Positions 1 to 64,000 of a stretch of DNA of 64,000 nt are shown piece after piece. The stretch is from Macrostomum lignano (lineage: Eukaryota), in the NCBI GenBank assembly GCA_002269645.1, contig NIVC01003517.1, forward strand, positions 62,001-126,000. The letters run 5' to 3'. The notes beneath the pieces are model-generated. The model was not told the origin of the DNA. It did not search any database and worked only from the letters and a program-made list of their open reading frames with translations. Each line of letters starts with the position of its first letter. The stretch's first letter is position 1. The translations under genes were made by a program, and so were the position numbers.

Positions 1-843
1 CACTGTGGTCTCCTGTAATCCTTTCCTTTGCAACATTGCTCACATGCCTTCGCAAAATGTTCGATGTCCTTGTCAATATTGCTCCACCAAACAGACTGTC
101 GGGCAAACGACTTCATGGATTCTTTGCCCATATGTCCCTTGTGAAGCTCCTCAAGCACGCTCTTGCGCAGGCTTGGCGGGATCACCAAACGATTTCCCTT
201 AAAGATTAGGCCATTATCTATGACCAAGTCGTTCCGTACTATGGCATACTGTTGCAGTGGACCCCTGGTAGATCTTTTCCATCCGTGGAGTACTTGTTTG
301 AAAAGCTGCTTCATTACTGGATCTCGCTTCGACTGTTCGCGAATGACGTCCTTTGACACGGGTGGATCGCTGGTACAGTCTTGCATTGCGTCGACTTCGA
401 AGTGTCCAGCTTCGGATCCGGATGAGGCACAACGCAATAGAGCGTCAGGAACAGTTATCTCGCTCGTGGCCTTGTGTACGATCTCGTAGTTGTACTCCAT
501 CAATGTCACTGCCCAGCGCTGTAATCTTGCTGCCGTTACTGATGAAAGAGTCTTGTTCTGGTGAAAAATGTAATGTAGAGGTTTGTTGTCTGTGACAAGC
601 TTGAATTTCCATCCATGCAGAAACTTATGCAACCGCTTGACTGCCCAGATGACAGCCAGGGCCTCGCATTCGATTTGAGCATAGTTCATCTCTGCCTTGG
701 ATAGACTCTTAGAGACATAAAGCACTGGTCTGCCTCTCTGCTCCAGCACCGCTCCGATTCCCTGTGGAGATGCATCCGTCGTAAGCGTGACCTCCACCGA
801 TGGATCGAAGGTTGCCAGAACCGAATCCTGTGTTAGGGCATCT
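1..843 (-). pseudogene. Gypsy pol RNase H and integrase zinc-binding region, frameshifted
   Basis: Manual minus-strand translation gives LTTDASPQGIGAVLEQRGRPVLYVSKSLS..., FKLVTDNKPL, RLQRWAVTLMEYNYEI and the HHCC motif, split by frameshifts. Confidence 0.85.
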
Positions 844-844
844 T

Positions 845-1633
845 TTAGTCTTTAAAATGCATGTTTTTATCCCAATGCCATTGTGCGTTGGCTTTTATCA
901 GTTGGTTCAGTGGCGCTCGAATTGTGGACAGGTCCTTTATGAATCTTCCGTAGAATTCTAGCATTCCTAGGAAACTACGTAATTCACTTACATTCTTTGG
1001 ACTTTGGAATCCTTTCATTGACCTTACCTTTTGTGGGTCTGGTCTGATACCCTTGGCACTAACAATAAGGCCTAGTATCTTGACCTCTTCTTGGCAATAC
1101 ACACATTTAGCTTCGTTGAGCTGAAGTCCATTGTTCTTCAGTCTAGCCTTTACGGCTTGCACAGCCTCACCATGCTCGGCCTTTGATGTCGTGAGCATTT
1201 TTCTCAGTGCGTCCGTGTTTGCGATGCCGAATACGAACTGGTCGCGCAGTCGGCTCTCAAGTTCCTGTCCAAACTCGCAATCGTCCGCCGCCGCTCGCAA
1301 CTTGCGCACATATGTAGGAATATCATCCTCGCCCTGCCTGAGCTTTGAGAATTCGAATCTCGCTGCTATTGGAAGCTTCTTGGGCTTAAACTGCTCCAGA
1401 AGGACTTGTTTCAGCTCCTTGAGAGGTATTTCCACCAGCTTCTTCGGCACGATCGCGTCGGTGACCATGTTGAACGCCTCGGTGCCCATCATGGCCAGGA
1501 GTGCATTCTTCTGCCGGTCGTTCTCTTCGGAGATTTCTTGCCAAGCAGCTACTGCCTCGAATTGAAGGAGCCACCGGGTCGCATCGTCTCCTCGCTTCAG
1601 GGGTGCAATGAACTCCCTTGAACTCGTCGCCAT
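845..1633 (-). pseudogene. Gypsy gag fused in frame to the RT C-terminus; protease and RT catalytic core deleted
   Basis: The 262-aa ORF switches from Gag (...ALRKMLTT) to post-YxDD RT sequence (SKAEHGEAVQAVKARLK...) near 1190. No aspartic protease or YxDD motif is present. Confidence 0.85.
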
Positions 1634-1972
1634 TGTTGGAGCTCAGGTCAGCGTTAGGAAGGCGAGGAAAGCAACCGTTTGGCAATGAGTGCTGAAGTAA
1701 TATATATTTGGTGCAGCTCTGGCTTATCATGCCAGTTTGTCTTACTATCGAGCTCTTGGGTTTTCAATTAGGGTCGCAGCCCTTCTATGCACTTCGGCTT
1801 TACTGCCGAAGGCTTTACACAGTCCGAGCCATAGACAAAAAAGGAAGTGTTAATGCCCAAAAGCTTAAGCCACAACAGTCGAAAAATGTAAATAAAAACT
1901 AGACTCATACTTCAATGGTCAAAATCTTTCGTCAAAAATGACGAATTAGAATAGCCGCATTACCTAACGCTT

Positions 1973-3967
1973 TCGCTGGATTTATTTTATGATCCGCAAA
2001 AGGTTTGTGACATCCACACTTATGGGCGTTACCCTCACCCGGGCGGTGATGAAAGGCGGCCCGCAAGGTGGCGTGCTAACTCCACTTCTCTGGAATCTCG
2101 TCATGGACGAACTTCTAACCGCTGACATTCCCAGCAGTATCACCAGGGCGGGCTACGCCGATGACGTTGCCGCGGTCGTCAGCGGACCCGACCCCGCCAC
2201 TCTGCGCAACCTGATGCAGCAATTCGCCGACAAGGCGGCCGACTGGGCTACACAGCATGGCCTAAAAATCAGCGTCACTAAGACTGTCGCTGTCGTTTTC
2301 ACCAAGCGCCGTAAGTGGGAGATGAAAGACCTCACTGTCTATGGCAGAAACATCCCCTTCAAGAAGGAGGTCAAATACCTCGGTGTGACGCTAACGCATG
2401 ACCTGCGCTGGACGAAGCACCTTGATAACGTCATCGGTCGGGCAAAACGCTGCTTTGCCCAGCTGCGCAGAGCCATCGGGCCGACTTGGGGCCTCTCGCC
2501 TAGAACGGTCCGTTGGATTTATACCGGCATCATCCGGCCCAGTATCACATACGCGAGTCTCATCTGGACTAGCGTGCTGGAGCAGAAGGCCGCCCGTCAG
2601 CGGCTGTACCAGCTTCAGGGCAGCATTTGCCGTGCCATCACAGGTGCGTACCCGTCCACCCCTTACGAGGGGCTGAACACTATCCTTAACCTACCTCCGC
2701 TTCACCTATTTATTAGGGCGGAGGCTATGAAGTCTGCCTCCCGGCTTATCAGAGATAAAACGTTAAATAACGCGCCCTCTGGCTTTATGCCAATGAAAAC
2801 ATTAATCCCGCATATGGACTTTGTCCGCCGCGACCTTAACAACATCCACATGGACCTGGGCAATGTGGATAGTCGACCTCCCGCCCTCAACATCAGGAGG
2901 GGCTTCAAGACCGCCATCCCTGGCCGAGACAACATTCCGCTGGATGTCGGTGTGAACCGGCGCAGCCAGGGCATTCACTGCTTCACCGACGGCTCGCTGT
3001 TCAACGGCCGCGCTGGAGCGGGTATTGCCATTTTCCACGAGGGTAAGATGCTTCTCCAGGAAAGTCTGCACCTCGGTGAGAACACCTCAGTTTTCCAAGC
3101 TGAAATTTGCGCCATTGAGCAGTGTGCCCAGCAACTGTTTCAGGCGAACATTAATAATTTTGACATTAATTTCTACACTGATAGCCAAGCTGCTATTAAG
3201 GCCTTAACCACTGAGAATATCTCCGCTGCTACAGTATCTCAATGCCACCGCAGTGTGCAATCTCTCTCAGTCCTTAACAGGATTAGAATTATCTGGACAC
3301 CTGGTCACAGCAACATCCTGGGCAACGAGCTCGCGGACTCTCTCGCCAAGGAGGGCAGCAACCCAGACGGCAACCACCGTCTGATGAGGCTACCCACCCC
3401 CAGGTCGCAAGTCACCCGCCATATCAACAGGTGGCTCCATCAGCAGCACCAGCTCCACTGGAACAGCTGCACCGAGTACAGGCAGAGCCGCTCTGCCATG
3501 CCTAACCTGAACAGGAAAGTCTCTGATTATCTGATTTCGCTTAACAGAACCGACCTCAGGGAGATGTGCATGGTCCTAACCGGCCACGGATTCTTCCAGA
3601 GACATATATCGTTGCAAACCGGTTGCCCTCCCACCTGTCCCTTCTGTGGCATAGGAGAGGAGACCGCGGAGCATCACGTCACCTTCTGCCCTTACTTCAA
3701 CAAGGCGCGGCACAAATACCTCGGCCACCCCCAGCGGATGGACGAGCTGACCACCGCGGACAATATCCGAGACCTCCGCGCCTTCGTCCGGGACTCCGGC
3801 CGGATGAGGGTCGCCGATGCCTCCACTGCGGACCTGCCGACTACTGGCGGGGACTGGGCGCACCCCCAAGGCTAATCCTTGTGCTCTTTTACCTTGGGGT
3901 TGCGATAGGGGCCTCGCGGCCTATTCGCGGCGCCTGCGCCCCCCGTCAGTAGTAAGTAGTAAGTAAG
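1973..3967 (+). mobile_element. 5'-truncated non-LTR retrotransposon with RNase H (I/Loa/R1-type group)
   Basis: A 12-bp TSD TACCTAACGCTT lies at 1961-1972 and 3968-3979. The element ends in a (TAG/TAAG)n tail and contains an RT-RNase H-CCHC ORF. Confidence 0.92.
1989..3875 (+). CDS. Non-LTR ORF2 fragment: reverse transcriptase, RNase H and C-terminal zinc knuckle
   Basis: Motifs: [23 protein letters not shown]; RNase [34 protein letters not shown]; C-terminal CPFC..H..C. The endonuclease is missing, so the ATG at 1989 is probably not the native start. Confidence 0.9.
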
Positions 3968-4536
3968 TACCTAACGCTTACTACCTATTGCATAGCTGCA
4001 TGTGATCGAAGTTATTTCTCAAATACACTTGAAATAATTATTACTAGCCATAAAACTGAGTAATTAACATATGCATACAGCTAAAGTAACGCTTTCTGCT
4101 ATGTCAGTTGTATTATTAGAGATAGCCCTTGGTGCTTTTCCAAACAACCGTATCTTGGCGAACCCGCATTTGTTGCAACGCTTTCAAAATTCTAATACGA
4201 CGTGACCCTCCACACACCAGAGTTTTAGAGAGCAGCACCTTGCTGAGACTTTTCAGTCAAAAACATTTTTTCATGCCCGACGGGGAACCGGGGTTGTTTT
4301 CGGTATCAAATTTTAAGAGCGTTTGCTAAATATCTGATTGCGCCAGGTTCGTAATTAGGTCCGATCTGAAAGTCCCAAATTCTAGGAGTAGATTAACCCC
4401 CAAACTGCTGCTAGACTGTTCTCCAACTCCTGTCACACTTCTACATGTACCTAAGAAATTTGCATATAGTTGACCCTGATTCACTTCCGTCATTTCGACG
4501 ATCAGATTCCATCACCCTATTTGTTGCATTTTGATC

Positions 4537-5408
4537 ACACTGCGGTGACACTGCTGTCTCACTGCGGTAACTCTGCTGGTCTCACTGCGGTGACTCTGCT
4601 GTCTCACTGCGGTGACTCTGCTGTCTCACTGCGGTGACTCTGCTGGCTCACTGCGGTAACTCTGCTGTCTCACTGCGGTAACTCTGCTGGTCTCACTGCG
4701 GTGACTCTGCTGTCTCACTGCGGTGACTCTGCTGTCTCACTGCGGTGACTCTGCTGGCTCACTGCGGTAACTCTGCTGTCTCACTGCGTTAACTCTGCTG
4801 TCTCAATGCAGAAACACTGCTGTCTCACTGTGGTAACTCTGCTGTCTCACTGCGGTGACTCTGCTGTCTCACTGCGGTGACTCTGCTGGCTCACTGCGGT
4901 AACTCTGCTGTCTCACTGCGGTAACTCTGCTGTCTCACTGCGGTGACTCTGCTGTCTCAGTGCGGTAACTCTGCTGGTCTCACTGCGGTAACTCTGCTGG
5001 TCTCACTGCGGTGACTCTGCTGTCTCACTGCGGTAACTCTGCTGTCTCACTGCGGTAACTCTGCTGGTCTCACTGCGGTGACTCTGCTGTCTCACTGCGG
5101 TAACTCTGCTGGCTCACTGTGGTAACTCTGCTGGCTCAATGCATAAACACCGCTGTCTCAATGCAGAAACACTGCTGTCTCACTGCGGTAACTCTGCTGT
5201 CTCACTGCGGTGACTCTGCTGTCTCACTGCGGTAACTCTGCTGTCTCACTGCGGTGACTCTGCTGTCTCACTGCGGTAACTCTGCTGTCTCAATGCAGAA
5301 ACACTGCTGTCTCACTGCGGTAACTCTGCTGGCTCAATGCAGAAACACTGCTGTCTCACTGCGGTAACTCTGCTGTCTCACTGCGGTAACTCTGCTGTCT
5401 CACTGTGT
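4537..5408. repeat. 22-bp minisatellite (CTCTGCTGTCTCACTGCGGTAA), about 39 units
   Basis: Tandem units are directly visible, with recurring variants (GTGA/GTAA, GGTCTC/GGCTC, AATGCAGAAACAC). Confidence 0.97.
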
Positions 5409-6265
5409 TGTACCGTTGAGCAATCATTTTTGCGAAGAAGAAATGGATACTACGCAATATAATATACTTGTACAATAAGAACCTTTTAGAAAAAATGTCG
5501 AAAACCGTCGTTTGACCAAGGGTTAGGCTTGTGACGCTTCAAAAAAACACACACACTGAATCGATTTTATTGAAAGTTTATTAGTGCAACATGGTAGAGG
5601 AATATTTGCTTGAATATAGCCATTGTGCTGAAGCACAAGAAAAAAACTGGATAAAACTTCATGGGATAAATATAGTTCACACTGGACAGAGAAATTAGCG
5701 GCTAATGACGTTAAGAGAGCCAACCGCTGAACCCATGACAACACAGAATGATAAGCAGAGCGGGGTGAATTAGTACTGAAACCATAAGCTTACCTACAAA
5801 CAGTCCTTATACGAAGTAATAGAACTTTGACAACCTTGAAATTATTAAGTCAAAATTAAAACATAAACAGCATACCACCCGAACTTGCAGTACACACACA
5901 GTAGCAGTTATTACAAACAAAAGGTTTTCACTTTTACTACAATATTTTAGTAACGATTTCAAACTTTATCTTTAAATATTTTCAAAAGGTCATTCTATGA
6001 ACTCGGTGGTGAGCAATAAATGGGTGAATTAAAGATATAGTAGAAAAAACTACTCATGCCAGACTCGACTGCTGTCACTGTTCGGTCAATTGGTTGTTGG
6101 CCGTCCCAAACTTATTTTAAACCTCAAAATACTGCAGTCTGAGAGAACTACCCAATTAGGAATTAGTTCCGGAAAGCATAAATGCTATTATTAGTAATAG
6201 CTAATATAGTTTATAACCTATTAACTAATGACTAAGCGTAGGGTCTTGAATATTTTAGGTCTTTT

Positions 6266-7020
6266 GAATATAGCTTTTTGCAGCCCATATGGGCTTACGC
6301 GCATCGAATTTAATCCAAGATATGTTTGTCAAAGTAATGGAGCTTTTGTCTATGGTAGCAAGGCTGGCACAGCGGCATCTAATTTAGTCCAACAAGCATC
6401 AATTTGGTCCATTCAGTTCATTTGCAGCTCAGTCCCAGAATTGTGGACCATATGCTAGGCTATTGAACGAATGTCATTGGCTTGTGATCGAAGCACTCGA
6501 CGGAGGTGAACACCCAAAGGACATTGCAAGGTTGCTGATTGTAAAATAAAATGTGGTTTACAGCATCCAGCAGCGCCTTGAAACTCTGCCGGCAGAGATT
6601 GCCTGCGAAAGGGTGGCCATCGCCAAGGAAAGTTGCTCGAGAGCCTCAGGTCCAACTGCTACTCGATGCAGTGGAGACGAACCTTTTGTTGACGTTTCAG
6701 AAAATGCAGCAGAAGTTGAGGGAACAGCTCCAGTTGGTTATCAGATTTCGACTATCAGCAGAGCTCTGGAAAAGCAACTGAAAATTTTTGTTAGAGACGC
6801 TGACATTCCAGCGGTGCGCAACAACCTGTAGACGGTTGAGAGAAGGCAAGAGTTTGTCCAATGGCTCACGAGTGTTTGGACCAAATGGATGCTTGTTGGA
6901 CCAAATCAATGCCGCTGCGCCAGCCTTGCTACCATAGACAAAAACTCCGTTACATTGGCAAACGTATCTTGGATCAAATTAAATGCGCGCAAGCCCAAAT
7001 GGGCTGCAAAATGCCATATT
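6266..7020 (+). mobile_element. Non-autonomous Tc1/IS630-like deletion derivative with ~140-bp TIRs
   Basis: 6270-6412 is the reverse complement of ~6873-7015 (e.g. GCAGCCCATATGGGCTTACGCGCA / TGCGCGCAAGCCCAAATGGGCTGC). Broken frames read LVIEALDGGEHPKDIARLL..VYSIQQRL, RKGGHRQGKL, LLLDAVETN..LTFQKMQQKL, ISTISRAL and RNN..TVERRQEFVQWL, matching the Tc1-like HTH and linker. No DDE region is present. The element is absent from the homologous flanks at ~22930 and ~49770. Confidence 0.8.
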
Positions 7021-7481
7021 ATGTGTAACAGTAGTCGCTTGAGTGAAGAGCATAGCATAAGAAATCACTAGAGATTAGAAATAAGTATCCGCATGTATAT
7101 ACAAACAGACAGTAGATAACTGAACGGACAACTGACAGGCACCTCACTCCACACGTATCTATAGCTTTCCTGCTGATTTGCGTCCAAAAACTCGTCCCTC
7201 ACCCCTCGCAGTTGGCGTATAAGATATATATAAATAAACATAAATGCATCTAACATCTAATTTTTCTATTAAAAGTTTGTAGCAACCTGTGGTTTCAACT
7301 AGAAATGTCTCCTCTGCATCTGTTCACTGTCTTAAACTCTGTTGAATCGCAAGTGCTCCTTCGAATCCAACAAGAAACCCATGAAAACAAAAAGCAAAAA
7401 AGATTTTCACTTCTGCATCGCGCTACACGCACAAACCAGTTGTCTGCAGAAAAACAAAGCTAACTACAAGTCACTCACAAG

Positions 7482-10400
7482 TCACTCTGAAAACTCGGAC
7501 GAGACGCACCGTTCGACGCCCTCCGCTCCCTGCAGAGCCCGCGCTGCCTGCTCCGCTCCGAAGACCTCCGACGGAACCCGCGGTCGGCTGCGGTCGCTCG
7601 GGTAGCGACAGTCGTCTACCATGGCGCCCGCCAGGTCGGCAACGTGACCGGCCAGGCTGCTCTGCAAGTCGCTGCCCGAGACGCAGCTCAGATGCTGGCT
7701 CAGCTGGTGGCTGCGCTCGATGGGCTGACCCTGTCTCAGCAGCAATGCCTTCAGTGCCTTCTCGGTAGCCTGCCAGCTGATGTAGCAGGCCCAGTTGTAC
7801 TCTCCGGCCTCAGCCAATCGGGATGCCGAGCGAACGTCGTGCCGCGCCGTCTTCAGGTACCTCGCAGCATCGTCAGGCGACGATCTGACAAAGTTTGCGC
7901 CGCCTGAACTGCAGAAAAAGCTGGCAGAACCGCCGCCTCTCGAACTGCCAGACCGGCCAGGGTAGCGGAAAGCGCAGCCACCGCCGCCGCCGCCACTGCT
8001 CCAGCCTCCTCCTCCGTAGCTTCTTGATCGCATGGTGACGACAACTTCCTCTGCGATGCGAATCTGCCGGTACCTGGTAACCCGAGTTGTCTGCTCGCGC
8101 CATCCACCAATGCACTGATCGAACTGTCGGGTCCATCCATGATTAGCAGCGCGCGTTCGCACCTGGTTGAATGACTCATCCGAGTTCGAGTAGTGAGCCA
8201 GTATGCGCTGAAAAATCTGGCGCTGCTGCTCGGTCGGCAGGGAAGCTGCGCTGCTCAGCAGATGATCCACCGTTGTTGCAACGTCCTCACCATTATTTTG
8301 GTTAGCTTGGGCGAAAGACCGCTCTTCAAAGGAGAACAACGCAGACATTGAAACTCGTAATTTCGAACCTCCACTGATTTCAATAGTAAACTCGCTAGTC
8401 CACGGGTTATCGCTGCCACCAGGGTGTCTTTCCACTACCCGAGCGTAAAAAAGTCCTCCATCGCCATTTCTGTAAGCCACAATTTGGTTCACAATGTCCC
8501 TTGGTCTATCTGGCAGTTGCTTCAGTAGACACTGCTCAAACTCCGGTACAGGTTCACCGAGCACTGAGTCATCGGTTGCGCTTGGCTCTGTAAACTGCTG
8601 CTCACTGGTCTGGTGCAGTGCAATTCCTAGTACGCGCAGAACGGTCAGCATGCTGTCTGGACTGTCCATAAGAAGCACCTGAATCAAATAACTTTTCTGC
8701 TCTGGCAAAATGTTGACACCGTTATTCAAAATCTGCATTATAATTTTGATAAAGTCCATCTGCCAGAGCTGCCTTCGGTCACCGCTCATCTCGTCCGGAA
8801 TCGTAGAGTGATTCATGAGAATCCGCTGCCCATCCAGAAAGAAGTTCTTGTCCTGTTCCGAGTCCTGCTGCTCGACACCATCCAGAAGCAGGCACGTACG
8901 CAACTCGGAAAGACATACAACCGAGAAGTGAGATATCAGAGATTTTACTGCAGCCAGTCGCTCGTCTCCTTTGCCAGAAAGATCCTTGTTTCCATGCAGC
9001 ATGATGCTTACGATGCACAGGTGCAGCACTGGGTGGCTCAACTTAGCTTGCAGACCGAGTAGGGTCTCACAGCTCTCACCATCGCTACACAACTTATTGG
9101 TGTCTGAAAGCAGCCTCTCGCTTACGTTGTCGCTCAGTTTCTTCAGGCCCATGTCGGCTGCGAGATGAAAGTACAGCCTCTGAAGCTTGTCAGTGCCCAG
9201 CTTGCAGAAGCTCAGATCAAGGAACTCTACATCCTGTGCGTCCACCAATCGATTGTTGTGCGCCTCTGAGTCGTTGATGGTCAGACACCTGCAGTCTACC
9301 AGTTCGAAAGCGGCTTCCGTGCTGCTGTCTTGATGCTGGCTTCTTTTAGGCAGGAAGAGCACTCTGTCGGACTGGAACTGGAGCCTGCCGCCCCGCTCCA
9401 GCAGCACTATGATACTCGATAGACAGTGCGAAACTGACTTCAGCTGCTCTGCACGAAGCGAGCCTTGCTGCTCATTCCGAATCAGTTCCAATGCGAGTCG
9501 AAGTTGCTCGATTGTGGCAGACTTTGTAGCTCCCAGTTTTGCAAACAGCTTGCGAAACTGTGAAAATTCTTGAGGACACTCGTAGATGTAAGGCAGAATA
9601 GCAGAGTTTTTATCGTGAGTAATTCTGCTAGCTGATATAAAAAATGATTTACATGTATAGCCTTCGGTTTTGGTTAGCACACACGGAATATCTTTCAGAA
9701 ATTTAATTGACTGAAATGCCGTAAAAAGCATAATGGTACTCAGCCTTGAGTACACGGAATTCATGACATGACTTCTCAGTGCTGCAACTTCGCTTCGAAG
9801 ATCAGCTGACGTGAAGGTCGCTGCAGAGAAAAGGTTGACAACGTGGCGCAGAAAAATGGCATCAGAAACTGGCATCGCTGAGCTTGCAAAGCAGCTGCCC
9901 TGGCCAACACAGCTCGGTCCGTAGGGCACGGCCGTCCAGCAGAGGAAGCGAGCCTCGAACAGGGCGCACTGGGACAGACTCGCCATTCGAAGTCGTTCGC
10001 TCTGACAAAGCCTCTGAAGAGCGCCGTCACTGTTGGCTACAATAAATTGAATTCCTGCCAGTTGTCGGACTACATGTTCGGTTATCTCTTTGCGGAATTT
10101 ATAGCTGTCGATAAACTTGAGCAGAGCTTCCGATTTCTTAGATAATTCATCTGTGATACCACTGGCTCCTTCTGTTTGCAGCTCACTGGCGAAGCTGATG
10201 GCAATTGTGGCCGTGCATTCCAAGATTAGACCGGAAAATTTCATCAGCGTTCTCCATCGCTCTTCATTGTACGGCGTTGGCAAGAAAAATTGTGGCTGAA
10301 GTAGCTTCTGAAAAATGTTTACTCTGCTATCATAAAACGTGTTGACGCTCCGCCATTGTCCGTCAAACGGAATGAGTTTGGCTGTGCTGAGAGACTGACT

Positions 10401-13400
10401 GAGCATTTGAAACTTGTCAGGGTCCTCCACTTGAACTCTTTCGAACTTCCAGCTCAGCTTTAGAAGTTTTTCGAGATGCTTTATTCGAGTGTTGTCGGTG
10501 AATTTGGAGAACAATGGCAGGATAAACCTGGCATAAACCTCAAGCTCTGCCATCTCGTCGCATTGAAGCTTTTCGTACAGCATCGTGAGAGACCAGTTTG
10601 CCTTCAAGAAGATGACCCGGCTGGAGCTCTTCCACTCGTCCATCTCGTCGGCCACGAGCGATGCCGGCAAGATGCAGGCCTGTTCAGAGTTGAGAGCGCA
10701 GCAACGACCGTCAGAAGTGACAAACACCGGTAATTGACGCACTCTTGCAAGGAGGTTCTGCTCTCCCATTCTCTTACTTAGCTCTCCCCAGTTGCTCTGA
10801 ATGTACACCAAAAAGCTCACAGCTTGCTTCTCAGTGGTCGCAGATCTCTCAGCGTTCTCATTTAGAGCGAACTCCATCACTCTCAGCATGGACTCGGGCT
10901 GTCTGACGTTGCCACACAGACTGCCGACCAGCTTCAAGCCCATCCTGCTGAGCGAGGGAGCGTTGAGTTGCTGCAGAGACTCCTCGACTGCTTTGCTGCA
11001 GTCATCGAGACCGAATCTGATTGGCTCATAAATACAGGGCGCCAGTGAGAGGCTTGCAAAGCGAGACTGGCTGACAGGAATCAGGTGTGCGCTGCCCAGT
11101 CCTGAAGAGGATAACGTTTGCATTGGTGCATTCTTATTAGTGCATTTGTTGTCTAGAAACTCCCACACTCGATTCAACCATTGTTCGAGAAACTCGGCTT
11201 CAGTACTAAACTCCCAATTCGATACGTAGTCAGTACGAGACATGCAGACTGCGGCATGCTCTCTGTGCAAAAGAGTGCGAAAATCCATCAGCTGAAACTT
11301 TTTACACAACTGTCCCTGGCATAGATTGATTTTCTTCTTCAGATCGAGCTGAAGTGAAACTTTCTTGTGCACAAACTCGTGCTTTGCTTCGCTGTGTGAA
11401 AACAAGTCGTGGAATTGAGTGAGAAACAGAGGCGTCGATCCATTGCCAAACTCAGTGAGTCGGTTACCGGCACCTAAATTCAAGGGCACTCCGATGAGAT
11501 GCTGCACCTCGTCTTGTAGTTCATCAAGCAGATATGCGAGCAGGCTTACAACGGCTTCTGGGGTTTGAAATGATGTCGCGCTCACATCACTCGGCAACGA
11601 ATCTCGAAGTCGCTTGCACGCTGGACCCCTGAGAAATGCGCAAATGGACACAGCATCAGCCAAAGGGGTGAATTCCAGCTGGCTCGACTCAAGCGACTGA
11701 CGAAGGCCTATATAATCCGGGACCATGATGGGAAATCGCAGTTTACTCAAAACGTTCTGAAGATACTCGGTCAAATTGTTCGGAGTCAGGAATGCAGCAC
11801 TACCGCTGACATCACCTGAGCTCTGTGCTAGCGGCAACCACTTCAGCTGTTTTTCAAGTACAGAGTGCACAGGGAAGATTGCCCACCGAAATCGAAAGGC
11901 GTTTTGGAAGACAAGCTTTGCAAGCTGGCCCCACAGCGTCTGATTGCTGGCGTGGTACTCTGGAAGAAGGCTGTAGAAGTGGTGTACGCTCTGCACATTC
12001 GGATAAACTGCTTTTGCTGCTTCGAGTAGACTGCCGTAGCAGTCAGGTAGAAGCTGAGTGGCCAGCACTTGGTTCCATTGCTCCTTGACATCTACAGCTC
12101 CATCCGCCTTCCACAGAGATCTGCGCGATGGGTCCATAATGAAGTGACCATTCACGTGTACAGGAAGTGCAGTCGTCACAGGCAATGGCAGCAGACAGTA
12201 GACGTGACCTTCTATCTGACATGCTTTAGTTATGGAGATTTGAGCGGCGACTCCGGTCTTTGGCAGAAGACGCCACTTCCCGGAGGCCACTTGCTGCTGC
12301 AGCTGTGCGGGCATGTGGTCCAGTCGACCTCCGAGTTTTTGGAAAACGAGCCATCTTTGCTTGAAATTGGTGCCAGTCCCGCTTACCTTGAGTTCGTAGG
12401 TGATCGAGCTGATTGGAATGCGGCTTAACTGAGCTCCCCTGCTCCGCAGATGCTGACTGGCGGTTCCGCACGCCTCCTTGAAGTAATCGAAGCAACCTGA
12501 TACAGTTTCAACTTCCAACTTGGCTGCAAAAACTGTTGTGAACTTGTTGTCAGCTGATACTTCGGAGAGTTGCACTTCACGGATATTCAAGAGAAACAAG
12601 GCAGTTCGCCCAAGTTCATTCTTGAATTCGTCGAATAGATGCTTGATTTTATCAGCACTGATGGAGCGTTTGCATATTCTAGATTTTTTAGCTGAACTCA
12701 CCGTTCTCAATGGCAGTCGAAACACGGTTCCTCCCGTTTGCGGCAAGCTCTCAGGACAGTACCCCGCAAATACGTCACGAAAAGTATCTTTCATACGCTG
12801 CACGTTCTGGAACATACCTCCTGGAGAAGACAAAGTAGCACCAGGCATGTACCTGCAGTGCGGATCCATCACGCAGAAAATCTTTCCATCGGACAGAAAC
12901 GAGGGCGCATCCGTGATGTTGTACACACAATTGAACCCGATGCCGTACTGTCCAGCTTTCCATGCGTCGTCTCGCTTGGACCCGAGACCGAGCTTCTGGA
13001 TGCCTTCGATGTCCGCATCGGAGAATGTCGAGTCGTTGTAGACGAGTAGCGCGGGTCCCTGCAGCTCCTTCCAGCGGTCACTCAGCACTTTCTCGGTCCC
13101 GTGATGCCGACGATCGATGATGAAGCTGATCTTTGATGCCCCAGCATCATCTGCATTCTGAATGAGTTCCTTGAAAAGCTCGATTCCAAGCGGGTATCCG
13201 GAAATGATGTTCTGCAGTCTGGTTGTGAGGTCCTCGTGTTGGCCGAAAGGCAGAGGCTGCATCGCTTGAGCCAGCATGCTTTCTCTCTGGCTTGGAATTC
13301 CAAGCTTCTGGCACAGTCCGAAGGAGATGTTTTCGTGGCAGAAGAAGGTCTCATTTGGTAGTTGCACAGACTTCATCCAAGGCAGGTTGTTAAAGCACAG

Positions 13401-16400
13401 TTGTGTGCAGGGTCTCAGAATGCGGCTATGGTCAGGTGCGAGCAAGCTCTCAGTCGCCAAGGCTTCATCCTGACGGCCGATCTGATCGAGTATTTTAAGG
13501 CTCAAATCTAAATCGCCAAGCGTTAGTGGTGCCGAGGAGTAACGCTGAGAAATAAGTTCAAGCACACCTGCATAGTGCAATGCTGTGAACTTTTGATTGA
13601 CTCCAGCTGCCTTGAAGAAGCTGTCGCACTGGATGCCGCTTAGTTCGGAAGGCAAAACATGAAGAAATGGCTCGAATCCCGCATCAGATCTCGACAGACT
13701 TACTTGAGCAGACCTTATGAATCCTTTAGGGGACCAAATAATGTTCGGAGTCTGTTTCACCATGCTAAGGACGCTATTCGCATTGAGATAACCGGAAGAG
13801 ATTTGGGCACTGAGGTGTCGATAAACGCACCGACTCACTCGCAGAGTTTCTTCATTGCCAGCTCGGGTCAGAGCTACCAGCTGCTGCCAAGCCACCTCTT
13901 TGGCGACGTGCCTCCCGTTCAGAACTCCGATTTGAGCCAAAAGATCTTGTCTCCTTGATGAGGCAACATCACGTAGCACCGTTTCGTCCAAAATAAGCTG
14001 CGATGCGGATACAAGATCTTTGCAGCTGGCATCAAACAGCTGACAAGGCTGGAAAAGTTGCGTTTTTGGATACTGATCAGCTCGCCAGACAAGGCAACTG
14101 TCGTTAGCTTTCTTCAAGGCAGGTAGAAATGCTACGTTTCTCAGCTGACTAATCGGCTGGTTTGAAAACCGAGAACGGAACGAATCCAAGTACGAAAGCA
14201 GCAACACCGTGCGCTCGGTTCTCTGAGGCTCGGAAAGCGCAGCAACTGACTGGGCGCGACTCAGCAACTCGGCCCAACTGAGATCCGCGCGGAGCCCGAC
14301 TGAGCGGAGCGCTCTCAGCCGATCCGGTGTCTGCATGTCCTTGTGAGGAAACACGCTTACGTTCATTTCGAACAGCCTCGCAGCCTGACAGCTGGTGTCC
14401 AGAAGCTGCAGAGGCTGACACAGGGCGTTTCCAACGTTAGGAATGCAGCAGGACTGCTTTAACAAATTTAAAACGTTTTGAGTTACAATTCTAGAAGCGG
14501 AGCTCCAGTCTGCATTGCCTCCACCACTGATAACATCCAGCATGAATTTCAGCACTCTAAAGCAGTCCTCAGAATAGCCCGACTGCCACAAGCGAGACAT
14601 GTTCGGCACCAAATTAAGCAGCAGTGTCTCGCCCGACCATTGACGCTGCAGAATCTTGTTCGTCAGTCCCAGCTGCTCCACAGTTCGTCGAACTCCATCG
14701 GTCAACGATGCGACACCTTCGTGCTGACCCACGAGTCTCGTGGCGAGTCGACTCAAACAATCTGAAATCCCAGCCAGTGACAGGATGCTGGGATCCAGAA
14801 ACACTGTGTGTCCCAAACTCTTCCACCCAGCTGATGTGTGAAAGATTGGCGCCTGACCGTCAAGCATGGAAGCGTAGAACTTCTCAATAAGCGGCCTCCA
14901 CACAGACTGAGTAGCTCTGTCGAATCGAGGCCACAGCTCTTGCGAAATCTCTGCATTCACCAAAGACATTCCACTTAGAATCTTCAGAGCGTCAATGTAG
15001 GCAGGACAAATGACGTCAGTGAGCAGCACTCGGTTCCACTCGCCGAGACTCCACACGCCCTGCTTCTCGTCGACCGTGACCTCGTTGAGGTGTCGTCGGC
15101 TCGAGGTGACGGAGAAGCTCGCGTTCAGCATCACTGGAAATGGATTTTCGACAGGCAGCGGTAGGAAGCAGAACAGCAGCGAGGCCGGCTGTGTGTCACG
15201 TGACAGTGGCACGATCCTGTGAGACTGCTCGACGGGCAGCGCCACGGCTCCCACAGGCGCCAGTCCGAGACGACGCTGCTCCAACGCGACAGCGAGCGAC
15301 TGCCCAGTACCGACAGCAGCGCATACGAGCCACACTCTGGTGGAGGCGACTGTGCTGATCTGGAACTGGTCATGAGCTGAGTCTCCAAGCTGAACCTCCA
15401 CCTCGACAGTCGCTTGACAGCGATGTTCTTGATTTTGTCCTGGCCGTCCTTGAGTAGCAGATTCGATCAGAGCTTCGGCTACCTTGAGAATAGAGTTCTG
15501 AGCAGCGAACTCTTGATCCGCTTGTGACATTCCTGCTATTGGTAGCGGTGGCAGTGAAATGGCATGTCGCTGGAAATATTTGAGAGGGCTCTTGTGAACG
15601 CAGAACACGAGTTGAGTTTGATTTGAAGGATCGGTCGCATTGGACGGCAGGAACAGACACCGGAATGTTCGCACTGTCTGGGTGAACAGAAGCATAGTGT
15701 CGGCTTGCTCTGCAGCGAGTCTCAACAAGCCACGAATCTCCGAGTCAGAGTACACGCGATCGCAGATCTTCGACTTCGCTGCCTGAGCCTCAGTGCGTAG
15801 CGGAAGACGCAGCAGCGTGCCGGCGAAGTTTCCTTCATCTGCTTGCAGATTGCAGCCTGAGACTCCAGCGAACGGTGCAAACTGGTTGGCGTACCGATCC
15901 AGCAGACTCGGCTGTGCTTGAAAGTCGAGCTCAACTCCAGTGTCCCTGTCCCCGTGACTCGCGTACACCGTCTCCAAGTAGCCCTCGCCCCTGCGCTCAC
16001 CGTGCGGGTCGAGGATCAGCATTCGGTGCCGACTGAGGATCTGCGGCACGTCAGTCAGGTTGTACACCGAGTTGAAGCCCAGACCGAAGCGACCGACCTT
16101 GGCCGTCTTCTCCAGTTTGGTGGCTCCGCTCAGCTGCAGGATGTTGTCGAAGTCCTCGTCGCTGAAGGTGGCGTTGTTGAAGGCCCACAGCGCCCGTCCC
16201 TGACAGTCGGCCATCGCCGGGTCGAGCAGCGACTCGGAGCCGCGCCAGTCGGAGTTCTCGCGACAGTCGTAGAGCAGCGTGACCTCGGTGGCGCCCGCGT
16301 CGTCAGCGTTCTGCAGCAGCTCCTTGGGCACCGCCAGACCGTCAGAGTACTCGTCGAGCAGTCGTTTGAGTCGTCGGGTGAACGGCTCAGACTGGCCGCG

Positions 16401-16430
16401 CAAACGCAGGCCGTCGGAGGTCTGGGCCAT
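7482..16430 (-). CDS. SACS: Sacsin-like protein copy 1 (2982 aa): two HSP90-like sacsin repeats, degenerate J-like region, C-terminal HEPN
   Basis: Uninterrupted ORF. It has two GHKL-type repeats (ELLQNADDAGA...GRFGLGFNSVYNLTDVP; ELIQNADDAGA...GQYGIGFNCVYNITDAP), each followed by FCFLPLP / YCLLPLP..PVHVNGHF motifs, plus FGQHEDLTTRLQNI and HEPN (QATEKALKALL..SHQL..CRYP). The symbol means sacsin-like; orthology is not established. Confidence 0.93.
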   Translation of the reverse strand: MAQTSDGLRLRGQSEPFTRRLKRLLDEYSDGLAVPKELLQNADDAGATEVTLLYDCRENSDWRGSESLLDPAMADCQGRALWAFNNATFSDEDFDNILQLSGATKLEKTAKVGRFGLGFNSVYNLTDVPQILSRHRMLILDPHGERRGEGYLETVYASHGDRDTGVELDFQAQPSLLDRYANQFAPFAGVSGCNLQADEGNFAGTLLRLPLRTEAQAAKSKICDRVYSDSEIRGLLRLAAEQADTMLLFTQTVRTFRCLFLPSNATDPSNQTQLVFCVHKSPLKYFQRHAISLPPLPIAGMSQADQEFAAQNSILKVAEALIESATQGRPGQNQEHRCQATVEVEVQLGDSAHDQFQISTVASTRVWLVCAAVGTGQSLAVALEQRRLGLAPVGAVALPVEQSHRIVPLSRDTQPASLLFCFLPLPVENPFPVMLNASFSVTSSRRHLNEVTVDEKQGVWSLGEWNRVLLTDVICPAYIDALKILSGMSLVNAEISQELWPRFDRATQSVWRPLIEKFYASMLDGQAPIFHTSAGWKSLGHTVFLDPSILSLAGISDCLSRLATRLVGQHEGVASLTDGVRRTVEQLGLTNKILQRQWSGETLLLNLVPNMSRLWQSGYSEDCFRVLKFMLDVISGGGNADWSSASRIVTQNVLNLLKQSCCIPNVGNALCQPLQLLDTSCQAARLFEMNVSVFPHKDMQTPDRLRALRSVGLRADLSWAELLSRAQSVAALSEPQRTERTVLLLSYLDSFRSRFSNQPISQLRNVAFLPALKKANDSCLVWRADQYPKTQLFQPCQLFDASCKDLVSASQLILDETVLRDVASSRRQDLLAQIGVLNGRHVAKEVAWQQLVALTRAGNEETLRVSRCVYRHLSAQISSGYLNANSVLSMVKQTPNIIWSPKGFIRSAQVSLSRSDAGFEPFLHVLPSELSGIQCDSFFKAAGVNQKFTALHYAGVLELISQRYSSAPLTLGDLDLSLKILDQIGRQDEALATESLLAPDHSRILRPCTQLCFNNLPWMKSVQLPNETFFCHENISFGLCQKLGIPSQRESMLAQAMQPLPFGQHEDLTTRLQNIISGYPLGIELFKELIQNADDAGASKISFIIDRRHHGTEKVLSDRWKELQGPALLVYNDSTFSDADIEGIQKLGLGSKRDDAWKAGQYGIGFNCVYNITDAPSFLSDGKIFCVMDPHCRYMPGATLSSPGGMFQNVQRMKDTFRDVFAGYCPESLPQTGGTVFRLPLRTVSSAKKSRICKRSISADKIKHLFDEFKNELGRTALFLLNIREVQLSEVSADNKFTTVFAAKLEVETVSGCFDYFKEACGTASQHLRSRGAQLSRIPISSITYELKVSGTGTNFKQRWLVFQKLGGRLDHMPAQLQQQVASGKWRLLPKTGVAAQISITKACQIEGHVYCLLPLPVTTALPVHVNGHFIMDPSRRSLWKADGAVDVKEQWNQVLATQLLPDCYGSLLEAAKAVYPNVQSVHHFYSLLPEYHASNQTLWGQLAKLVFQNAFRFRWAIFPVHSVLEKQLKWLPLAQSSGDVSGSAAFLTPNNLTEYLQNVLSKLRFPIMVPDYIGLRQSLESSQLEFTPLADAVSICAFLRGPACKRLRDSLPSDVSATSFQTPEAVVSLLAYLLDELQDEVQHLIGVPLNLGAGNRLTEFGNGSTPLFLTQFHDLFSHSEAKHEFVHKKVSLQLDLKKKINLCQGQLCKKFQLMDFRTLLHREHAAVCMSRTDYVSNWEFSTEAEFLEQWLNRVWEFLDNKCTNKNAPMQTLSSSGLGSAHLIPVSQSRFASLSLAPCIYEPIRFGLDDCSKAVEESLQQLNAPSLSRMGLKLVGSLCGNVRQPESMLRVMEFALNENAERSATTEKQAVSFLVYIQSNWGELSKRMGEQNLLARVRQLPVFVTSDGRCCALNSEQACILPASLVADEMDEWKSSSRVIFLKANWSLTMLYEKLQCDEMAELEVYARFILPLFSKFTDNTRIKHLEKLLKLSWKFERVQVEDPDKFQMLSQSLSTAKLIPFDGQWRSVNTFYDSRVNIFQKLLQPQFFLPTPYNEERWRTLMKFSGLILECTATIAISFASELQTEGASGITDELSKKSEALLKFIDSYKFRKEITEHVVRQLAGIQFIVANSDGALQRLCQSERLRMASLSQCALFEARFLCWTAVPYGPSCVGQGSCFASSAMPVSDAIFLRHVVNLFSAATFTSADLRSEVAALRSHVMNSVYSRLSTIMLFTAFQSIKFLKDIPCVLTKTEGYTCKSFFISASRITHDKNSAILPYIYECPQEFSQFRKLFAKLGATKSATIEQLRLALELIRNEQQGSLRAEQLKSVSHCLSSIIVLLERGGRLQFQSDRVLFLPKRSQHQDSSTEAAFELVDCRCLTINDSEAHNNRLVDAQDVEFLDLSFCKLGTDKLQRLYFHLAADMGLKKLSDNVSERLLSDTNKLCSDGESCETLLGLQAKLSHPVLHLCIVSIMLHGNKDLSGKGDERLAAVKSLISHFSVVCLSELRTCLLLDGVEQQDSEQDKNFFLDGQRILMNHSTIPDEMSGDRRQLWQMDFIKIIMQILNNGVNILPEQKSYLIQVLLMDSPDSMLTVLRVLGIALHQTSEQQFTEPSATDDSVLGEPVPEFEQCLLKQLPDRPRDIVNQIVAYRNGDGGLFYARVVERHPGGSDNPWTSEFTIEISGGSKLRVSMSALFSFEERSFAQANQNNGEDVATTVDHLLSSAASLPTEQQRQIFQRILAHYSNSDESFNQVRTRAANHGWTRQFDQCIGGWREQTTRVTRYRQIRIAEEVVVTMRSRSYGGGGWSSGGGGGGCAFRYPGRSGSSRGGGSASFFCSSGGANFVRSSPDDAARYLKTARHDVRSASRLAEAGEYNWACYISWQATEKALKALLLRQGQPIERSHQLSQHLSCVSGSDLQSSLAGHVADLAGAMVDDCRYPSDRSRPRVPSEVFGAEQAARALQGAEGVERCVSSEFSE

Positions 16431-16521
16431 TCTGGAGGCCTGTGTGTAGGATTTTTAAGGGGCTTGAACTGTGATTGAAGTACATGAAAATGCATGACTT
16501 GCATGAGTTGCTTACATGGCA

Positions 16522-16922
16522 GACAGACTGACTGACTGACTGACTGACTGACTGACTGACTGACTGACTGACTGACTGACTGACTGACTGACTGACTGAC
16601 TGACTGACTGACTGACTGACTGACTGACTGACTGACTGACTGACTGACTGACTGACTGACTGACTGACTGACTGACTGACTGACTGACTGACTGACTGAC
16701 TGACTGACTGACTGACTGACTGACTGACTGACTGACTGACTGACTGACTGACTGACTGACTGACTGACTGACTGACTGACTGACTGACTGACTGACTGAC
16801 TGACTGACTGACTGACTGACTGACTGACTGACTGACTGACTGACTGACTGACTGACTGACTGACTGACTGACTGACTGACTGACTGACTGACTGACTGAC
16901 TGACTGACTGACTGACTGACTG
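16522..16922. repeat. (GACT)n microsatellite, about 100 units
   Basis: A perfect tetranucleotide run about 90 bp upstream of the copy 1 ATG. Confidence 0.99.
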
Positions 16923-16984
16923 ATGAGATATTGGGCGAGAAGGAAAGGAAGTAAAAGAAGACTACACAATCTCTCAAAGCAGAC

Positions 16985-17770
16985 TCTTAGTCTCTCACAC
17001 AGCACAGAAACCAGCGTGACTATCAACAGCAAACAGACACGCAGATATGTCCAAAAAGTTGATTAATTCTAGAAGCACAGCTTTATTTATTAGCAGAAAT
17101 CGTGAAATTTAGCTGAATAAATGTTCCTACCTTTTCAACTAAAGAACCTTAGAAAACACTTGATGGAATTATTTTCTTTCTCTGAAGAAGTTTCACGTCG
17201 AGGTACTTACTTACAGAATCGATTGCGAGATGCTAACGGCTTTAGTGCACTGTGTATAGAATTAAATACTTTTTGAGATGATATTTCCAAGAAATGCAGT
17301 GCACATCAAGACGTTTCAATGTACGCAAATTTCGTACAAAGTGTCTAGTCTAAAAATAGAGAATTATATATTATTACGCTCGCACCAACTCTGTACAAGC
17401 CCCAGCCCCTGCCAACAGTTCGAAGGGATCGAAAAATAGTCTTGATAAATGGGCCTACAGGCAGTGTGGTCGTGGGTCTGAATCTCTACATGAACGTGAA
17501 CGTGATCGAATGACATGTACATTGCTATGTACTCCCAAACCGAAAACTGTAGGCATATAAAATTCTCATCCTTTTTCTGGTGTTGTTCCGCTCACTCATG
17601 TCATTCCCCAGAACGGGGGTAGGGCTCAGGCACTATACATTTGCATGCATACTGTCGCTTCCTAACGAGATGCGCCATTTCCAGGAAATTCACTGTACAT
17701 TTACAATTTTGAATGCACAAGAATTTCTTGGAAATTTTAACCGAATTCACTGCAGAGCTTAGAAGAGGAG
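16985..17770. repeat. Unclassified dispersed repeat, homologous to ~44790-45320
   Basis: Shared blocks include CCAGCGT(G/A)ACTAT..CACGCAGA, GAAGTTTCACG..CGAG..GATTGCGAG, ATACTGTCGCTT(T)CCTAACGAGATG..ATTTCCAGGAAATTCAC and AGGGATCGAAAA. Confidence 0.7.
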
Positions 17771-18052
17771 CCGGGGGCCTCCTGAGCCTGTCTGTCCAAT
17801 TGCTAGTGAGACAAATAATTTTCTAGGAAATGAACTAGCACTTGAAGCTAAATTTAGCAGCAGGCTAAGAGGCTAAGAGAGAAGTCGGAGAGAGATGAGA
17901 GTGAGAGAGAGAGTTGACCGAGGCGAGAGCAAGGCTACATTTAAAAGTAATAAAAACTAGACCTCAGTTATCGATAGTGCAACTACTATACTGTACGAAC
18001 CGCTCAAAATACACACAACAAGCACAAAAATGCTCGTAAATCGGTCCAATGG

Positions 18053-18991
18053 TAGGGATTCCAAAATCCCGACAATTTACAATACCGGGATTGAGAAATC
18101 CTGAAATCCCGATGGTTTAAAATCCCGAGATCACTAATCCCGGAAAATCCCGACTGAGAGTAATCCCGGGACCCCGCTTCGAAGTTCAAAAAAAATCAAA
18201 TGTATTGAAACATCTGCATCCAGCTTCCACCACGACCACAAAGTAAGTAAAATAGTTAAAATTTTACTTATTAGATTTAAAGCATGAATTAATAAAAGAT
18301 TAAAGGATCAAAGTAAATCGAGCATGATTTATTGATCTATCTTTACAATATCCTTACAGAATCCTTACAGAATCCTTACAGAATCCTTACAGAAATACAA
18401 AATTTCTGTATCATTCGTCAATGACTCGTATTCTGTCGTGGCAGTTCAGAAATTTATCATTTCAGTTATCCTGATTGTTGGAAATGAGACCGAAGCATGC
18501 CCAGCTTTGTTGATAAGGTCTCATCACCGAGAACGAATCCGGGTCATCAAAATGGCAGCGCCAGAAAATGCCCGTTCTGCTTCAACACTAGTTGGTGCGA
18601 TGGACAAAAGGGCACAGTTTAGTGTCGTCAGCAGCTTGCCCAATTGGGCAGTAGATCGCATAAATTACACCTTACGAAAACGAAAAAAATTAAATTTCTG
18701 CTTAACAAACTGCTCTAACAAATTTTGCTGCTTTTTATGTGTGATTTCGATACAGACATGCAGGCTGCAGTTGTGTTATTTCATATTTTTTAAAGTTCAA
18801 TCTTTTTTTCAGATTTTACATGATTATTTTAGTTGAAAAAAAGAGAATTAAAATCAGTTTGAATCCCGAAACAATCCCAATCCCGCACTGTTGTAATCCC
18901 GAGGATCATAAATCCCGAAATTTCAAGTCCCATAAAATCCCGGGATCGAAATCCCGTGTTTTGAGGCTAAATCCCGAGATTGGAATGCCTA
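18053..18991. mobile_element. Non-autonomous hAT-like element
   Basis: TIRs TAGGGATTCCA / TGGAATGCCTA, an 8-bp TSD TCCAATGG (18045-18052, 18992-18999) and dense subterminal ATCCCG motifs. The homologous copy 2 flank (~41560) lacks it. Confidence 0.88.
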
Positions 18992-19218
18992 TCCAATGGG
19001 GGGAAACACACGCAAAAATAGTTAAATTATTAGAAAATGATACGGTTAATTTCCCGTAAATCTGACACTGCCTTCCTGTCCTCCACGCCTGTTACCCAGG
19101 GACTCCTTAAAAAGCACCACTGGACAAAAAGCTCCCTGTACGCATTTACACATAGCTTAGTGTGGCAGCCACTCCCAGTGACTGTGCGAATAACAAGTTG
19201 CATTTTATCTCTGAGAAG

Positions 19219-20707
19219 TAGGGAATACAAAATCCTGAGTTTTATCAATCCCGGGATTCTAGGGATCGGGACATCCCGGACTTTGCCAATCCCTGGATCC
19301 CGACAAATTGGGCCGGGATCATGGGATCCCGGAATTGAAAAAGTTTCTTATCTTTTTGTCAGAGCAATTTTGGTTTACGAAGCAATTAAACCTGATTTTT
19401 AAGGGCTTTTATTGGTGAATGTAGAACAGAATAAAATATTTAACAAACAAGAAACTGACAGTGAGTTCTGAATTGGAGTGTGATGTGCGGGCTGGCGTAT
19501 TAGGTGTGCTTTTTTACATGTCACTATCAGCTCAGGTCTCAGGAAAATCACGCTTGATTTTTATTCAACCTGGGGGAACGATGGCTTACGAGCAATGGCC
19601 AGAGGTAGTACTAATACCAGAGTAGAAGGGGATCAGACCTCACCCTCCCAGGGGCACCCGCCCAAGATGGAGAATCGGTAGCGTGGGTTATGGTCCGATA
19701 GCAAGGTCCCACTTTTCTAATCCCAACTACGATCAAGGAGTTTTCAAGGTAGGGACTGCTTAAAGTAGTTCTGCATTATTACACCTTAAATCTCCTTACG
19801 ACCTGCTAACAGCTTCTGTTTTGCATACCTGCAGCTCTAGCTAGCCTTCTTTCACTAGCCTGCATGATTAAAAGAAATAAAATATTCATAAATCAAAGCA
19901 GGACAACTGGGTTATGATTTTCACCTGACAAGTACCCCCATCGCCGTTGTCACCACTCGGATCAACCAGTGGGTGGCTTCTAAGCACAGGGAGAGGTGGG
20001 CTAACGCCCCCGACTGCCGGCAATCCCGCGCGGCTGTCCCCTGTCCCTCCTCCGCCCTACGCAGGGCCCTGCTTGGACTCAACCGCAGGGACATCAGGGC
20101 GGTTACCATGGCCCTCTCGGGTCATGGCTGCTTTGCCAGGCATCGTTACCTCCAGGAGAAAATCCGCAGTGAGGAATGCCCTTTCTGCCTCTCCGGTGTC
20201 GAGAATGCGGAGCACTTCATCTGTGAATGCCCCGCCTTTACTCAGGACAGGCTCACCTACCTCGGCCCAAACCCGGACCTCTCCGACGTTTTCAGGCCCG
20301 AGAATCTCTGCCAGCTCGTCCGCTACCTAAGGGCTACCGGGCGAGCGACAATCCACCTCCTGGACTCTCCGGAGGGGGACCGCGCTGCGGACGCCGGCGC
20401 CACCGGAACTCCCTGCGCGACACCGCAGCACTAGCTGCCCGTGGTCGCCAGGGGTTAGCGAAATGGGCGGCAACGCCTCCTCGCTGTTTCCGGACGCACG
20501 GAGCCCCCTGCAGCTAAGTCAAGTAAGTAAGTCAAGACCTCAGCTAAAGATAATACTACTGGAGATGTATTCAACTATTGCAAAGCGGAATGGGATCGGG
20601 ATCCCGATAGTCGATCCCGGAATTTTCGAATCACGGTCCCGGACAATTGTGATCCCGGGATTTGGCCCTAGTCCCGGGATTTCGTTATCCGGGGATCTCA
20701 TTCCCTA
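19219..20707. mobile_element. Second hAT-like non-autonomous element carrying a nested non-LTR fragment
   Basis: Ends TAGGGAAT / ATTCCCTA, an 8-bp TSD CTGAGAAG vs CTCAGAAG (one mismatch) and ATCCCG/CGGGAT subterminal repeats at both ends. Confidence 0.8.
19921..20532 (+). mobile_element. Heavily 5'-truncated non-LTR retrotransposon, related to but distinct from the 1973-3967 element
   Basis: The ORF reads [20 protein letters not shown]...LSGHGCF..H...[17 protein letters not shown], which aligns by eye with the C-terminus of the 1989-3875 ORF. It is followed by a (TAAG)n tail. No clear TSD was found. Confidence 0.85.
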
Positions 20708-21690
20708 CTCAGAAGTTTTTTACGAGAGTTTTAAACTCCAACGGCATACAAAAGCGATTCGCTTGAAGACATTGTCGCTAGTAATTAATCTTCTTCGCCG
20801 TCAATGCGGATACCGTGTGCACTGCCAACATATCCTTGAACTACCCAGCAACGGAGTTGATCATATTAGTTTATGCACCATCCTCACCAATGCCTATAAG
20901 CTGGCCATTGCTGCTATTTCAATCCTATTTGTGATTTAAATCTCGTCGATGACCATGTTTCATTCAGTTCAAGGCAGCCTTCGCTGTCAAGGCCAGCGAA
21001 AATCCAACTCTTTATGGACCTCAGCGGACGATCGGACGGGAGACAGGTGGGATCTCAAAACTTCAGCTGGAACTTATGAACAAATTTGGACAAAAAAATC
21101 AAATCAACCTGAACCAACTAGAAGCCTCTAAAGTCAAGTTTACTTGAAATACGTAATTTTTACAATAGTTACTTCACTATAATATCACATTCTACTCACT
21201 CTCATGCTTATTTGTTCGATAGTATTTGTGGTCGATAATTTGATCTTAACCAACAAATGAGAGGACAGCTTCTATAAGATCTGGAACAGCTGATGTCAAC
21301 TGTTAAAGAATTAAATGAAGAAAAGTAGAAATACAACCAATTGGTTATTTGTTAAATTAAATGGTTAAAATAAAATTTTTTATTCATTATGCCCGATCAA
21401 TTCTTTCCTGGGAAGAGCCGCAGTACCGAACGCTTATTTCTATCTAGCTAAGATTCAAGTTATTTTTTAATGAATACACCTGGAATAATTATTTATCAGT
21501 ACCCAAAATCTGCGTAACATGAGCATGTAGCAAAAGTAACGCATTCTGATAGGTCAGTTGTACCTATTCTTCTAGGTAGCCTTGGTGTTCTCATTAAGGG
21601 ATAGCTCTCATTAAAGCGTTTTAGTACTCTTAACGAGTCTGCATTTGTTGCAAAGTTTTCAAACATTTAATACGAATTATTAACCCTCCA

Positions 21691-21875
21691 TGTTGTGTAT
21701 GTGTGCATATGCATGTGTGTGACACTGAAGCTTGGGCTATACTCGTATGAATATTACTGTCTATGGTATAAATACACGTGACGGCCTAGAGAGACGGCCA
21801 CGCCCTCTGAGCTTTATTTTCATCAGACCGCGCGCTATAGAAGATATAACCCTCTCGGCTTCGCGATATATAACA
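21691..21875. mobile_element. Solo LTR (185 bp)
   Basis: TGTT...AACA termini and a 5-bp TSD CTCCA (21686-21690, 21876-21880). The homologous copy 1 flank (~4205) has a single CTCCA. Confidence 0.75.
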
Positions 21876-22224
21876 CTCCATACGCCAGAGCTATAGAGAG
21901 CAGTACAGTGCCTTGCTGAGACTTTTGAGTCGATAGCAATTTTTCCTCAGACTTACCTAAAAAACGGGATTTTTTAATCCAGATGAAATTTTAAGAGCGT
22001 CTGCTAGATATCTGATTGCGCCCGCCCGCCAGTTTTCATAATCTGGTCGGATCTGAAAGTCCCATATTATTGCAGTAAATATGACCCCAAGCTGCTGCTA
22101 GAATACTCTCCAACTCTTGTCACACTTCAACATGTACCTAAGAAATTTGCATATAGTTGACCCTGATTCACTGATGTCATTTCGACAGTCAGATTCCATC
22201 ACCCTATTTGTTGCATTTTGATCA

Positions 22225-22576
22225 CACTGCGGTGACACTGCTGTCTCACTGTGGAAACTCTGCATGCTGTCTCACTGCGGTAACTCTGCTGTCTCACTGC
22301 GGTAACTCTGCATGCTGTCTCACTGCGGTAACTCTGCTGTCTCACTGCGGTAACTCTGCTGTCTCACTGCGGTAACTCTGCATGCTGTCTCACTGCGGTA
22401 ACTCTGCTGTCTCACTGCGGTAACTCTGCTGTCTCACTGCGGTAACTCTGCTGTCTCACTGCGGTAACTCTGCTGTCTCACTGCGGTAACTCTGCTGTCT
22501 CACTGCGGTAACTCTGCTGTCTCAATGCGGTAACTCTGCTGTCTCACTAACTCTGCTGTCTCACTGCGGTAACTCT
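22225..22576. repeat. 22-bp minisatellite, about 15 units, paralogous to 4537-5408
   Basis: Same unit as 4537-5408, plus a 26-bp variant carrying an extra CATG. The flanks are homologous to the first array. Confidence 0.96.
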
Positions 22577-23570
22577 TGAAATAAAAGTTGAAATAAAAAC
22601 TTTAATAGTCGGGCTTCCAGTACACGGTACCAGTTACTACGAGCAAAAGGTTTTACTTTTACTATTTTCAGTTACTACTTTCTATTTCAAATTTTCATCT
22701 TTCAAATATTTTTAAAGGTCATTTTCAGAACCTGGTGATAGGGAATAAATGAGTGAATTAATGCTTTAGTAGAAAAAACTACTCATGTCAGACTGCTGTC
22801 ACCGTTTAGTCTATCGGACTCTTGGCCGTTTTTGGCCTTTTTCAAGCCTCAAAATGACTGCCAGCTGTTTGAGAGAACTACCAAATTAGGAATTACATCC
22901 AGAAAACATAAATATATATAACCTATTAACTACTAACTAAGCAGTCGTGTATTGAACGGTAACAAAAGTCCCATGAGTAAAAAAACATAGCAGTAAGAAA
23001 TTACGAGAGATGAACTATATCTGGATACAAACAGACGGTTACCTAATTGTTAACGGACGACAGACATGCACATTTTAAAAGTACTTTCCTCTCTCCACAC
23101 GCATAAATATTTTTCCTGTTGAGCTGCGTCCAAAAGCATCTTGCTCACTTCTCGCAGTTGGTGGCGATAGGAAGGCGTAAAAAGAGAACAAAATTATCGC
23201 CATTTATTGTTGGCCCTCTGCAACGCAGTCAATTGTTTGTTTGTTAAATAAACAGAAACAGAACATTTTAAACGATACAGTGAGCCAAGAGTGAAGTATG
23301 CAGCAATAAACAGTCGCTCGCAGAACTTCGCCTTTGATACATCTAAACTCCTTACTTTTCTTCTAAAAAACGGTAGCAACCTGTGGTTTCAACTAGACAT
23401 GTCTCTTATGCAGCTGCTCACTGTCTAAAACTCAGTTGTACCGCAAGTGCTCATTCAAATCTAACGAAAAACACATGACAAAGAGAAACATAGAAAAAAA
23501 AAGTTTTTCACCTTAACTTCTGCATCGCGCTACACGCGCAAACCAGTTGTCTGCAGAAAAACAAAGCCAA

Positions 23571-26500
23571 CTACAAGTCCCTCACAAGTAACTCTGAAAA
23601 CTCGGACGAGACGCGCCGTTCGACGCCCTCCGCTCCCTGCAGAGCCCGCGCCGCCTGCTCCGCTCCGAAGACCTCAGACGGAACCCGCGGTCGGCTGCAG
23701 TCGCTCGGGTACCGACAGTCGTCCACCATGGCGCCCGCCAGGTCGGCAACGTGACCGGCCAGGCTGCTCTGCAGGTCGCTGCTCGAGACGCAGCTCAGAT
23801 GCTGGCTCAGCTGGTGGCTGCGCTCGATGGGCTGACCCTGTCTCAGCAGCAACGCCTTCAGTGCCTTCTCGGTAGCCTGCCAGCTGATGTAGCAGACCCA
23901 GTTGTACTCTCCGGCCTCAGCCAATCGCGCAGCCGAGCGCAGGTCGTGCCGCGCCGTCTTCAGGTACCTCGCAGCATCGTCAGGCGACGGTTTGGCAAAG
24001 TTTGCGCCGCCTGAACTGCAGTAATAACTGCCAGACCGGCCAGGGTAGCGGAAAGCGCCGCCGCTACCGCCGGCACCGCTGCTCCAGCCTCCTCCTCCGT
24101 AGCTTCTTGATCGCATGGTGACGACAACTTCCTCTGCGATGCGAATCTGCCGGTACCTGGTAACCCGAGCTGTCTGCTCTCGCCATCCACCAATGCACTG
24201 ATCGAACTGTCGGGTCCATCCATGATTAGCAGCGCGCGTTCGCACCTGGTTTAATGACTCATCCGAGTTCGAGTAGTGAGCCAGTATGCGCTGAAAAATC
24301 TGGCGCTGCTGCTCGGTCGGCAGAGAAGCTGCGCTGCTCAGCAGATGATCCACCGTTGTTGCAATGTCCTCACCATTATTTTGGTTAGCTTGGGCGAAAG
24401 ACCGCTCTTCAAAGGAGAACAGCGCAGACATTGAAACACGTAATTTCGAACCTTCACCGATTTTAATAGTAAACTCGCTAGTCCACGGGTTATCGCTGCC
24501 ACCAGGATGTCTTTCCACTACCCGAGCGTAAACAAGTCTTCCTTCGTCATTTCTGTAAGCCACAATTTGGTTCACAATGTCCCTTGGTCTATCTGGCAGT
24601 TGCTTCAGTAGACACTGCTCAAACTCCGGTACAGGTTCACCGAGCACTGAGTCATCGGTTGCGCTTGGCTCTGTAAACTGCTGCTCACTGGTCTGGTGCA
24701 GTGCAATTCCTAGTCCGCGCAGAACGGCCAGCATGCTGTCTGGACTGTCCATAAGAAGCACCTGAATCAAATAACTTTTCTGCTCTGGAAAAATGTTGAC
24801 ACCGTAATTCAAAATCTGCATTATAATTTTGATAAAGTCCATCTGCCACAGCTGCCTTCGGTCACCGCTCATCTCGTCCGGAATCGTAGAGTGATTCATG
24901 AGAATCCGCTGCCCATCCAGAAAGAAGTTCTTGTCCTGTTCCGAGTCCTGCTGCTCGACACCATCCAGAAGCAGGCACGTACGCAACTCGGAAAGACATA
25001 CAACCGAGAAGTGAGATATCAGAGATTTCACTGCAGCCAGTCGCTCGTCTCCTTTGCCAGAAAGATCCTTGTTGCCATGCAGCATGATGCTTACGATGCA
25101 CAGGTGCAGCGCTGGGTGGCTCAACTTAGCTTGCAGACCGAGTAGGGACTCACAGCGCTCACCATCGCTGCACAACTTATTTGTGTCTGAAAGCAGCCTC
25201 TCGCTTACGTTGTCGCTCAGTTTCTTCAGGCCCATGTCGGCTGCGAGATGAAAGTACAGCCTCTGAAGCTTGTCAGTGCCCAGCTTGCAGAAGCTCAGAT
25301 CAAGGAACTGTACTTCCTGCGCGTCCACCAATCGATTGTTGTGCACCTCTGAGTCGTTGATGGTCAGACACCTGCAGTCTACCAGTTCGAAAGCGGCTTC
25401 CGTGCTGCTGTCTTGATGCTGACTTCTTTTAGGCAGGAAGAGCACTCTGTCGGACTGGAACTGGAGCCTGCCGCCCCGCTCCAGCAGCACTATGATACTC
25501 GATAGACAGTGCGACACTGACTTCAGCTGCTCTGCACGAAGCGAGCCTTGTTGCTCATTCTGAATCAATTCCAATCCAAGTCGAAGTTGCTCGATTGTGG
25601 CAGACTCTGTAGCTCCAAGTTTTGCAAACAGCTTGCGGAACTGTGAAAATTCTTGAGGACACTCGTAGATGTAAGGCAGAATAGCAGAATTTTTATCGTG
25701 AGTAGTTCTGTTGGCTGATATAAAAAATGATTTATCGTCCTCACGTTCGATTAGCACAAACGGAATGTCTTTCAGAAATAGAATTGACTGAACTGCTGCA
25801 GAATACATAATGGTACTCAGCCTTGAGTACACAGAATGCATGACATAGCTTCTCAGTGTTGCAACTTCGCCTCGAAGATCAGCTGACGTGAAGGTCGCTG
25901 CAGAGAAAAGGTTGACAACGTGGCGCAGAAAAATGGCATCAGAAACTGGCATCGGTGAGTTTGCAAAGCAGCTGCCCTGGCCAACACAGCTCGGTCCGTA
26001 GGGCATGGCAGTCCAGCACAGGAAGCGAGCCTCGAACAGGGCGCACTGGGACAGACTCGCCATTCGAATTCGATCGCTCTGGCAAAGGCTCTGAAGAGCG
26101 CCGTCGCTGTTGGCTACAATAAATTGAATTCCTGCCAGTTGTCGGACTACATGTTCGGTTATCTCTTTGCGGAATTTATAGCTGTCGATAAACTTGAGCA
26201 GAGCTTCCGATTTCTTAGATAATTCATCTGTGATACCACTGGCTCCTTCTGTTTGCAGCTCACTGGCGAAGCTGATGGCAATCGCGGCTGTGCATTCCAA
26301 GATCAGACCGGAAAATTTCATCAGCGTTCTCCATCGCTCTTCATTGTACGGCGTTGGCAAGAAGCATTGTGGCTGAAGAAACTTTTTGAAAATTTCAACA
26401 TAGCCATCATAAAACGTGTTGACGCTCCGCCATTGCCCGTCAAACGGAATGAGTTTGGCTGTGCTGAGAGACTGACTGAGCATTTGGAACTTGTTAGGGT

Positions 26501-28338
26501 CCTCCACTTGAACTCTTTCGAACTTCCAGCTCAGCTTGAGAAGTTTTTCGAGATGCTTTTTTCGAGTGTCGTCGGTGAACTTGGAGAACACTGGCAGGAT
26601 AAACCTCGCATAAACCTCAAGCTCTGCCATCTCGTCGCATTGAAGCTTTGCGTACAGCATCGTGAGAGACCGGTTTGCCTTCAAGAAGACGGCCCGGCTG
26701 GAGCTCTTCCACTCGTCCATCTCGTCGGCCACGAGCGATGCCGGCAAGATGCAAGCCTGATCGGAGTTAGGAGCGCAGCAGCGACCGTCAGAAGTGACAA
26801 ACACCGGTAATTGACGCACTCTTGCAAGGAGATTCTGCTCTCCCATTCTCTTACTTAGCTCTCCCCAGTTGCTCTGAATGTACACCAAAAAGCTCACAGC
26901 CTGCTTCTCAGTGGTCACAGATCTCTCAGAGTTCTCATTTAGAGCGAACTCCATCACTCTCAGCATGGACTCGGGCTGTCTGACGTTACCACATAGACTG
27001 CTGACCAGCTTCAAGCCCATCATGCTGAGCGAAGGAGCGTTGAGTTGCTGCAGAGACTCCTCAACTGCTTTGCTGCAGTCATCGAGACCGTCTTTGATTG
27101 GCTCATAAATACAGGGCGCTAGTGAGAGGCTTGCAAAGCGAGACTGGCTGACAGGAATCAGGTGTGCACAGCTCAGTCCGGCAGTGGATAGATTTTGCAT
27201 TCTTGCATTCTTATTAGTGCATTTGTTGTCCAGAAACTCCCACACTCGATTCAACCATTGTTCGAGAAACTCAGCTTCCATTCCAAACTCTGAATATGGT
27301 AAAAAGGCAGTGTCAGTCCTGCAGATTGCGGCATGCTCCCTGTGCAGAAGAGTGCAAAGATCCATCAGCTGAAACTTTTTGCACAACTGTTTCTGGATTA
27401 AATTGTTTTTCTTATTTTGATCGAGCTGAAACAAAATTTTCTTGTGCACAAACTCGTGCTTTGCTTCGCTGTGTGAAAACAAGTCGTGGAATTGAGTGAG
27501 AAACAGAGGTGTCCGTCCATTGTCAAACTCAGAGAGTCGGTTTCCGGCTCCTAAGTTCAGGGGCACTCCGATGAGATGCTGCACTTCGTCTTGCAATTCA
27601 TCAAGCAGATATTTGAGCAGGCTTACAACGGCCTCTGGTGTTTGAAATGATGACGTGCTCACATCACTCGGCAACGAATCTCGAAGTTGCTTGCACGCTG
27701 GACCCCTGAGAAATGCGCAAATTGACACAGCATCAGCTACAGGGCTGAACTCCAGCTGGCTCGACTCAAGCGACTGACGAAGGCCTACATGATCCGGGAC
27801 CATGATGGGAAATCGCAGTTTACTCAGGATGTTCTGAAGAAACGCGGTCAAATTGTACGGAGTCAGGAATGCAGCACTACCGCTGACATCACCTGAGCTC
27901 TGTGCTAGCGGCAGCCACTTCAGCTGCTTTTCAAGTACAGAGTGCACAGGGAAGATGGCCCATCGAAATCGAAAGGCGTTTTGGAAGACAAGCTTTGCAA
28001 GCTGGCCCCACAGCGTCTGATTGCTTGCGTGGTACTCTGGAAGAAGGCTGTAGAAGTGGTGTACGTTCTGCACATTCGGATAAACTGTTTTTGCTGCTTC
28101 GAGTAGACTGCCATAGCAGTCAGGCAGAAGCTGTGTGGCCAGCACTTGGTTCCATTGCTCCTTGACATCCACAGCTCCATCCGCCTTCCACAGAGATCTG
28201 CGCGATGGGTCCAGAATGAAGTGACCGTTCACGTGTACAGGAAGTGCAGTCGTCACAGGCAATGGCAGCAGACAGTAGACGTGACCTTCAACCCTGCATG
28301 TTTCAGTCATGGAAATGGGAGCAGCGACTCCGGTCTTT
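23571..28338 (-). pseudogene. SACS: Sacsin-like copy 2, 3' half, including J-like region and HEPN
   Basis: Open 1579-aa frame collinear with copy 1. It is cut at the LLP|KTGVAA codons by the CMC element. The stop codon TGA is replaced by TTA, adding LLVRDL. Confidence 0.92.
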
Positions 28339-29014
28339 CCCTAGGGACCCAAAATGGACAAATAATGCATTTTCAGAATCTAATGACAAAATAGTGCATT
28401 CTTGGTGCATTATATGTACGTGCATTTTTAATGCATTTTTAGTAAAAGTTCTATCTACACTATTTAACAAAATAAGCATGAATTTAGTTCAAGATTGGCT
28501 TTATTGCGCATCTGTGTATTTATAAATTATACTTCCGTTGCTAACTTTGAAGAACAAATAATAAAACGTGGTGCGATAAAAATGCATTATTTTCTGTAAC
28601 AATTATCAAATTACAAATGCATTTTTTATATCCAGCCGTAGCGAATTAGACCATCACAAATTGAAATTAAAATGGCGGTCTAATTGCGTGCTGGATTATT
28701 TTGTTGCTCGAAGCGAAATTCGTAATTAAATTTCTATTTCAGGTTCTTATCTAGCAAACAAACTTACATTCGTACGCAAAAATTGGGTCGCTTTTGTTAT
28801 TTCTCTATAACATAGCTTGTTCAATCGATTTTGATTGTCGAAATAAAAGCTTTGTTTTCTTCACTATTTTATGACATCCTCTCAACAATTTAATTGCATT
28901 AATCAATCTGGTGTGACAATTATTCCAATTTCTAATTATTCCAATTCAGTTAATATATTATTATTATAGGTTTGAATTTATTGACTTCAGACACTAAGAG
29001 TTGGTGGATCTTGA

Positions 29015-32000
29015 ATGGATCTTGCGGCTGGTTCAAGTAGGCGCTCTTCGAATAGAGTAGTGAAACCAGTGCAACGATTGGCAAATTCTGCTGCGTCATT
29101 TTATGATTCGAAGTACCTACTATTCTTCATTCGAAAGACAAGAACTTATCATAACTTTTCCCGTGGCAGTCTTGCACTTAGCCATAATGAGCCTGATGTG
29201 AAATTCATTTTTGTAAGTAATTTTTTGCTTACTTACTAGGCCCAGGCCTAATCCTAGTAATTGTTACAAATGCTATTGCATATTGTATACAAAATTCTGC
29301 AGGATTTGAAAAAATAAATAAATTGCTTGAGTGCATATGGCTTAAAATGAATGTAGTTTTGTGTGCCTAACTATCAAATATCTATTAACTCCTACAAATA
29401 TATTTATTAGGGCCTAAAGTTAAATGAAGCTAAATAGTTTTTTATATTGTTTTACTAGTAGGCTGGGCTTCTATAGCCATATGCCTAGTTTAGGCCATGT
29501 AGGGAGTAGGCCCTGATGCCCAACTATAGAACTAGTTAGGTATTTTTTAGTGAATTAGGCTTATTCTAAGATTTCATCTTTTTATAGTTTTAGTAATACT
29601 AGGCCAAGGCTGTTTAATTTGCAAAAGACTACTTTTTAGTGCTTGAAATAGGCTGTTTAGTTGCTATCAATGTTAGAGTATGATTAGCTAACTCATGCAT
29701 AAAGAACTATGGTTGGTTTGGCTAGCTTTCCTTTCTTTTCTATATGTTCTCTATTCTAAGTATAGAGAGAATATATTGGGCTGTTAGGAAAATTCTGTCC
29801 GTTTTGACTAAAATATGTTGGAGCGAGTTTTTATAGGAATGCAGCAGTGTTACTCAGTAAAATAATTGCCATCGCAATCGATGACCCTCTGCCAACGAGA
29901 GGGCAGACTTTGGATGCCAGCTCTGTAGAAATCCTTGGGCTGTGATTCAAAAAAGTTAGTAATGCAGTCCTTGACCCCTTTGTCATCTTCAAACGTTTTC
30001 TCTTTCAGATGATGGTGCAGCGCTCGAAAAAGATGGTAGTCTGTAGGGGCCAGATCGGGGCTGTACGGTGGGTGGGGCAGCACTTCCCAGCCCAGATCCA
30101 GCAGCTTTTGTCGGGTCAAATTGGCGGTGTGCGGCCGAGCGTTGTCATGAAGGAAGCGAACATGCTGACGCCCTGGACGCTGTGTGTGGAGGCAGTCGGC
30201 CACATTCTGCAGCTGGTTACAGTAGAGCTCGGCGGTGATGCTGGTGTTGGGCGGCAGCAGCTCGAAGTATACAACTCCTTCACTGTCCTACCAACAGCAG
30301 AGCATCACCTTCTTAGGGTGCAGTGGGGCCTTTGGCTCTGGCTGTGGCGGTTTGCCGGCATCAACCCACTGGCGCTTGCGGTGTATATTAACGTACATCA
30401 CCCACTTCTCATCGCCAGTGAGTATTGAGGCCAGCCAGTCTGTTGTTCTCTTGTAGGAGAGCAGTGAGGTGCAAATGTCTGCTCGGCTTTGACGGTCCCT
30501 GTCAGTCAGGTCATGGGGGTCCACTGTCCGAGCTTGCTTTTCTTGCCCATGGCAGCCAGGTGTTCAGCGACTTGCACATGGGAGCACCCAAGAGTGGCTG
30601 CCAGCTCTCGTGTAGTCTGGTGCGGATTGGCCTCCACAAGTGTCCGCAGCAGCTCAGTGTCTATCTCAGATGGGCGTCCAGGGCGAGGTTCGTCAGCAAG
30701 GCTGTAGTCGCCGCTGCGAAAGCGATCAAACCAACGACGGGCTGTGCGGTCAGAGACAGCATCCTGGCCAAATGCACTGCACAGGCGTCGAGTCGATTCG
30801 GCTGCTGTAATACCTGCTAGAAAATCATATAGCATGCACTGCCTTAGAGCGATGCTGTTTAATTCAAAATTTCTGGCCATAATTGGGCGCTGAAAAGCAA
30901 ATGACTTGGTTAGAATGACCACAACTCTGGCTGTATATGCATACACAAGTATTGGATCCAACACAGCTTCATGATCCTCTGCATAGAAAAATAAAAAACG
31001 GACAGAACTTTCCTAACAACCCAATAGAATTTTGGCCATTTTTAAATGTCTTATTGTCTATTTTTTTAATATATATTTTGTATAATGTATTCATTTTCAA
31101 ACTTGACTGCCTTCATTGATTTTTATAACATTTTATATAGTGGTCTCAGTATGTTTATATATCTATTTATCTATGAGCTATTTTATTCCTATGCTAAGCC
31201 TAAGGTGTTCAATTCATAGGAAGGTCTATTTGCTGATAAGGTAGGCCCTATATTCTATCCAATAGCAAGTTTACTATTTGAACTATTGTCCAGTGCTTTA
31301 GTTTTCTATTTTAATATTTCTTATACTTTTAGTTTTCCTAGTATTTTAATAGGCTATATTTGCCAACTCTATTAAGCTATCTAAAGTTTTATTTTAGTTA
31401 AGTTTGTCTATTTTTCCAATGGATTTATTCTCTTTAGCTTGTCTATCTTTCTAAAGGACTCTTTTGTTTAGTTTGTCTAACTTTCTAATAGGCTATATCT
31501 ATTTTGTTAACTATTCTAAAAAGAATTTTCTATTTAGTTTGTTTATAATTCTTAATTAAAAAATTAATTTGGTCTAATATTAGCTCAAAATCTAATAATG
31601 AATCACATTTTTATTTTAGGGTGAGGACTACCCACTTGCTCTCAAGGATGGCATTTTCAATGGCATGTTCATTGCAGCTGAACCATGGTCAAAAATGATC
31701 TACCTTGAGAAGGAGCTTGATGCATTCATAACTGAAAACAAGGAGAACTCCGAGCTCTCTGATCATGTCCAGTCTCATATGAAAGTCTTCATGAGACAAC
31801 AAGAAGACTCAAGTGATGAAGATGCAGGTGATATTGACGATTCGGATGATGATGAGACCTGGCAGCCTACTCCGCCTCCTACTCAGGTTTCTTTTGTAAG
31901 CCCAAGTCCAGTTTCGACACCTACAGCTGCTCATTCTCGTGCTAGGAAGCAATCTCAAGGCAGTCTAGCAAACAAGCGGCCAAGGACAGCTGGTACTCAT

Positions 32001-33163
32001 GTTGAAGACAGACACCAAAATTCTGAGGCATCATTGGCTTTAATTGCAAGTGAGGAACAGCGTGCCTTACCACCGGAACTACTTCCTCAAGTTCTTCAGG
32101 CTCATGAATCAGCAAAGGCAGCAAGTGCAAACGATCCCACAAATTCCAAGCCTCTCACACTGGCTGAATTTCAGGAAGGAATGGGTAAGGTTTAATTATT
32201 TCTTTCTTGTGCTTTTGTTTTTATGCTTTATTCTCATTATCTCAGTGTAATACAACTTTTTTACTCACAAATCCTGCATTTCGTGCTGCTTATGTAATCA
32301 CTATCAGTATAGTACAAATGTGAAACACCAAATGTTTCAGACAGTTTGAAGCGGTTCATCGCTCACAAACTGAGGAAGATTCGCACTTCATCATCCAGCT
32401 TGCATCAAATGGTATCAGCTGATTTCCTTAAGGAGGTAGGTTTCTCAGTTTCTGTGCAAATTAATTTACTTTCTTTACTAACCATTTACTATAAAATTAT
32501 TATATGCTTTACTTTGCCATTTTACTTTACTGTTTTTCTTATTTTTCGCTCTTCTTCATGTGGCTTGACGTTTTCACATTTCACTGACATTTATCATGAC
32601 ATAATCCAAACAATCGGTCCTGAGTACCAATTTTCTTTGTACTTTTTCGTAGGAATTTGAAGGCCACGATGGGCGAGTTTGCAATTTCTCAGATCTGCCT
32701 CGTACAACGACGTCGAAGTTCATCAGGGCATATGCTTCTGCGAGGTATGGCGTCGAGTATGTGCAATCGCATGTTTTCGGAGAGTACAAAGGCACGACAC
32801 AAAGGCCAAAGGCTCCAGGAGAAGTGCAAGACCATCTTAAGAGTAAGCGATACAATTTCTTTGCAACTGAATGTTTTTTGGCAACTGACTTAGTATTGTG
32901 GGCATTAGATGGATGCAGGTCATTCTATATAGTCTTTTAAAGCTAAAAATTCAAACTGGCTCACTGTAGCCATTCCATTGTTGGAAAATGTTTGTGTGAA
33001 TTTGCTGCTACTATAAAATCTTTCTTAAAAAAAACTAGGCATTCTGAACAAGGCCTTCAATATCCCGAGGGATCAAACGGTTTCTGCGTGGACAGCCGTC
33101 AAAGACTCTCTGAATCGACTTGGTCCAGAGTCAACCTTCCGCAAGCGAAAGGCCGGTGATTAG
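29015..33163 (+). CDS. Five-exon accessory gene of the CMC element (390 aa) with an acidic/Ser-Pro region and a C-terminal BEN-like domain
   Basis: Predicted exons are 29015-29212, 31620-32184, 32341-32435, 32653-32842 and 33039-33163. All introns are GT-AG with compatible phases 0,1,0,1, giving 1173 nt open to TAG. The BEN assignment is by-eye similarity (YGVEYVQSHVFG..RPKAPGEVQDHLKSIL..WTAVKDSLNRL). Confidence 0.75.
29776..31024 (-). mobile_element. mariner (DD34D) element nested in intron 1 of the CMC accessory gene
   Basis: 30-bp TIRs TTGGG(C/T)TGTTAGGAAA(A/G)TTCTGTCCGTTTT, TA TSDs, length 1249 bp. Confidence 0.95.
29850..30880 (-). pseudogene. mariner transposase with one frameshift and one nonsense codon
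   Basis: Motifs: HTH (TARRWFDRFRSGD..L.DEPRPGRP), W-PHDL (frameshift in a C run at ~30515), TGDEKW, KKVMLCCW* (TAG at ~30288), HDNARPH and HPPYSPDLAPTDYHLF. Confidence 0.93.
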
Positions 33164-33623
33164 ACTGACGGCTAAACGTGTGTCGCAATATTTTAACTGA
33201 AGATGCAATCACCCAACTGCCATTCGACATGTAACAAACTATAACGTTTTTGAACTGAATCGATCCCTATTTTACGTTATCTGCGCTAAAGTCAAACTCT
33301 TACTCTGTAGTGTTTTTTTAATATAAAATGAAGCGACTACCTTAATTATTTTTTTAGAATAATAACTGTTGCGTTTGAAAAGTGTTGGCACTCTTTGTAT
33401 GGGTAGTTAGGATACCCTTAATGATTTCCGTAGTCGTTCAAAATGTATATATGTGGAAGAATCTAAACTCCTTCAACTTTAACGCCACCGAGCTAATTTA
33501 TTCCACTTCATTTCATATTTATCGATAGATGATGGTGCACATTCTTATTTCGATGGCACGGGTACGTAATTTTCTCCAAACTTTTCAGTCTATCCTAACA
33601 CTCGTAGAACTGAAGTTGAAATT

Positions 33624-36020
33624 ATGAGTTCGTCGTCGGAAAGTCTGTCCTCTGGGTCGTCGGAAAGTCTGTCCTCTGGGTCGTCGGAAAGTCTGTCCTC
33701 TGGGTCGTCATATGTCTCGATGTCGGTTGATTCAAGTACACATTCGATTGACACATCCATGGGTGAATACAGCGATTCGAGCTCTTCCGCTGCAATTCAA
33801 GCAAACGTCGGCGAGCAACCGACTATTGCAATTCCTGCTGATGACGAGAATGAAGTGCAGGCAGCTGGTCCATCTGATATCGAGCACCCTGAAATATTTT
33901 CTGCGGATGAGGATAGTAACCTTCTTTCTGTCTTTTGTATCCAAGGTATCTCTATGGAGGTCAAATGTGCCCTTCTAATGTTGTGGATGATCTTGTCGAA
34001 CGTTTCCAAGAAAGCTGTTAAAAACATGCTTCGCCTCATTTCCATTCTGTCTCCTCGCGCTGCTTTACCTACATCTTACAAAGCAATGGAAGCGGTTCTG
34101 CTTCGTTCATTCATTTTAAAACCGGACTTCGTTGTGAAAGTTTGTTTAGCGTGTCTACTTATAAACTGTAGTGAACATCCAGTCGACTCTTTCGAGGGAC
34201 TATGGCTCTTAAATGTAAACCATCAGGTGGAGCTTACAGTTGAAAGGCATTTAAATGATATTTTATCTTACCAGCGTGAGCTAAGGCGAGGATTTCAAAC
34301 TGACATTCTGAACTCTGCTGTTAGCAATGAACTAGAAACCGGCTCATCTCCTGACATTTTTCACTTGTATTTTCTTCTTTCGGCTGACGGAGCAAACTTC
34401 TTTAAAGTTTCTGAAATGTCTGTGTGGCCTTTCTGTGCACTGTGCCTCAATTTGCCTGTTAGATTACGCCAGAAGTTTGTCAACATTATCACAATCGCTT
34501 TGTTTACCAATCGAGGAAAGCCGAATTTTGAAAAGTTTTTGCCTACTATTTTAAATCGCTTGCCTTCGTGTGTAAAAGTAAGGAATGTGACGTTTTTTCT
34601 TCACTTCTCGTTTTTTACCTGCGATTTGCCCGCTTTATCTCACCTTTTTGGAATCAAGCAATTCAACGGACAATTTGCTTGTCCCAGATGCATCCTACCT
34701 GGCAAGTCTCTAAAGGTGTCAGAAAAAGGCCAAGTTCGTGTCTTCCCCGCTGTCCATGGAATTCCGCTTCGAACTAATGCCATGCATGCGCAGCATCTCA
34801 CAGTTCTCAAGGCTCAAGGGCTTAAGGATTATTTTGGAATCAAACGCGAAACTGCTCTTCTCAAAATCATTCGTTTTCCAGAAAATTTCATTGTTGATTC
34901 TATGCATTGTCTCTGGGAAGGTCAAGTAAAACACATTCTAGCCTTCTTGACTGATTCTAAGACTAAAAGCTGCAATCCCAATCATTACCGTGTGCTAGGC
35001 TCAGCATCTGTCAATGTAATCGACTCTCAGATTATGCAACTGAAACTTCCCCAAGGTATTAGCAATGTTCCTCCAATTAGTCAGCTCTCACTTTGGAAAG
35101 CGAAAACATACAAGATTTTTGCTCTGTATCTGTTTCCATCAATTCTGCTTCCACGAATCGAAAATCCCGAACTTAGGGGCCTGCTCCTTCTTCTTAATTC
35201 TATTTATAACTTGCTGTACTCGCAAAATTCTTGTGTTTCAACTTTAAAACGTCTGTGCAATATGTTTCTTAACCTGTGTCCTGAGTTTTTTGGCGAACGT
35301 GTTATGCTTCTTAATTTTCATCTTCTCTATCATCTACCCGACCAGTATGAACGATTTGGTCCTCTGTATTGTGCATCAATGTTTCCCTTTGAGTCAGCTA
35401 TGCATGGCTTTAATATGCTTCATTTTGGCAGTCGATTTCATGGAAAGCAAATTTCCGAAAAGTTTTTCTGGCTAAAAGTGCTATTGTATTCACTGCAACC
35501 TGCTGCAGGCTCCAATCCCTCAATTTCTGATGCACTCCTTGTCATCGCTAAGCACTACTGCAATCCTCCTGAGCGCGAAAATCGAACTCTAGGCGCTTCT
35601 GGGGGTAAAATTTTAACAACCACTTCTGCGGATTGCACTTTAAAAACATGTAGTTCGTATGTCCTGGATGTATCAAATTCATATTTTGCTATTAATCATT
35701 TTGCCGATAGCAAAATCTTTGGCTCTTTTCTGACTCCACAATGTCGTTTAATCGACTTACTGTTCAATGCTGTTCCGGATTTTACCAATATTGGTGCTAG
35801 TGCATCTGAACAAGCAATCTTTCTTGCTTTTTTTACATCTGATGTTCCACTCCGAAATATGCTTATCTTTACGAGTCAGGAACCCACTCGGGAAAATTAC
35901 AATTGCATACGTCTCACTGATGTGGCTGCGAGGTGCATTCGAGTCGATGTCAACTTTCCGAACTTGCCATCAGGCAGTTTTTGTCTGGTACCCCTGTTGG
36001 AAGAGTGTGAGCACGATTAG
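33624..36020 (+). CDS. CMC/EnSpm-type (Tnp2-like) transposase, 798 aa, apparently intact
   Basis: Motifs SADG..F...SVWP, LNLP..R, TCDLPA..GIKQFNGQFACPRC, VDSMHCLWEG, WKA and NFHLLYHL.DQ..RFGPL...SMFPFES. The N-terminus has three copies of a 24-bp SSESLSSG repeat. Confidence 0.9.
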   Translation: MSSSSESLSSGSSESLSSGSSESLSSGSSYVSMSVDSSTHSIDTSMGEYSDSSSSAAIQANVGEQPTIAIPADDENEVQAAGPSDIEHPEIFSADEDSNLLSVFCIQGISMEVKCALLMLWMILSNVSKKAVKNMLRLISILSPRAALPTSYKAMEAVLLRSFILKPDFVVKVCLACLLINCSEHPVDSFEGLWLLNVNHQVELTVERHLNDILSYQRELRRGFQTDILNSAVSNELETGSSPDIFHLYFLLSADGANFFKVSEMSVWPFCALCLNLPVRLRQKFVNIITIALFTNRGKPNFEKFLPTILNRLPSCVKVRNVTFFLHFSFFTCDLPALSHLFGIKQFNGQFACPRCILPGKSLKVSEKGQVRVFPAVHGIPLRTNAMHAQHLTVLKAQGLKDYFGIKRETALLKIIRFPENFIVDSMHCLWEGQVKHILAFLTDSKTKSCNPNHYRVLGSASVNVIDSQIMQLKLPQGISNVPPISQLSLWKAKTYKIFALYLFPSILLPRIENPELRGLLLLLNSIYNLLYSQNSCVSTLKRLCNMFLNLCPEFFGERVMLLNFHLLYHLPDQYERFGPLYCASMFPFESAMHGFNMLHFGSRFHGKQISEKFFWLKVLLYSLQPAAGSNPSISDALLVIAKHYCNPPERENRTLGASGGKILTTTSADCTLKTCSSYVLDVSNSYFAINHFADSKIFGSFLTPQCRLIDLLFNAVPDFTNIGASASEQAIFLAFFTSDVPLRNMLIFTSQEPTRENYNCIRLTDVAARCIRVDVNFPNLPSGSFCLVPLLEECEHD

Positions 36021-37020
36021 CTCAGATAACTTCAAACGCGCGTCAGTTTTTCAGGGTCATTGTCTTGTCTCGTTTTCTATTCTGTAAGTAGTCCTGGTTG
36101 TCAATGTAATCATTGCATGAAATTTTTTCTGGTACGTATTCCTGATTTATCTGCTGGGTAGCTATTGTTGTGTAGCTTTTGTCGATGTTAGCCAGCCGAT
36201 GTGTGTGTGCTAGGCTTATTCTAAAAGCTCTATTGCTAGGACACAGGAAGAAAATATGACTGGGGAATTAGACGGGACCAAGAAAGAGACACTAACTGGC
36301 AAACTTTCGGCTAGCAAACGCCGGCTGGCTAACATCGTAGACCCAGTACCATCTAGTACTTGTACTTAAGCAAGCTTTGTTTCTTGTTAGTTTTTCTAAA
36401 CTAAAAAGCCCTTTTTCACAAAACATGCGCGCCTAATGCTCAGCTATATTTATCCTACATGTTATGTTTTACGTTTTCTCTCATATGCCGTGCGCTTTGT
36501 TTAGATACACCTAATTCTTTGTCACATTTTTGCAGTTTTTTATGTTTAATTGCTTTTACGTAAAACTCCGGGGACACAAATTTTTTTTTTACATTTGGCT
36601 TCTTTGTTTGGTAATAAATATTACATTTTCGGCTCACTCACTTAGTTGAGACCTGTCTTATACATAAAACTAACCAATTGTGTTATTTTGAGTGTGTCTT
36701 ATTGTGTGTACATCGCCCATGGTTTGGTAAGACAAACCAGAATAGAACTAAGTACGGTTTTAATGAGCCGATTTAAACGAAGGTACGAAGTGCAATGTAT
36801 TCATATATATACGAGTATATATGGCTCGCAAGATGACTAAAAATGCATTATTTCTAATTAATTGCAACCACATTATAAATGCATTTTATATATATAGAAT
36901 TTGCATTATAATGGCAATTATAATGCCATTAAGTGGCAATTATAATGCCATTAAGTGGCATTCAATGTCATTATAATGGCCAGTAAAAATGCATTATTTA
37001 CCCATTATGGGTCCCTAGGG

Positions 37021-40000
37021 TTGGCAAAAGACGCCACTTTCCGGAGGCCACTTGCTGCTGCAGCTGTGCGGGCATGTGGTCCAGTCCACCTCCGAGTTTT
37101 TGGAAAACGAGCCATCTTTGCTTGAAATTGGTGCCAGTCCCACTAACCGTAAGTTCGTAGGTGACCGAGCTGACTGGAATGCAGCTTAACTGAGCTCCCC
37201 TGCTCCGCAGATGCTGACTGGCAGTTTCGCACGCCTCCTTGTAGTTATCAAAGCACCCTGATACAGTTTCAACTTCCAACTTGGCGGCAAAAACTGTTGT
37301 GAACTTGTTGTCAGGCCATACTTCGGAGAGTTGCACTTCACGGATATTCAAGAGAAACAAGGCAGTTCGCCCAAGTTCATTCTTGAATTCGTCGAATAGC
37401 TGCTTGATATCATCGGCACTTACCGATCGTTCGCATATCCTAGATTTTTTAGCTGAGCTCACCGTTCTCAGTGGCAGTCGAAACACGGTTCCTCCGGTTT
37501 GCTTCAAGCTCTCGGGACAGTACCCCGCAAATACGTCGCGAAAAGTATCTTTCAAACACTCGACGTTCTTGTACATACCTCCTGGAGAAGCCAAAGTAGC
37601 ACCAGGCATGTACCCGCAGTGCGGATCCATCACGCAGAAAATCTTTCCATCGGACAGAAACGAGGGCGCATCCGTGATGTTGTACACACAGTTGAACCCG
37701 ATGCCGTACTGTCCAGCTTTCCATGCGTCGTCTTGCTTGGACCCGAGACCGAGGTTCTGGATGCCTTCGATGTCCGCATCGGAGAATGTCGAGTCGTTGT
37801 AGACAAGAAGCGCAGGTCCCTGCAGCTCCTTCCAGCTGTCACTCAGCACTCGCTCGGTCCCGTGATGCCGACGATCGATGATGAAGCTGATCTTTGATGC
37901 CCCAGCATCGTCCGCATTCTGAATGAGTTCCTTGAAGAGCTCGATTCCAAGCGGGTATCCGGAAATGATGTTCTGCAGTCTGGTTGTGAGGTCCTCGTGT
38001 TGGCCGAAAGGCAGAGGCTGCATCGCTTGAGCCAGCATGCTTTCTCTCTGGCTTGGAATTCCAAGTTTCTGGCACAGTCCGAAGGAGATGTTTTCGTGGC
38101 AGAAGAAGGTCTCATTTGGTAGTTGCACGGACTTCATCCAAGGCAGGTTGTTAAAGCACAGTTGTGTGCAGGGTCTCAGAATGCGGCTATGGTCAGGTGC
38201 GAGCAAGCTCTCAGTCGCCAAGGTTTCATCCTGACGGCGGCTAATCTGGTCGAGTATTTTCAGGCTCAAATCTAAATCGCCAGGTATTAGTGGTGCCGAG
38301 GAGTAACGCTGAGAAAGAAGTTTAAGCACACCTGCATAGTGCGATGCCGCGAAATTTTCATTGACTCCAGCTGCCCTGAAGAAGCTTTCGCACTGAATGC
38401 CGCTTAGTTCGGAAGGCAAAACATGAAGAAATGGCTCGAATCCCGCATCAGATCTCGACAGACTTACTTGAGCAGGCGTAATGAAACCTGATGGGGACCA
38501 AATAATGTTCGGAGTCTGATTCACCATGCAAAAGACGCTATTCGCATTGAGATAACCGGAAGAGATTTGGGCACTGAGGTGTCGATAAACGCACCGGCTC
38601 ACTCGCAGAGTTTCTTCATTGCCAGCTTGGGTGCCGGCCAGAGCTACCAGCTGCTTCCAAGCCACCTCATTGGCGACGTAACTCACGTTCAAAACTCCGA
38701 TTTGAGCCAATAGATCTTGTCTGCTTGATGAGGTAACATCACGCAGCACTGTCTCGTCCAAAATAAGGTATGAAGCCGAAACGAGATCTTTGCAGCTGGC
38801 ATCAAACAGCTGACAAGGCTGGAAAAGTTGCGTTTTTGGATGCCGATCTGAAAGCCAGACAAGGCCACTGTCGTTAGCTTTCTTCAAGGCAGGTAGAAAT
38901 GCTACGTTTCTCAGCTGACCGATCGGCTGGTTTACAAACTTAGAGAGGAACGAATCCAAGTACGAAAGCAGCGCAACCGTGCGCTCAGTTCTCTGAGGCT
39001 CGGAGAGCGCAGCAACTGACTGAGCGCGACTCAGCAACTCGGCCCAATTGAGATCCGCACGGAGCCCGACTGTGCGGAGCGCTTTTAGCTGATCCGGTGT
39101 TTGCAGGTCGCTGTGAGGAAAAACGCTTGCGTTCATTTCAAACAGCTTTGCAGCCTGACAGCTGGTGTCCAGAAGCTGCAGAGGCTGACAAAAGGCGTTT
39201 CCAACGTTAGGAATGCAATAGGACTGCTTCAACGAATTCAAAACCTTTTGAGTAACAATTCTAGAAGCGGAGCTCCAGTCTGCATTGCCGCCTCCACTGA
39301 TAACATTCAGTATGAATTTCAGCGCTTTAAAGCAGTCCTCAGAGTAGCCCGACTGCCACAAGCGAGACATGTTCGGCACCAAATTAAGCAGCAGGGTCTC
39401 GCCCGACCATTGACGCTGCAAAATCTTGTTCGTCAGTCCCAGCTGCTCCACAGTTCGTCGAACTCCATCGGTCAACGATGCTACACCTTCGTGCTGACCC
39501 ACGAGTCTCGTGGCGAGTCGACTCAAACAATCTGAAATCCCACCCAGTGACAGGATGCTGGGATCCAGAAACACTGTATGTCCCAAACTTTTCCAGCCGG
39601 CTGATGTGTGAAAGATTGACGCCTGACCGTCAAGCAGGGAAGCGTAGAACTTCTCAATAAGCGGCCTCCACACAGACTGAGTAGCTCTGTCGAATCGAGG
39701 CCACAGCTCTTGCGAAATCTCTGCATTTACCAAAGACATTCCACTTAGAATCTTCAGAGCGTCGATGTAGGCAGGACAAATGACGTCTGTGAGCAGCACT
39801 CGGTTCCACTCGCCGAGACTCCACACGCCCTGCTTCTCGTCGACCGTGACCTCGTTGAGGTGGCGTCGGCTCGAGGTGACGGAGAAGCTCGCGTTCAGCA
39901 TCACTGGAAATGGATTTTCGACAGGCAGCGGTAGGAAACAGAACAGCAGCGAGGCCGGCTGTGTGTCACGTGATAGCGGCACAATCCTGTTAGACTGCTC

Positions 40001-41200
40001 GATGGGCAGAGCCACGGCTCCCACAGGCGCCAGTCCGAGACGACGCTGCTCCAACGCGACAGCGAGCGACTGCCCAGTGGCGACAGCAGCGCACACGAGC
40101 CACACTCTGGTGGAGGCGACTGTGCTGATCTGGAACTGGTCATGAGCTGAGTCTCCAAGCTGAACCTCTACCTCGACAGTCGCTTGACAGCGATGTGCTT
40201 GATTTCGTCCAGACCCTCCTTGAGTAGCAGATTCGATCAGAGCTTCGGCTACCTTGAGAATAGAGCTCTGAGCAGCGAACTCTTTATCCGCCTGTGACAT
40301 TCCTGATATTGGCAGCGGTGGCAGTGCGATGGCATGTCGCTGGAAATATTTGAGAGGGCTCTTGTGAACGCAGAACACGAGTTGAGTTTGATTTGAAGGA
40401 TCGGTCGCATTGGACGGCAGGAACAAACACCGGAATGTTCGCACTGTCTGGGTGAACAGAAGCATCGTGTCAGCTTGCTCTGCAGCCAGTCTCAACAAGC
40501 CACGAATCTCCGAGTCAGAGTACACGCGATCGCAGATCTTCGACTTCGCTGCCTGAGTCTCAGTGCGCAGCGGAAGACGCAGCAGCGTGCCGGCGAAGTT
40601 TCCTTCATCCGCTTGCAGATTGCAGCCTGAGACTCCAGCGAACGGTGCAAACTGGTTGGCGTACTGATCCAGCAGACTCCGCTGTGCTTGAAAGTCGAGC
40701 TCAACTCCAGTGTCCCTGTCCCCGTGACTCGCGTACACCGTCTCCAAGTAGCCCTCGCCTCTGCGCTCACCATGCGGGTCGAGGATCAGCATGCGGTGTC
40801 GACTGAGGATCTGCGGCACGTCAGTCAGGTTGTACACCGAGTTGAAGCCCAGACCGAAGCGACCGACCTTGGCCGTCTTCTCCAGCTTGGTGGCTCCGCT
40901 CAGCTGCAGGATGTTGTCGAAGTCCTCGTCGCTGAAGGTGGCGTTGTTGAAGGCCCACAGCGCCCGTCCCTGACAGTCGGCCATCGCCGGATCGAGCAGC
41001 GACTCGGAGCCGCGCCAGTTTGAGTTCTTGCGACAGTCGTAGAGCATGGTGAGCTCGGTGGCGCCCGCGTCGTCAGCGTTCTGCAGCAGCTCCTTGGGCA
41101 CCGCCAGACCGTCAGAGTACTCGTCGAGCAGTCGCTTGAGTCGTCGGGTGAGCGGCTCGGACTGTCCACGCAGACGCAGGCCGTCGGAGGTCTGGGCCAT
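37021..41200 (-). pseudogene. SACS: Sacsin-like copy 2, 5' half (ATG at 41200)
   Basis: Open frame from MAQTSDG to GKWRLLP containing the first sacsin repeat and the ATPase part of the second. It joins the 3' half in frame once the element and one TT are removed. Confidence 0.92.
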
Positions 41201-43515
41201 TCTGGAGTGCGTAGGGTTTTTGAGTGATTTTAACTTTGATTGAAGTACATGAGAGTGCATGACTTGATGCACGGGTTTGCGTGATTGGCCATTGTGTTGT
41301 AAACTGTCCAATTGCTAGTGAGACAAATAACGAAGACAGAATGACTAACACTTAGGAAGGCTATATTTAGCAAGAGGCGGGCAGTGAAAGTTTTAACGGT
41401 AAAAAGTCGTAAAAGGTAGGAAGAGAGAGACCAGGCTATATTTAAAGGTAATAAAACTGGACTTCTTCGTGCGCCATGCGCACGGAGAGGTCTAAAATAT
41501 CGATCGTAAAATTATTATACGAAACGCCTTAAGTAAGCACGAAGCAGGAAAAATAAAAACGGCCCGATTTGGGGCCAACAAACGCAATATACACTCGTAC
41601 ATCGTAGAGTGAATAGGAAATGATACGAATATTGTCAATTTTAGATAAATCTGACAGAAACCCAATCTTCTCTTTTCTTAGTTGTCGTGCAACTAACTTC
41701 GCATTCGACTCACATCAGACTTGAAATAATTTAAAATTGAAATAAATTCAATATTGGAGTCGGAGGTTGCACGAAAGCTTTTCTTCTTGCCCGCTTGTTT
41801 CTGACTTTGATCTCAGCGGGATCTTTGTATCTCTCTCCTTAGTGCTCTCTCATTGGCTGAGCTGGATCGGGTCTGACCCCTAGGCTAAATTTCATCTGTC
41901 TTGCGTTCACTTGTGTACATCGACATGCTCGTTGTTCATCTTAACCCCGTGGGACAATATGCGGGGTCCTTTGCTAGCAAGAAATCTATCTGCTCGCCGA
42001 GATTTGCCAGCAGAAATCTGTTAGCGAAGATTTAGCTAGCCGAAATCTGCTAACGAGAGCCCTAACCAAAACTGGCGATCAGCAACTTGGCTAGCCGAAC
42101 TTCGTGTAATTCGCCAGAGACAATTATGCTACGATGATTCGATTTGCGCTTAATCGCTCTATTGACTCATTTTGTCGTGTTGATCATAGATCTTATATTC
42201 CCTAGATAGGCCACTTTGTATGGCGGTAATACGGAAAGTTCGACCGCTGTTTTAGGTCACTTGTGCGAAAAAGCTGGCATGGGTTGCTTATAAATTTGAG
42301 TTCAGTAGCTTAGGGACATAGACGCTATTTTTGAGAATTTAATAGAACTTCTCATGAATTGAATAAAAAGCTGCTCAATCAAACAACTAACAATGAGTAA
42401 ATAAACAGCGGCCCCAGTGCGTGACAACGATTGTTTTGCGAGCGCCGGTAATGACATTAACACTAAAAAATAGTGCAGTAGAAACATTGCTATGCGCTTT
42501 CGTCTATGGTATTACTTGGCGCCGGAAGGAGTCGAGGAGGGGGGAGAGTGAGAATGAGGGTGTGGGGGCGAAGCCCCCACTTTCTACAATGAAATTTAAA
42601 TAAACTTTAGTCTATGGCCCACATCGACATTAATATGCACTGTAGTTTTTTGATCCCATAAAGAGGGAGACAGAAGTTTTAAGAGAGCTGAGTAGAAAGA
42701 CAGCAGATTTGATTGCTTGCATCTTTCATTTACACAAACAAAATCGAAATGGCTGGACGCAGAGCCAACTACAGTGGCAGAAGTTCTGCCTCCTCTATTT
42801 AACTACGGAGCTATGCCGAATGGAGATTTCAGGAGTAACATCCGGCGAATTCGACTTGATTTGCAAGTCCTTCGATCATGCCCAAGGTCATTAGACAGTC
42901 GAGATGCAGCGAACCGCTATAGATTCTCTGAGAAAAGCTGCTGGAGGCTTTCGCTATCTTCTGGCATGGAGCAGCTCTGGCATCATCGTCTATGGCCCGA
43001 AAGTTTGATCTTTGGTGTTGATTAGCAGTGACGCAAATTACAATACATTGCGTCCTGCGAAGTTGTATTTTACATGCAATTGAAAATAACCCAAACAGAA
43101 GTTTCATTGTGGTACTTGCATGACAAGAATCTGGATGTACTTCATATACACTACAAAATGAGTTTGATAATTCTATGCTCGTTGACACTTTTTAAAATGT
43201 GTTTCTACTTTGGTCAAGATAAACTTTTTTTCTTAAAGTGTTTAGGAAAAGGCCGATGGGCTAAAATTATAAGCGTTTCCAAGAACTCAATCATAAAATT
43301 TGAAGCCAGGTAGTTCAGGTAGTTAGGTTTTAACGTATCTACACAATTCTCAGTCTAAATAGCAGTACGAGCATATTTACTCATACGAATCAAAGCGGCT
43401 CAAATCGAAATCAAAACACGCAACAGATAAGAGAGCAAAGCAGCAAGTTCGGCCAGCAAATTACTACTAAAAGCTTGGTACTCCTACTCCACCATATGCG
43501 CCTGAGGAGAAAATC

Positions 43516-43938
43516 CACAGATACTAAAATATCTAGATGGGCCACTCAGGCACATTTTTTTACTTAGTAAAACAGCTTTCTACTTCCAGTTCAGTAGCAA
43601 AGAAGAATATATCAGCTATTTTAGAAAAGTAAAGGCAGCTGAAACGACTGATTAAGTTTTGAAGCCCAACCTTGAGGACGTGCATGTACTTGCTAATTGG
43701 TTCAGCAATATGTACCTTAGCCCGTCCACTGAAATGTACATGGCAGCTTTAGGTTGGAATTCCGAAAAAGACAATAAAAATTGGGGCGGGGCGGCGAATA
43801 GTGTGGAAACGCTGGGACTAAGAGCCAATTAATGAGCCTTGGTTTTAATATTTCATTAAATGATTAATTCTGCTTTACTTACTACTGCACTGAAAGTAGA
43901 TGTGCTGAGTGGCCCATCCAGTTATTACAGTATCTGTG
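43516..43938. mobile_element. MITE with ~40-bp TIRs (CACAGATACT..ATAACTAGATGGGCCACTCAG(G)CACA), family copy A
   Basis: Inverted termini; the interior is homologous to 50211-50669 (inverted) and 61889-62394. Confidence 0.8.
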
Positions 43939-43944
43939 CTTGCA

Positions 43945-44812
43945 CTGACCCAAATCCCTCCCTCAGCACTGACCCCAAACACTCAGCACTGACCCCAGTC
44001 CCTCACTCAGCACTGACCCCAGCACTCAGCACTGACCCCAGTCCCTCACTCAGCACTGACCCCAGCACTCAGCACTGACCCCAGCACTCAGAACTGACCC
44101 CAGTTTCTCACTCAGCACTGACCCCAAGTACTCAGCACTGCACCAGTCCCTCACTCAGCACTGACCCCAGTCCCTCGGCCTCACTCAGCACTGACACCAG
44201 TCCCTCACTCAGCACTGGCACCAGTCCCTCACTCAGCACTGACACCAGTCCCTCACTCAGCACTGACCCCAAGTACTCAGCACTGCACCAGTCCCTCACT
44301 CAGCACTGACCCCAGTCCCTCACTCAGCACTGACCCCAGTTCCTCACTCAGCACTGACCCCAGTCCCTTACTCAGCACTGACCCCAGTTCCTCACTCAGC
44401 ACTGACCCCAGTTCCTCACTCAGCACTGACCCCAGTCCCTTACTCAGCACTGACCCCAGTCCCTTACTCAGCACTGGCACCAGTCCCTCACTCAGCACTG
44501 ACACCAGTCCCTCACTCAGCACTGGCACCAGTCCCTCACTCAGCACTGACACCAGTCCCTCACTCAGCACTGACCCCAAGTACTCAGCACTGCACCAGTC
44601 CCTCACTCAGCACTGACACCAGTCCCTCACTCAGCACTGACACCAGTCCCTCCCTCAGCACTGACACCAGTCCCTCACTCAGCACTGACACCAGTCCCTC
44701 ACTCAGCACTGACACCAGTCCCTCACTCAGCACTGACACCAGTCCCTCACTCAGCACTGGCACCAGTCCCTCCCTCAGCACTATCCCAGTTTCTCTCAGC
44801 ACTGCAGCATAG
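43945..44812. repeat. 24-bp minisatellite (CAGTCCCTCACTCAGCACTGACMC), about 35 units
   Basis: Direct tandem units are visible, with some shorter variants. Confidence 0.96.
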
Positions 44813-45512
44813 ACACCAGCGTAACTATAAGCAGGTACACATGCACGCAGAAATGGCCAAAAGTTCCCTAATTTCAAAATCACAATTTTAGTGACATTAT
44901 TTTTTGCAGTAACTCGGCAACGAAAAATGGAGCTGTATAAAAAAAGTTCTTACCGTTTGTATCAAAAGAGGTTTGGAAAAACAATAGGTGGAATTGATTT
45001 TTTTCTTAGAGAAGTTTCACGATCGAGTAACTACTCAATTGATTGCGAGCTGTTAACGATATCAGTGCATTGTGTGTATCATTATATACTGTCGCTTTCC
45101 TAACGAGATGTCATTTCCAGGAAATTCACCGTGCATTACCGGTACGTACACGAATTTCTGGTAAATAGGCCAACCAGACTCACTGAGCTTATAAGTGGGA
45201 GAATTTTCTATCATTACCAACTCTGTCCAACTCCCAGTCCCAGCATGCACAGTTTAAGGGGATCGAAAATTAGTCAGGAGAAATGGACTTACAAATGTGC
45301 GCCATTCTTTCAGTTTACCCGTGGAAGCATAGCAACAAAACATTCCCGGGGTAGAAAGTCGAGAAGACAGTACTATTGACATCACCGCTATTGTCTCCAG
45401 CTGTTACTGTCTTCACAGCTACAGTCTCAGTCGCTATTGTGTTTCCTGCGACAATGCCCCAAGCACTCCTCTGGCGGGCAAGCGTCGTCACATTACATGC
45501 AGAGTGTCAGGG

Positions 45513-45560
45513 AAGAGAGAGAGAGAGAGAGAGAGAGGAGTGAGTGACTGAGTGAGGAGA
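45513..45560. repeat. (GA)n / GAGT microsatellite
   Basis: The run is directly visible. Confidence 0.85.
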
Positions 45561-47111
45561 GGCCGCTAACCTCCTCTCCGTTCCCCACGCGTCTACCTCT
45601 GCTCACCCCATCTCTCGTGCCATAGAATGAGGAATAATTCGTGATAACTAACGCCAGTCTTATCGCCATTGCCAGTCAGCTTTCAGTTCATTGATGAGAA
45701 GTATCTGTAGCGAGTTTAAACGAATGAGCCGTAAAGGCGATGGTTCTTTGGCTTTATTTTTGTTAAACAGTTTTCAGTATGAAAAAATTCTGGCTTGAAT
45801 AAATGCAATGCTGGGTGCTTTTTATTTATACACAATTTCATACAAAATGTTAAAGTCCGGGAATATTCGGGAAGCATGTGCGCGGGAGTTTACATCACAG
45901 AATATACACAGAATGGCGAATCCCGCATTTTAAGAAAATTTCTTGCACAAGAATGATATTCTATACTGGCTACTCTTGTTGTGAAAAGAAACTAAGTAGG
46001 CTGAATGGCACTTTACCAATTCTTTGCCATTTATTGCGGGTTCCACAGAATATAGGAAGGCTTGATGAACCAACCCACCCCCTTCTAAACTGTGCTATTT
46101 TTAGAAACTACCTTAAGGCTGGCCCTGCCTTCTGCTGCGCTTTAAGTTAGTGCCATTAAAACTTAACCTTGCTGTTATATGTTTGTTACTTTTGTTTTTT
46201 AGCTTACATGTACATGGCAATGAGGTTATAACAGTTCTTACTACTGCTCATGACTTTGCGGACGCACCGTTTGAACAAATTAATTACAATGATGGCGCAG
46301 CATTCATCTGCAGCGTCAAAACGATGATTCAGAGCTTTCAAAGGCTGTCTTGAGCTCAACTTTTACATTCAACTTTGCGTTTAAAAAATCGCAGCTACTT
46401 ATCAGCTTCACAACGTTAGTAGTGCAATCGCATTTATTTTCGCTTTCATAGAGAACTGCCGATTCGCCATTCTGTGTATGTTCTGTGGTTTAAATTGCCT
46501 AATTTAGAATGTTGTTTACACGCAAATTTGTAGAACGCGTTCACTTTTGTACGCGCACGGCCATGTCTCGAAATCCTCTTTGAGATCGATTTCTCCATCG
46601 AATTCTCCATCGAATTTTACGTCGAATTCTCCCTCAGAGAAACATTTCTCTAGTAAACCCCGAAACATTGATACGGATAGCTTCCAGCAGAAGTATAGCC
46701 TGGAAGCGCCTAGAGGGGAGTGGAGCCCGGGAGAGAGATGAAGGAGGGATAGAGTGAGAGAGAGAGGGAGAGGCAGGGAGAGATGCAAGGCCGTAGGGCG
46801 CCAGCCAATGGTAGGGGGGGGGGTCGATATCGATACACACCTCCCCTCTATAAATGAAAGGTATTGGGAAAGCAATTGGGTAACCCACGAGAAGATTTAG
46901 GATTAAAACGAATATACTTTTAAGGGTAATGATCACAACTGTCAAATATCCTCACGCTGGGAAAAATTCAAACAAACAGGCCGAAATCTTACGTGATTGA
47001 TGGCACGACAAATATCAGGGGAAAAGCGCCAGTCACGTGATTCACCAGATCAGTTGTCGCTTAAATGAAGTAAATGAAATAATCGAATTTTGATTATTTA
47101 CGACATGAAAA

Positions 47112-47290
47112 CAGAAGCGCAACCAAGGGGGGCAGGGGCGGGGAACACCACCCCCTAGGCAGAGACCTGGAAATCAAAAAGGGGGCCAAGCGCATTTTCA
47201 GCAAAATACAGAACCACCCTCCGCCCACCCCTCTAGGGTCTTTACCCTCCAGAATAGGCCCCCTTCAACAAATTTCTGGATGCGCCACTG
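47112..47290. mobile_element. 179-bp hAT-like MITE
   Basis: Perfect 8-bp TSD CATGAAAA (47104-47111, 47291-47298). Imperfect TIRs CAGAAGCGCAACCA / TGGATGCGCCACTG around a GC-rich interior. Confidence 0.78.
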
Positions 47291-48129
47291 CATGAAAAAG
47301 TATGCTGGGATAAAATCCCAAGCAAAAGAGGAAAAAACATGAGAGAAAGTACAAAAAATTAATGGAGGCGATAATTATTAAAAAAAGAAGAGAGTAGAAA
47401 AGCAAACAAAAAAATCATATTGCTACTGTCATTAGTAAGTGCAGTACATCAAAGGAACTCATGTGTCCTCACACCAGTACTGACTGTCCATCCTCATCAT
47501 ATTTAAGCTTTAATTTCTTCTTGAACAGCTTTAAAATCTGTTTTTCTTTACATCTTAGATTTGCCGAGTTTCTGAATTTAATCACGTGATCCAATTCTAA
47601 GCACTAGGATAGGAGCTAATGCTGATGAAATGTTGATGACCCACGCATTGACGCAAAAAAGCCGTCGTCGTTGGTAGGTAGAACGATCCGCAGCACCCAG
47701 TCAAGCACTGCAGAACGAACAGGAACGGCACAATCGCGTAGGTATCACTTTACATGTGCCTTTAAAGTTTTTAAGCAACAGAAAATTGTTAGAAGAGAAG
47801 TCATTTAGAAAACCAATTTAAAAAAGTAGAAAACATTGCCACTGCTAAACAATAAAAAACAAGAAACACACGTTTTTAGGCTTGATCACCCCCGTCATGT
47901 GATGACTGTTTCGATTTTTAAAAATTTCGTTTTAAAACGAAAACGAAACCGGAAACAAAAAATGTTATACTTTATTTTCGTTTGCTCCATGAAGCTGATT
48001 ACTTTTAGCACTCCTTCAACACACAGTTTACGGTTGAAGTACTTTAACGATGTTGTTTGACGAGGGTATCCAAGTAAACAGTACCAAACCCAACCGACCT
48101 AGTGAGAAAAATTATGATGCACAAGGATA

Positions 48130-48490
48130 TAAGTACGGATGCTTTGTGTACGCCAGAGTGCTGTAGAAACATCCTGTTGAAGTCGAGAATCCATGGAGCA
48201 GTGAGTACATCATTGACATAGGCGAAAGTGCTCACGTCAAAGCCACGAAAGCTGAGCTGTTCGTACTCAATAAGCAACCAGCTTCACTTTATTCATCGGC
48301 TCCAGATGAAAACATGGATGTCAGAGCGTCCATTGACCATCTGTTGAGCAGTGCAGCTTCGCTGTCGTCTGAACAGCAGCGTCAAGTACTACTAACTCAT
48401 TTGAACAGAATTTGAATGCGCTGCTGAGCATACCTGGACTCACTAAATCCATAATCTCATTGACGAGTGGCAGCAGCATTGGTGCAGAAG
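48130..48490 (+). pseudogene. Diverged, inverted fragment of a sacsin-like C-terminal region
   Basis: The plus strand reads GCFVYARVL*KHPVEVENPWSSEYIIDIGESAHVKATKAELF and DVRASIDHLLSSAASLSSEQQRQV. The array copies read GRLVYARVVERHPGGSDNPWTSEFTIKIGEGSKLRVSMSALF and DIATTVDHLLSSAASLPTEQQRQI. Confidence 0.85.
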
Positions 48491-50210
48491 GCTGAGCCTG
48501 TAGCACCAAAATGAGTGCCTTCGGCGCTAAAATTAGCGCAGACAACACCGATACTCAAAATAATGTACAAGTAGGAATCTGTCATGTACACGTAAAATTC
48601 TTGTCTTTAACTCCCCCCCCCACTATAAAATCCATGGCGACACACCTGCGCCAAACTGCTGCTAGACTGCTCGTGAACTGTTGTCACACTTCTACATGTA
48701 CGAGCTACCTTAGAAGTTTGCATCTAGTTGACCCGATTCACTGCCGTCACTTCGTCAATCAGACTCCATCACCCTATTATTAGTTTCATTTTTATCACGC
48801 AGCGGTAACGCGGCTGTCTGACTGTTGACTGTGCTGTTTCACTGTAGCAACACTGTTTTTACAGTCCTGCGCAATGATTGTTACGGAGAGACAATTGAGA
48901 TCACGAAATAAACACACAATTAGGAACCATTGAGACAAAAAACTGAAGAATCGATTAAAACTAAAGTTTGACCAAAAATTTCAGCATTGTTTTGATTGAA
49001 AAAACCACAAACTGAATCGATTTTTTTGCATTTTATTAGTGCAACACTGGTTGAATATTATTTGCTTAAATATAGCCATTGTGCCGAGGCGCGAGAAAAA
49101 AAAACTGGATAAAAACTTAATTGGATAAATATAGTTCAGAATGAACAGAGAGATTAGCGGCTAATGGTTAGCAATGGTTATCAATGATTAATTTTAGGTA
49201 GATCATTATCCACCGCTGAACCGTACATAATGACATTAAGGAGAGCCAACTGCTCAACCCATGACAACGCAAAATGATAAGCAGAGGAAGGCGGTGGATC
49301 AGCACAGAAACTAAGTTTAGCTACAGGTAATCCTTGAAATAAAACATTGATAACCTTATAGCATTATAAAGTAAAGTTGAATTGAAAACTTTATGAATGA
49401 AAACTAGAAAACTATTTTCTATTCTCTAATTTTCATCTTTCAAATATTTTTAAAGGTCATTTTTAGAAATTGGTGGTAGGGAATAAATGAGTGAATTAAA
49501 GATTCAGTAGAAACAAAACTACTCATGCCAGACTGCTGTCACTGTTTGCTCTAACGAGCTGTCGACCGTCTCACACTTATTTCAAGCCTCAAGATTACTG
49601 CCACCTGTTTTATAGAACTACCAAATTACGAGTTGGATCCGTAAAGCATAAAATAAATATGAATCTAATAATAAATATAATAAATATAATAAAATATAAA
49701 ATAAATATGAATAAATATGAATTATATAGTTAATAAATTATATAAACCTACTAACTACTTACTATCTAAGCAGTAGTGTATTGAACAATAGTCCCTTGAA
49801 TAAAAAAGCATAGCATGAATAAATTTAAACTACCAGAGCTGAGCAAAAGGGTATCTGGATACGAACAGACAGTAGCTAATAGTGAACATACAACTGACAG
49901 GCACATCTTAAAAGTACTTTCCTCTTTCCACACGCATCTATAACCTTCCTGACGAGTTATCGCCATTTATTGTTGGCCTTTTGCCTCAGTCAATTGTTTG
50001 TTTGTTGAATAACTTAAATGGAATATTTTAAACAATACAGCAAGCTAAGTGTGAAGTATGCAGCGATAAATATTGGTTCGTAGAAATTGGTCTACCTCTA
50101 AACACCATACTTTTTTATTAAACATAATTAGCACGCATTTCAATTGGACATGTCTCCTGCAGCTGCTCATTGTCATAAACAAAGTTGTATCGCAATTCCT
50201 CACTTGAATC

Positions 50211-50669
50211 CACAGATACTTAAAATAACTAGATAGGCCACTCAGCACATTGTAAACTACTTTGAATTCAGTAGTAAGTTAAACAGAAGCATTTTTATGT
50301 ATTATTAAAGCCGAGGCTAATTTATTGACATCCCACCCAATAAATGAAACCCTTATAAACCCTCCCTCCAAGAGCGCTTTCCACACTACCCTCGCACCGC
50401 CCCAATTTTTATTTCCTTTCTCGAAATTCCAGCCTAAAGCTGCCATGTACGTTTCAGTGGACTGGCTAATGTACATTATTGCTGAACCAATTAGCAAGAG
50501 TGCCCATGCTGTATACACCTGCAGGCATGGGCACCTATTTAAGTCATTTCAGTTGATTTACTTAAAAAAATAGTTTATGCTTTCTTATTTGCTACTGAAC
50601 TGACAGTAGAAAGCTGTTTTGCTAAGTATATATGCCTGAGTGGCTCATCTAGTTATTCTAGTATCTGTG
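50211..50669. mobile_element. MITE family copy B, about 130 bp downstream of the copy 3 stop codon
   Basis: CACAGATACT.. TIRs and an 8-bp TSD CTTGAATC / CTCGAATC. The site is empty in the copy 1 and copy 2 3' flanks. Confidence 0.85.
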
Positions 50670-50799
50670 CTCGAATCCAACAAAAAACACATGACAAGAC
50701 AAAGCAAAAAAGATTTCCCCACCTCCTTCTGCATCGCGCTACACGCGCAAACCAGTTGTCTGCAGAAAAACAAAGCCAACTCAAAGTCCCTCACTCGAG

Positions 50800-53700
50800 T
50801 CATTCGGCAAACTCGGACGAGACGCACCGTTCGACGCCCTCCGCTCCCTGCAGAGCCCGCGCTGCCTGCTCCGCTCCGAAGACCTCCGACGGAACCCGCG
50901 GTCGGCTGCGGTCGCTCGGGTAGCGACAGTCGTCCACCATGGCGCCCGCCAGGTCGGCAACGTGACCGGCCAGGCTGCTCTGCAGGTCGCTGCTCGAGAC
51001 GCAGCTCAGATGCTGGCTCAGCTGGTGGCTGCGCTCGATGGGCTGACCCTGTCTCAGCAGCAATGCCTTCAGCGCCTTCTCAGTAGCCTGCCAGCTGATG
51101 TAGCAGGCCCAGTTGTACTCTCCGGCCTCAGCCAATCGCGCAGCCGAGCGCAGGTCGTGCCGCGCCGTCTTCAGGTACCTCGCCGCATCGTCAGGCGACG
51201 GTTTGGCAAAGTTTGCGCCACCTGAACTGCAGAAAAAGCTGGCAGAACCGCCGCCTCTCGAACTGCCAGACCGGCCAGGGTAGCGGAAAGCGCAGCCACC
51301 GCCGCCGCCGCCACCGCTCCAGCCTCCTCCTCCGTAGCTTCTTGATCGCATGGTGACGACAACTTCCTCTGCGATGAGAATCTGTCGGTACCTGGTAACC
51401 CGAGTTGTCTGCTCGCGCCATCCACCAATGCACTGATCGAACTGTCGGGTCCATCCATGATTAGCAGCGCGCGTTCGCACCTGGTTTAATGACTCATCCG
51501 AGTTCGAGTAGTGAGCCAGTATGCGCTGAAAAATCTGGCGCTGCTGCTCGGTCGGCAGAGAAGCTGCGCTGCTCAGCAGATGATCCACCGTTGTTGCAAT
51601 GTCCTCACCATTATTTTGGTTAGCTTGGGCGAAAGACCGCTCTTCAAAGGAGAACAGCGCAGACATTGAAACTCGTAGTTTCGAACCTTCACCGATTTTA
51701 ATAGTAAACTCGCTAGTCCACGGGTTATCGCTGCCACCAGGGTGTCTTTCCACTACCCGAGCGTAAACAAGTCTTCCATCGTCATTTCTGTAAGCCACAA
51801 TTTGGTTCACAATGTCCCTTGGTCTATCTGGCAGTTGCTTCAGTAGACACTGCTCAAACTCCGGTACAGGTTCACCGAGCACTGAGTCATCGGTTGCGCT
51901 TGGCTCTGCAAACTGCTGCTCACTGGTCTGGTGCAGTGCAATTCCTAGTCCGCGCAGAACGGCCAGCATGCTGTCTGGACTGTCCATAAGAAGCACCTGA
52001 ATCAAATAACTTTTCTGCTCTGGCAAAATGTTGACACCGTAATTCAAAATCTGCATTATAATTTTGATAAAGTCCATCTGCCAGAGCTGCCTTCGGTCAC
52101 CGCTCATCTCGTCCGGAATCGTAGAGTGATTCATGAGAATCCGCTGCCCATCCAGAAAGAAGTTCTTGTCCTGTTCCGAGTCCTGCTGCTCGACACCATC
52201 CAGCAGCAGACACGTGCGCAACTCGGAAAGACACACAACCGAGAAGCGAGATATCAAAGATTTCACTGCAGCCAGTCGCTCGTCTCCTTTGCCAGAAAGA
52301 TCCTTGTTTCCATGCAGCATGATGCTTACGATGCACAGGTGCAGCATTGGGTGGCTCAACTTAGCTTGCAGACCGAGTAGGGTCTCACAGCTCTCACCAT
52401 CGCTGCAAAACTTATTGGTGTCTGAAAGCAGCCTCTCGCTTACGTTGTCGCTCAGTTTCTTCAGGCCCATGTCGGCTGCGAGATGAAAGTACAGCCTCTG
52501 AAGCTTGTCAGTGCCCAGCTTGCAGAAGCTCAGATCAAGGAACTGTACATCCTGTGCATCCACCAATCGATTGTTGTGCGCCTCTGAGTCGTTGATGGTC
52601 AGACACCTGCAGTCCACCAGTTCGAAAGCGGCTTCCGTGCTGCTGTCTTGATGCTGACTTCTTTTAGGCAGGAAGAGCACTCTGTCGGACTCGAACTGGA
52701 GCCTGCCGCCCCGCTCCAGCAGAACTATGATACTCGATAGACAGTGCGACACTGACTTCAGTTGCTCTGCGCGAAGCGAGCCTTGTTGCTCATTCCGAAT
52801 CAGTTCCAATGCAAGTCGAAGTTGCTCGATTGTGGCAGACTCTGTAGCTCCCAGTTTTGCAAACAGCTTGCGGAACTGTGAAAATTCTTGAGGACACTCG
52901 TGAATGTAAGGCAGAATAGCAGAGTTTTTATCTTGAGTAATTCTGCCAGCTGATACAAAAAATGATTTATAGCCTTCGGTTTTGATTAGCACACACGGAA
53001 TATCTTTCAGAAATAGAATTGACTGAACTGCTGTAGAATTCATAATGGTACTCAATCTTGAGTACACGGAATTCATGACATCGCTTCTCAGTGTTGCAAC
53101 TTCGCCTCGAAGATCAGCTGACGTGAAGGTCGCTGCAGAGAAAAGGTTGACAACGTGGCGCAGAAAAATGGCATCAGAAACTGGCATCACTGAGCTTGCA
53201 AAGCAGCTGCCCTGGCCAACACAGCTCGGTCCGTAGGGCATGGCAGTCCAGCACAGGAAGCGAGCCTCGAACAGGGCGCACTGGGACAGACTCGCCATTC
53301 GAATTCGATCGCTCTGACAAAGGCTCTGAAGAGCGCCGTCGCTGTTGGCTACAATAAATTGAATTCCTGCCAGTTGTCGGACTACAGATTCAGTTCTGTC
53401 TATGCGGAACTCATAGCTGTCGATAAACTTGAGCAGAGCTTCCGATTTCTTAGATAACTCATCTGTGATACCAATGGCTCCTTGCGTTTGCAGTTCACTG
53501 GCAAAGCTGATGGCAATTGGAGCCGTGCATTCCAAGATCAGACCGGAAAATTTCATCAGCTTTCTCCATCGCTCTTCATTGTACGGCGTTGGCAAGAAGC
53601 ATTGTGGCTGAAGAAACTTTTTGAAAATTTCAACATTTCCATCATAAAACGTGTTGACGCTCCACCATTGTCCGTCAAACGGAATGAGTTTGGCTGCCCT

Positions 53701-56700
53701 GAGAGACTGACTGAGCATTTGAAACTTGTCAGGGTTCTTCACTTTAACCCTTTCGAAATCCCAGCTCAGCTCGCAAAGTTTTTCGAGATGCTTTTTTCGA
53801 GTATCGTCGGTGAACTTGGAGAACACTGGCAGGATAAACCTCGCATAAACCTCAAGCTCTGCCATCTCGTCGCATTGAAGCTTTGCGTACAGCATCGTGA
53901 GAGACCAGTTTGCCTTCAAGAAGATGGCCTTGCTGGAGCTCTTCCACTCGTCCATCTCATCGGTCACGAGCGATGCCGGTAAGATACAGGCCTGCTCAGA
54001 CTTGAGCGCACAGCAGCGACCATCAGAAGTGACAAACACCGGTAATTGACGCACTCTTGCAAGGAGGTTCTGCTCTCCCATTCTCTTACTTAGCTCTCCC
54101 CAGTTGCTCTGAATGTACACCAAAAAGCTCACAGCCTGCTTCTCTGTGATCGTAGATCTCTCAGCGTTCTCATTTAGAGCGAACTCCATCACTCTCAGCA
54201 TGGACTCGGGCTGTCTGACGTTGCCACACAGACTGCCGACCAGCTTCAAGCCCATCATGCTGAGCGAGGGAGCGTTGAGCTGCTGCAGAGACTCCTCAAC
54301 TGCTTTGCTGCAGTCATCGAGACCGAATCTGATTGGCTCATAAATACAGGGCGCTAGTGAGAGGCTTGCAAAGCGCGACTGGTTTACAGGAATCAGGTGT
54401 GCGCTGCCAGTCCTGAAGAGGATAACGTTTGCATTGGTGCATTCTTATTAGTGCATTTGTTGTCTAGAAACTCCCACACTCGATTCAACCATTGTTCGAG
54501 AAACTCAGCTTCCATTCCGAACTCTGAATTTGGTAAAAAGGCAGAGTCAGTCCTGCAGATTGCAGCATGCTCTCTGTGCAGAAGAGTGCAAAAATCCATC
54601 AGCTGAAACTTTTTGCACAGCTGTTTCTGGATTAAATTGTTTTTCTTATTTTGATCGAGCTGAAACAAAACTTTCTTGTGCACAAACTCGTGCTTTGCTT
54701 CGCTGTGTGAAAACAAGTCGTGGAATTGAGTGAGAAACAGAGGCGTCCGTCCATTGTCAAACTCAGTGAGTCGGTTACCGGCACCTAAATTCAAGGGCAC
54801 TCCGATGAGATGCTGCACTTCGTCTTGCAATTCATCAAGCAGATATTTGAGCAGGCTTACAACGGCCTCTGGTGTTTGAAATGATGACGTGCTCACATCA
54901 CTCGGCAACGAATCTCGAAGTTGCTTGCACGCTGGACCCCTGAGAAATGCGCAAATTGACACAGCATCAGCTACAGGGCTGAACTCCAGCTGGCTCGACT
55001 CAAGCGACTGACGAAGGCCTACATGATCCGGGACCATGATGGGAAATCGCAGTTTACTCAGGATGTTCTGAAGAAACGCGGTCAAATTGTACGGAGTCAA
55101 GAATGCAGCACTACCGCTGACATCACCTGAGCTCTGTGCTAGCGGCAGCCACTTCAGCTGCTTTTCAAGTACAGAGTGCACAGGGAAGATGGCCCATCGA
55201 AATCGAAAGGCGTTTTGGAAGACAAGCTTTGCAAGCTGGCCCCACAGCGTCTGATTGCTTGCGTGGTACTCTGGAAGAAGGCTGTAGAAGTGGTGTACGT
55301 TCTGCACATTCGGATAAACTGTTTTTGCTGCTTCGAGTAGACTGCCATAGCAGTCAGGCAGAAGCTGTGTGGCCAGCACTTGGTTCCATTGCTCCTTGAC
55401 ATCCACAGCTCCATCCGCCTTCCACAGAGATCTGCGCGATGGGTCCAGAATGAAGTGACCGTTCACGTGTACAGGAAGTGCAGTCGTCACAGGCAATGGC
55501 AGCAGACAGTAGACGTGACCTTCAACCCTGCATGTTTCAGTCATGGAAATGGGAGCAGCGACTCCGGTCTTTGGCAAAAGACGCCACTTTCCGGAGGCCA
55601 CTTGCTGCTGCAGCTGTGCGGGCATGTGGTCCAGTCCACCTCCGAGTTTTTGGAAAACGAGCCATCTTTGCTTGAAATTGGTGCCAGTCCCACTAACCGT
55701 AAGTTCGTAGGTGACCGAGCTGACTGGAATGCAGCTTAACTGAGCTCCCCTGCTCCGCAGATGCTGACTGGCAGTTTCGCACGCCTCCTTGTAGTTATCA
55801 AAGCACCCTGATACAGTTTCAACTTCCAACTTGGCGGCAAAAACTGTTGTGAACTTGTTGTCAGGCCATACTTCGGAGAGTTGCACTTCACGGATATTCA
55901 AGAGAAACAAGGCAGTTCGCCCAAGTTCATTCTTGAATTCGTCGAATAGCTGCTTGATATCATCGGCACTTACCGATCGTTCGCATATCCTAGATTTTTT
56001 AGCTGAGCTCACCGTTCTCAATGGCAGTCGAAACACGGTTCCTCCGGTTTGCTTCAAGCTCTCGGACAGTACCCCGCAAATACGTCGCGAAAAGTATATT
56101 TCAAACACTCGACGTTCTTGTACATACCTCCTGGAGAAGCCAAAGTAGCACCAGGCATGTACCCGCAGTGCGGATCCATCACGCAGAAAATCTTTCCATC
56201 GGACAGAAACGAGGGCGCATCCGTGATGTTGTACACACAGTTGAACCCGATGCCGTACTGTCCAGCTTTCCATGCGTCGTCTCGCTTGGACCCGAGACCG
56301 AGATTCTGGATGCCTTCGATGTCCGCATCGGAGAATGTCGAGTCGTTGTAGACAAGAAGCGCAGGTCCCTGCAGCTCCTTCCAGCTGTCACTCAGCACTC
56401 GCTCGGTCCCGTGATGCCGACGATCGATGATGAAGCTGATCTTTGATGCCCCAGCATCGTCCGCATTCTGAATGAGTTCCTTGAAGAGCTCGATTCCAAG
56501 CGGGTATCCGGAAATGATGTTCTGCAGTCTGGTTGTGAGGTCCTCGTGTTGGCCGAAAGGCAGAGGCTGCATCGCTTGAGCCAGCATGCTTTCTCTCTGG
56601 CTTGGAATTCCAAGTTTCTGGCACAGTCCGAAGGAGATGTTTTCGTGGCAGAAGAAGGTCTCATTTGGTAGTTGCACGGACTTCATCCAAGGCAGGTTGT

Positions 56701-59700
56701 TAAAGCACAGTTGTGTGCAGGGTCTCAGAATGCGGCTATGGTCAGGTGCGAGCAAGCTCTCAGTCGCCAAGGTTTCATCCTGACGGCGGCTAATCTGGTC
56801 GAGTATTTTCAGGCTCAAATCTAAATCGCCAGGTATTAGTGGTGCCGAGGAGTAACGCTGAGAAAGAAGTTTAAGCACACCTGCATAGTGCGATGCCGCG
56901 AAATTTTCATTGACTCCAGCTGCCCTGAAGAAGCTTTCGCACTGAATGCCGCTTAGTTCGGAAGGCAAAACATGAAGAAATGGCTCGAATCCCGCATCAG
57001 ATCTCGACAGACTTACTTGAGCAGGCGTAATGAAACCTGATGGGGACCAAATAATGTTCGGAGTCTGAGTCACTATGCCAAGAACCATTTGGCTATTGAG
57101 CCGTCGGTTGGAGATTTGGGCACTGAGGTGTCGATAAACGCACCGGCTCACTCGCAGAGTTTCTTCATTGCCAGCTTGGGTGCCGGCCAGAGCTACCAGC
57201 TGCTTCCAAGCCACCTCATTGGTGACGTAACTCACGTTCAAAACTCCGATTTGAGCCAAAAGATCTTGTCTGCTTGATGAGGCAACATCACGCAGCACCG
57301 TCTCGTCCAAAATAAGGTATGAAGCCGAAACGAGATCTTTGCAGCTGGCATCAAACAGCTGACAAGGCTGGAAAAGTTGCGTTTTTGGATGCCGATCTGA
57401 AAGCCAGACAAGGCAACTGTTATTAAGCTTCTTCAAGGCAGGTAGAAATGCTACGTTTCTCAGCTGACTAATCGGCTGGTTTGAAAACCGAGAGCGGAAC
57501 GAATCCAAGTAGGAAAGCAGCAACACTGTGCGCTCGGTTCTCTGAGGCTCGGAAAGCTCAGCAACTGACTGAGCGCGACTCAGCAACTCGGCCCAATTGA
57601 GATCCGCGCGAAGCCCGACTGTGCGGAGCGCTCTCAGCTGATCCGGTGTCTGCAGGTCACTGTGAGGAAACATGCTTGCGTTCATTTCAAACAGCCTTGC
57701 AGCCTGACTGCTGGTGTCCAGAAGCTGCACAGGCTGACACAAGGCGTTTCCAACGTTAGGAATGCAATAAGACTGCTTTAATGAATTCAAAACCTTTTGA
57801 GTAACAAGTCTAGAAGCGGAGCTCCAGTCTGCATTGCCTCCACCACTGATAATATCCAGCATGAATTTCAGCGCTCCAAAGCAGTCCTCAGAGTAGCCCG
57901 ACTGCCACAAGCGAGACATGTTCGGCACCAAATTAAGCAGCAGGGTCTCGCCCGACCATTGACGCTGCAAAATCTTGTTCGTCAGTCCCAGCTGCTCCAC
58001 AGTTCGTCGAACTCCATCGGTCAACGATGCTACACCTTCGTGCTGACCCACGAGTCTCGTGGCGAGTCGACTCAAACAATCTGAAATCCCAGCCAGTGAC
58101 AGGATGCTGGGATCCAGAAACACCGTGTGTCCCAAACTCTTCCACCCAGCTGATGTGTGAAAGATTGGCGTCTGACCGTCAAGCATGGAGGCGTAGAACT
58201 TCTCAATAAGCGGCCTCCACACTGACTGAGTAGCTCTGTCGAATCGAGGCCACAGCTCTTGCGAAATCTCTGCATTCACCAAAGACATTCCACTTAGAAT
58301 CTTCAGAGCGTCGATGTAGGCAGGACAAATGACGTCTGTGAGCAGCACTCGGTTCCACTCGCCGAGACTCCACACGCCCTGCTTTTCGTCGACCGTGACC
58401 TCGTTGAGGTGTCGTCGGCTCGAGGTGACGGAGAAGCTCGCGTTCAGCATCACTGGAATGGATTTTCGACAGGCAGCGGTAGGAAACAGAACAGCAGCGA
58501 GGCCGGCTGTGTGTCACGTGAAAGAGGCACGATCCTGTGAGACTGCTCGATGGGCAGCGCCACGGCTCCCACAGGCGCCAGTCCGAGACGACGCTGCTCC
58601 AACGCGACAGCGAGCGACTGCCCAGTACCGACAGCAGCGCACACGAGCCACACTCTGGTGGAGGCGACTGTGCTGATCTGGAACTGGTCTTGAGCGGAGT
58701 CTCCAAGCTGAACCTCTACCTCGACAGTCGCTTGACAGCGATGCTCTTGATTTTGTCCTGGCCGTCCTTGAGTAGCAGATTCGATCAGAGCTTCGGCTAC
58801 CTTGAGAATGGAGCTCTGAGCAGCGAACTCTTGATCCGCCTGTGACATTCCTGATATTGGTAGCGGTGGCAGTGCAATGGCATGTCGCTGGAAATATTTG
58901 AGAGGCCTTTTGTGAGCGAAGAACACGAGTCGCGTTTGCTTTGAAGGATCGGTCGCATTGGACGGCAGGAACAGACACCGGAATGTTCGCACTGTCTGGG
59001 TGAACAAAAGCATAGCGTCAGCTTGCTCTGCAGCGAGTCGCAACAAGCCACGAATCTCCGAGTCAGAGTACACGCGATCGCAGATCTTCGACTTCGCTGC
59101 CTGAGCCTCAGTGCGCAGTGGAAGACGCAGCAGCGTGCCGGCGAAGTTTCCTGCATCTGCTTGCAGATTGCAGCCTGAGACCCCAGCGAACGGTGCAAAC
59201 TGGTTGGCGTACCGATCCAGCAGACTCGGCTGTGCTTGAAAGTCGAGCTCAACTCCAGTGTCCCTGTCCCCGTGACTCGCGTACACCGCCTCCAAGTAGC
59301 CCTCGCCCCTGCGCTCACCGTGCGGGTCGAGGATCAGCATTCGGTGCCGACTGAAGATCTGCGGCACGTCAGTCAGGTTGTACACCGAGTTGAAGCCCAG
59401 ACCGAAGCGACCGACCTTGGCGGTCTTCTCCAGCTTGGTGGCTCCGCTCAGCTGCAGGATGTTGTCGAAGTCCTCGTCGCTGAAGGTGGCGTTGTTGAAG
59501 GCCCACAGCGTCCGTCCCTGACAGTCGGCCATGGCCGGGTCGAGCAGCGACTCGGAGCCGCGCCAGTCGGAGTTCTCGCGACAGTCGTAGAGCAGCGTGA
59601 CCTCGGTGGCGCCCGCGTCGTCAGCGTTCTGCAGCAGCTCCTTGGGCACCGCGAGACCGTCAGAGTACTCGTCGAGCAGTCGCTTGAGTCGTCGGGTGAG

Positions 59701-59748
59701 TGGCTCAGACTGGCCGCGCAGGCGCAGGCCGTCGGAGGTCTGGGCCAT
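50800..59748 (-). CDS. SACS: Sacsin-like copy 3 (~2983 aa if three 1-bp deletions are corrected); pseudogene or assembly-damaged gene
   Basis: Four consecutive ORFs (58450-59901, 56054-58453, 54393-56273, 50800-54258) tile the full protein. The breaks at ~58457, ~56064 and ~54407 are each one missing base in a short run. No in-frame stops are present. Confidence 0.88.
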
Positions 59749-61888
59749 TCTGGAGGCCTGTGAGTAGGATTTCGAGAGGCTTGAACTGTGATTGCGTATC
59801 ACATGAGAATGCGTGACTTGCATGCACAGGTTTTCGCTATCGGGCATTGTGTTGGAAACCCTAATCTTCTTTTTAGTCGTTGTGCAACAAACTTTTGCCA
59901 TTTGACGCGTTTAGTCTGTTAGATTCAAAATAATGATTGATAAAGTAACATGTCTGTGTGATTTTAATGCTGTCAGTAAATTTTTACGGGTATACGAGCG
60001 TACGTATATTAGCTGACCGATTCTAAGAAGGTTTTCAGACCATCTCTTTGGAGAAACATTTCTGTCTGTGCAGAATTATCAGTTAATTTATTCAAAACGA
60101 CTTTGACAATCTCGGTTTAGTTCTAAACCTGAAAAGTCTTTAAACTGACATTTACTAATAAAAAAATATGATCTGCAGCTTATTATTTGTGCAGCAGAAA
60201 AGTTCAAAGAAAGGTTTTCGTATAAAATCCAGCCACGAATAAAAAGGCCTTCAATATCGCAACTTTTTCAAAGTCTACTCTCCTACAGTGCGGCTGCTCC
60301 GCCTTCTGGTTGGAAAGCGAAAATCTGCCATTTTACTGCTACGAGTATTTTACGAGTACTTCAGTAGCACACAGGCACGCTTGTAGGCAAAGAAAGAAGC
60401 TCACGACACCACTGCCCAAGTAGAAAAGAACAAAGAGCTCTGAGTTCTGACTCGAAAGTGCCCTGCGCAAACAAAGTACTGAACAAAGAGTAGACACTTG
60501 TACATGCCTAGCGATAAAATAAAGTTAGGGCCGCTGTACACTCCTGTGTGAGTGTGTGCCTGCGTACGTATCCGCGCGCTTGTATGCCTGCTCAGGGGAG
60601 TCGGCGGAATGGGCAGTAATGCCTCTCGCCGGTTGTGTGCCTATGTCGCTTAAAGTGCGCCAGGGTGCACACAACCCCCCTGCCTCTAATAAAAAGAGTA
60701 GACACTTTGAGTCGTGATTGGAGAAAAATAGCATTTATTTGTTGGCCTGGGCCGCCATTGTATTGGTTCTGAACTCTGAGCTCTGAATTCTGATTTCCCG
60801 CCTGTGATCTTATTATACTCTACAGTTAGATTTCTTACCATTTCATTTGAATTTGAACTGAACTTCAGCCAGAATCTACATGCTATATTGCTATATACGA
60901 GTACTTACATTTACATACGAGCACATACTTACACACTTACAATAGCACACAAGCTCCAAATTGAACAATTTTTGTAGGAGTGTCAAAGTTATTAGTGCGC
61001 CAGAGGCAAGGCTACATTTAGATATCCCCTTTTTGCTTTTCCCATAACACGCCAGGGTACTACGAAAGATTTGAAGCCCATAGTTCGTGTCATTTTATTT
61101 TAGAGGGAAGTAGGCCCCAGAGACCAAGAAATAGTTCAACTAGGCTGTGTTGTATCTCTAATAGATAATCGGCTTAGCTTAATAATCCGCTCAGTCGCGG
61201 TGGCCGTCTTCAGTATATTTGCATACGGTTACAGTCACGCGTATAATTGTCTATGGCCAAAGCCACACAAACCAAGGCTGGGGATACACCAGACTGCACT
61301 TTGGACGAAAAAAGCGGGACTTAAACTCCATTGAAAACTGGCACGTGGCGCCGCTCTCCCACCCCAACACGAGGTTAGATGTGGAAGCTCGCTCACTTGT
61401 CACTCCAGATTCCGGGGTTGCTTGAGTTTGGGAAACGGTCTCTTGGAAAAGTTATTTGATAGCTGACAGCAGCTGTTATTGGATTGTGATTTAAGAGACA
61501 AGACTATCTTTGTCATTGCTTTGCAGAGAAGCAATGAAAAACTGGGGGGGGGGGGGTAGGAGGGTGACTAATTTATTTAATTGTACACCACTGAATATGC
61601 AAAAAGCACACATAGCTTCATGCGCTTGGTGCCCAAGACCCCGCCCCCTGCTACAGTCTATACGTTTCTACTCGCTCTACTTTGTTTACCTGCTCTTTCC
61701 TCCCAGTCCCCTATCCCCTAAGTCCTTGGTTAGCACAATTGCCACCATAGCGCAAATTGGGGGAAGAGCTTCTCACAGTCCACTGATGCTATTTCTAGAA
61801 GCCTCTTGAGAGTACAGTTATTCAGCTGCCTTTGTATTGGTGCAGTGCATGCGCATCTTATGATGTATTAATATTTATTAGGTTACCC

Positions 61889-62394
61889 CACAGATAGATG
61901 GGCCACTGGCGTGTATATACTTTGTAAAACAGCTTTCTACTTCTAGAACTTCTAGTTAAGTAGCAAAGAAGAATACATAAAGCTATTTTTTATAAAAAAT
62001 AAAGGCAGCTAAAATGACTTCGATAAGTTTAGAAACCCAAGCTTGCAGGCGTAATAGACAGCTTGCTAATTGGTTCAGCAATAATGTACATTGGCCAGTC
62101 CGCTAAAATGTACATGGCAGCTTTGGACTTCAATTCCCGGGAAAGTCAATAGAAAAATGGGGCGGGACGGGGGGGGGTTGGTGTGGAAAGGCGCCGGTTA
62201 GAGGGTTTAAGCTGGGGGTGGGGGTAAAAGTCAATAAATAAGCCTTGGCTTTAAAAATACACTAAATGCTTTCGTTTAACTTACTTCTGAACTGAAAGTA
62301 TAGACTACACGCAAATGTGCCGAGTGGCTATAATAATGATAATAACTATAACTTAATACTAAAAATTCTAACAATAGTTATTCTAGTATCTGTG
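61889..62394. mobile_element. MITE family copy C (degenerate)
   Basis: CACAGATAGATGGGCCACT... and ...TAGTTATTCTAGTATCTGTG ends; the interior is homologous to 43516-43938. Confidence 0.75.
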
Positions 62395-62623
62395 GCATGC
62401 CCCGGATATCTGGCCCAACGTGTACGAGAAACTGTAACTGTCCAATCTGAGATCTCTTATTTACAGTTTACACACATTTACACAGGTCAAAAAGAATGCA
62501 GTCAGCAAGAATTAGAAGGTATTTATTTAAGTAAAAACTGGCAACCAACTTTAAATAAACAGTTGGGTTATTCCGGGGCCGGTGCTCTCCTGAGGGTGTT
62601 CTAAACGTACACTCACTACCCGG

Positions 62624-62639
62624 CTCTCTCTCTCTCTCT

Positions 62640-62687
<48 letters not shown>

Positions 62688-62690
62688 GTC
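62624..62690. repeat. (CT)n microsatellite
   Basis: The run is directly visible. Confidence 0.95.
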
Positions 62691-63504
62691 TCGGTTTTGA
62701 TCTGTTGACTCCCCCCGTGTTTTGTTATTACAATCTTGTGCATCACTGACTATCTGCCACTGAAATGTATTTACACTCTACGTTTTGACTTAAATAAAAT
62801 AAATTCCAATCTGCCCGATGATGCCTAAAGTTAGGCGAAACATGTCGTTCTAATGAAAATGCTCGCAATCTCCTTTCTTTGTATTTTATAATGTTTCGTG
62901 AAGTTGGAAACTGAGCCCTATATCTCTTTTACAAGAGGTAAGTATAGTAAGGTTTATACATTAATATTTATTTGCCTATATTAAAACATCTTGATTATTT
63001 AAGCAAGAGATGATTAAGAACCAGGATCCATTTCAGAACATGTGAAGCCACACGAAAGACTTTTTGAACAAAACAAAAACACTGTTCTCGGCAACAGTGA
63101 TCATGATCAGTGACCATTGACACGTGCAATCGATTTATTGATCACATTTATTCGGTTATCACTGCTAAAGCTATCGGTAGGGATTAAAAACTCCAAGAAT
63201 TTTTGCCTAGGTGTATGTAGCTCTCAACTCAATTGCAGAAAACTACCTGGCTATCAGGCTATTGATTTCTCGGTTGCTTTGTTCGATTTGACTCGAACAG
63301 AAGGAGTCTTGAGGAGTTCGAAGAGTCTTGCATTGCCAAAGTAGAAACAAAGTGGATGGGGTGGAGATGGGACGGGTACACCTAGGGAACGAGAAAGACG
63401 CAGCTTCTGTTGCTTACTCATTGGCTGCTCAAAAGAATTTCCGCGGAATTCCTTTGATGCTCCGCAAAGAAATGTCATTTTCCGTGCACCCAACTGTAGA
63501 TAGC

Positions 63505-64000
63505 AGACCCCAGTCCCTCACACAGCACACACACCAGTCCCTCACACAGCACACACACCAGTCCCTCACACAGCACACACACCAGTCCCTCACACAGCAC
63601 ACACACCAGTCCCTCACACAGCACACACACCAGTCCCTCACACAGCACAGACACCAGTCCCTAACACAGCACAGACACCAGTCCCTCAAACAGCACACAC
63701 ACCAGTCCCTCACACAGCATAGACACCAGTCCACCAGTCCCTCACACAGCACACACACCAGTCCCTCACACAGCACTGACACCAGTCCCTCACACAGCAC
63801 ACACACCAGTCCCTCACACAGCACAGACACCAGTCCCTCACACAGCACACACACCAGTCCCTCACACAGCACAGACACAAGTCCCTAACACAGCACAGAC
63901 ACCAGTCCCTCACACAGCACACATACCATTCCCTAACACACCACAGACACCAGTCTACCAGTCCCTAACACAGCCCAGACACCAGTCCACCAGTCCCTCA
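63505..64000. repeat. 24-bp minisatellite (CAGTCCCTCACACAGCACA(C/G)ACAC), a variant of the 43945-44812 array, running off the right edge
   Basis: Tandem units share CAGTCCCTCAC.CAGCAC with the other array. Confidence 0.96.

What the first reader, a model, noticed from the sequence alone, without database searches (positions are those of the whole stretch)
7482..59748. Tandem array of giant intronless sacsin-HEPN genes with the signature of a birth-and-death, possibly defence-related family
Seen: three co-oriented ~9-kb single-exon genes in 16-18-kb duplication units (excluding the inserted CMC element), plus a relic, each with two GHKL-type sacsin repeats and a terminal HEPN. Known: vertebrate SACS is single-copy with UBL, three repeats, J and HEPN domains; HEPN domains are often RNases or effectors in conflict systems; sacsin-like ATPases occur in prokaryotic conflict loci. 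Inference: tandem expansion, loss of UBL and HPD, retained HEPN, mosaicism and clustered divergence fit a lineage-specific ATPase-sensor/HEPN-effector family in animal immunity or stress response rather than a housekeeping chaperone.
Basis: partly seen in the sequence, partly recalled or inferred. Interest (0 to 1): 0.8.

Follow-up and report, generated by a model that had tools for sequence, protein, structure and literature searches.

The report
Tandem sacsin-like ATPase–HEPN gene cluster

Summary
The observation largely holds. Three co-oriented (- strand) ~9-kb copies sit in 16.1-kb and 18.5-kb units, and a decayed fragment lies on the + strand. Only copy A is an intact gene (7482..16430, 2982 aa). 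Copy B is split by an 8,682-bp DNA transposon. Copy C has three 1-bp homopolymer deletions.

Each copy encodes two sacsin ATPase repeats, a small beta-barrel, a J-like domain that has lost the HPD motif, and a HEPN domain that keeps Arg/His. Vertebrate sacsin lacks those HEPN residues.

The copies are 93-96% identical in the coding sequence, but their flanks are only 72-85% identical. B and C are nearly identical over about 750 codons, and the mosaic pattern is significant. This is concerted evolution combined with recent gene death. dN/dS is 0.30-0.36 on every branch, so there is no sign of positive selection.

The closest relatives are Macrostomum lignano genes with the same architecture, also in a tandem array. 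The ATPase repeat matches TmtA of the bacterial anti-phage system Tiamat (E=4e-107), which pairs the same ATPase with a nuclease domain.

A defence or stress role as an ATPase-coupled HEPN effector is plausible but untested. The idea is already in the literature (Anantharaman 2013; oyster and snail studies).

The parts
7482..16430 (-). Copy A: intact intronless ORF of 2982 aa (two sacsin repeats, beta-barrel, J-like domain without HPD, Gly-rich linker, HEPN)
   Evidence: ORF list, translation, Pfam: two SACS matches plus HEPN, PDB sequence hits to the sacsin repeat domain 5v44-5v47
15651..16430 (-). Copy A, GHKL-type N-domain of the first sacsin repeat (aa 1-260). The motifs ELLQNADDAG (from aa 37) and GRFGLGFNSVY (from aa 113) are identical in A, B and C.
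12531..13250 (-). Copy A, GHKL-type N-domain of the second sacsin repeat (aa 1061-1300). The motifs ELIQNADDAG (from aa 1088) and GQYGIGFNCVY (from aa 1160) are identical in A, B and C. The region aa 1060-2019 matches positions 9-716 of the Tiamat TmtA profile.
8328..8525 (-). Copy A, small SH3/Tudor-like beta-barrel (about aa 2636-2701). It aligns with the 'EYVG...IYA...LYKF' module that precedes the J domain in canonical sacsin-like proteins.
   Evidence: alignment A1, AlphaFold model with pLDDT 70-86, weak Foldseek hits to Tudor and SH3-like barrels
8028..8291 (-). Copy A, degenerate J-like helical region (about aa 2714-2801). The canonical W-HPD-KN is replaced by H-YSN-SD in A, B and C.
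   Evidence: alignment with 11 homologues, all carrying HP[DE]K; copies compared; no DnaJ Pfam hit even at E<=10
7506..7862 (-). Copy A, HEPN domain (aa 2857-2975) with R2906-S-H2908-Q-L-S-Q-H2913, identical in A, B and C
   Evidence: Pfam E=1.4e-15; PDB sequence hits 1o3u, 1ufb, 1wol, 3o10; Foldseek TMt 0.70-0.79 to TT1696, 3o10 and ST0689; motif census
37021..41200 (-). Copy B, 5' half (about aa 1-1394, both repeat N-domains). It stays in frame up to the transposon.
28339..37020 (+). 8,682-bp DNA transposon inserted in copy B. It has 35-nt terminal inverted repeats (CCCTAGGGACCC...), a 2-bp TT target-site duplication and a DUF1258 ORF at 33624..36020.
23571..28338 (-). Copy B, 3' half (about aa 1391 to the end, including HEPN). 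It is in frame. The stop codon is mutated TGA to TTA, so the ORF runs 7 codons further. There are two in-frame deletions of 6 and 24 bp.
50800..59748 (-). Copy C: full-length and collinear with A, but in four ORFs because of three 1-bp deletions next to positions 58459, 56064 and 54408 (TTT to TT, CC[T/C] to CC, GGG to GG). No in-frame stops remain after correcting the frame.
48089..48488 (+). Relic: decayed fragment of a divergent paralogue (barrel plus J-like region) in the opposite orientation, with in-frame stops
4205..7243 (.). 3' flank of unit A, including a 22-bp minisatellite (4538-5405). It is homologous to the 3' flanks of B (21873-23336) and C (48651-50670) at only 72-85% identity.
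43516..44819 (.). 5' flank element of unit B with a 24-bp minisatellite (43942-44804). It is homologous to the 5' flank of unit C (61895-63988) at 71-87% identity.

Best explanation
The region is a genuine tandem cluster of three young, concertedly evolving paralogues of a lineage-specific sacsin-like gene. The source organism is most likely a flatworm, because the only relatives with the same architecture are from Macrostomum lignano.

Shown:
- Each copy encodes two sacsin repeat regions with intact Bergerat-fold ATP-binding motifs, a small SH3/Tudor-like barrel, a J-domain remnant without the HPD motif, a disordered Gly-rich linker and a C-terminal HEPN four-helix domain.
- The HEPN keeps the family-conserved His and an adjacent Arg, both absent from vertebrate sacsin.
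- The array is homogenised by gene conversion confined to the coding sequence.
- Copies are being lost at the same time: B to a transposon insertion, C probably to frameshifts, and an older relic to decay.
- Every lineage shows moderate purifying selection (omega about 0.3), so the disruptions are very recent.

Inferred mechanism:
- The protein is no longer an Hsp70 co-chaperone, because a J domain without HPD cannot stimulate Hsp70.
- It instead works as an ATP-driven sensor or scaffold. Its two sacsin-repeat ATPase modules would control a C-terminal HEPN dimer that cleaves or binds RNA or nucleotides.
- This is the same logic as the bacterial anti-phage protein TmtA (Tiamat). TmtA has a homologous sacsin-type ATPase region joined to a NOV_C/PD-(D/E)XK nuclease domain.
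- The likely physiological setting is an antiviral or stress response, as reported for mollusc sacsin families.
For: Structure of the array:
- Copy coordinates and identities.
- Transposon TIRs and target-site duplication.
- Frameshifts in C.
- Relic.

Domains:
- Pfam: two SACS matches (E=1.6e-144) and HEPN (E=1.4e-15).
- PDB sacsin repeat domain hits at E about 1e-38.
- ATP-binding motifs identical in all three copies.
- HPD present in 11 of 11 canonical homologues but YSN here, with no DnaJ hit at E<=10.
- The AlphaFold model has a confident HEPN (pLDDT about 90) that matches TT1696, human sacsin HEPN 3o10 and ST0689.
- The conserved His is present in 61 of 72 sacsin-like HEPNs (the window's three copies plus 69 database homologues) but absent from the vertebrate sacsin in that alignment (P0104) and from human sacsin HEPN 3o10.

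Evolution:
- Pairwise dS is 0.084-0.119 and omega is 0.30-0.33.
- Branch pN/pS is 0.36, 0.30 and 0.32, not significantly different.
- B and C are nearly identical over codons about 892-1641, and run tests give p<=1e-4.
- Flanks are 72-85% identical.
- pS and pN covary across windows, rho 0.68-0.84.

Relatives:
- M. lignano proteins are 36-39% identical and have two repeats. They lack HPD and share the 'ERSH' HEPN motif.
- They sit in a tandem array of 92%-identical copies together with a truncated copy.

Defence analogy:
- PADLOC TmtA match at E=4e-107.
- 279 bacterial loci encode relatives of the repeat. In five of the eight examined (about 1,700-1,900 aa) the protein is SACS plus NOV_C, and the two of those tested match TmtA over its full length.
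- Tiamat is a listed anti-phage system and is enriched in defence hotspots.
- Oyster and mussel sacsin genes are a poly(I:C)- and virus-induced multigene family.
- Sacsin and HEPN families are expanded in intertidal snails.
- Anantharaman et al. predicted a HEPN RNase role for invertebrate sacsins.
Against: - There are no expression, induction or biochemical data for these genes.
- Omega of about 0.3 with no branch differences gives no sign of an arms race, and three sequences cannot support site models.
- The Arg/His arrangement (R-x-H, or R-x6-H) is not the textbook Rx4-6H spacing in an unambiguous register. PF05168-type HEPNs include non-catalytic nucleotide binders such as human sacsin.
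- Only one of the three copies is certainly functional, so the array could be largely redundant.
- The resemblance to Tiamat is limited to the ATPase repeat. The effector domain differs, and Tiamat's own mechanism is not established in the papers read.
- The taxonomic origin of the window is inferred only from best hits.
Confidence: 0.5

Rival explanations
1. These are ordinary proteostasis or cytoskeleton-type sacsin paralogues. The genes would act as ATP-dependent chaperones or scaffolds, like vertebrate sacsin, with the HEPN as a non-catalytic dimerisation or nucleotide-binding module. The tandem array would be a selectively neutral segmental duplication that is already decaying, with no role in defence.
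For: - Omega is about 0.3 on all branches, with no excess of nonsynonymous change.
- Divergence peaks are explained by mosaic ancestry.
- Two of the three copies are disrupted.
- The HEPN fold superposes well on the non-catalytic human sacsin HEPN, TMt 0.75-0.79.
- Sacsin's known function is that of a chaperone.
Against: - The J domain has lost HPD, so the Hsp70-coupled part of the canonical mechanism is gone.
- The HEPN keeps the His and Arg that the non-catalytic vertebrate form has lost.
- The same multi-copy organisation is maintained in M. lignano.
- The repeat's bacterial relatives are defence proteins.
- Mollusc family members are induced by viral mimics.
Confidence: 0.3
2. The array is a non-functional remnant. 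All three copies would be recently silenced or on their way to pseudogenes, and the intact ORF of A would simply not have been hit yet.
For: - B is split by a transposon and C has three frameshifts.
- A decayed relic lies nearby.
- B's stop codon is mutated.
Against: - A 2982-codon ORF with no stop codon is very unlikely without selection.
- pN/pS is 0.30-0.36 on all three branches, so selection acted over nearly all of their divergence.
- All catalytic-type motifs are identical in the three copies.
Confidence: 0.1
3. The array is an assembly artefact. The 'copies' would be haplotypes or homeologues of one locus wrongly laid out in tandem.
For: - The copies are 93-96% identical.
- The three frameshifts in C have the form of homopolymer assembly errors.
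- From my own knowledge, the closest sequenced relative, M. lignano, has a duplicated and difficult genome.
Against: - Flanks are far more diverged (72-85%) than the genes, and they differ in content: different minisatellites, a (GACT)100 array only upstream of A, a relic only between B and C, and a transposon only in B.
- The mosaic pattern changes partner along the gene.
- An independently assembled M. lignano contig shows the same tandem layout.
Confidence: 0.04

Closest known systems
Invertebrate 'sacsin-like' proteins (about 4,300-4,500 aa; corals, amphioxus, molluscs, annelids, echinoderms)
   Same: - They share the sacsin repeat regions with GHKL N-domains, the barrel module, the J-region position and the C-terminal PF05168 HEPN with the conserved His.
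- They are collinear over 80-100% of the query.
- They are multi-copy families, several per chromosome.
- They are reported as expanded or virus-induced families.
   Different: - The window protein has two repeats instead of three. The spacing indicates that the first repeat is the one missing.
- Its J domain lacks HPD, whereas 11 of 11 aligned canonical members keep it.
- Identity is only 25-32%.
Macrostomum lignano sacsin/HEPN proteins (e.g. UniProt A0A1I8FZK2; BOX15_Mlig016547g1 on contig NIVC01000891)
   Same: - Two-repeat architecture.
- No HPD, and the 'ERSH' HEPN motif.
- ORFs of about 2,900 aa in a giant exon.
- Co-oriented tandem copies about 92% identical, with a truncated copy and minisatellites between them.
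   Different: - Amino-acid identity is only 34-39%.
- The M. lignano genes appear to have two short 5' exons before the giant exon, whereas the window genes are fully intronless.
- The public gene models there are fragmentary or chimeric: one model spans 46 kb.
Vertebrate sacsin (SACS, the ARSACS disease gene)
   Same: - Sacsin repeat N-domain (PDB 5v44-5v47, E about 1e-38).
- HEPN fold (3o10, TMt 0.75-0.79).
- Giant coding exon.
   Different: - Vertebrate SACS is single-copy and has a UBL, three repeats and a functional J domain.
- Its HEPN lacks the conserved Arg/His.
- The window protein has no UBL, two repeats, no HPD, and retains Arg/His.
Tiamat anti-phage system, protein TmtA (PADLOC PDLC03965 and related models)
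   Same: - The sacsin-type ATPase repeat is homologous over about 700 profile positions (E=4e-107).
- Both are single polypeptides that pair this ATPase with a C-terminal nuclease-superfamily domain.
   Different: - TmtA is prokaryotic, has one repeat and carries a NOV_C/DUF3883 (PD-(D/E)XK-type) C-terminus.
- The window protein is eukaryotic, has two repeats and carries HEPN instead. No NOV_C was detected.
HEPN-T (PF05168) proteins of prokaryotic MNT-HEPN modules (TM0613, TT1696, ST0689)
   Same: These are the best sequence and structure matches of the HEPN domain. The Arg/His residues align with 'KRGH' of 1wol (ST0689).
   Different: They are stand-alone small proteins paired with a nucleotidyltransferase. 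Here the HEPN is the C-terminus of a 2,982-aa ATPase.

Membership tests
Sacsin family | Sacsin repeat region with GHKL/Hsp90-like N-domain (Pfam SACS PF25794) | tested here: met
   There are two matches, E=1.6e-144. PDB sacsin repeat domains match at E about 1e-38.
Sacsin family | Bergerat-fold ATP-binding motifs (E-L-x-Q-N-A-D-D-A; G-x-x-G-x-G-F-N) | tested here: met
   Both repeats carry them, and they are identical in A, B and C.
Sacsin family | Three repeat regions | tested here: not met
   There are two repeats, at aa 1 and aa 1061. Canonical members have three.
Sacsin family | J domain with HPD motif before the HEPN | tested here: not met
   The region aligns, but HPD is replaced by YSN. 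There is no DnaJ hit at E<=10.
Sacsin family | C-terminal HEPN domain (PF05168) | tested here: met
   Pfam E=1.4e-15. Foldseek matches human sacsin HEPN 3o10 with TMt 0.75-0.79.
Sacsin family | N-terminal ubiquitin-like domain (vertebrate orthologues only) | tested here: not met
   The protein starts at the first repeat, and Pfam finds no UBL. UBL is described as a vertebrate addition.
Catalytic HEPN RNases | Conserved Rx4-6H active-site motif | tested here: inconclusive
   The sequence R2906-S-H2908-Q-L-S-Q-H2913 fits Rx6H, and it also contains the family-conserved His (61 of 72). The catalytic register is uncertain.
Catalytic HEPN RNases | Metal-independent endoribonuclease activity | not testable with these tools
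   This needs a biochemical assay.
Tiamat (TmtA) defence system | N-terminal sacsin-type ATPase region | tested here: met
   PADLOC TmtA E=4e-107, profile positions 9-716 of 1370.
Tiamat (TmtA) defence system | C-terminal NOV_C/DUF3883 nuclease-type domain | tested here: not met
   There is no PF13020 hit in the window protein. The domain is present in bacterial relatives.
Tiamat (TmtA) defence system | Protects against viral infection | not testable with these tools
   This needs infection experiments.
Birth-and-death multigene family | Tandem duplicates together with pseudogenes or relics | tested here: met
   B is split by a transposon, C is frameshifted, and there is a relic with stop codons.
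Birth-and-death multigene family | Copies diverge independently, without homogenisation | tested here: not met
   There is a B=C tract of about 750 codons. Run tests give p<=1e-4. Flanks are much more diverged than synonymous sites.
Birth-and-death multigene family | Diversifying (positive) selection | tested here: not met
   Omega is 0.30-0.36 overall and on each branch. Site models are not possible with three mosaic sequences.
CMC (Mirage-type) DNA transposon (the insert in copy B) | Terminal inverted repeats and a 2-bp target-site duplication | tested here: met
   35-nt TIRs that are 91% complementary, and a TT duplication.
CMC (Mirage-type) DNA transposon (the insert in copy B) | CMC-type DDE transposase | tested here: inconclusive
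   The only hit is Pfam DUF1258 at E=8e-14. The superfamily assignment was not verified.

The most novel reading that the evidence does not exclude
Animals would carry a counterpart of the bacterial Tiamat logic. A sacsin-type ATPase senses an infection or stress cue and licenses a fused nuclease, here a HEPN RNase freed from Hsp70 coupling by loss of HPD. Flatworm arrays would use gene conversion, including short hypervariable patches such as 16 changes in 10 codons of copy C, to shuffle recognition surfaces among paralogues.
Probability: 0.2. Interest if true: 0.75.

Novelty: new variant of a known kind. Interest (0 to 1): 0.4.

Why it matters
Sacsin is known mainly as a human ataxia gene whose HEPN domain has no clear role. 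Invertebrate sacsin-like families are large and virus-induced, but mechanistically unstudied.

This variant is a natural separation-of-function form. It has lost the Hsp70-recruiting HPD motif but keeps the ATPase motifs and a HEPN with candidate catalytic residues. Its ATPase repeat is homologous to a validated bacterial anti-phage protein.

That makes one question directly testable: is the ancestral job of sacsin-type proteins an ATPase-gated nuclease response rather than chaperoning? Macrostomum, where the closest relatives of these genes are found, is a flatworm genus in which RNAi is routine (my own knowledge).

The locus is also a clean example of concerted evolution confined to a 9-kb coding sequence. 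However, family expansion and the defence hypothesis are both already in the literature, so the advance is incremental.

Tried and rejected
- Exact-sequence look-up of copy A in public assemblies found nothing, so the source organism could not be identified. It is inferred only from best hits to M. lignano.
- I first assumed from the precomputed Pfam lists that invertebrate sacsin-likes generally lack a J domain, which would have made 'loss of HPD' a misreading. Direct alignment showed HPD in 11 of 11 canonical homologues, so I dropped that idea.
- Positive selection was tested and not found. Pairwise and branch dN/dS are about 0.3. Windows with high dN also have high dS.
- I tested whether C is a long-standing pseudogene. 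Its branch pN/pS (0.32) equals that of A and B, so any inactivation is recent or artefactual. All three frameshifts falling in one copy has a chance probability of about 0.11 under uniform assembly error (my calculation), which is not decisive.
- Foldseek did not recover a J-domain match for the J-like helices. That assignment rests on the sequence alignment only.
- ORFs in the intergenic regions gave no Pfam domains apart from retroelement fragments at 845-3875. No partner gene is co-duplicated with the sacsin-like gene.
- Literature searches for sacsin with Macrostomum, and for Tiamat together with sacsin, found nothing linking them.
- The second fetched M. lignano locus (L002) was not available for local analysis.

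Full report
**What is in the window**

The window holds three long blocks of minus-strand sequence that are 93-96% identical to each other:
- A: 7361..16505
- B: 23337..28338 plus 37021..41304
- C: 50671..59859

The offsets are 16,093 bp from A to B and 18,534 bp from B to C once the insert in B is removed.

Only A is an intact gene. It is a single ORF at 7482..16430 encoding 2,982 aa.

B is split after about codon 1392 by an 8,682-bp element at 28339..37020. The element has 35-nt terminal inverted repeats (CCCTAGGGACCC...), a 2-bp TT target-site duplication and a + strand ORF at 33624..36020 that matches Pfam DUF1258. Both halves of B remain in frame. B also has 6-bp and 24-bp in-frame deletions, and its stop codon is mutated so the ORF runs seven codons further.

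C is full-length and collinear with A, but it is cut into four ORFs by three 1-bp deletions next to positions 58459, 56064 and 54408. Each lies in a 3-base homopolymer. After frame correction C has no stop codon.

A fourth piece, the relic, lies on the opposite strand at 48089..48488. It is 35-37% identical to A residues 2640-2783 and carries in-frame stops.

**Domain anatomy**

- *ATPase repeats.* Pfam finds two SACS domains (PF25794, E=1.6e-144) and a C-terminal HEPN (PF05168, E=1.4e-15) in A. B's two halves carry the same domains. The first 256 residues match the crystal structures of the sacsin repeat domain (5v44-5v47, E about 1e-38). The ATP-binding motifs of both repeats (ELLQNADDAG/GRFGLGFNSVY and ELIQNADDAG/GQYGIGFNCVY) are identical in A, B and C.
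- *C-terminal region.* I aligned the last 420 residues with 11 canonical invertebrate sacsin-like proteins. The window protein has the same small module, followed by the J-domain position and then the HEPN. All 11 homologues carry W-HP[DE]-K there, whereas the window copies have H-YSN-SD. No DnaJ match appears even at E<=10.
- *Structure model.* An AlphaFold model of this region has mean pLDDT 65. It shows a beta-barrel (about aa 2636-2701), a helical J-like segment, a disordered Gly-rich linker and a confident four-helix HEPN with pLDDT about 90. Foldseek places the HEPN with TT1696, human sacsin HEPN (3o10, TMt 0.75-0.79) and ST0689. The barrel matches Tudor and SH3-like folds only weakly.
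- *HEPN residues.* The HEPN contains R2906-S-H2908-Q-L-S-Q-H2913, identical in the three copies. H2908 is the family-conserved His, present in 61 of 72 sacsin-like HEPNs (the window's three copies plus 69 database homologues). Vertebrate sacsin lacks both that His and the Arg. This agrees with Anantharaman et al. 2013, who noted that several animal sacsins keep the HEPN motif while the human protein does not.

**Relatives**

Canonical invertebrate sacsin-like proteins are about 4,400 aa with three repeats. The window protein has two. Their spacing matches repeats 2 and 3 of the canonical form, so the first repeat is the one missing.

The only database relatives with the same two-repeat form are from the flatworm Macrostomum lignano, at 36-39% identity. 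These also lack HPD and share the 'ERSH' HEPN motif.

An M. lignano contig (NIVC01000891) carries two full copies with ORFs of 2,919 and 2,911 aa that are 92% identical over 10.3 kb. It also carries a truncated copy and the tail of a fourth, all co-oriented and with minisatellites between them. The variant architecture and the tandem, partly decayed organisation therefore predate this array. The M. lignano genes appear to have two short 5' exons, whereas the window genes are fully intronless.

The window's own proteins are not in the public collections. A flatworm origin is an inference.

**How the array evolves**

- *Rates.* Pairwise dS is 0.084-0.119 and dN/dS is 0.30-0.33.
- *Mosaicism.* The three sequences are mosaic. 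B and C are almost identical across codons about 892-1641, where A differs by 3-7%. Elsewhere the closest pair changes. Permutation tests on runs of concordant variable sites give p<=1e-4 for B=C and A=B, and p=6e-4 for A=C.
- *Extent of homogenisation.* The high-identity block ends about 75-105 bp upstream of the ATG and 115-240 bp downstream of the stop. The homologous flanks beyond it are only 72-85% identical, far more diverged than synonymous sites. The coding sequences are therefore homogenised by gene conversion after an older duplication.
- *Hypervariable patches.* Short patches are real and not alignment artefacts. Examples are 16 nucleotide changes in codons 878-887 of C and 12 changes in codons 1692-1706 of A. 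They most plausibly come from micro-conversion by more distant paralogues.
- *No localised selection signal.* Across 100-codon windows pS and pN rise and fall together (Spearman 0.68-0.84). Clustered divergence therefore reflects mosaic ancestry rather than localised positive selection.
- *Timing of the disruptions.* Branch-specific pN/pS is 0.36 (A), 0.30 (B) and 0.32 (C), with no significant difference. B and C were under the same constraint as A for essentially all of their divergence. The transposon insertion is recent. C's frameshifts are either very recent or assembly errors.
- *Overall.* The pattern is concerted evolution with ongoing gene death, not classic birth-and-death divergence, and it shows no detectable diversifying selection.

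**Is it an artefact?**

A haplotype or homeologue mis-assembly is unlikely.
- The units differ in flank content: a (GACT)100 array only upstream of A, a 22-bp minisatellite downstream of A and B, a 24-bp minisatellite upstream of B and C, the relic only between B and C, and the transposon only in B.
- The flanks are much more diverged than the genes.
- An independent M. lignano assembly shows the same layout.

**Function**

Nothing here tests function directly. Three observations bear on it.

1. Loss of HPD removes the feature that couples a J domain to Hsp70 (established knowledge). The canonical co-chaperone mechanism is therefore not available, while the ATPase motifs and the HEPN are conserved.
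2. The sacsin repeat matches TmtA of the bacterial anti-phage system Tiamat at E=4e-107 over about 700 profile positions.
   - A scan of bacterial genomes found 279 loci encoding relatives at 33-46% identity, many in cyanobacteria, myxobacteria and planctomycetes.
   - I examined eight of these. Five proteins of about 1,700-1,900 aa are SACS plus NOV_C (PF13020). The two of those tested match TmtA end to end.
   - Tiamat is listed among validated anti-phage systems. It is classed as carrying a PD-(D/E)XK nuclease and is enriched in defence hotspots.
   - A sacsin-type ATPase joined to a nuclease-superfamily C-terminus is therefore a recurrent defence architecture, with HEPN taking the nuclease position in animals.
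3. Mollusc sacsins are a multigene family induced by poly(I:C) and herpesvirus. Sacsin and HEPN families are reported as expanded 'defense gene sets' in intertidal snails. Sacsin domains occur in fusions typical of antiviral conflict systems.

My best reading, at about 0.5 confidence, is an ATP-gated HEPN effector or sensor used in an antiviral or stress response. The main rival, at about 0.3, is a non-immune proteostasis or scaffold role with a non-catalytic HEPN.

**Novelty**

Expansion of sacsin-like genes in invertebrates, and the hypothesis that their HEPN acts as an RNase in defence or stress, are both published. M. lignano proteins of the same architecture are already in public databases, though poorly modelled.

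New here:
- the explicit description of the two-repeat, HPD-less variant that retains Arg/His in the HEPN;
- its concerted evolution in tandem arrays;
- the direct profile match to Tiamat TmtA, which I did not find stated in the searched literature.

I rate it a new variant of a known kind, of moderate interest.

Noticed in passing
L003 (contig CBDBCZ010000016.1, 'MAG: Nitrospirales bacterium', 1.52 Mb; record range 1142664-1155380, reversed), locus 1-12060: One uninterrupted ORF of at least 4,020 aa runs off the start of the locus. It has an animal-type full sacsin architecture: at least two SACS domains, a J domain with an intact HPD ('KRLYLKWHPDKN') and a C-terminal HEPN. It is collinear over about 4,000 aa with coral and other sacsin-like proteins at about 28% identity, and its GC content is 41%. 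It could be host-to-symbiont gene transfer, a mis-binned eukaryotic contig, or a bacterial lineage close to the origin of animal sacsin.
   Followed up: partly
window 28339-37020: An 8.7-kb DNA transposon with 35-nt TIRs (CCCTAGGGACCC...), a 2-bp TT target duplication, many subterminal AATGCATT-type repeats, a DUF1258 ORF (33624-36020) and several further ORFs without Pfam hits (30009-32195). The 2-bp duplication and DUF1258 are consistent with a Mirage/CMC-type element, but I did not verify the superfamily.
   Followed up: partly
window 845-3875: Retroelement remnants to the left of the array. A minus-strand ORF (845-1633) has weak gag and RT matches. A plus-strand ORF (1989-3875) has RT and RNase H domains.
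   Followed up: partly
window 16522-16923: A nearly perfect (GACT)x100 microsatellite (99% matches) begins about 90 bp upstream of copy A's start codon. It is absent upstream of B and C and replaces the upstream sequence that B and C share.
   Followed up: no
window 4538-5405, 22225-22576, 43942-44804, 63504-63955: Two minisatellite families mark homologous positions of the duplication units: a 22-bp unit downstream of A and B, and a 24-bp unit upstream of B and C. The 24-bp arrays have a strong GC skew.
   Followed up: partly
L001 (M. lignano NIVC01000891.1, record range 12631-78894): The public gene model BOX15_Mlig016547g1 (2,010 aa) spans 46 kb. It evidently stitches exons from several tandem sacsin-like copies, whereas the DNA holds two giant ORFs of 2,919 and 2,911 aa. 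The M. lignano annotations of this family are unreliable.
   Followed up: partly
proteins P0017, P0021, P0025: Some family members carry extra names or domains. An M. lignano sacsin-like protein is named 'Mab-21 domain-containing'. Coral members have N-terminal glycosyltransferase-type domains (PF00534, PF13692, PF20706) or a second HEPN type (PF18738). These could be real immune-type fusions or gene-model chimeras.
   Followed up: no
window 59749-59901: Copy C has an in-frame ATG 51 codons upstream of the conserved start. It is not shared by A or B and probably has no significance.
   Followed up: no
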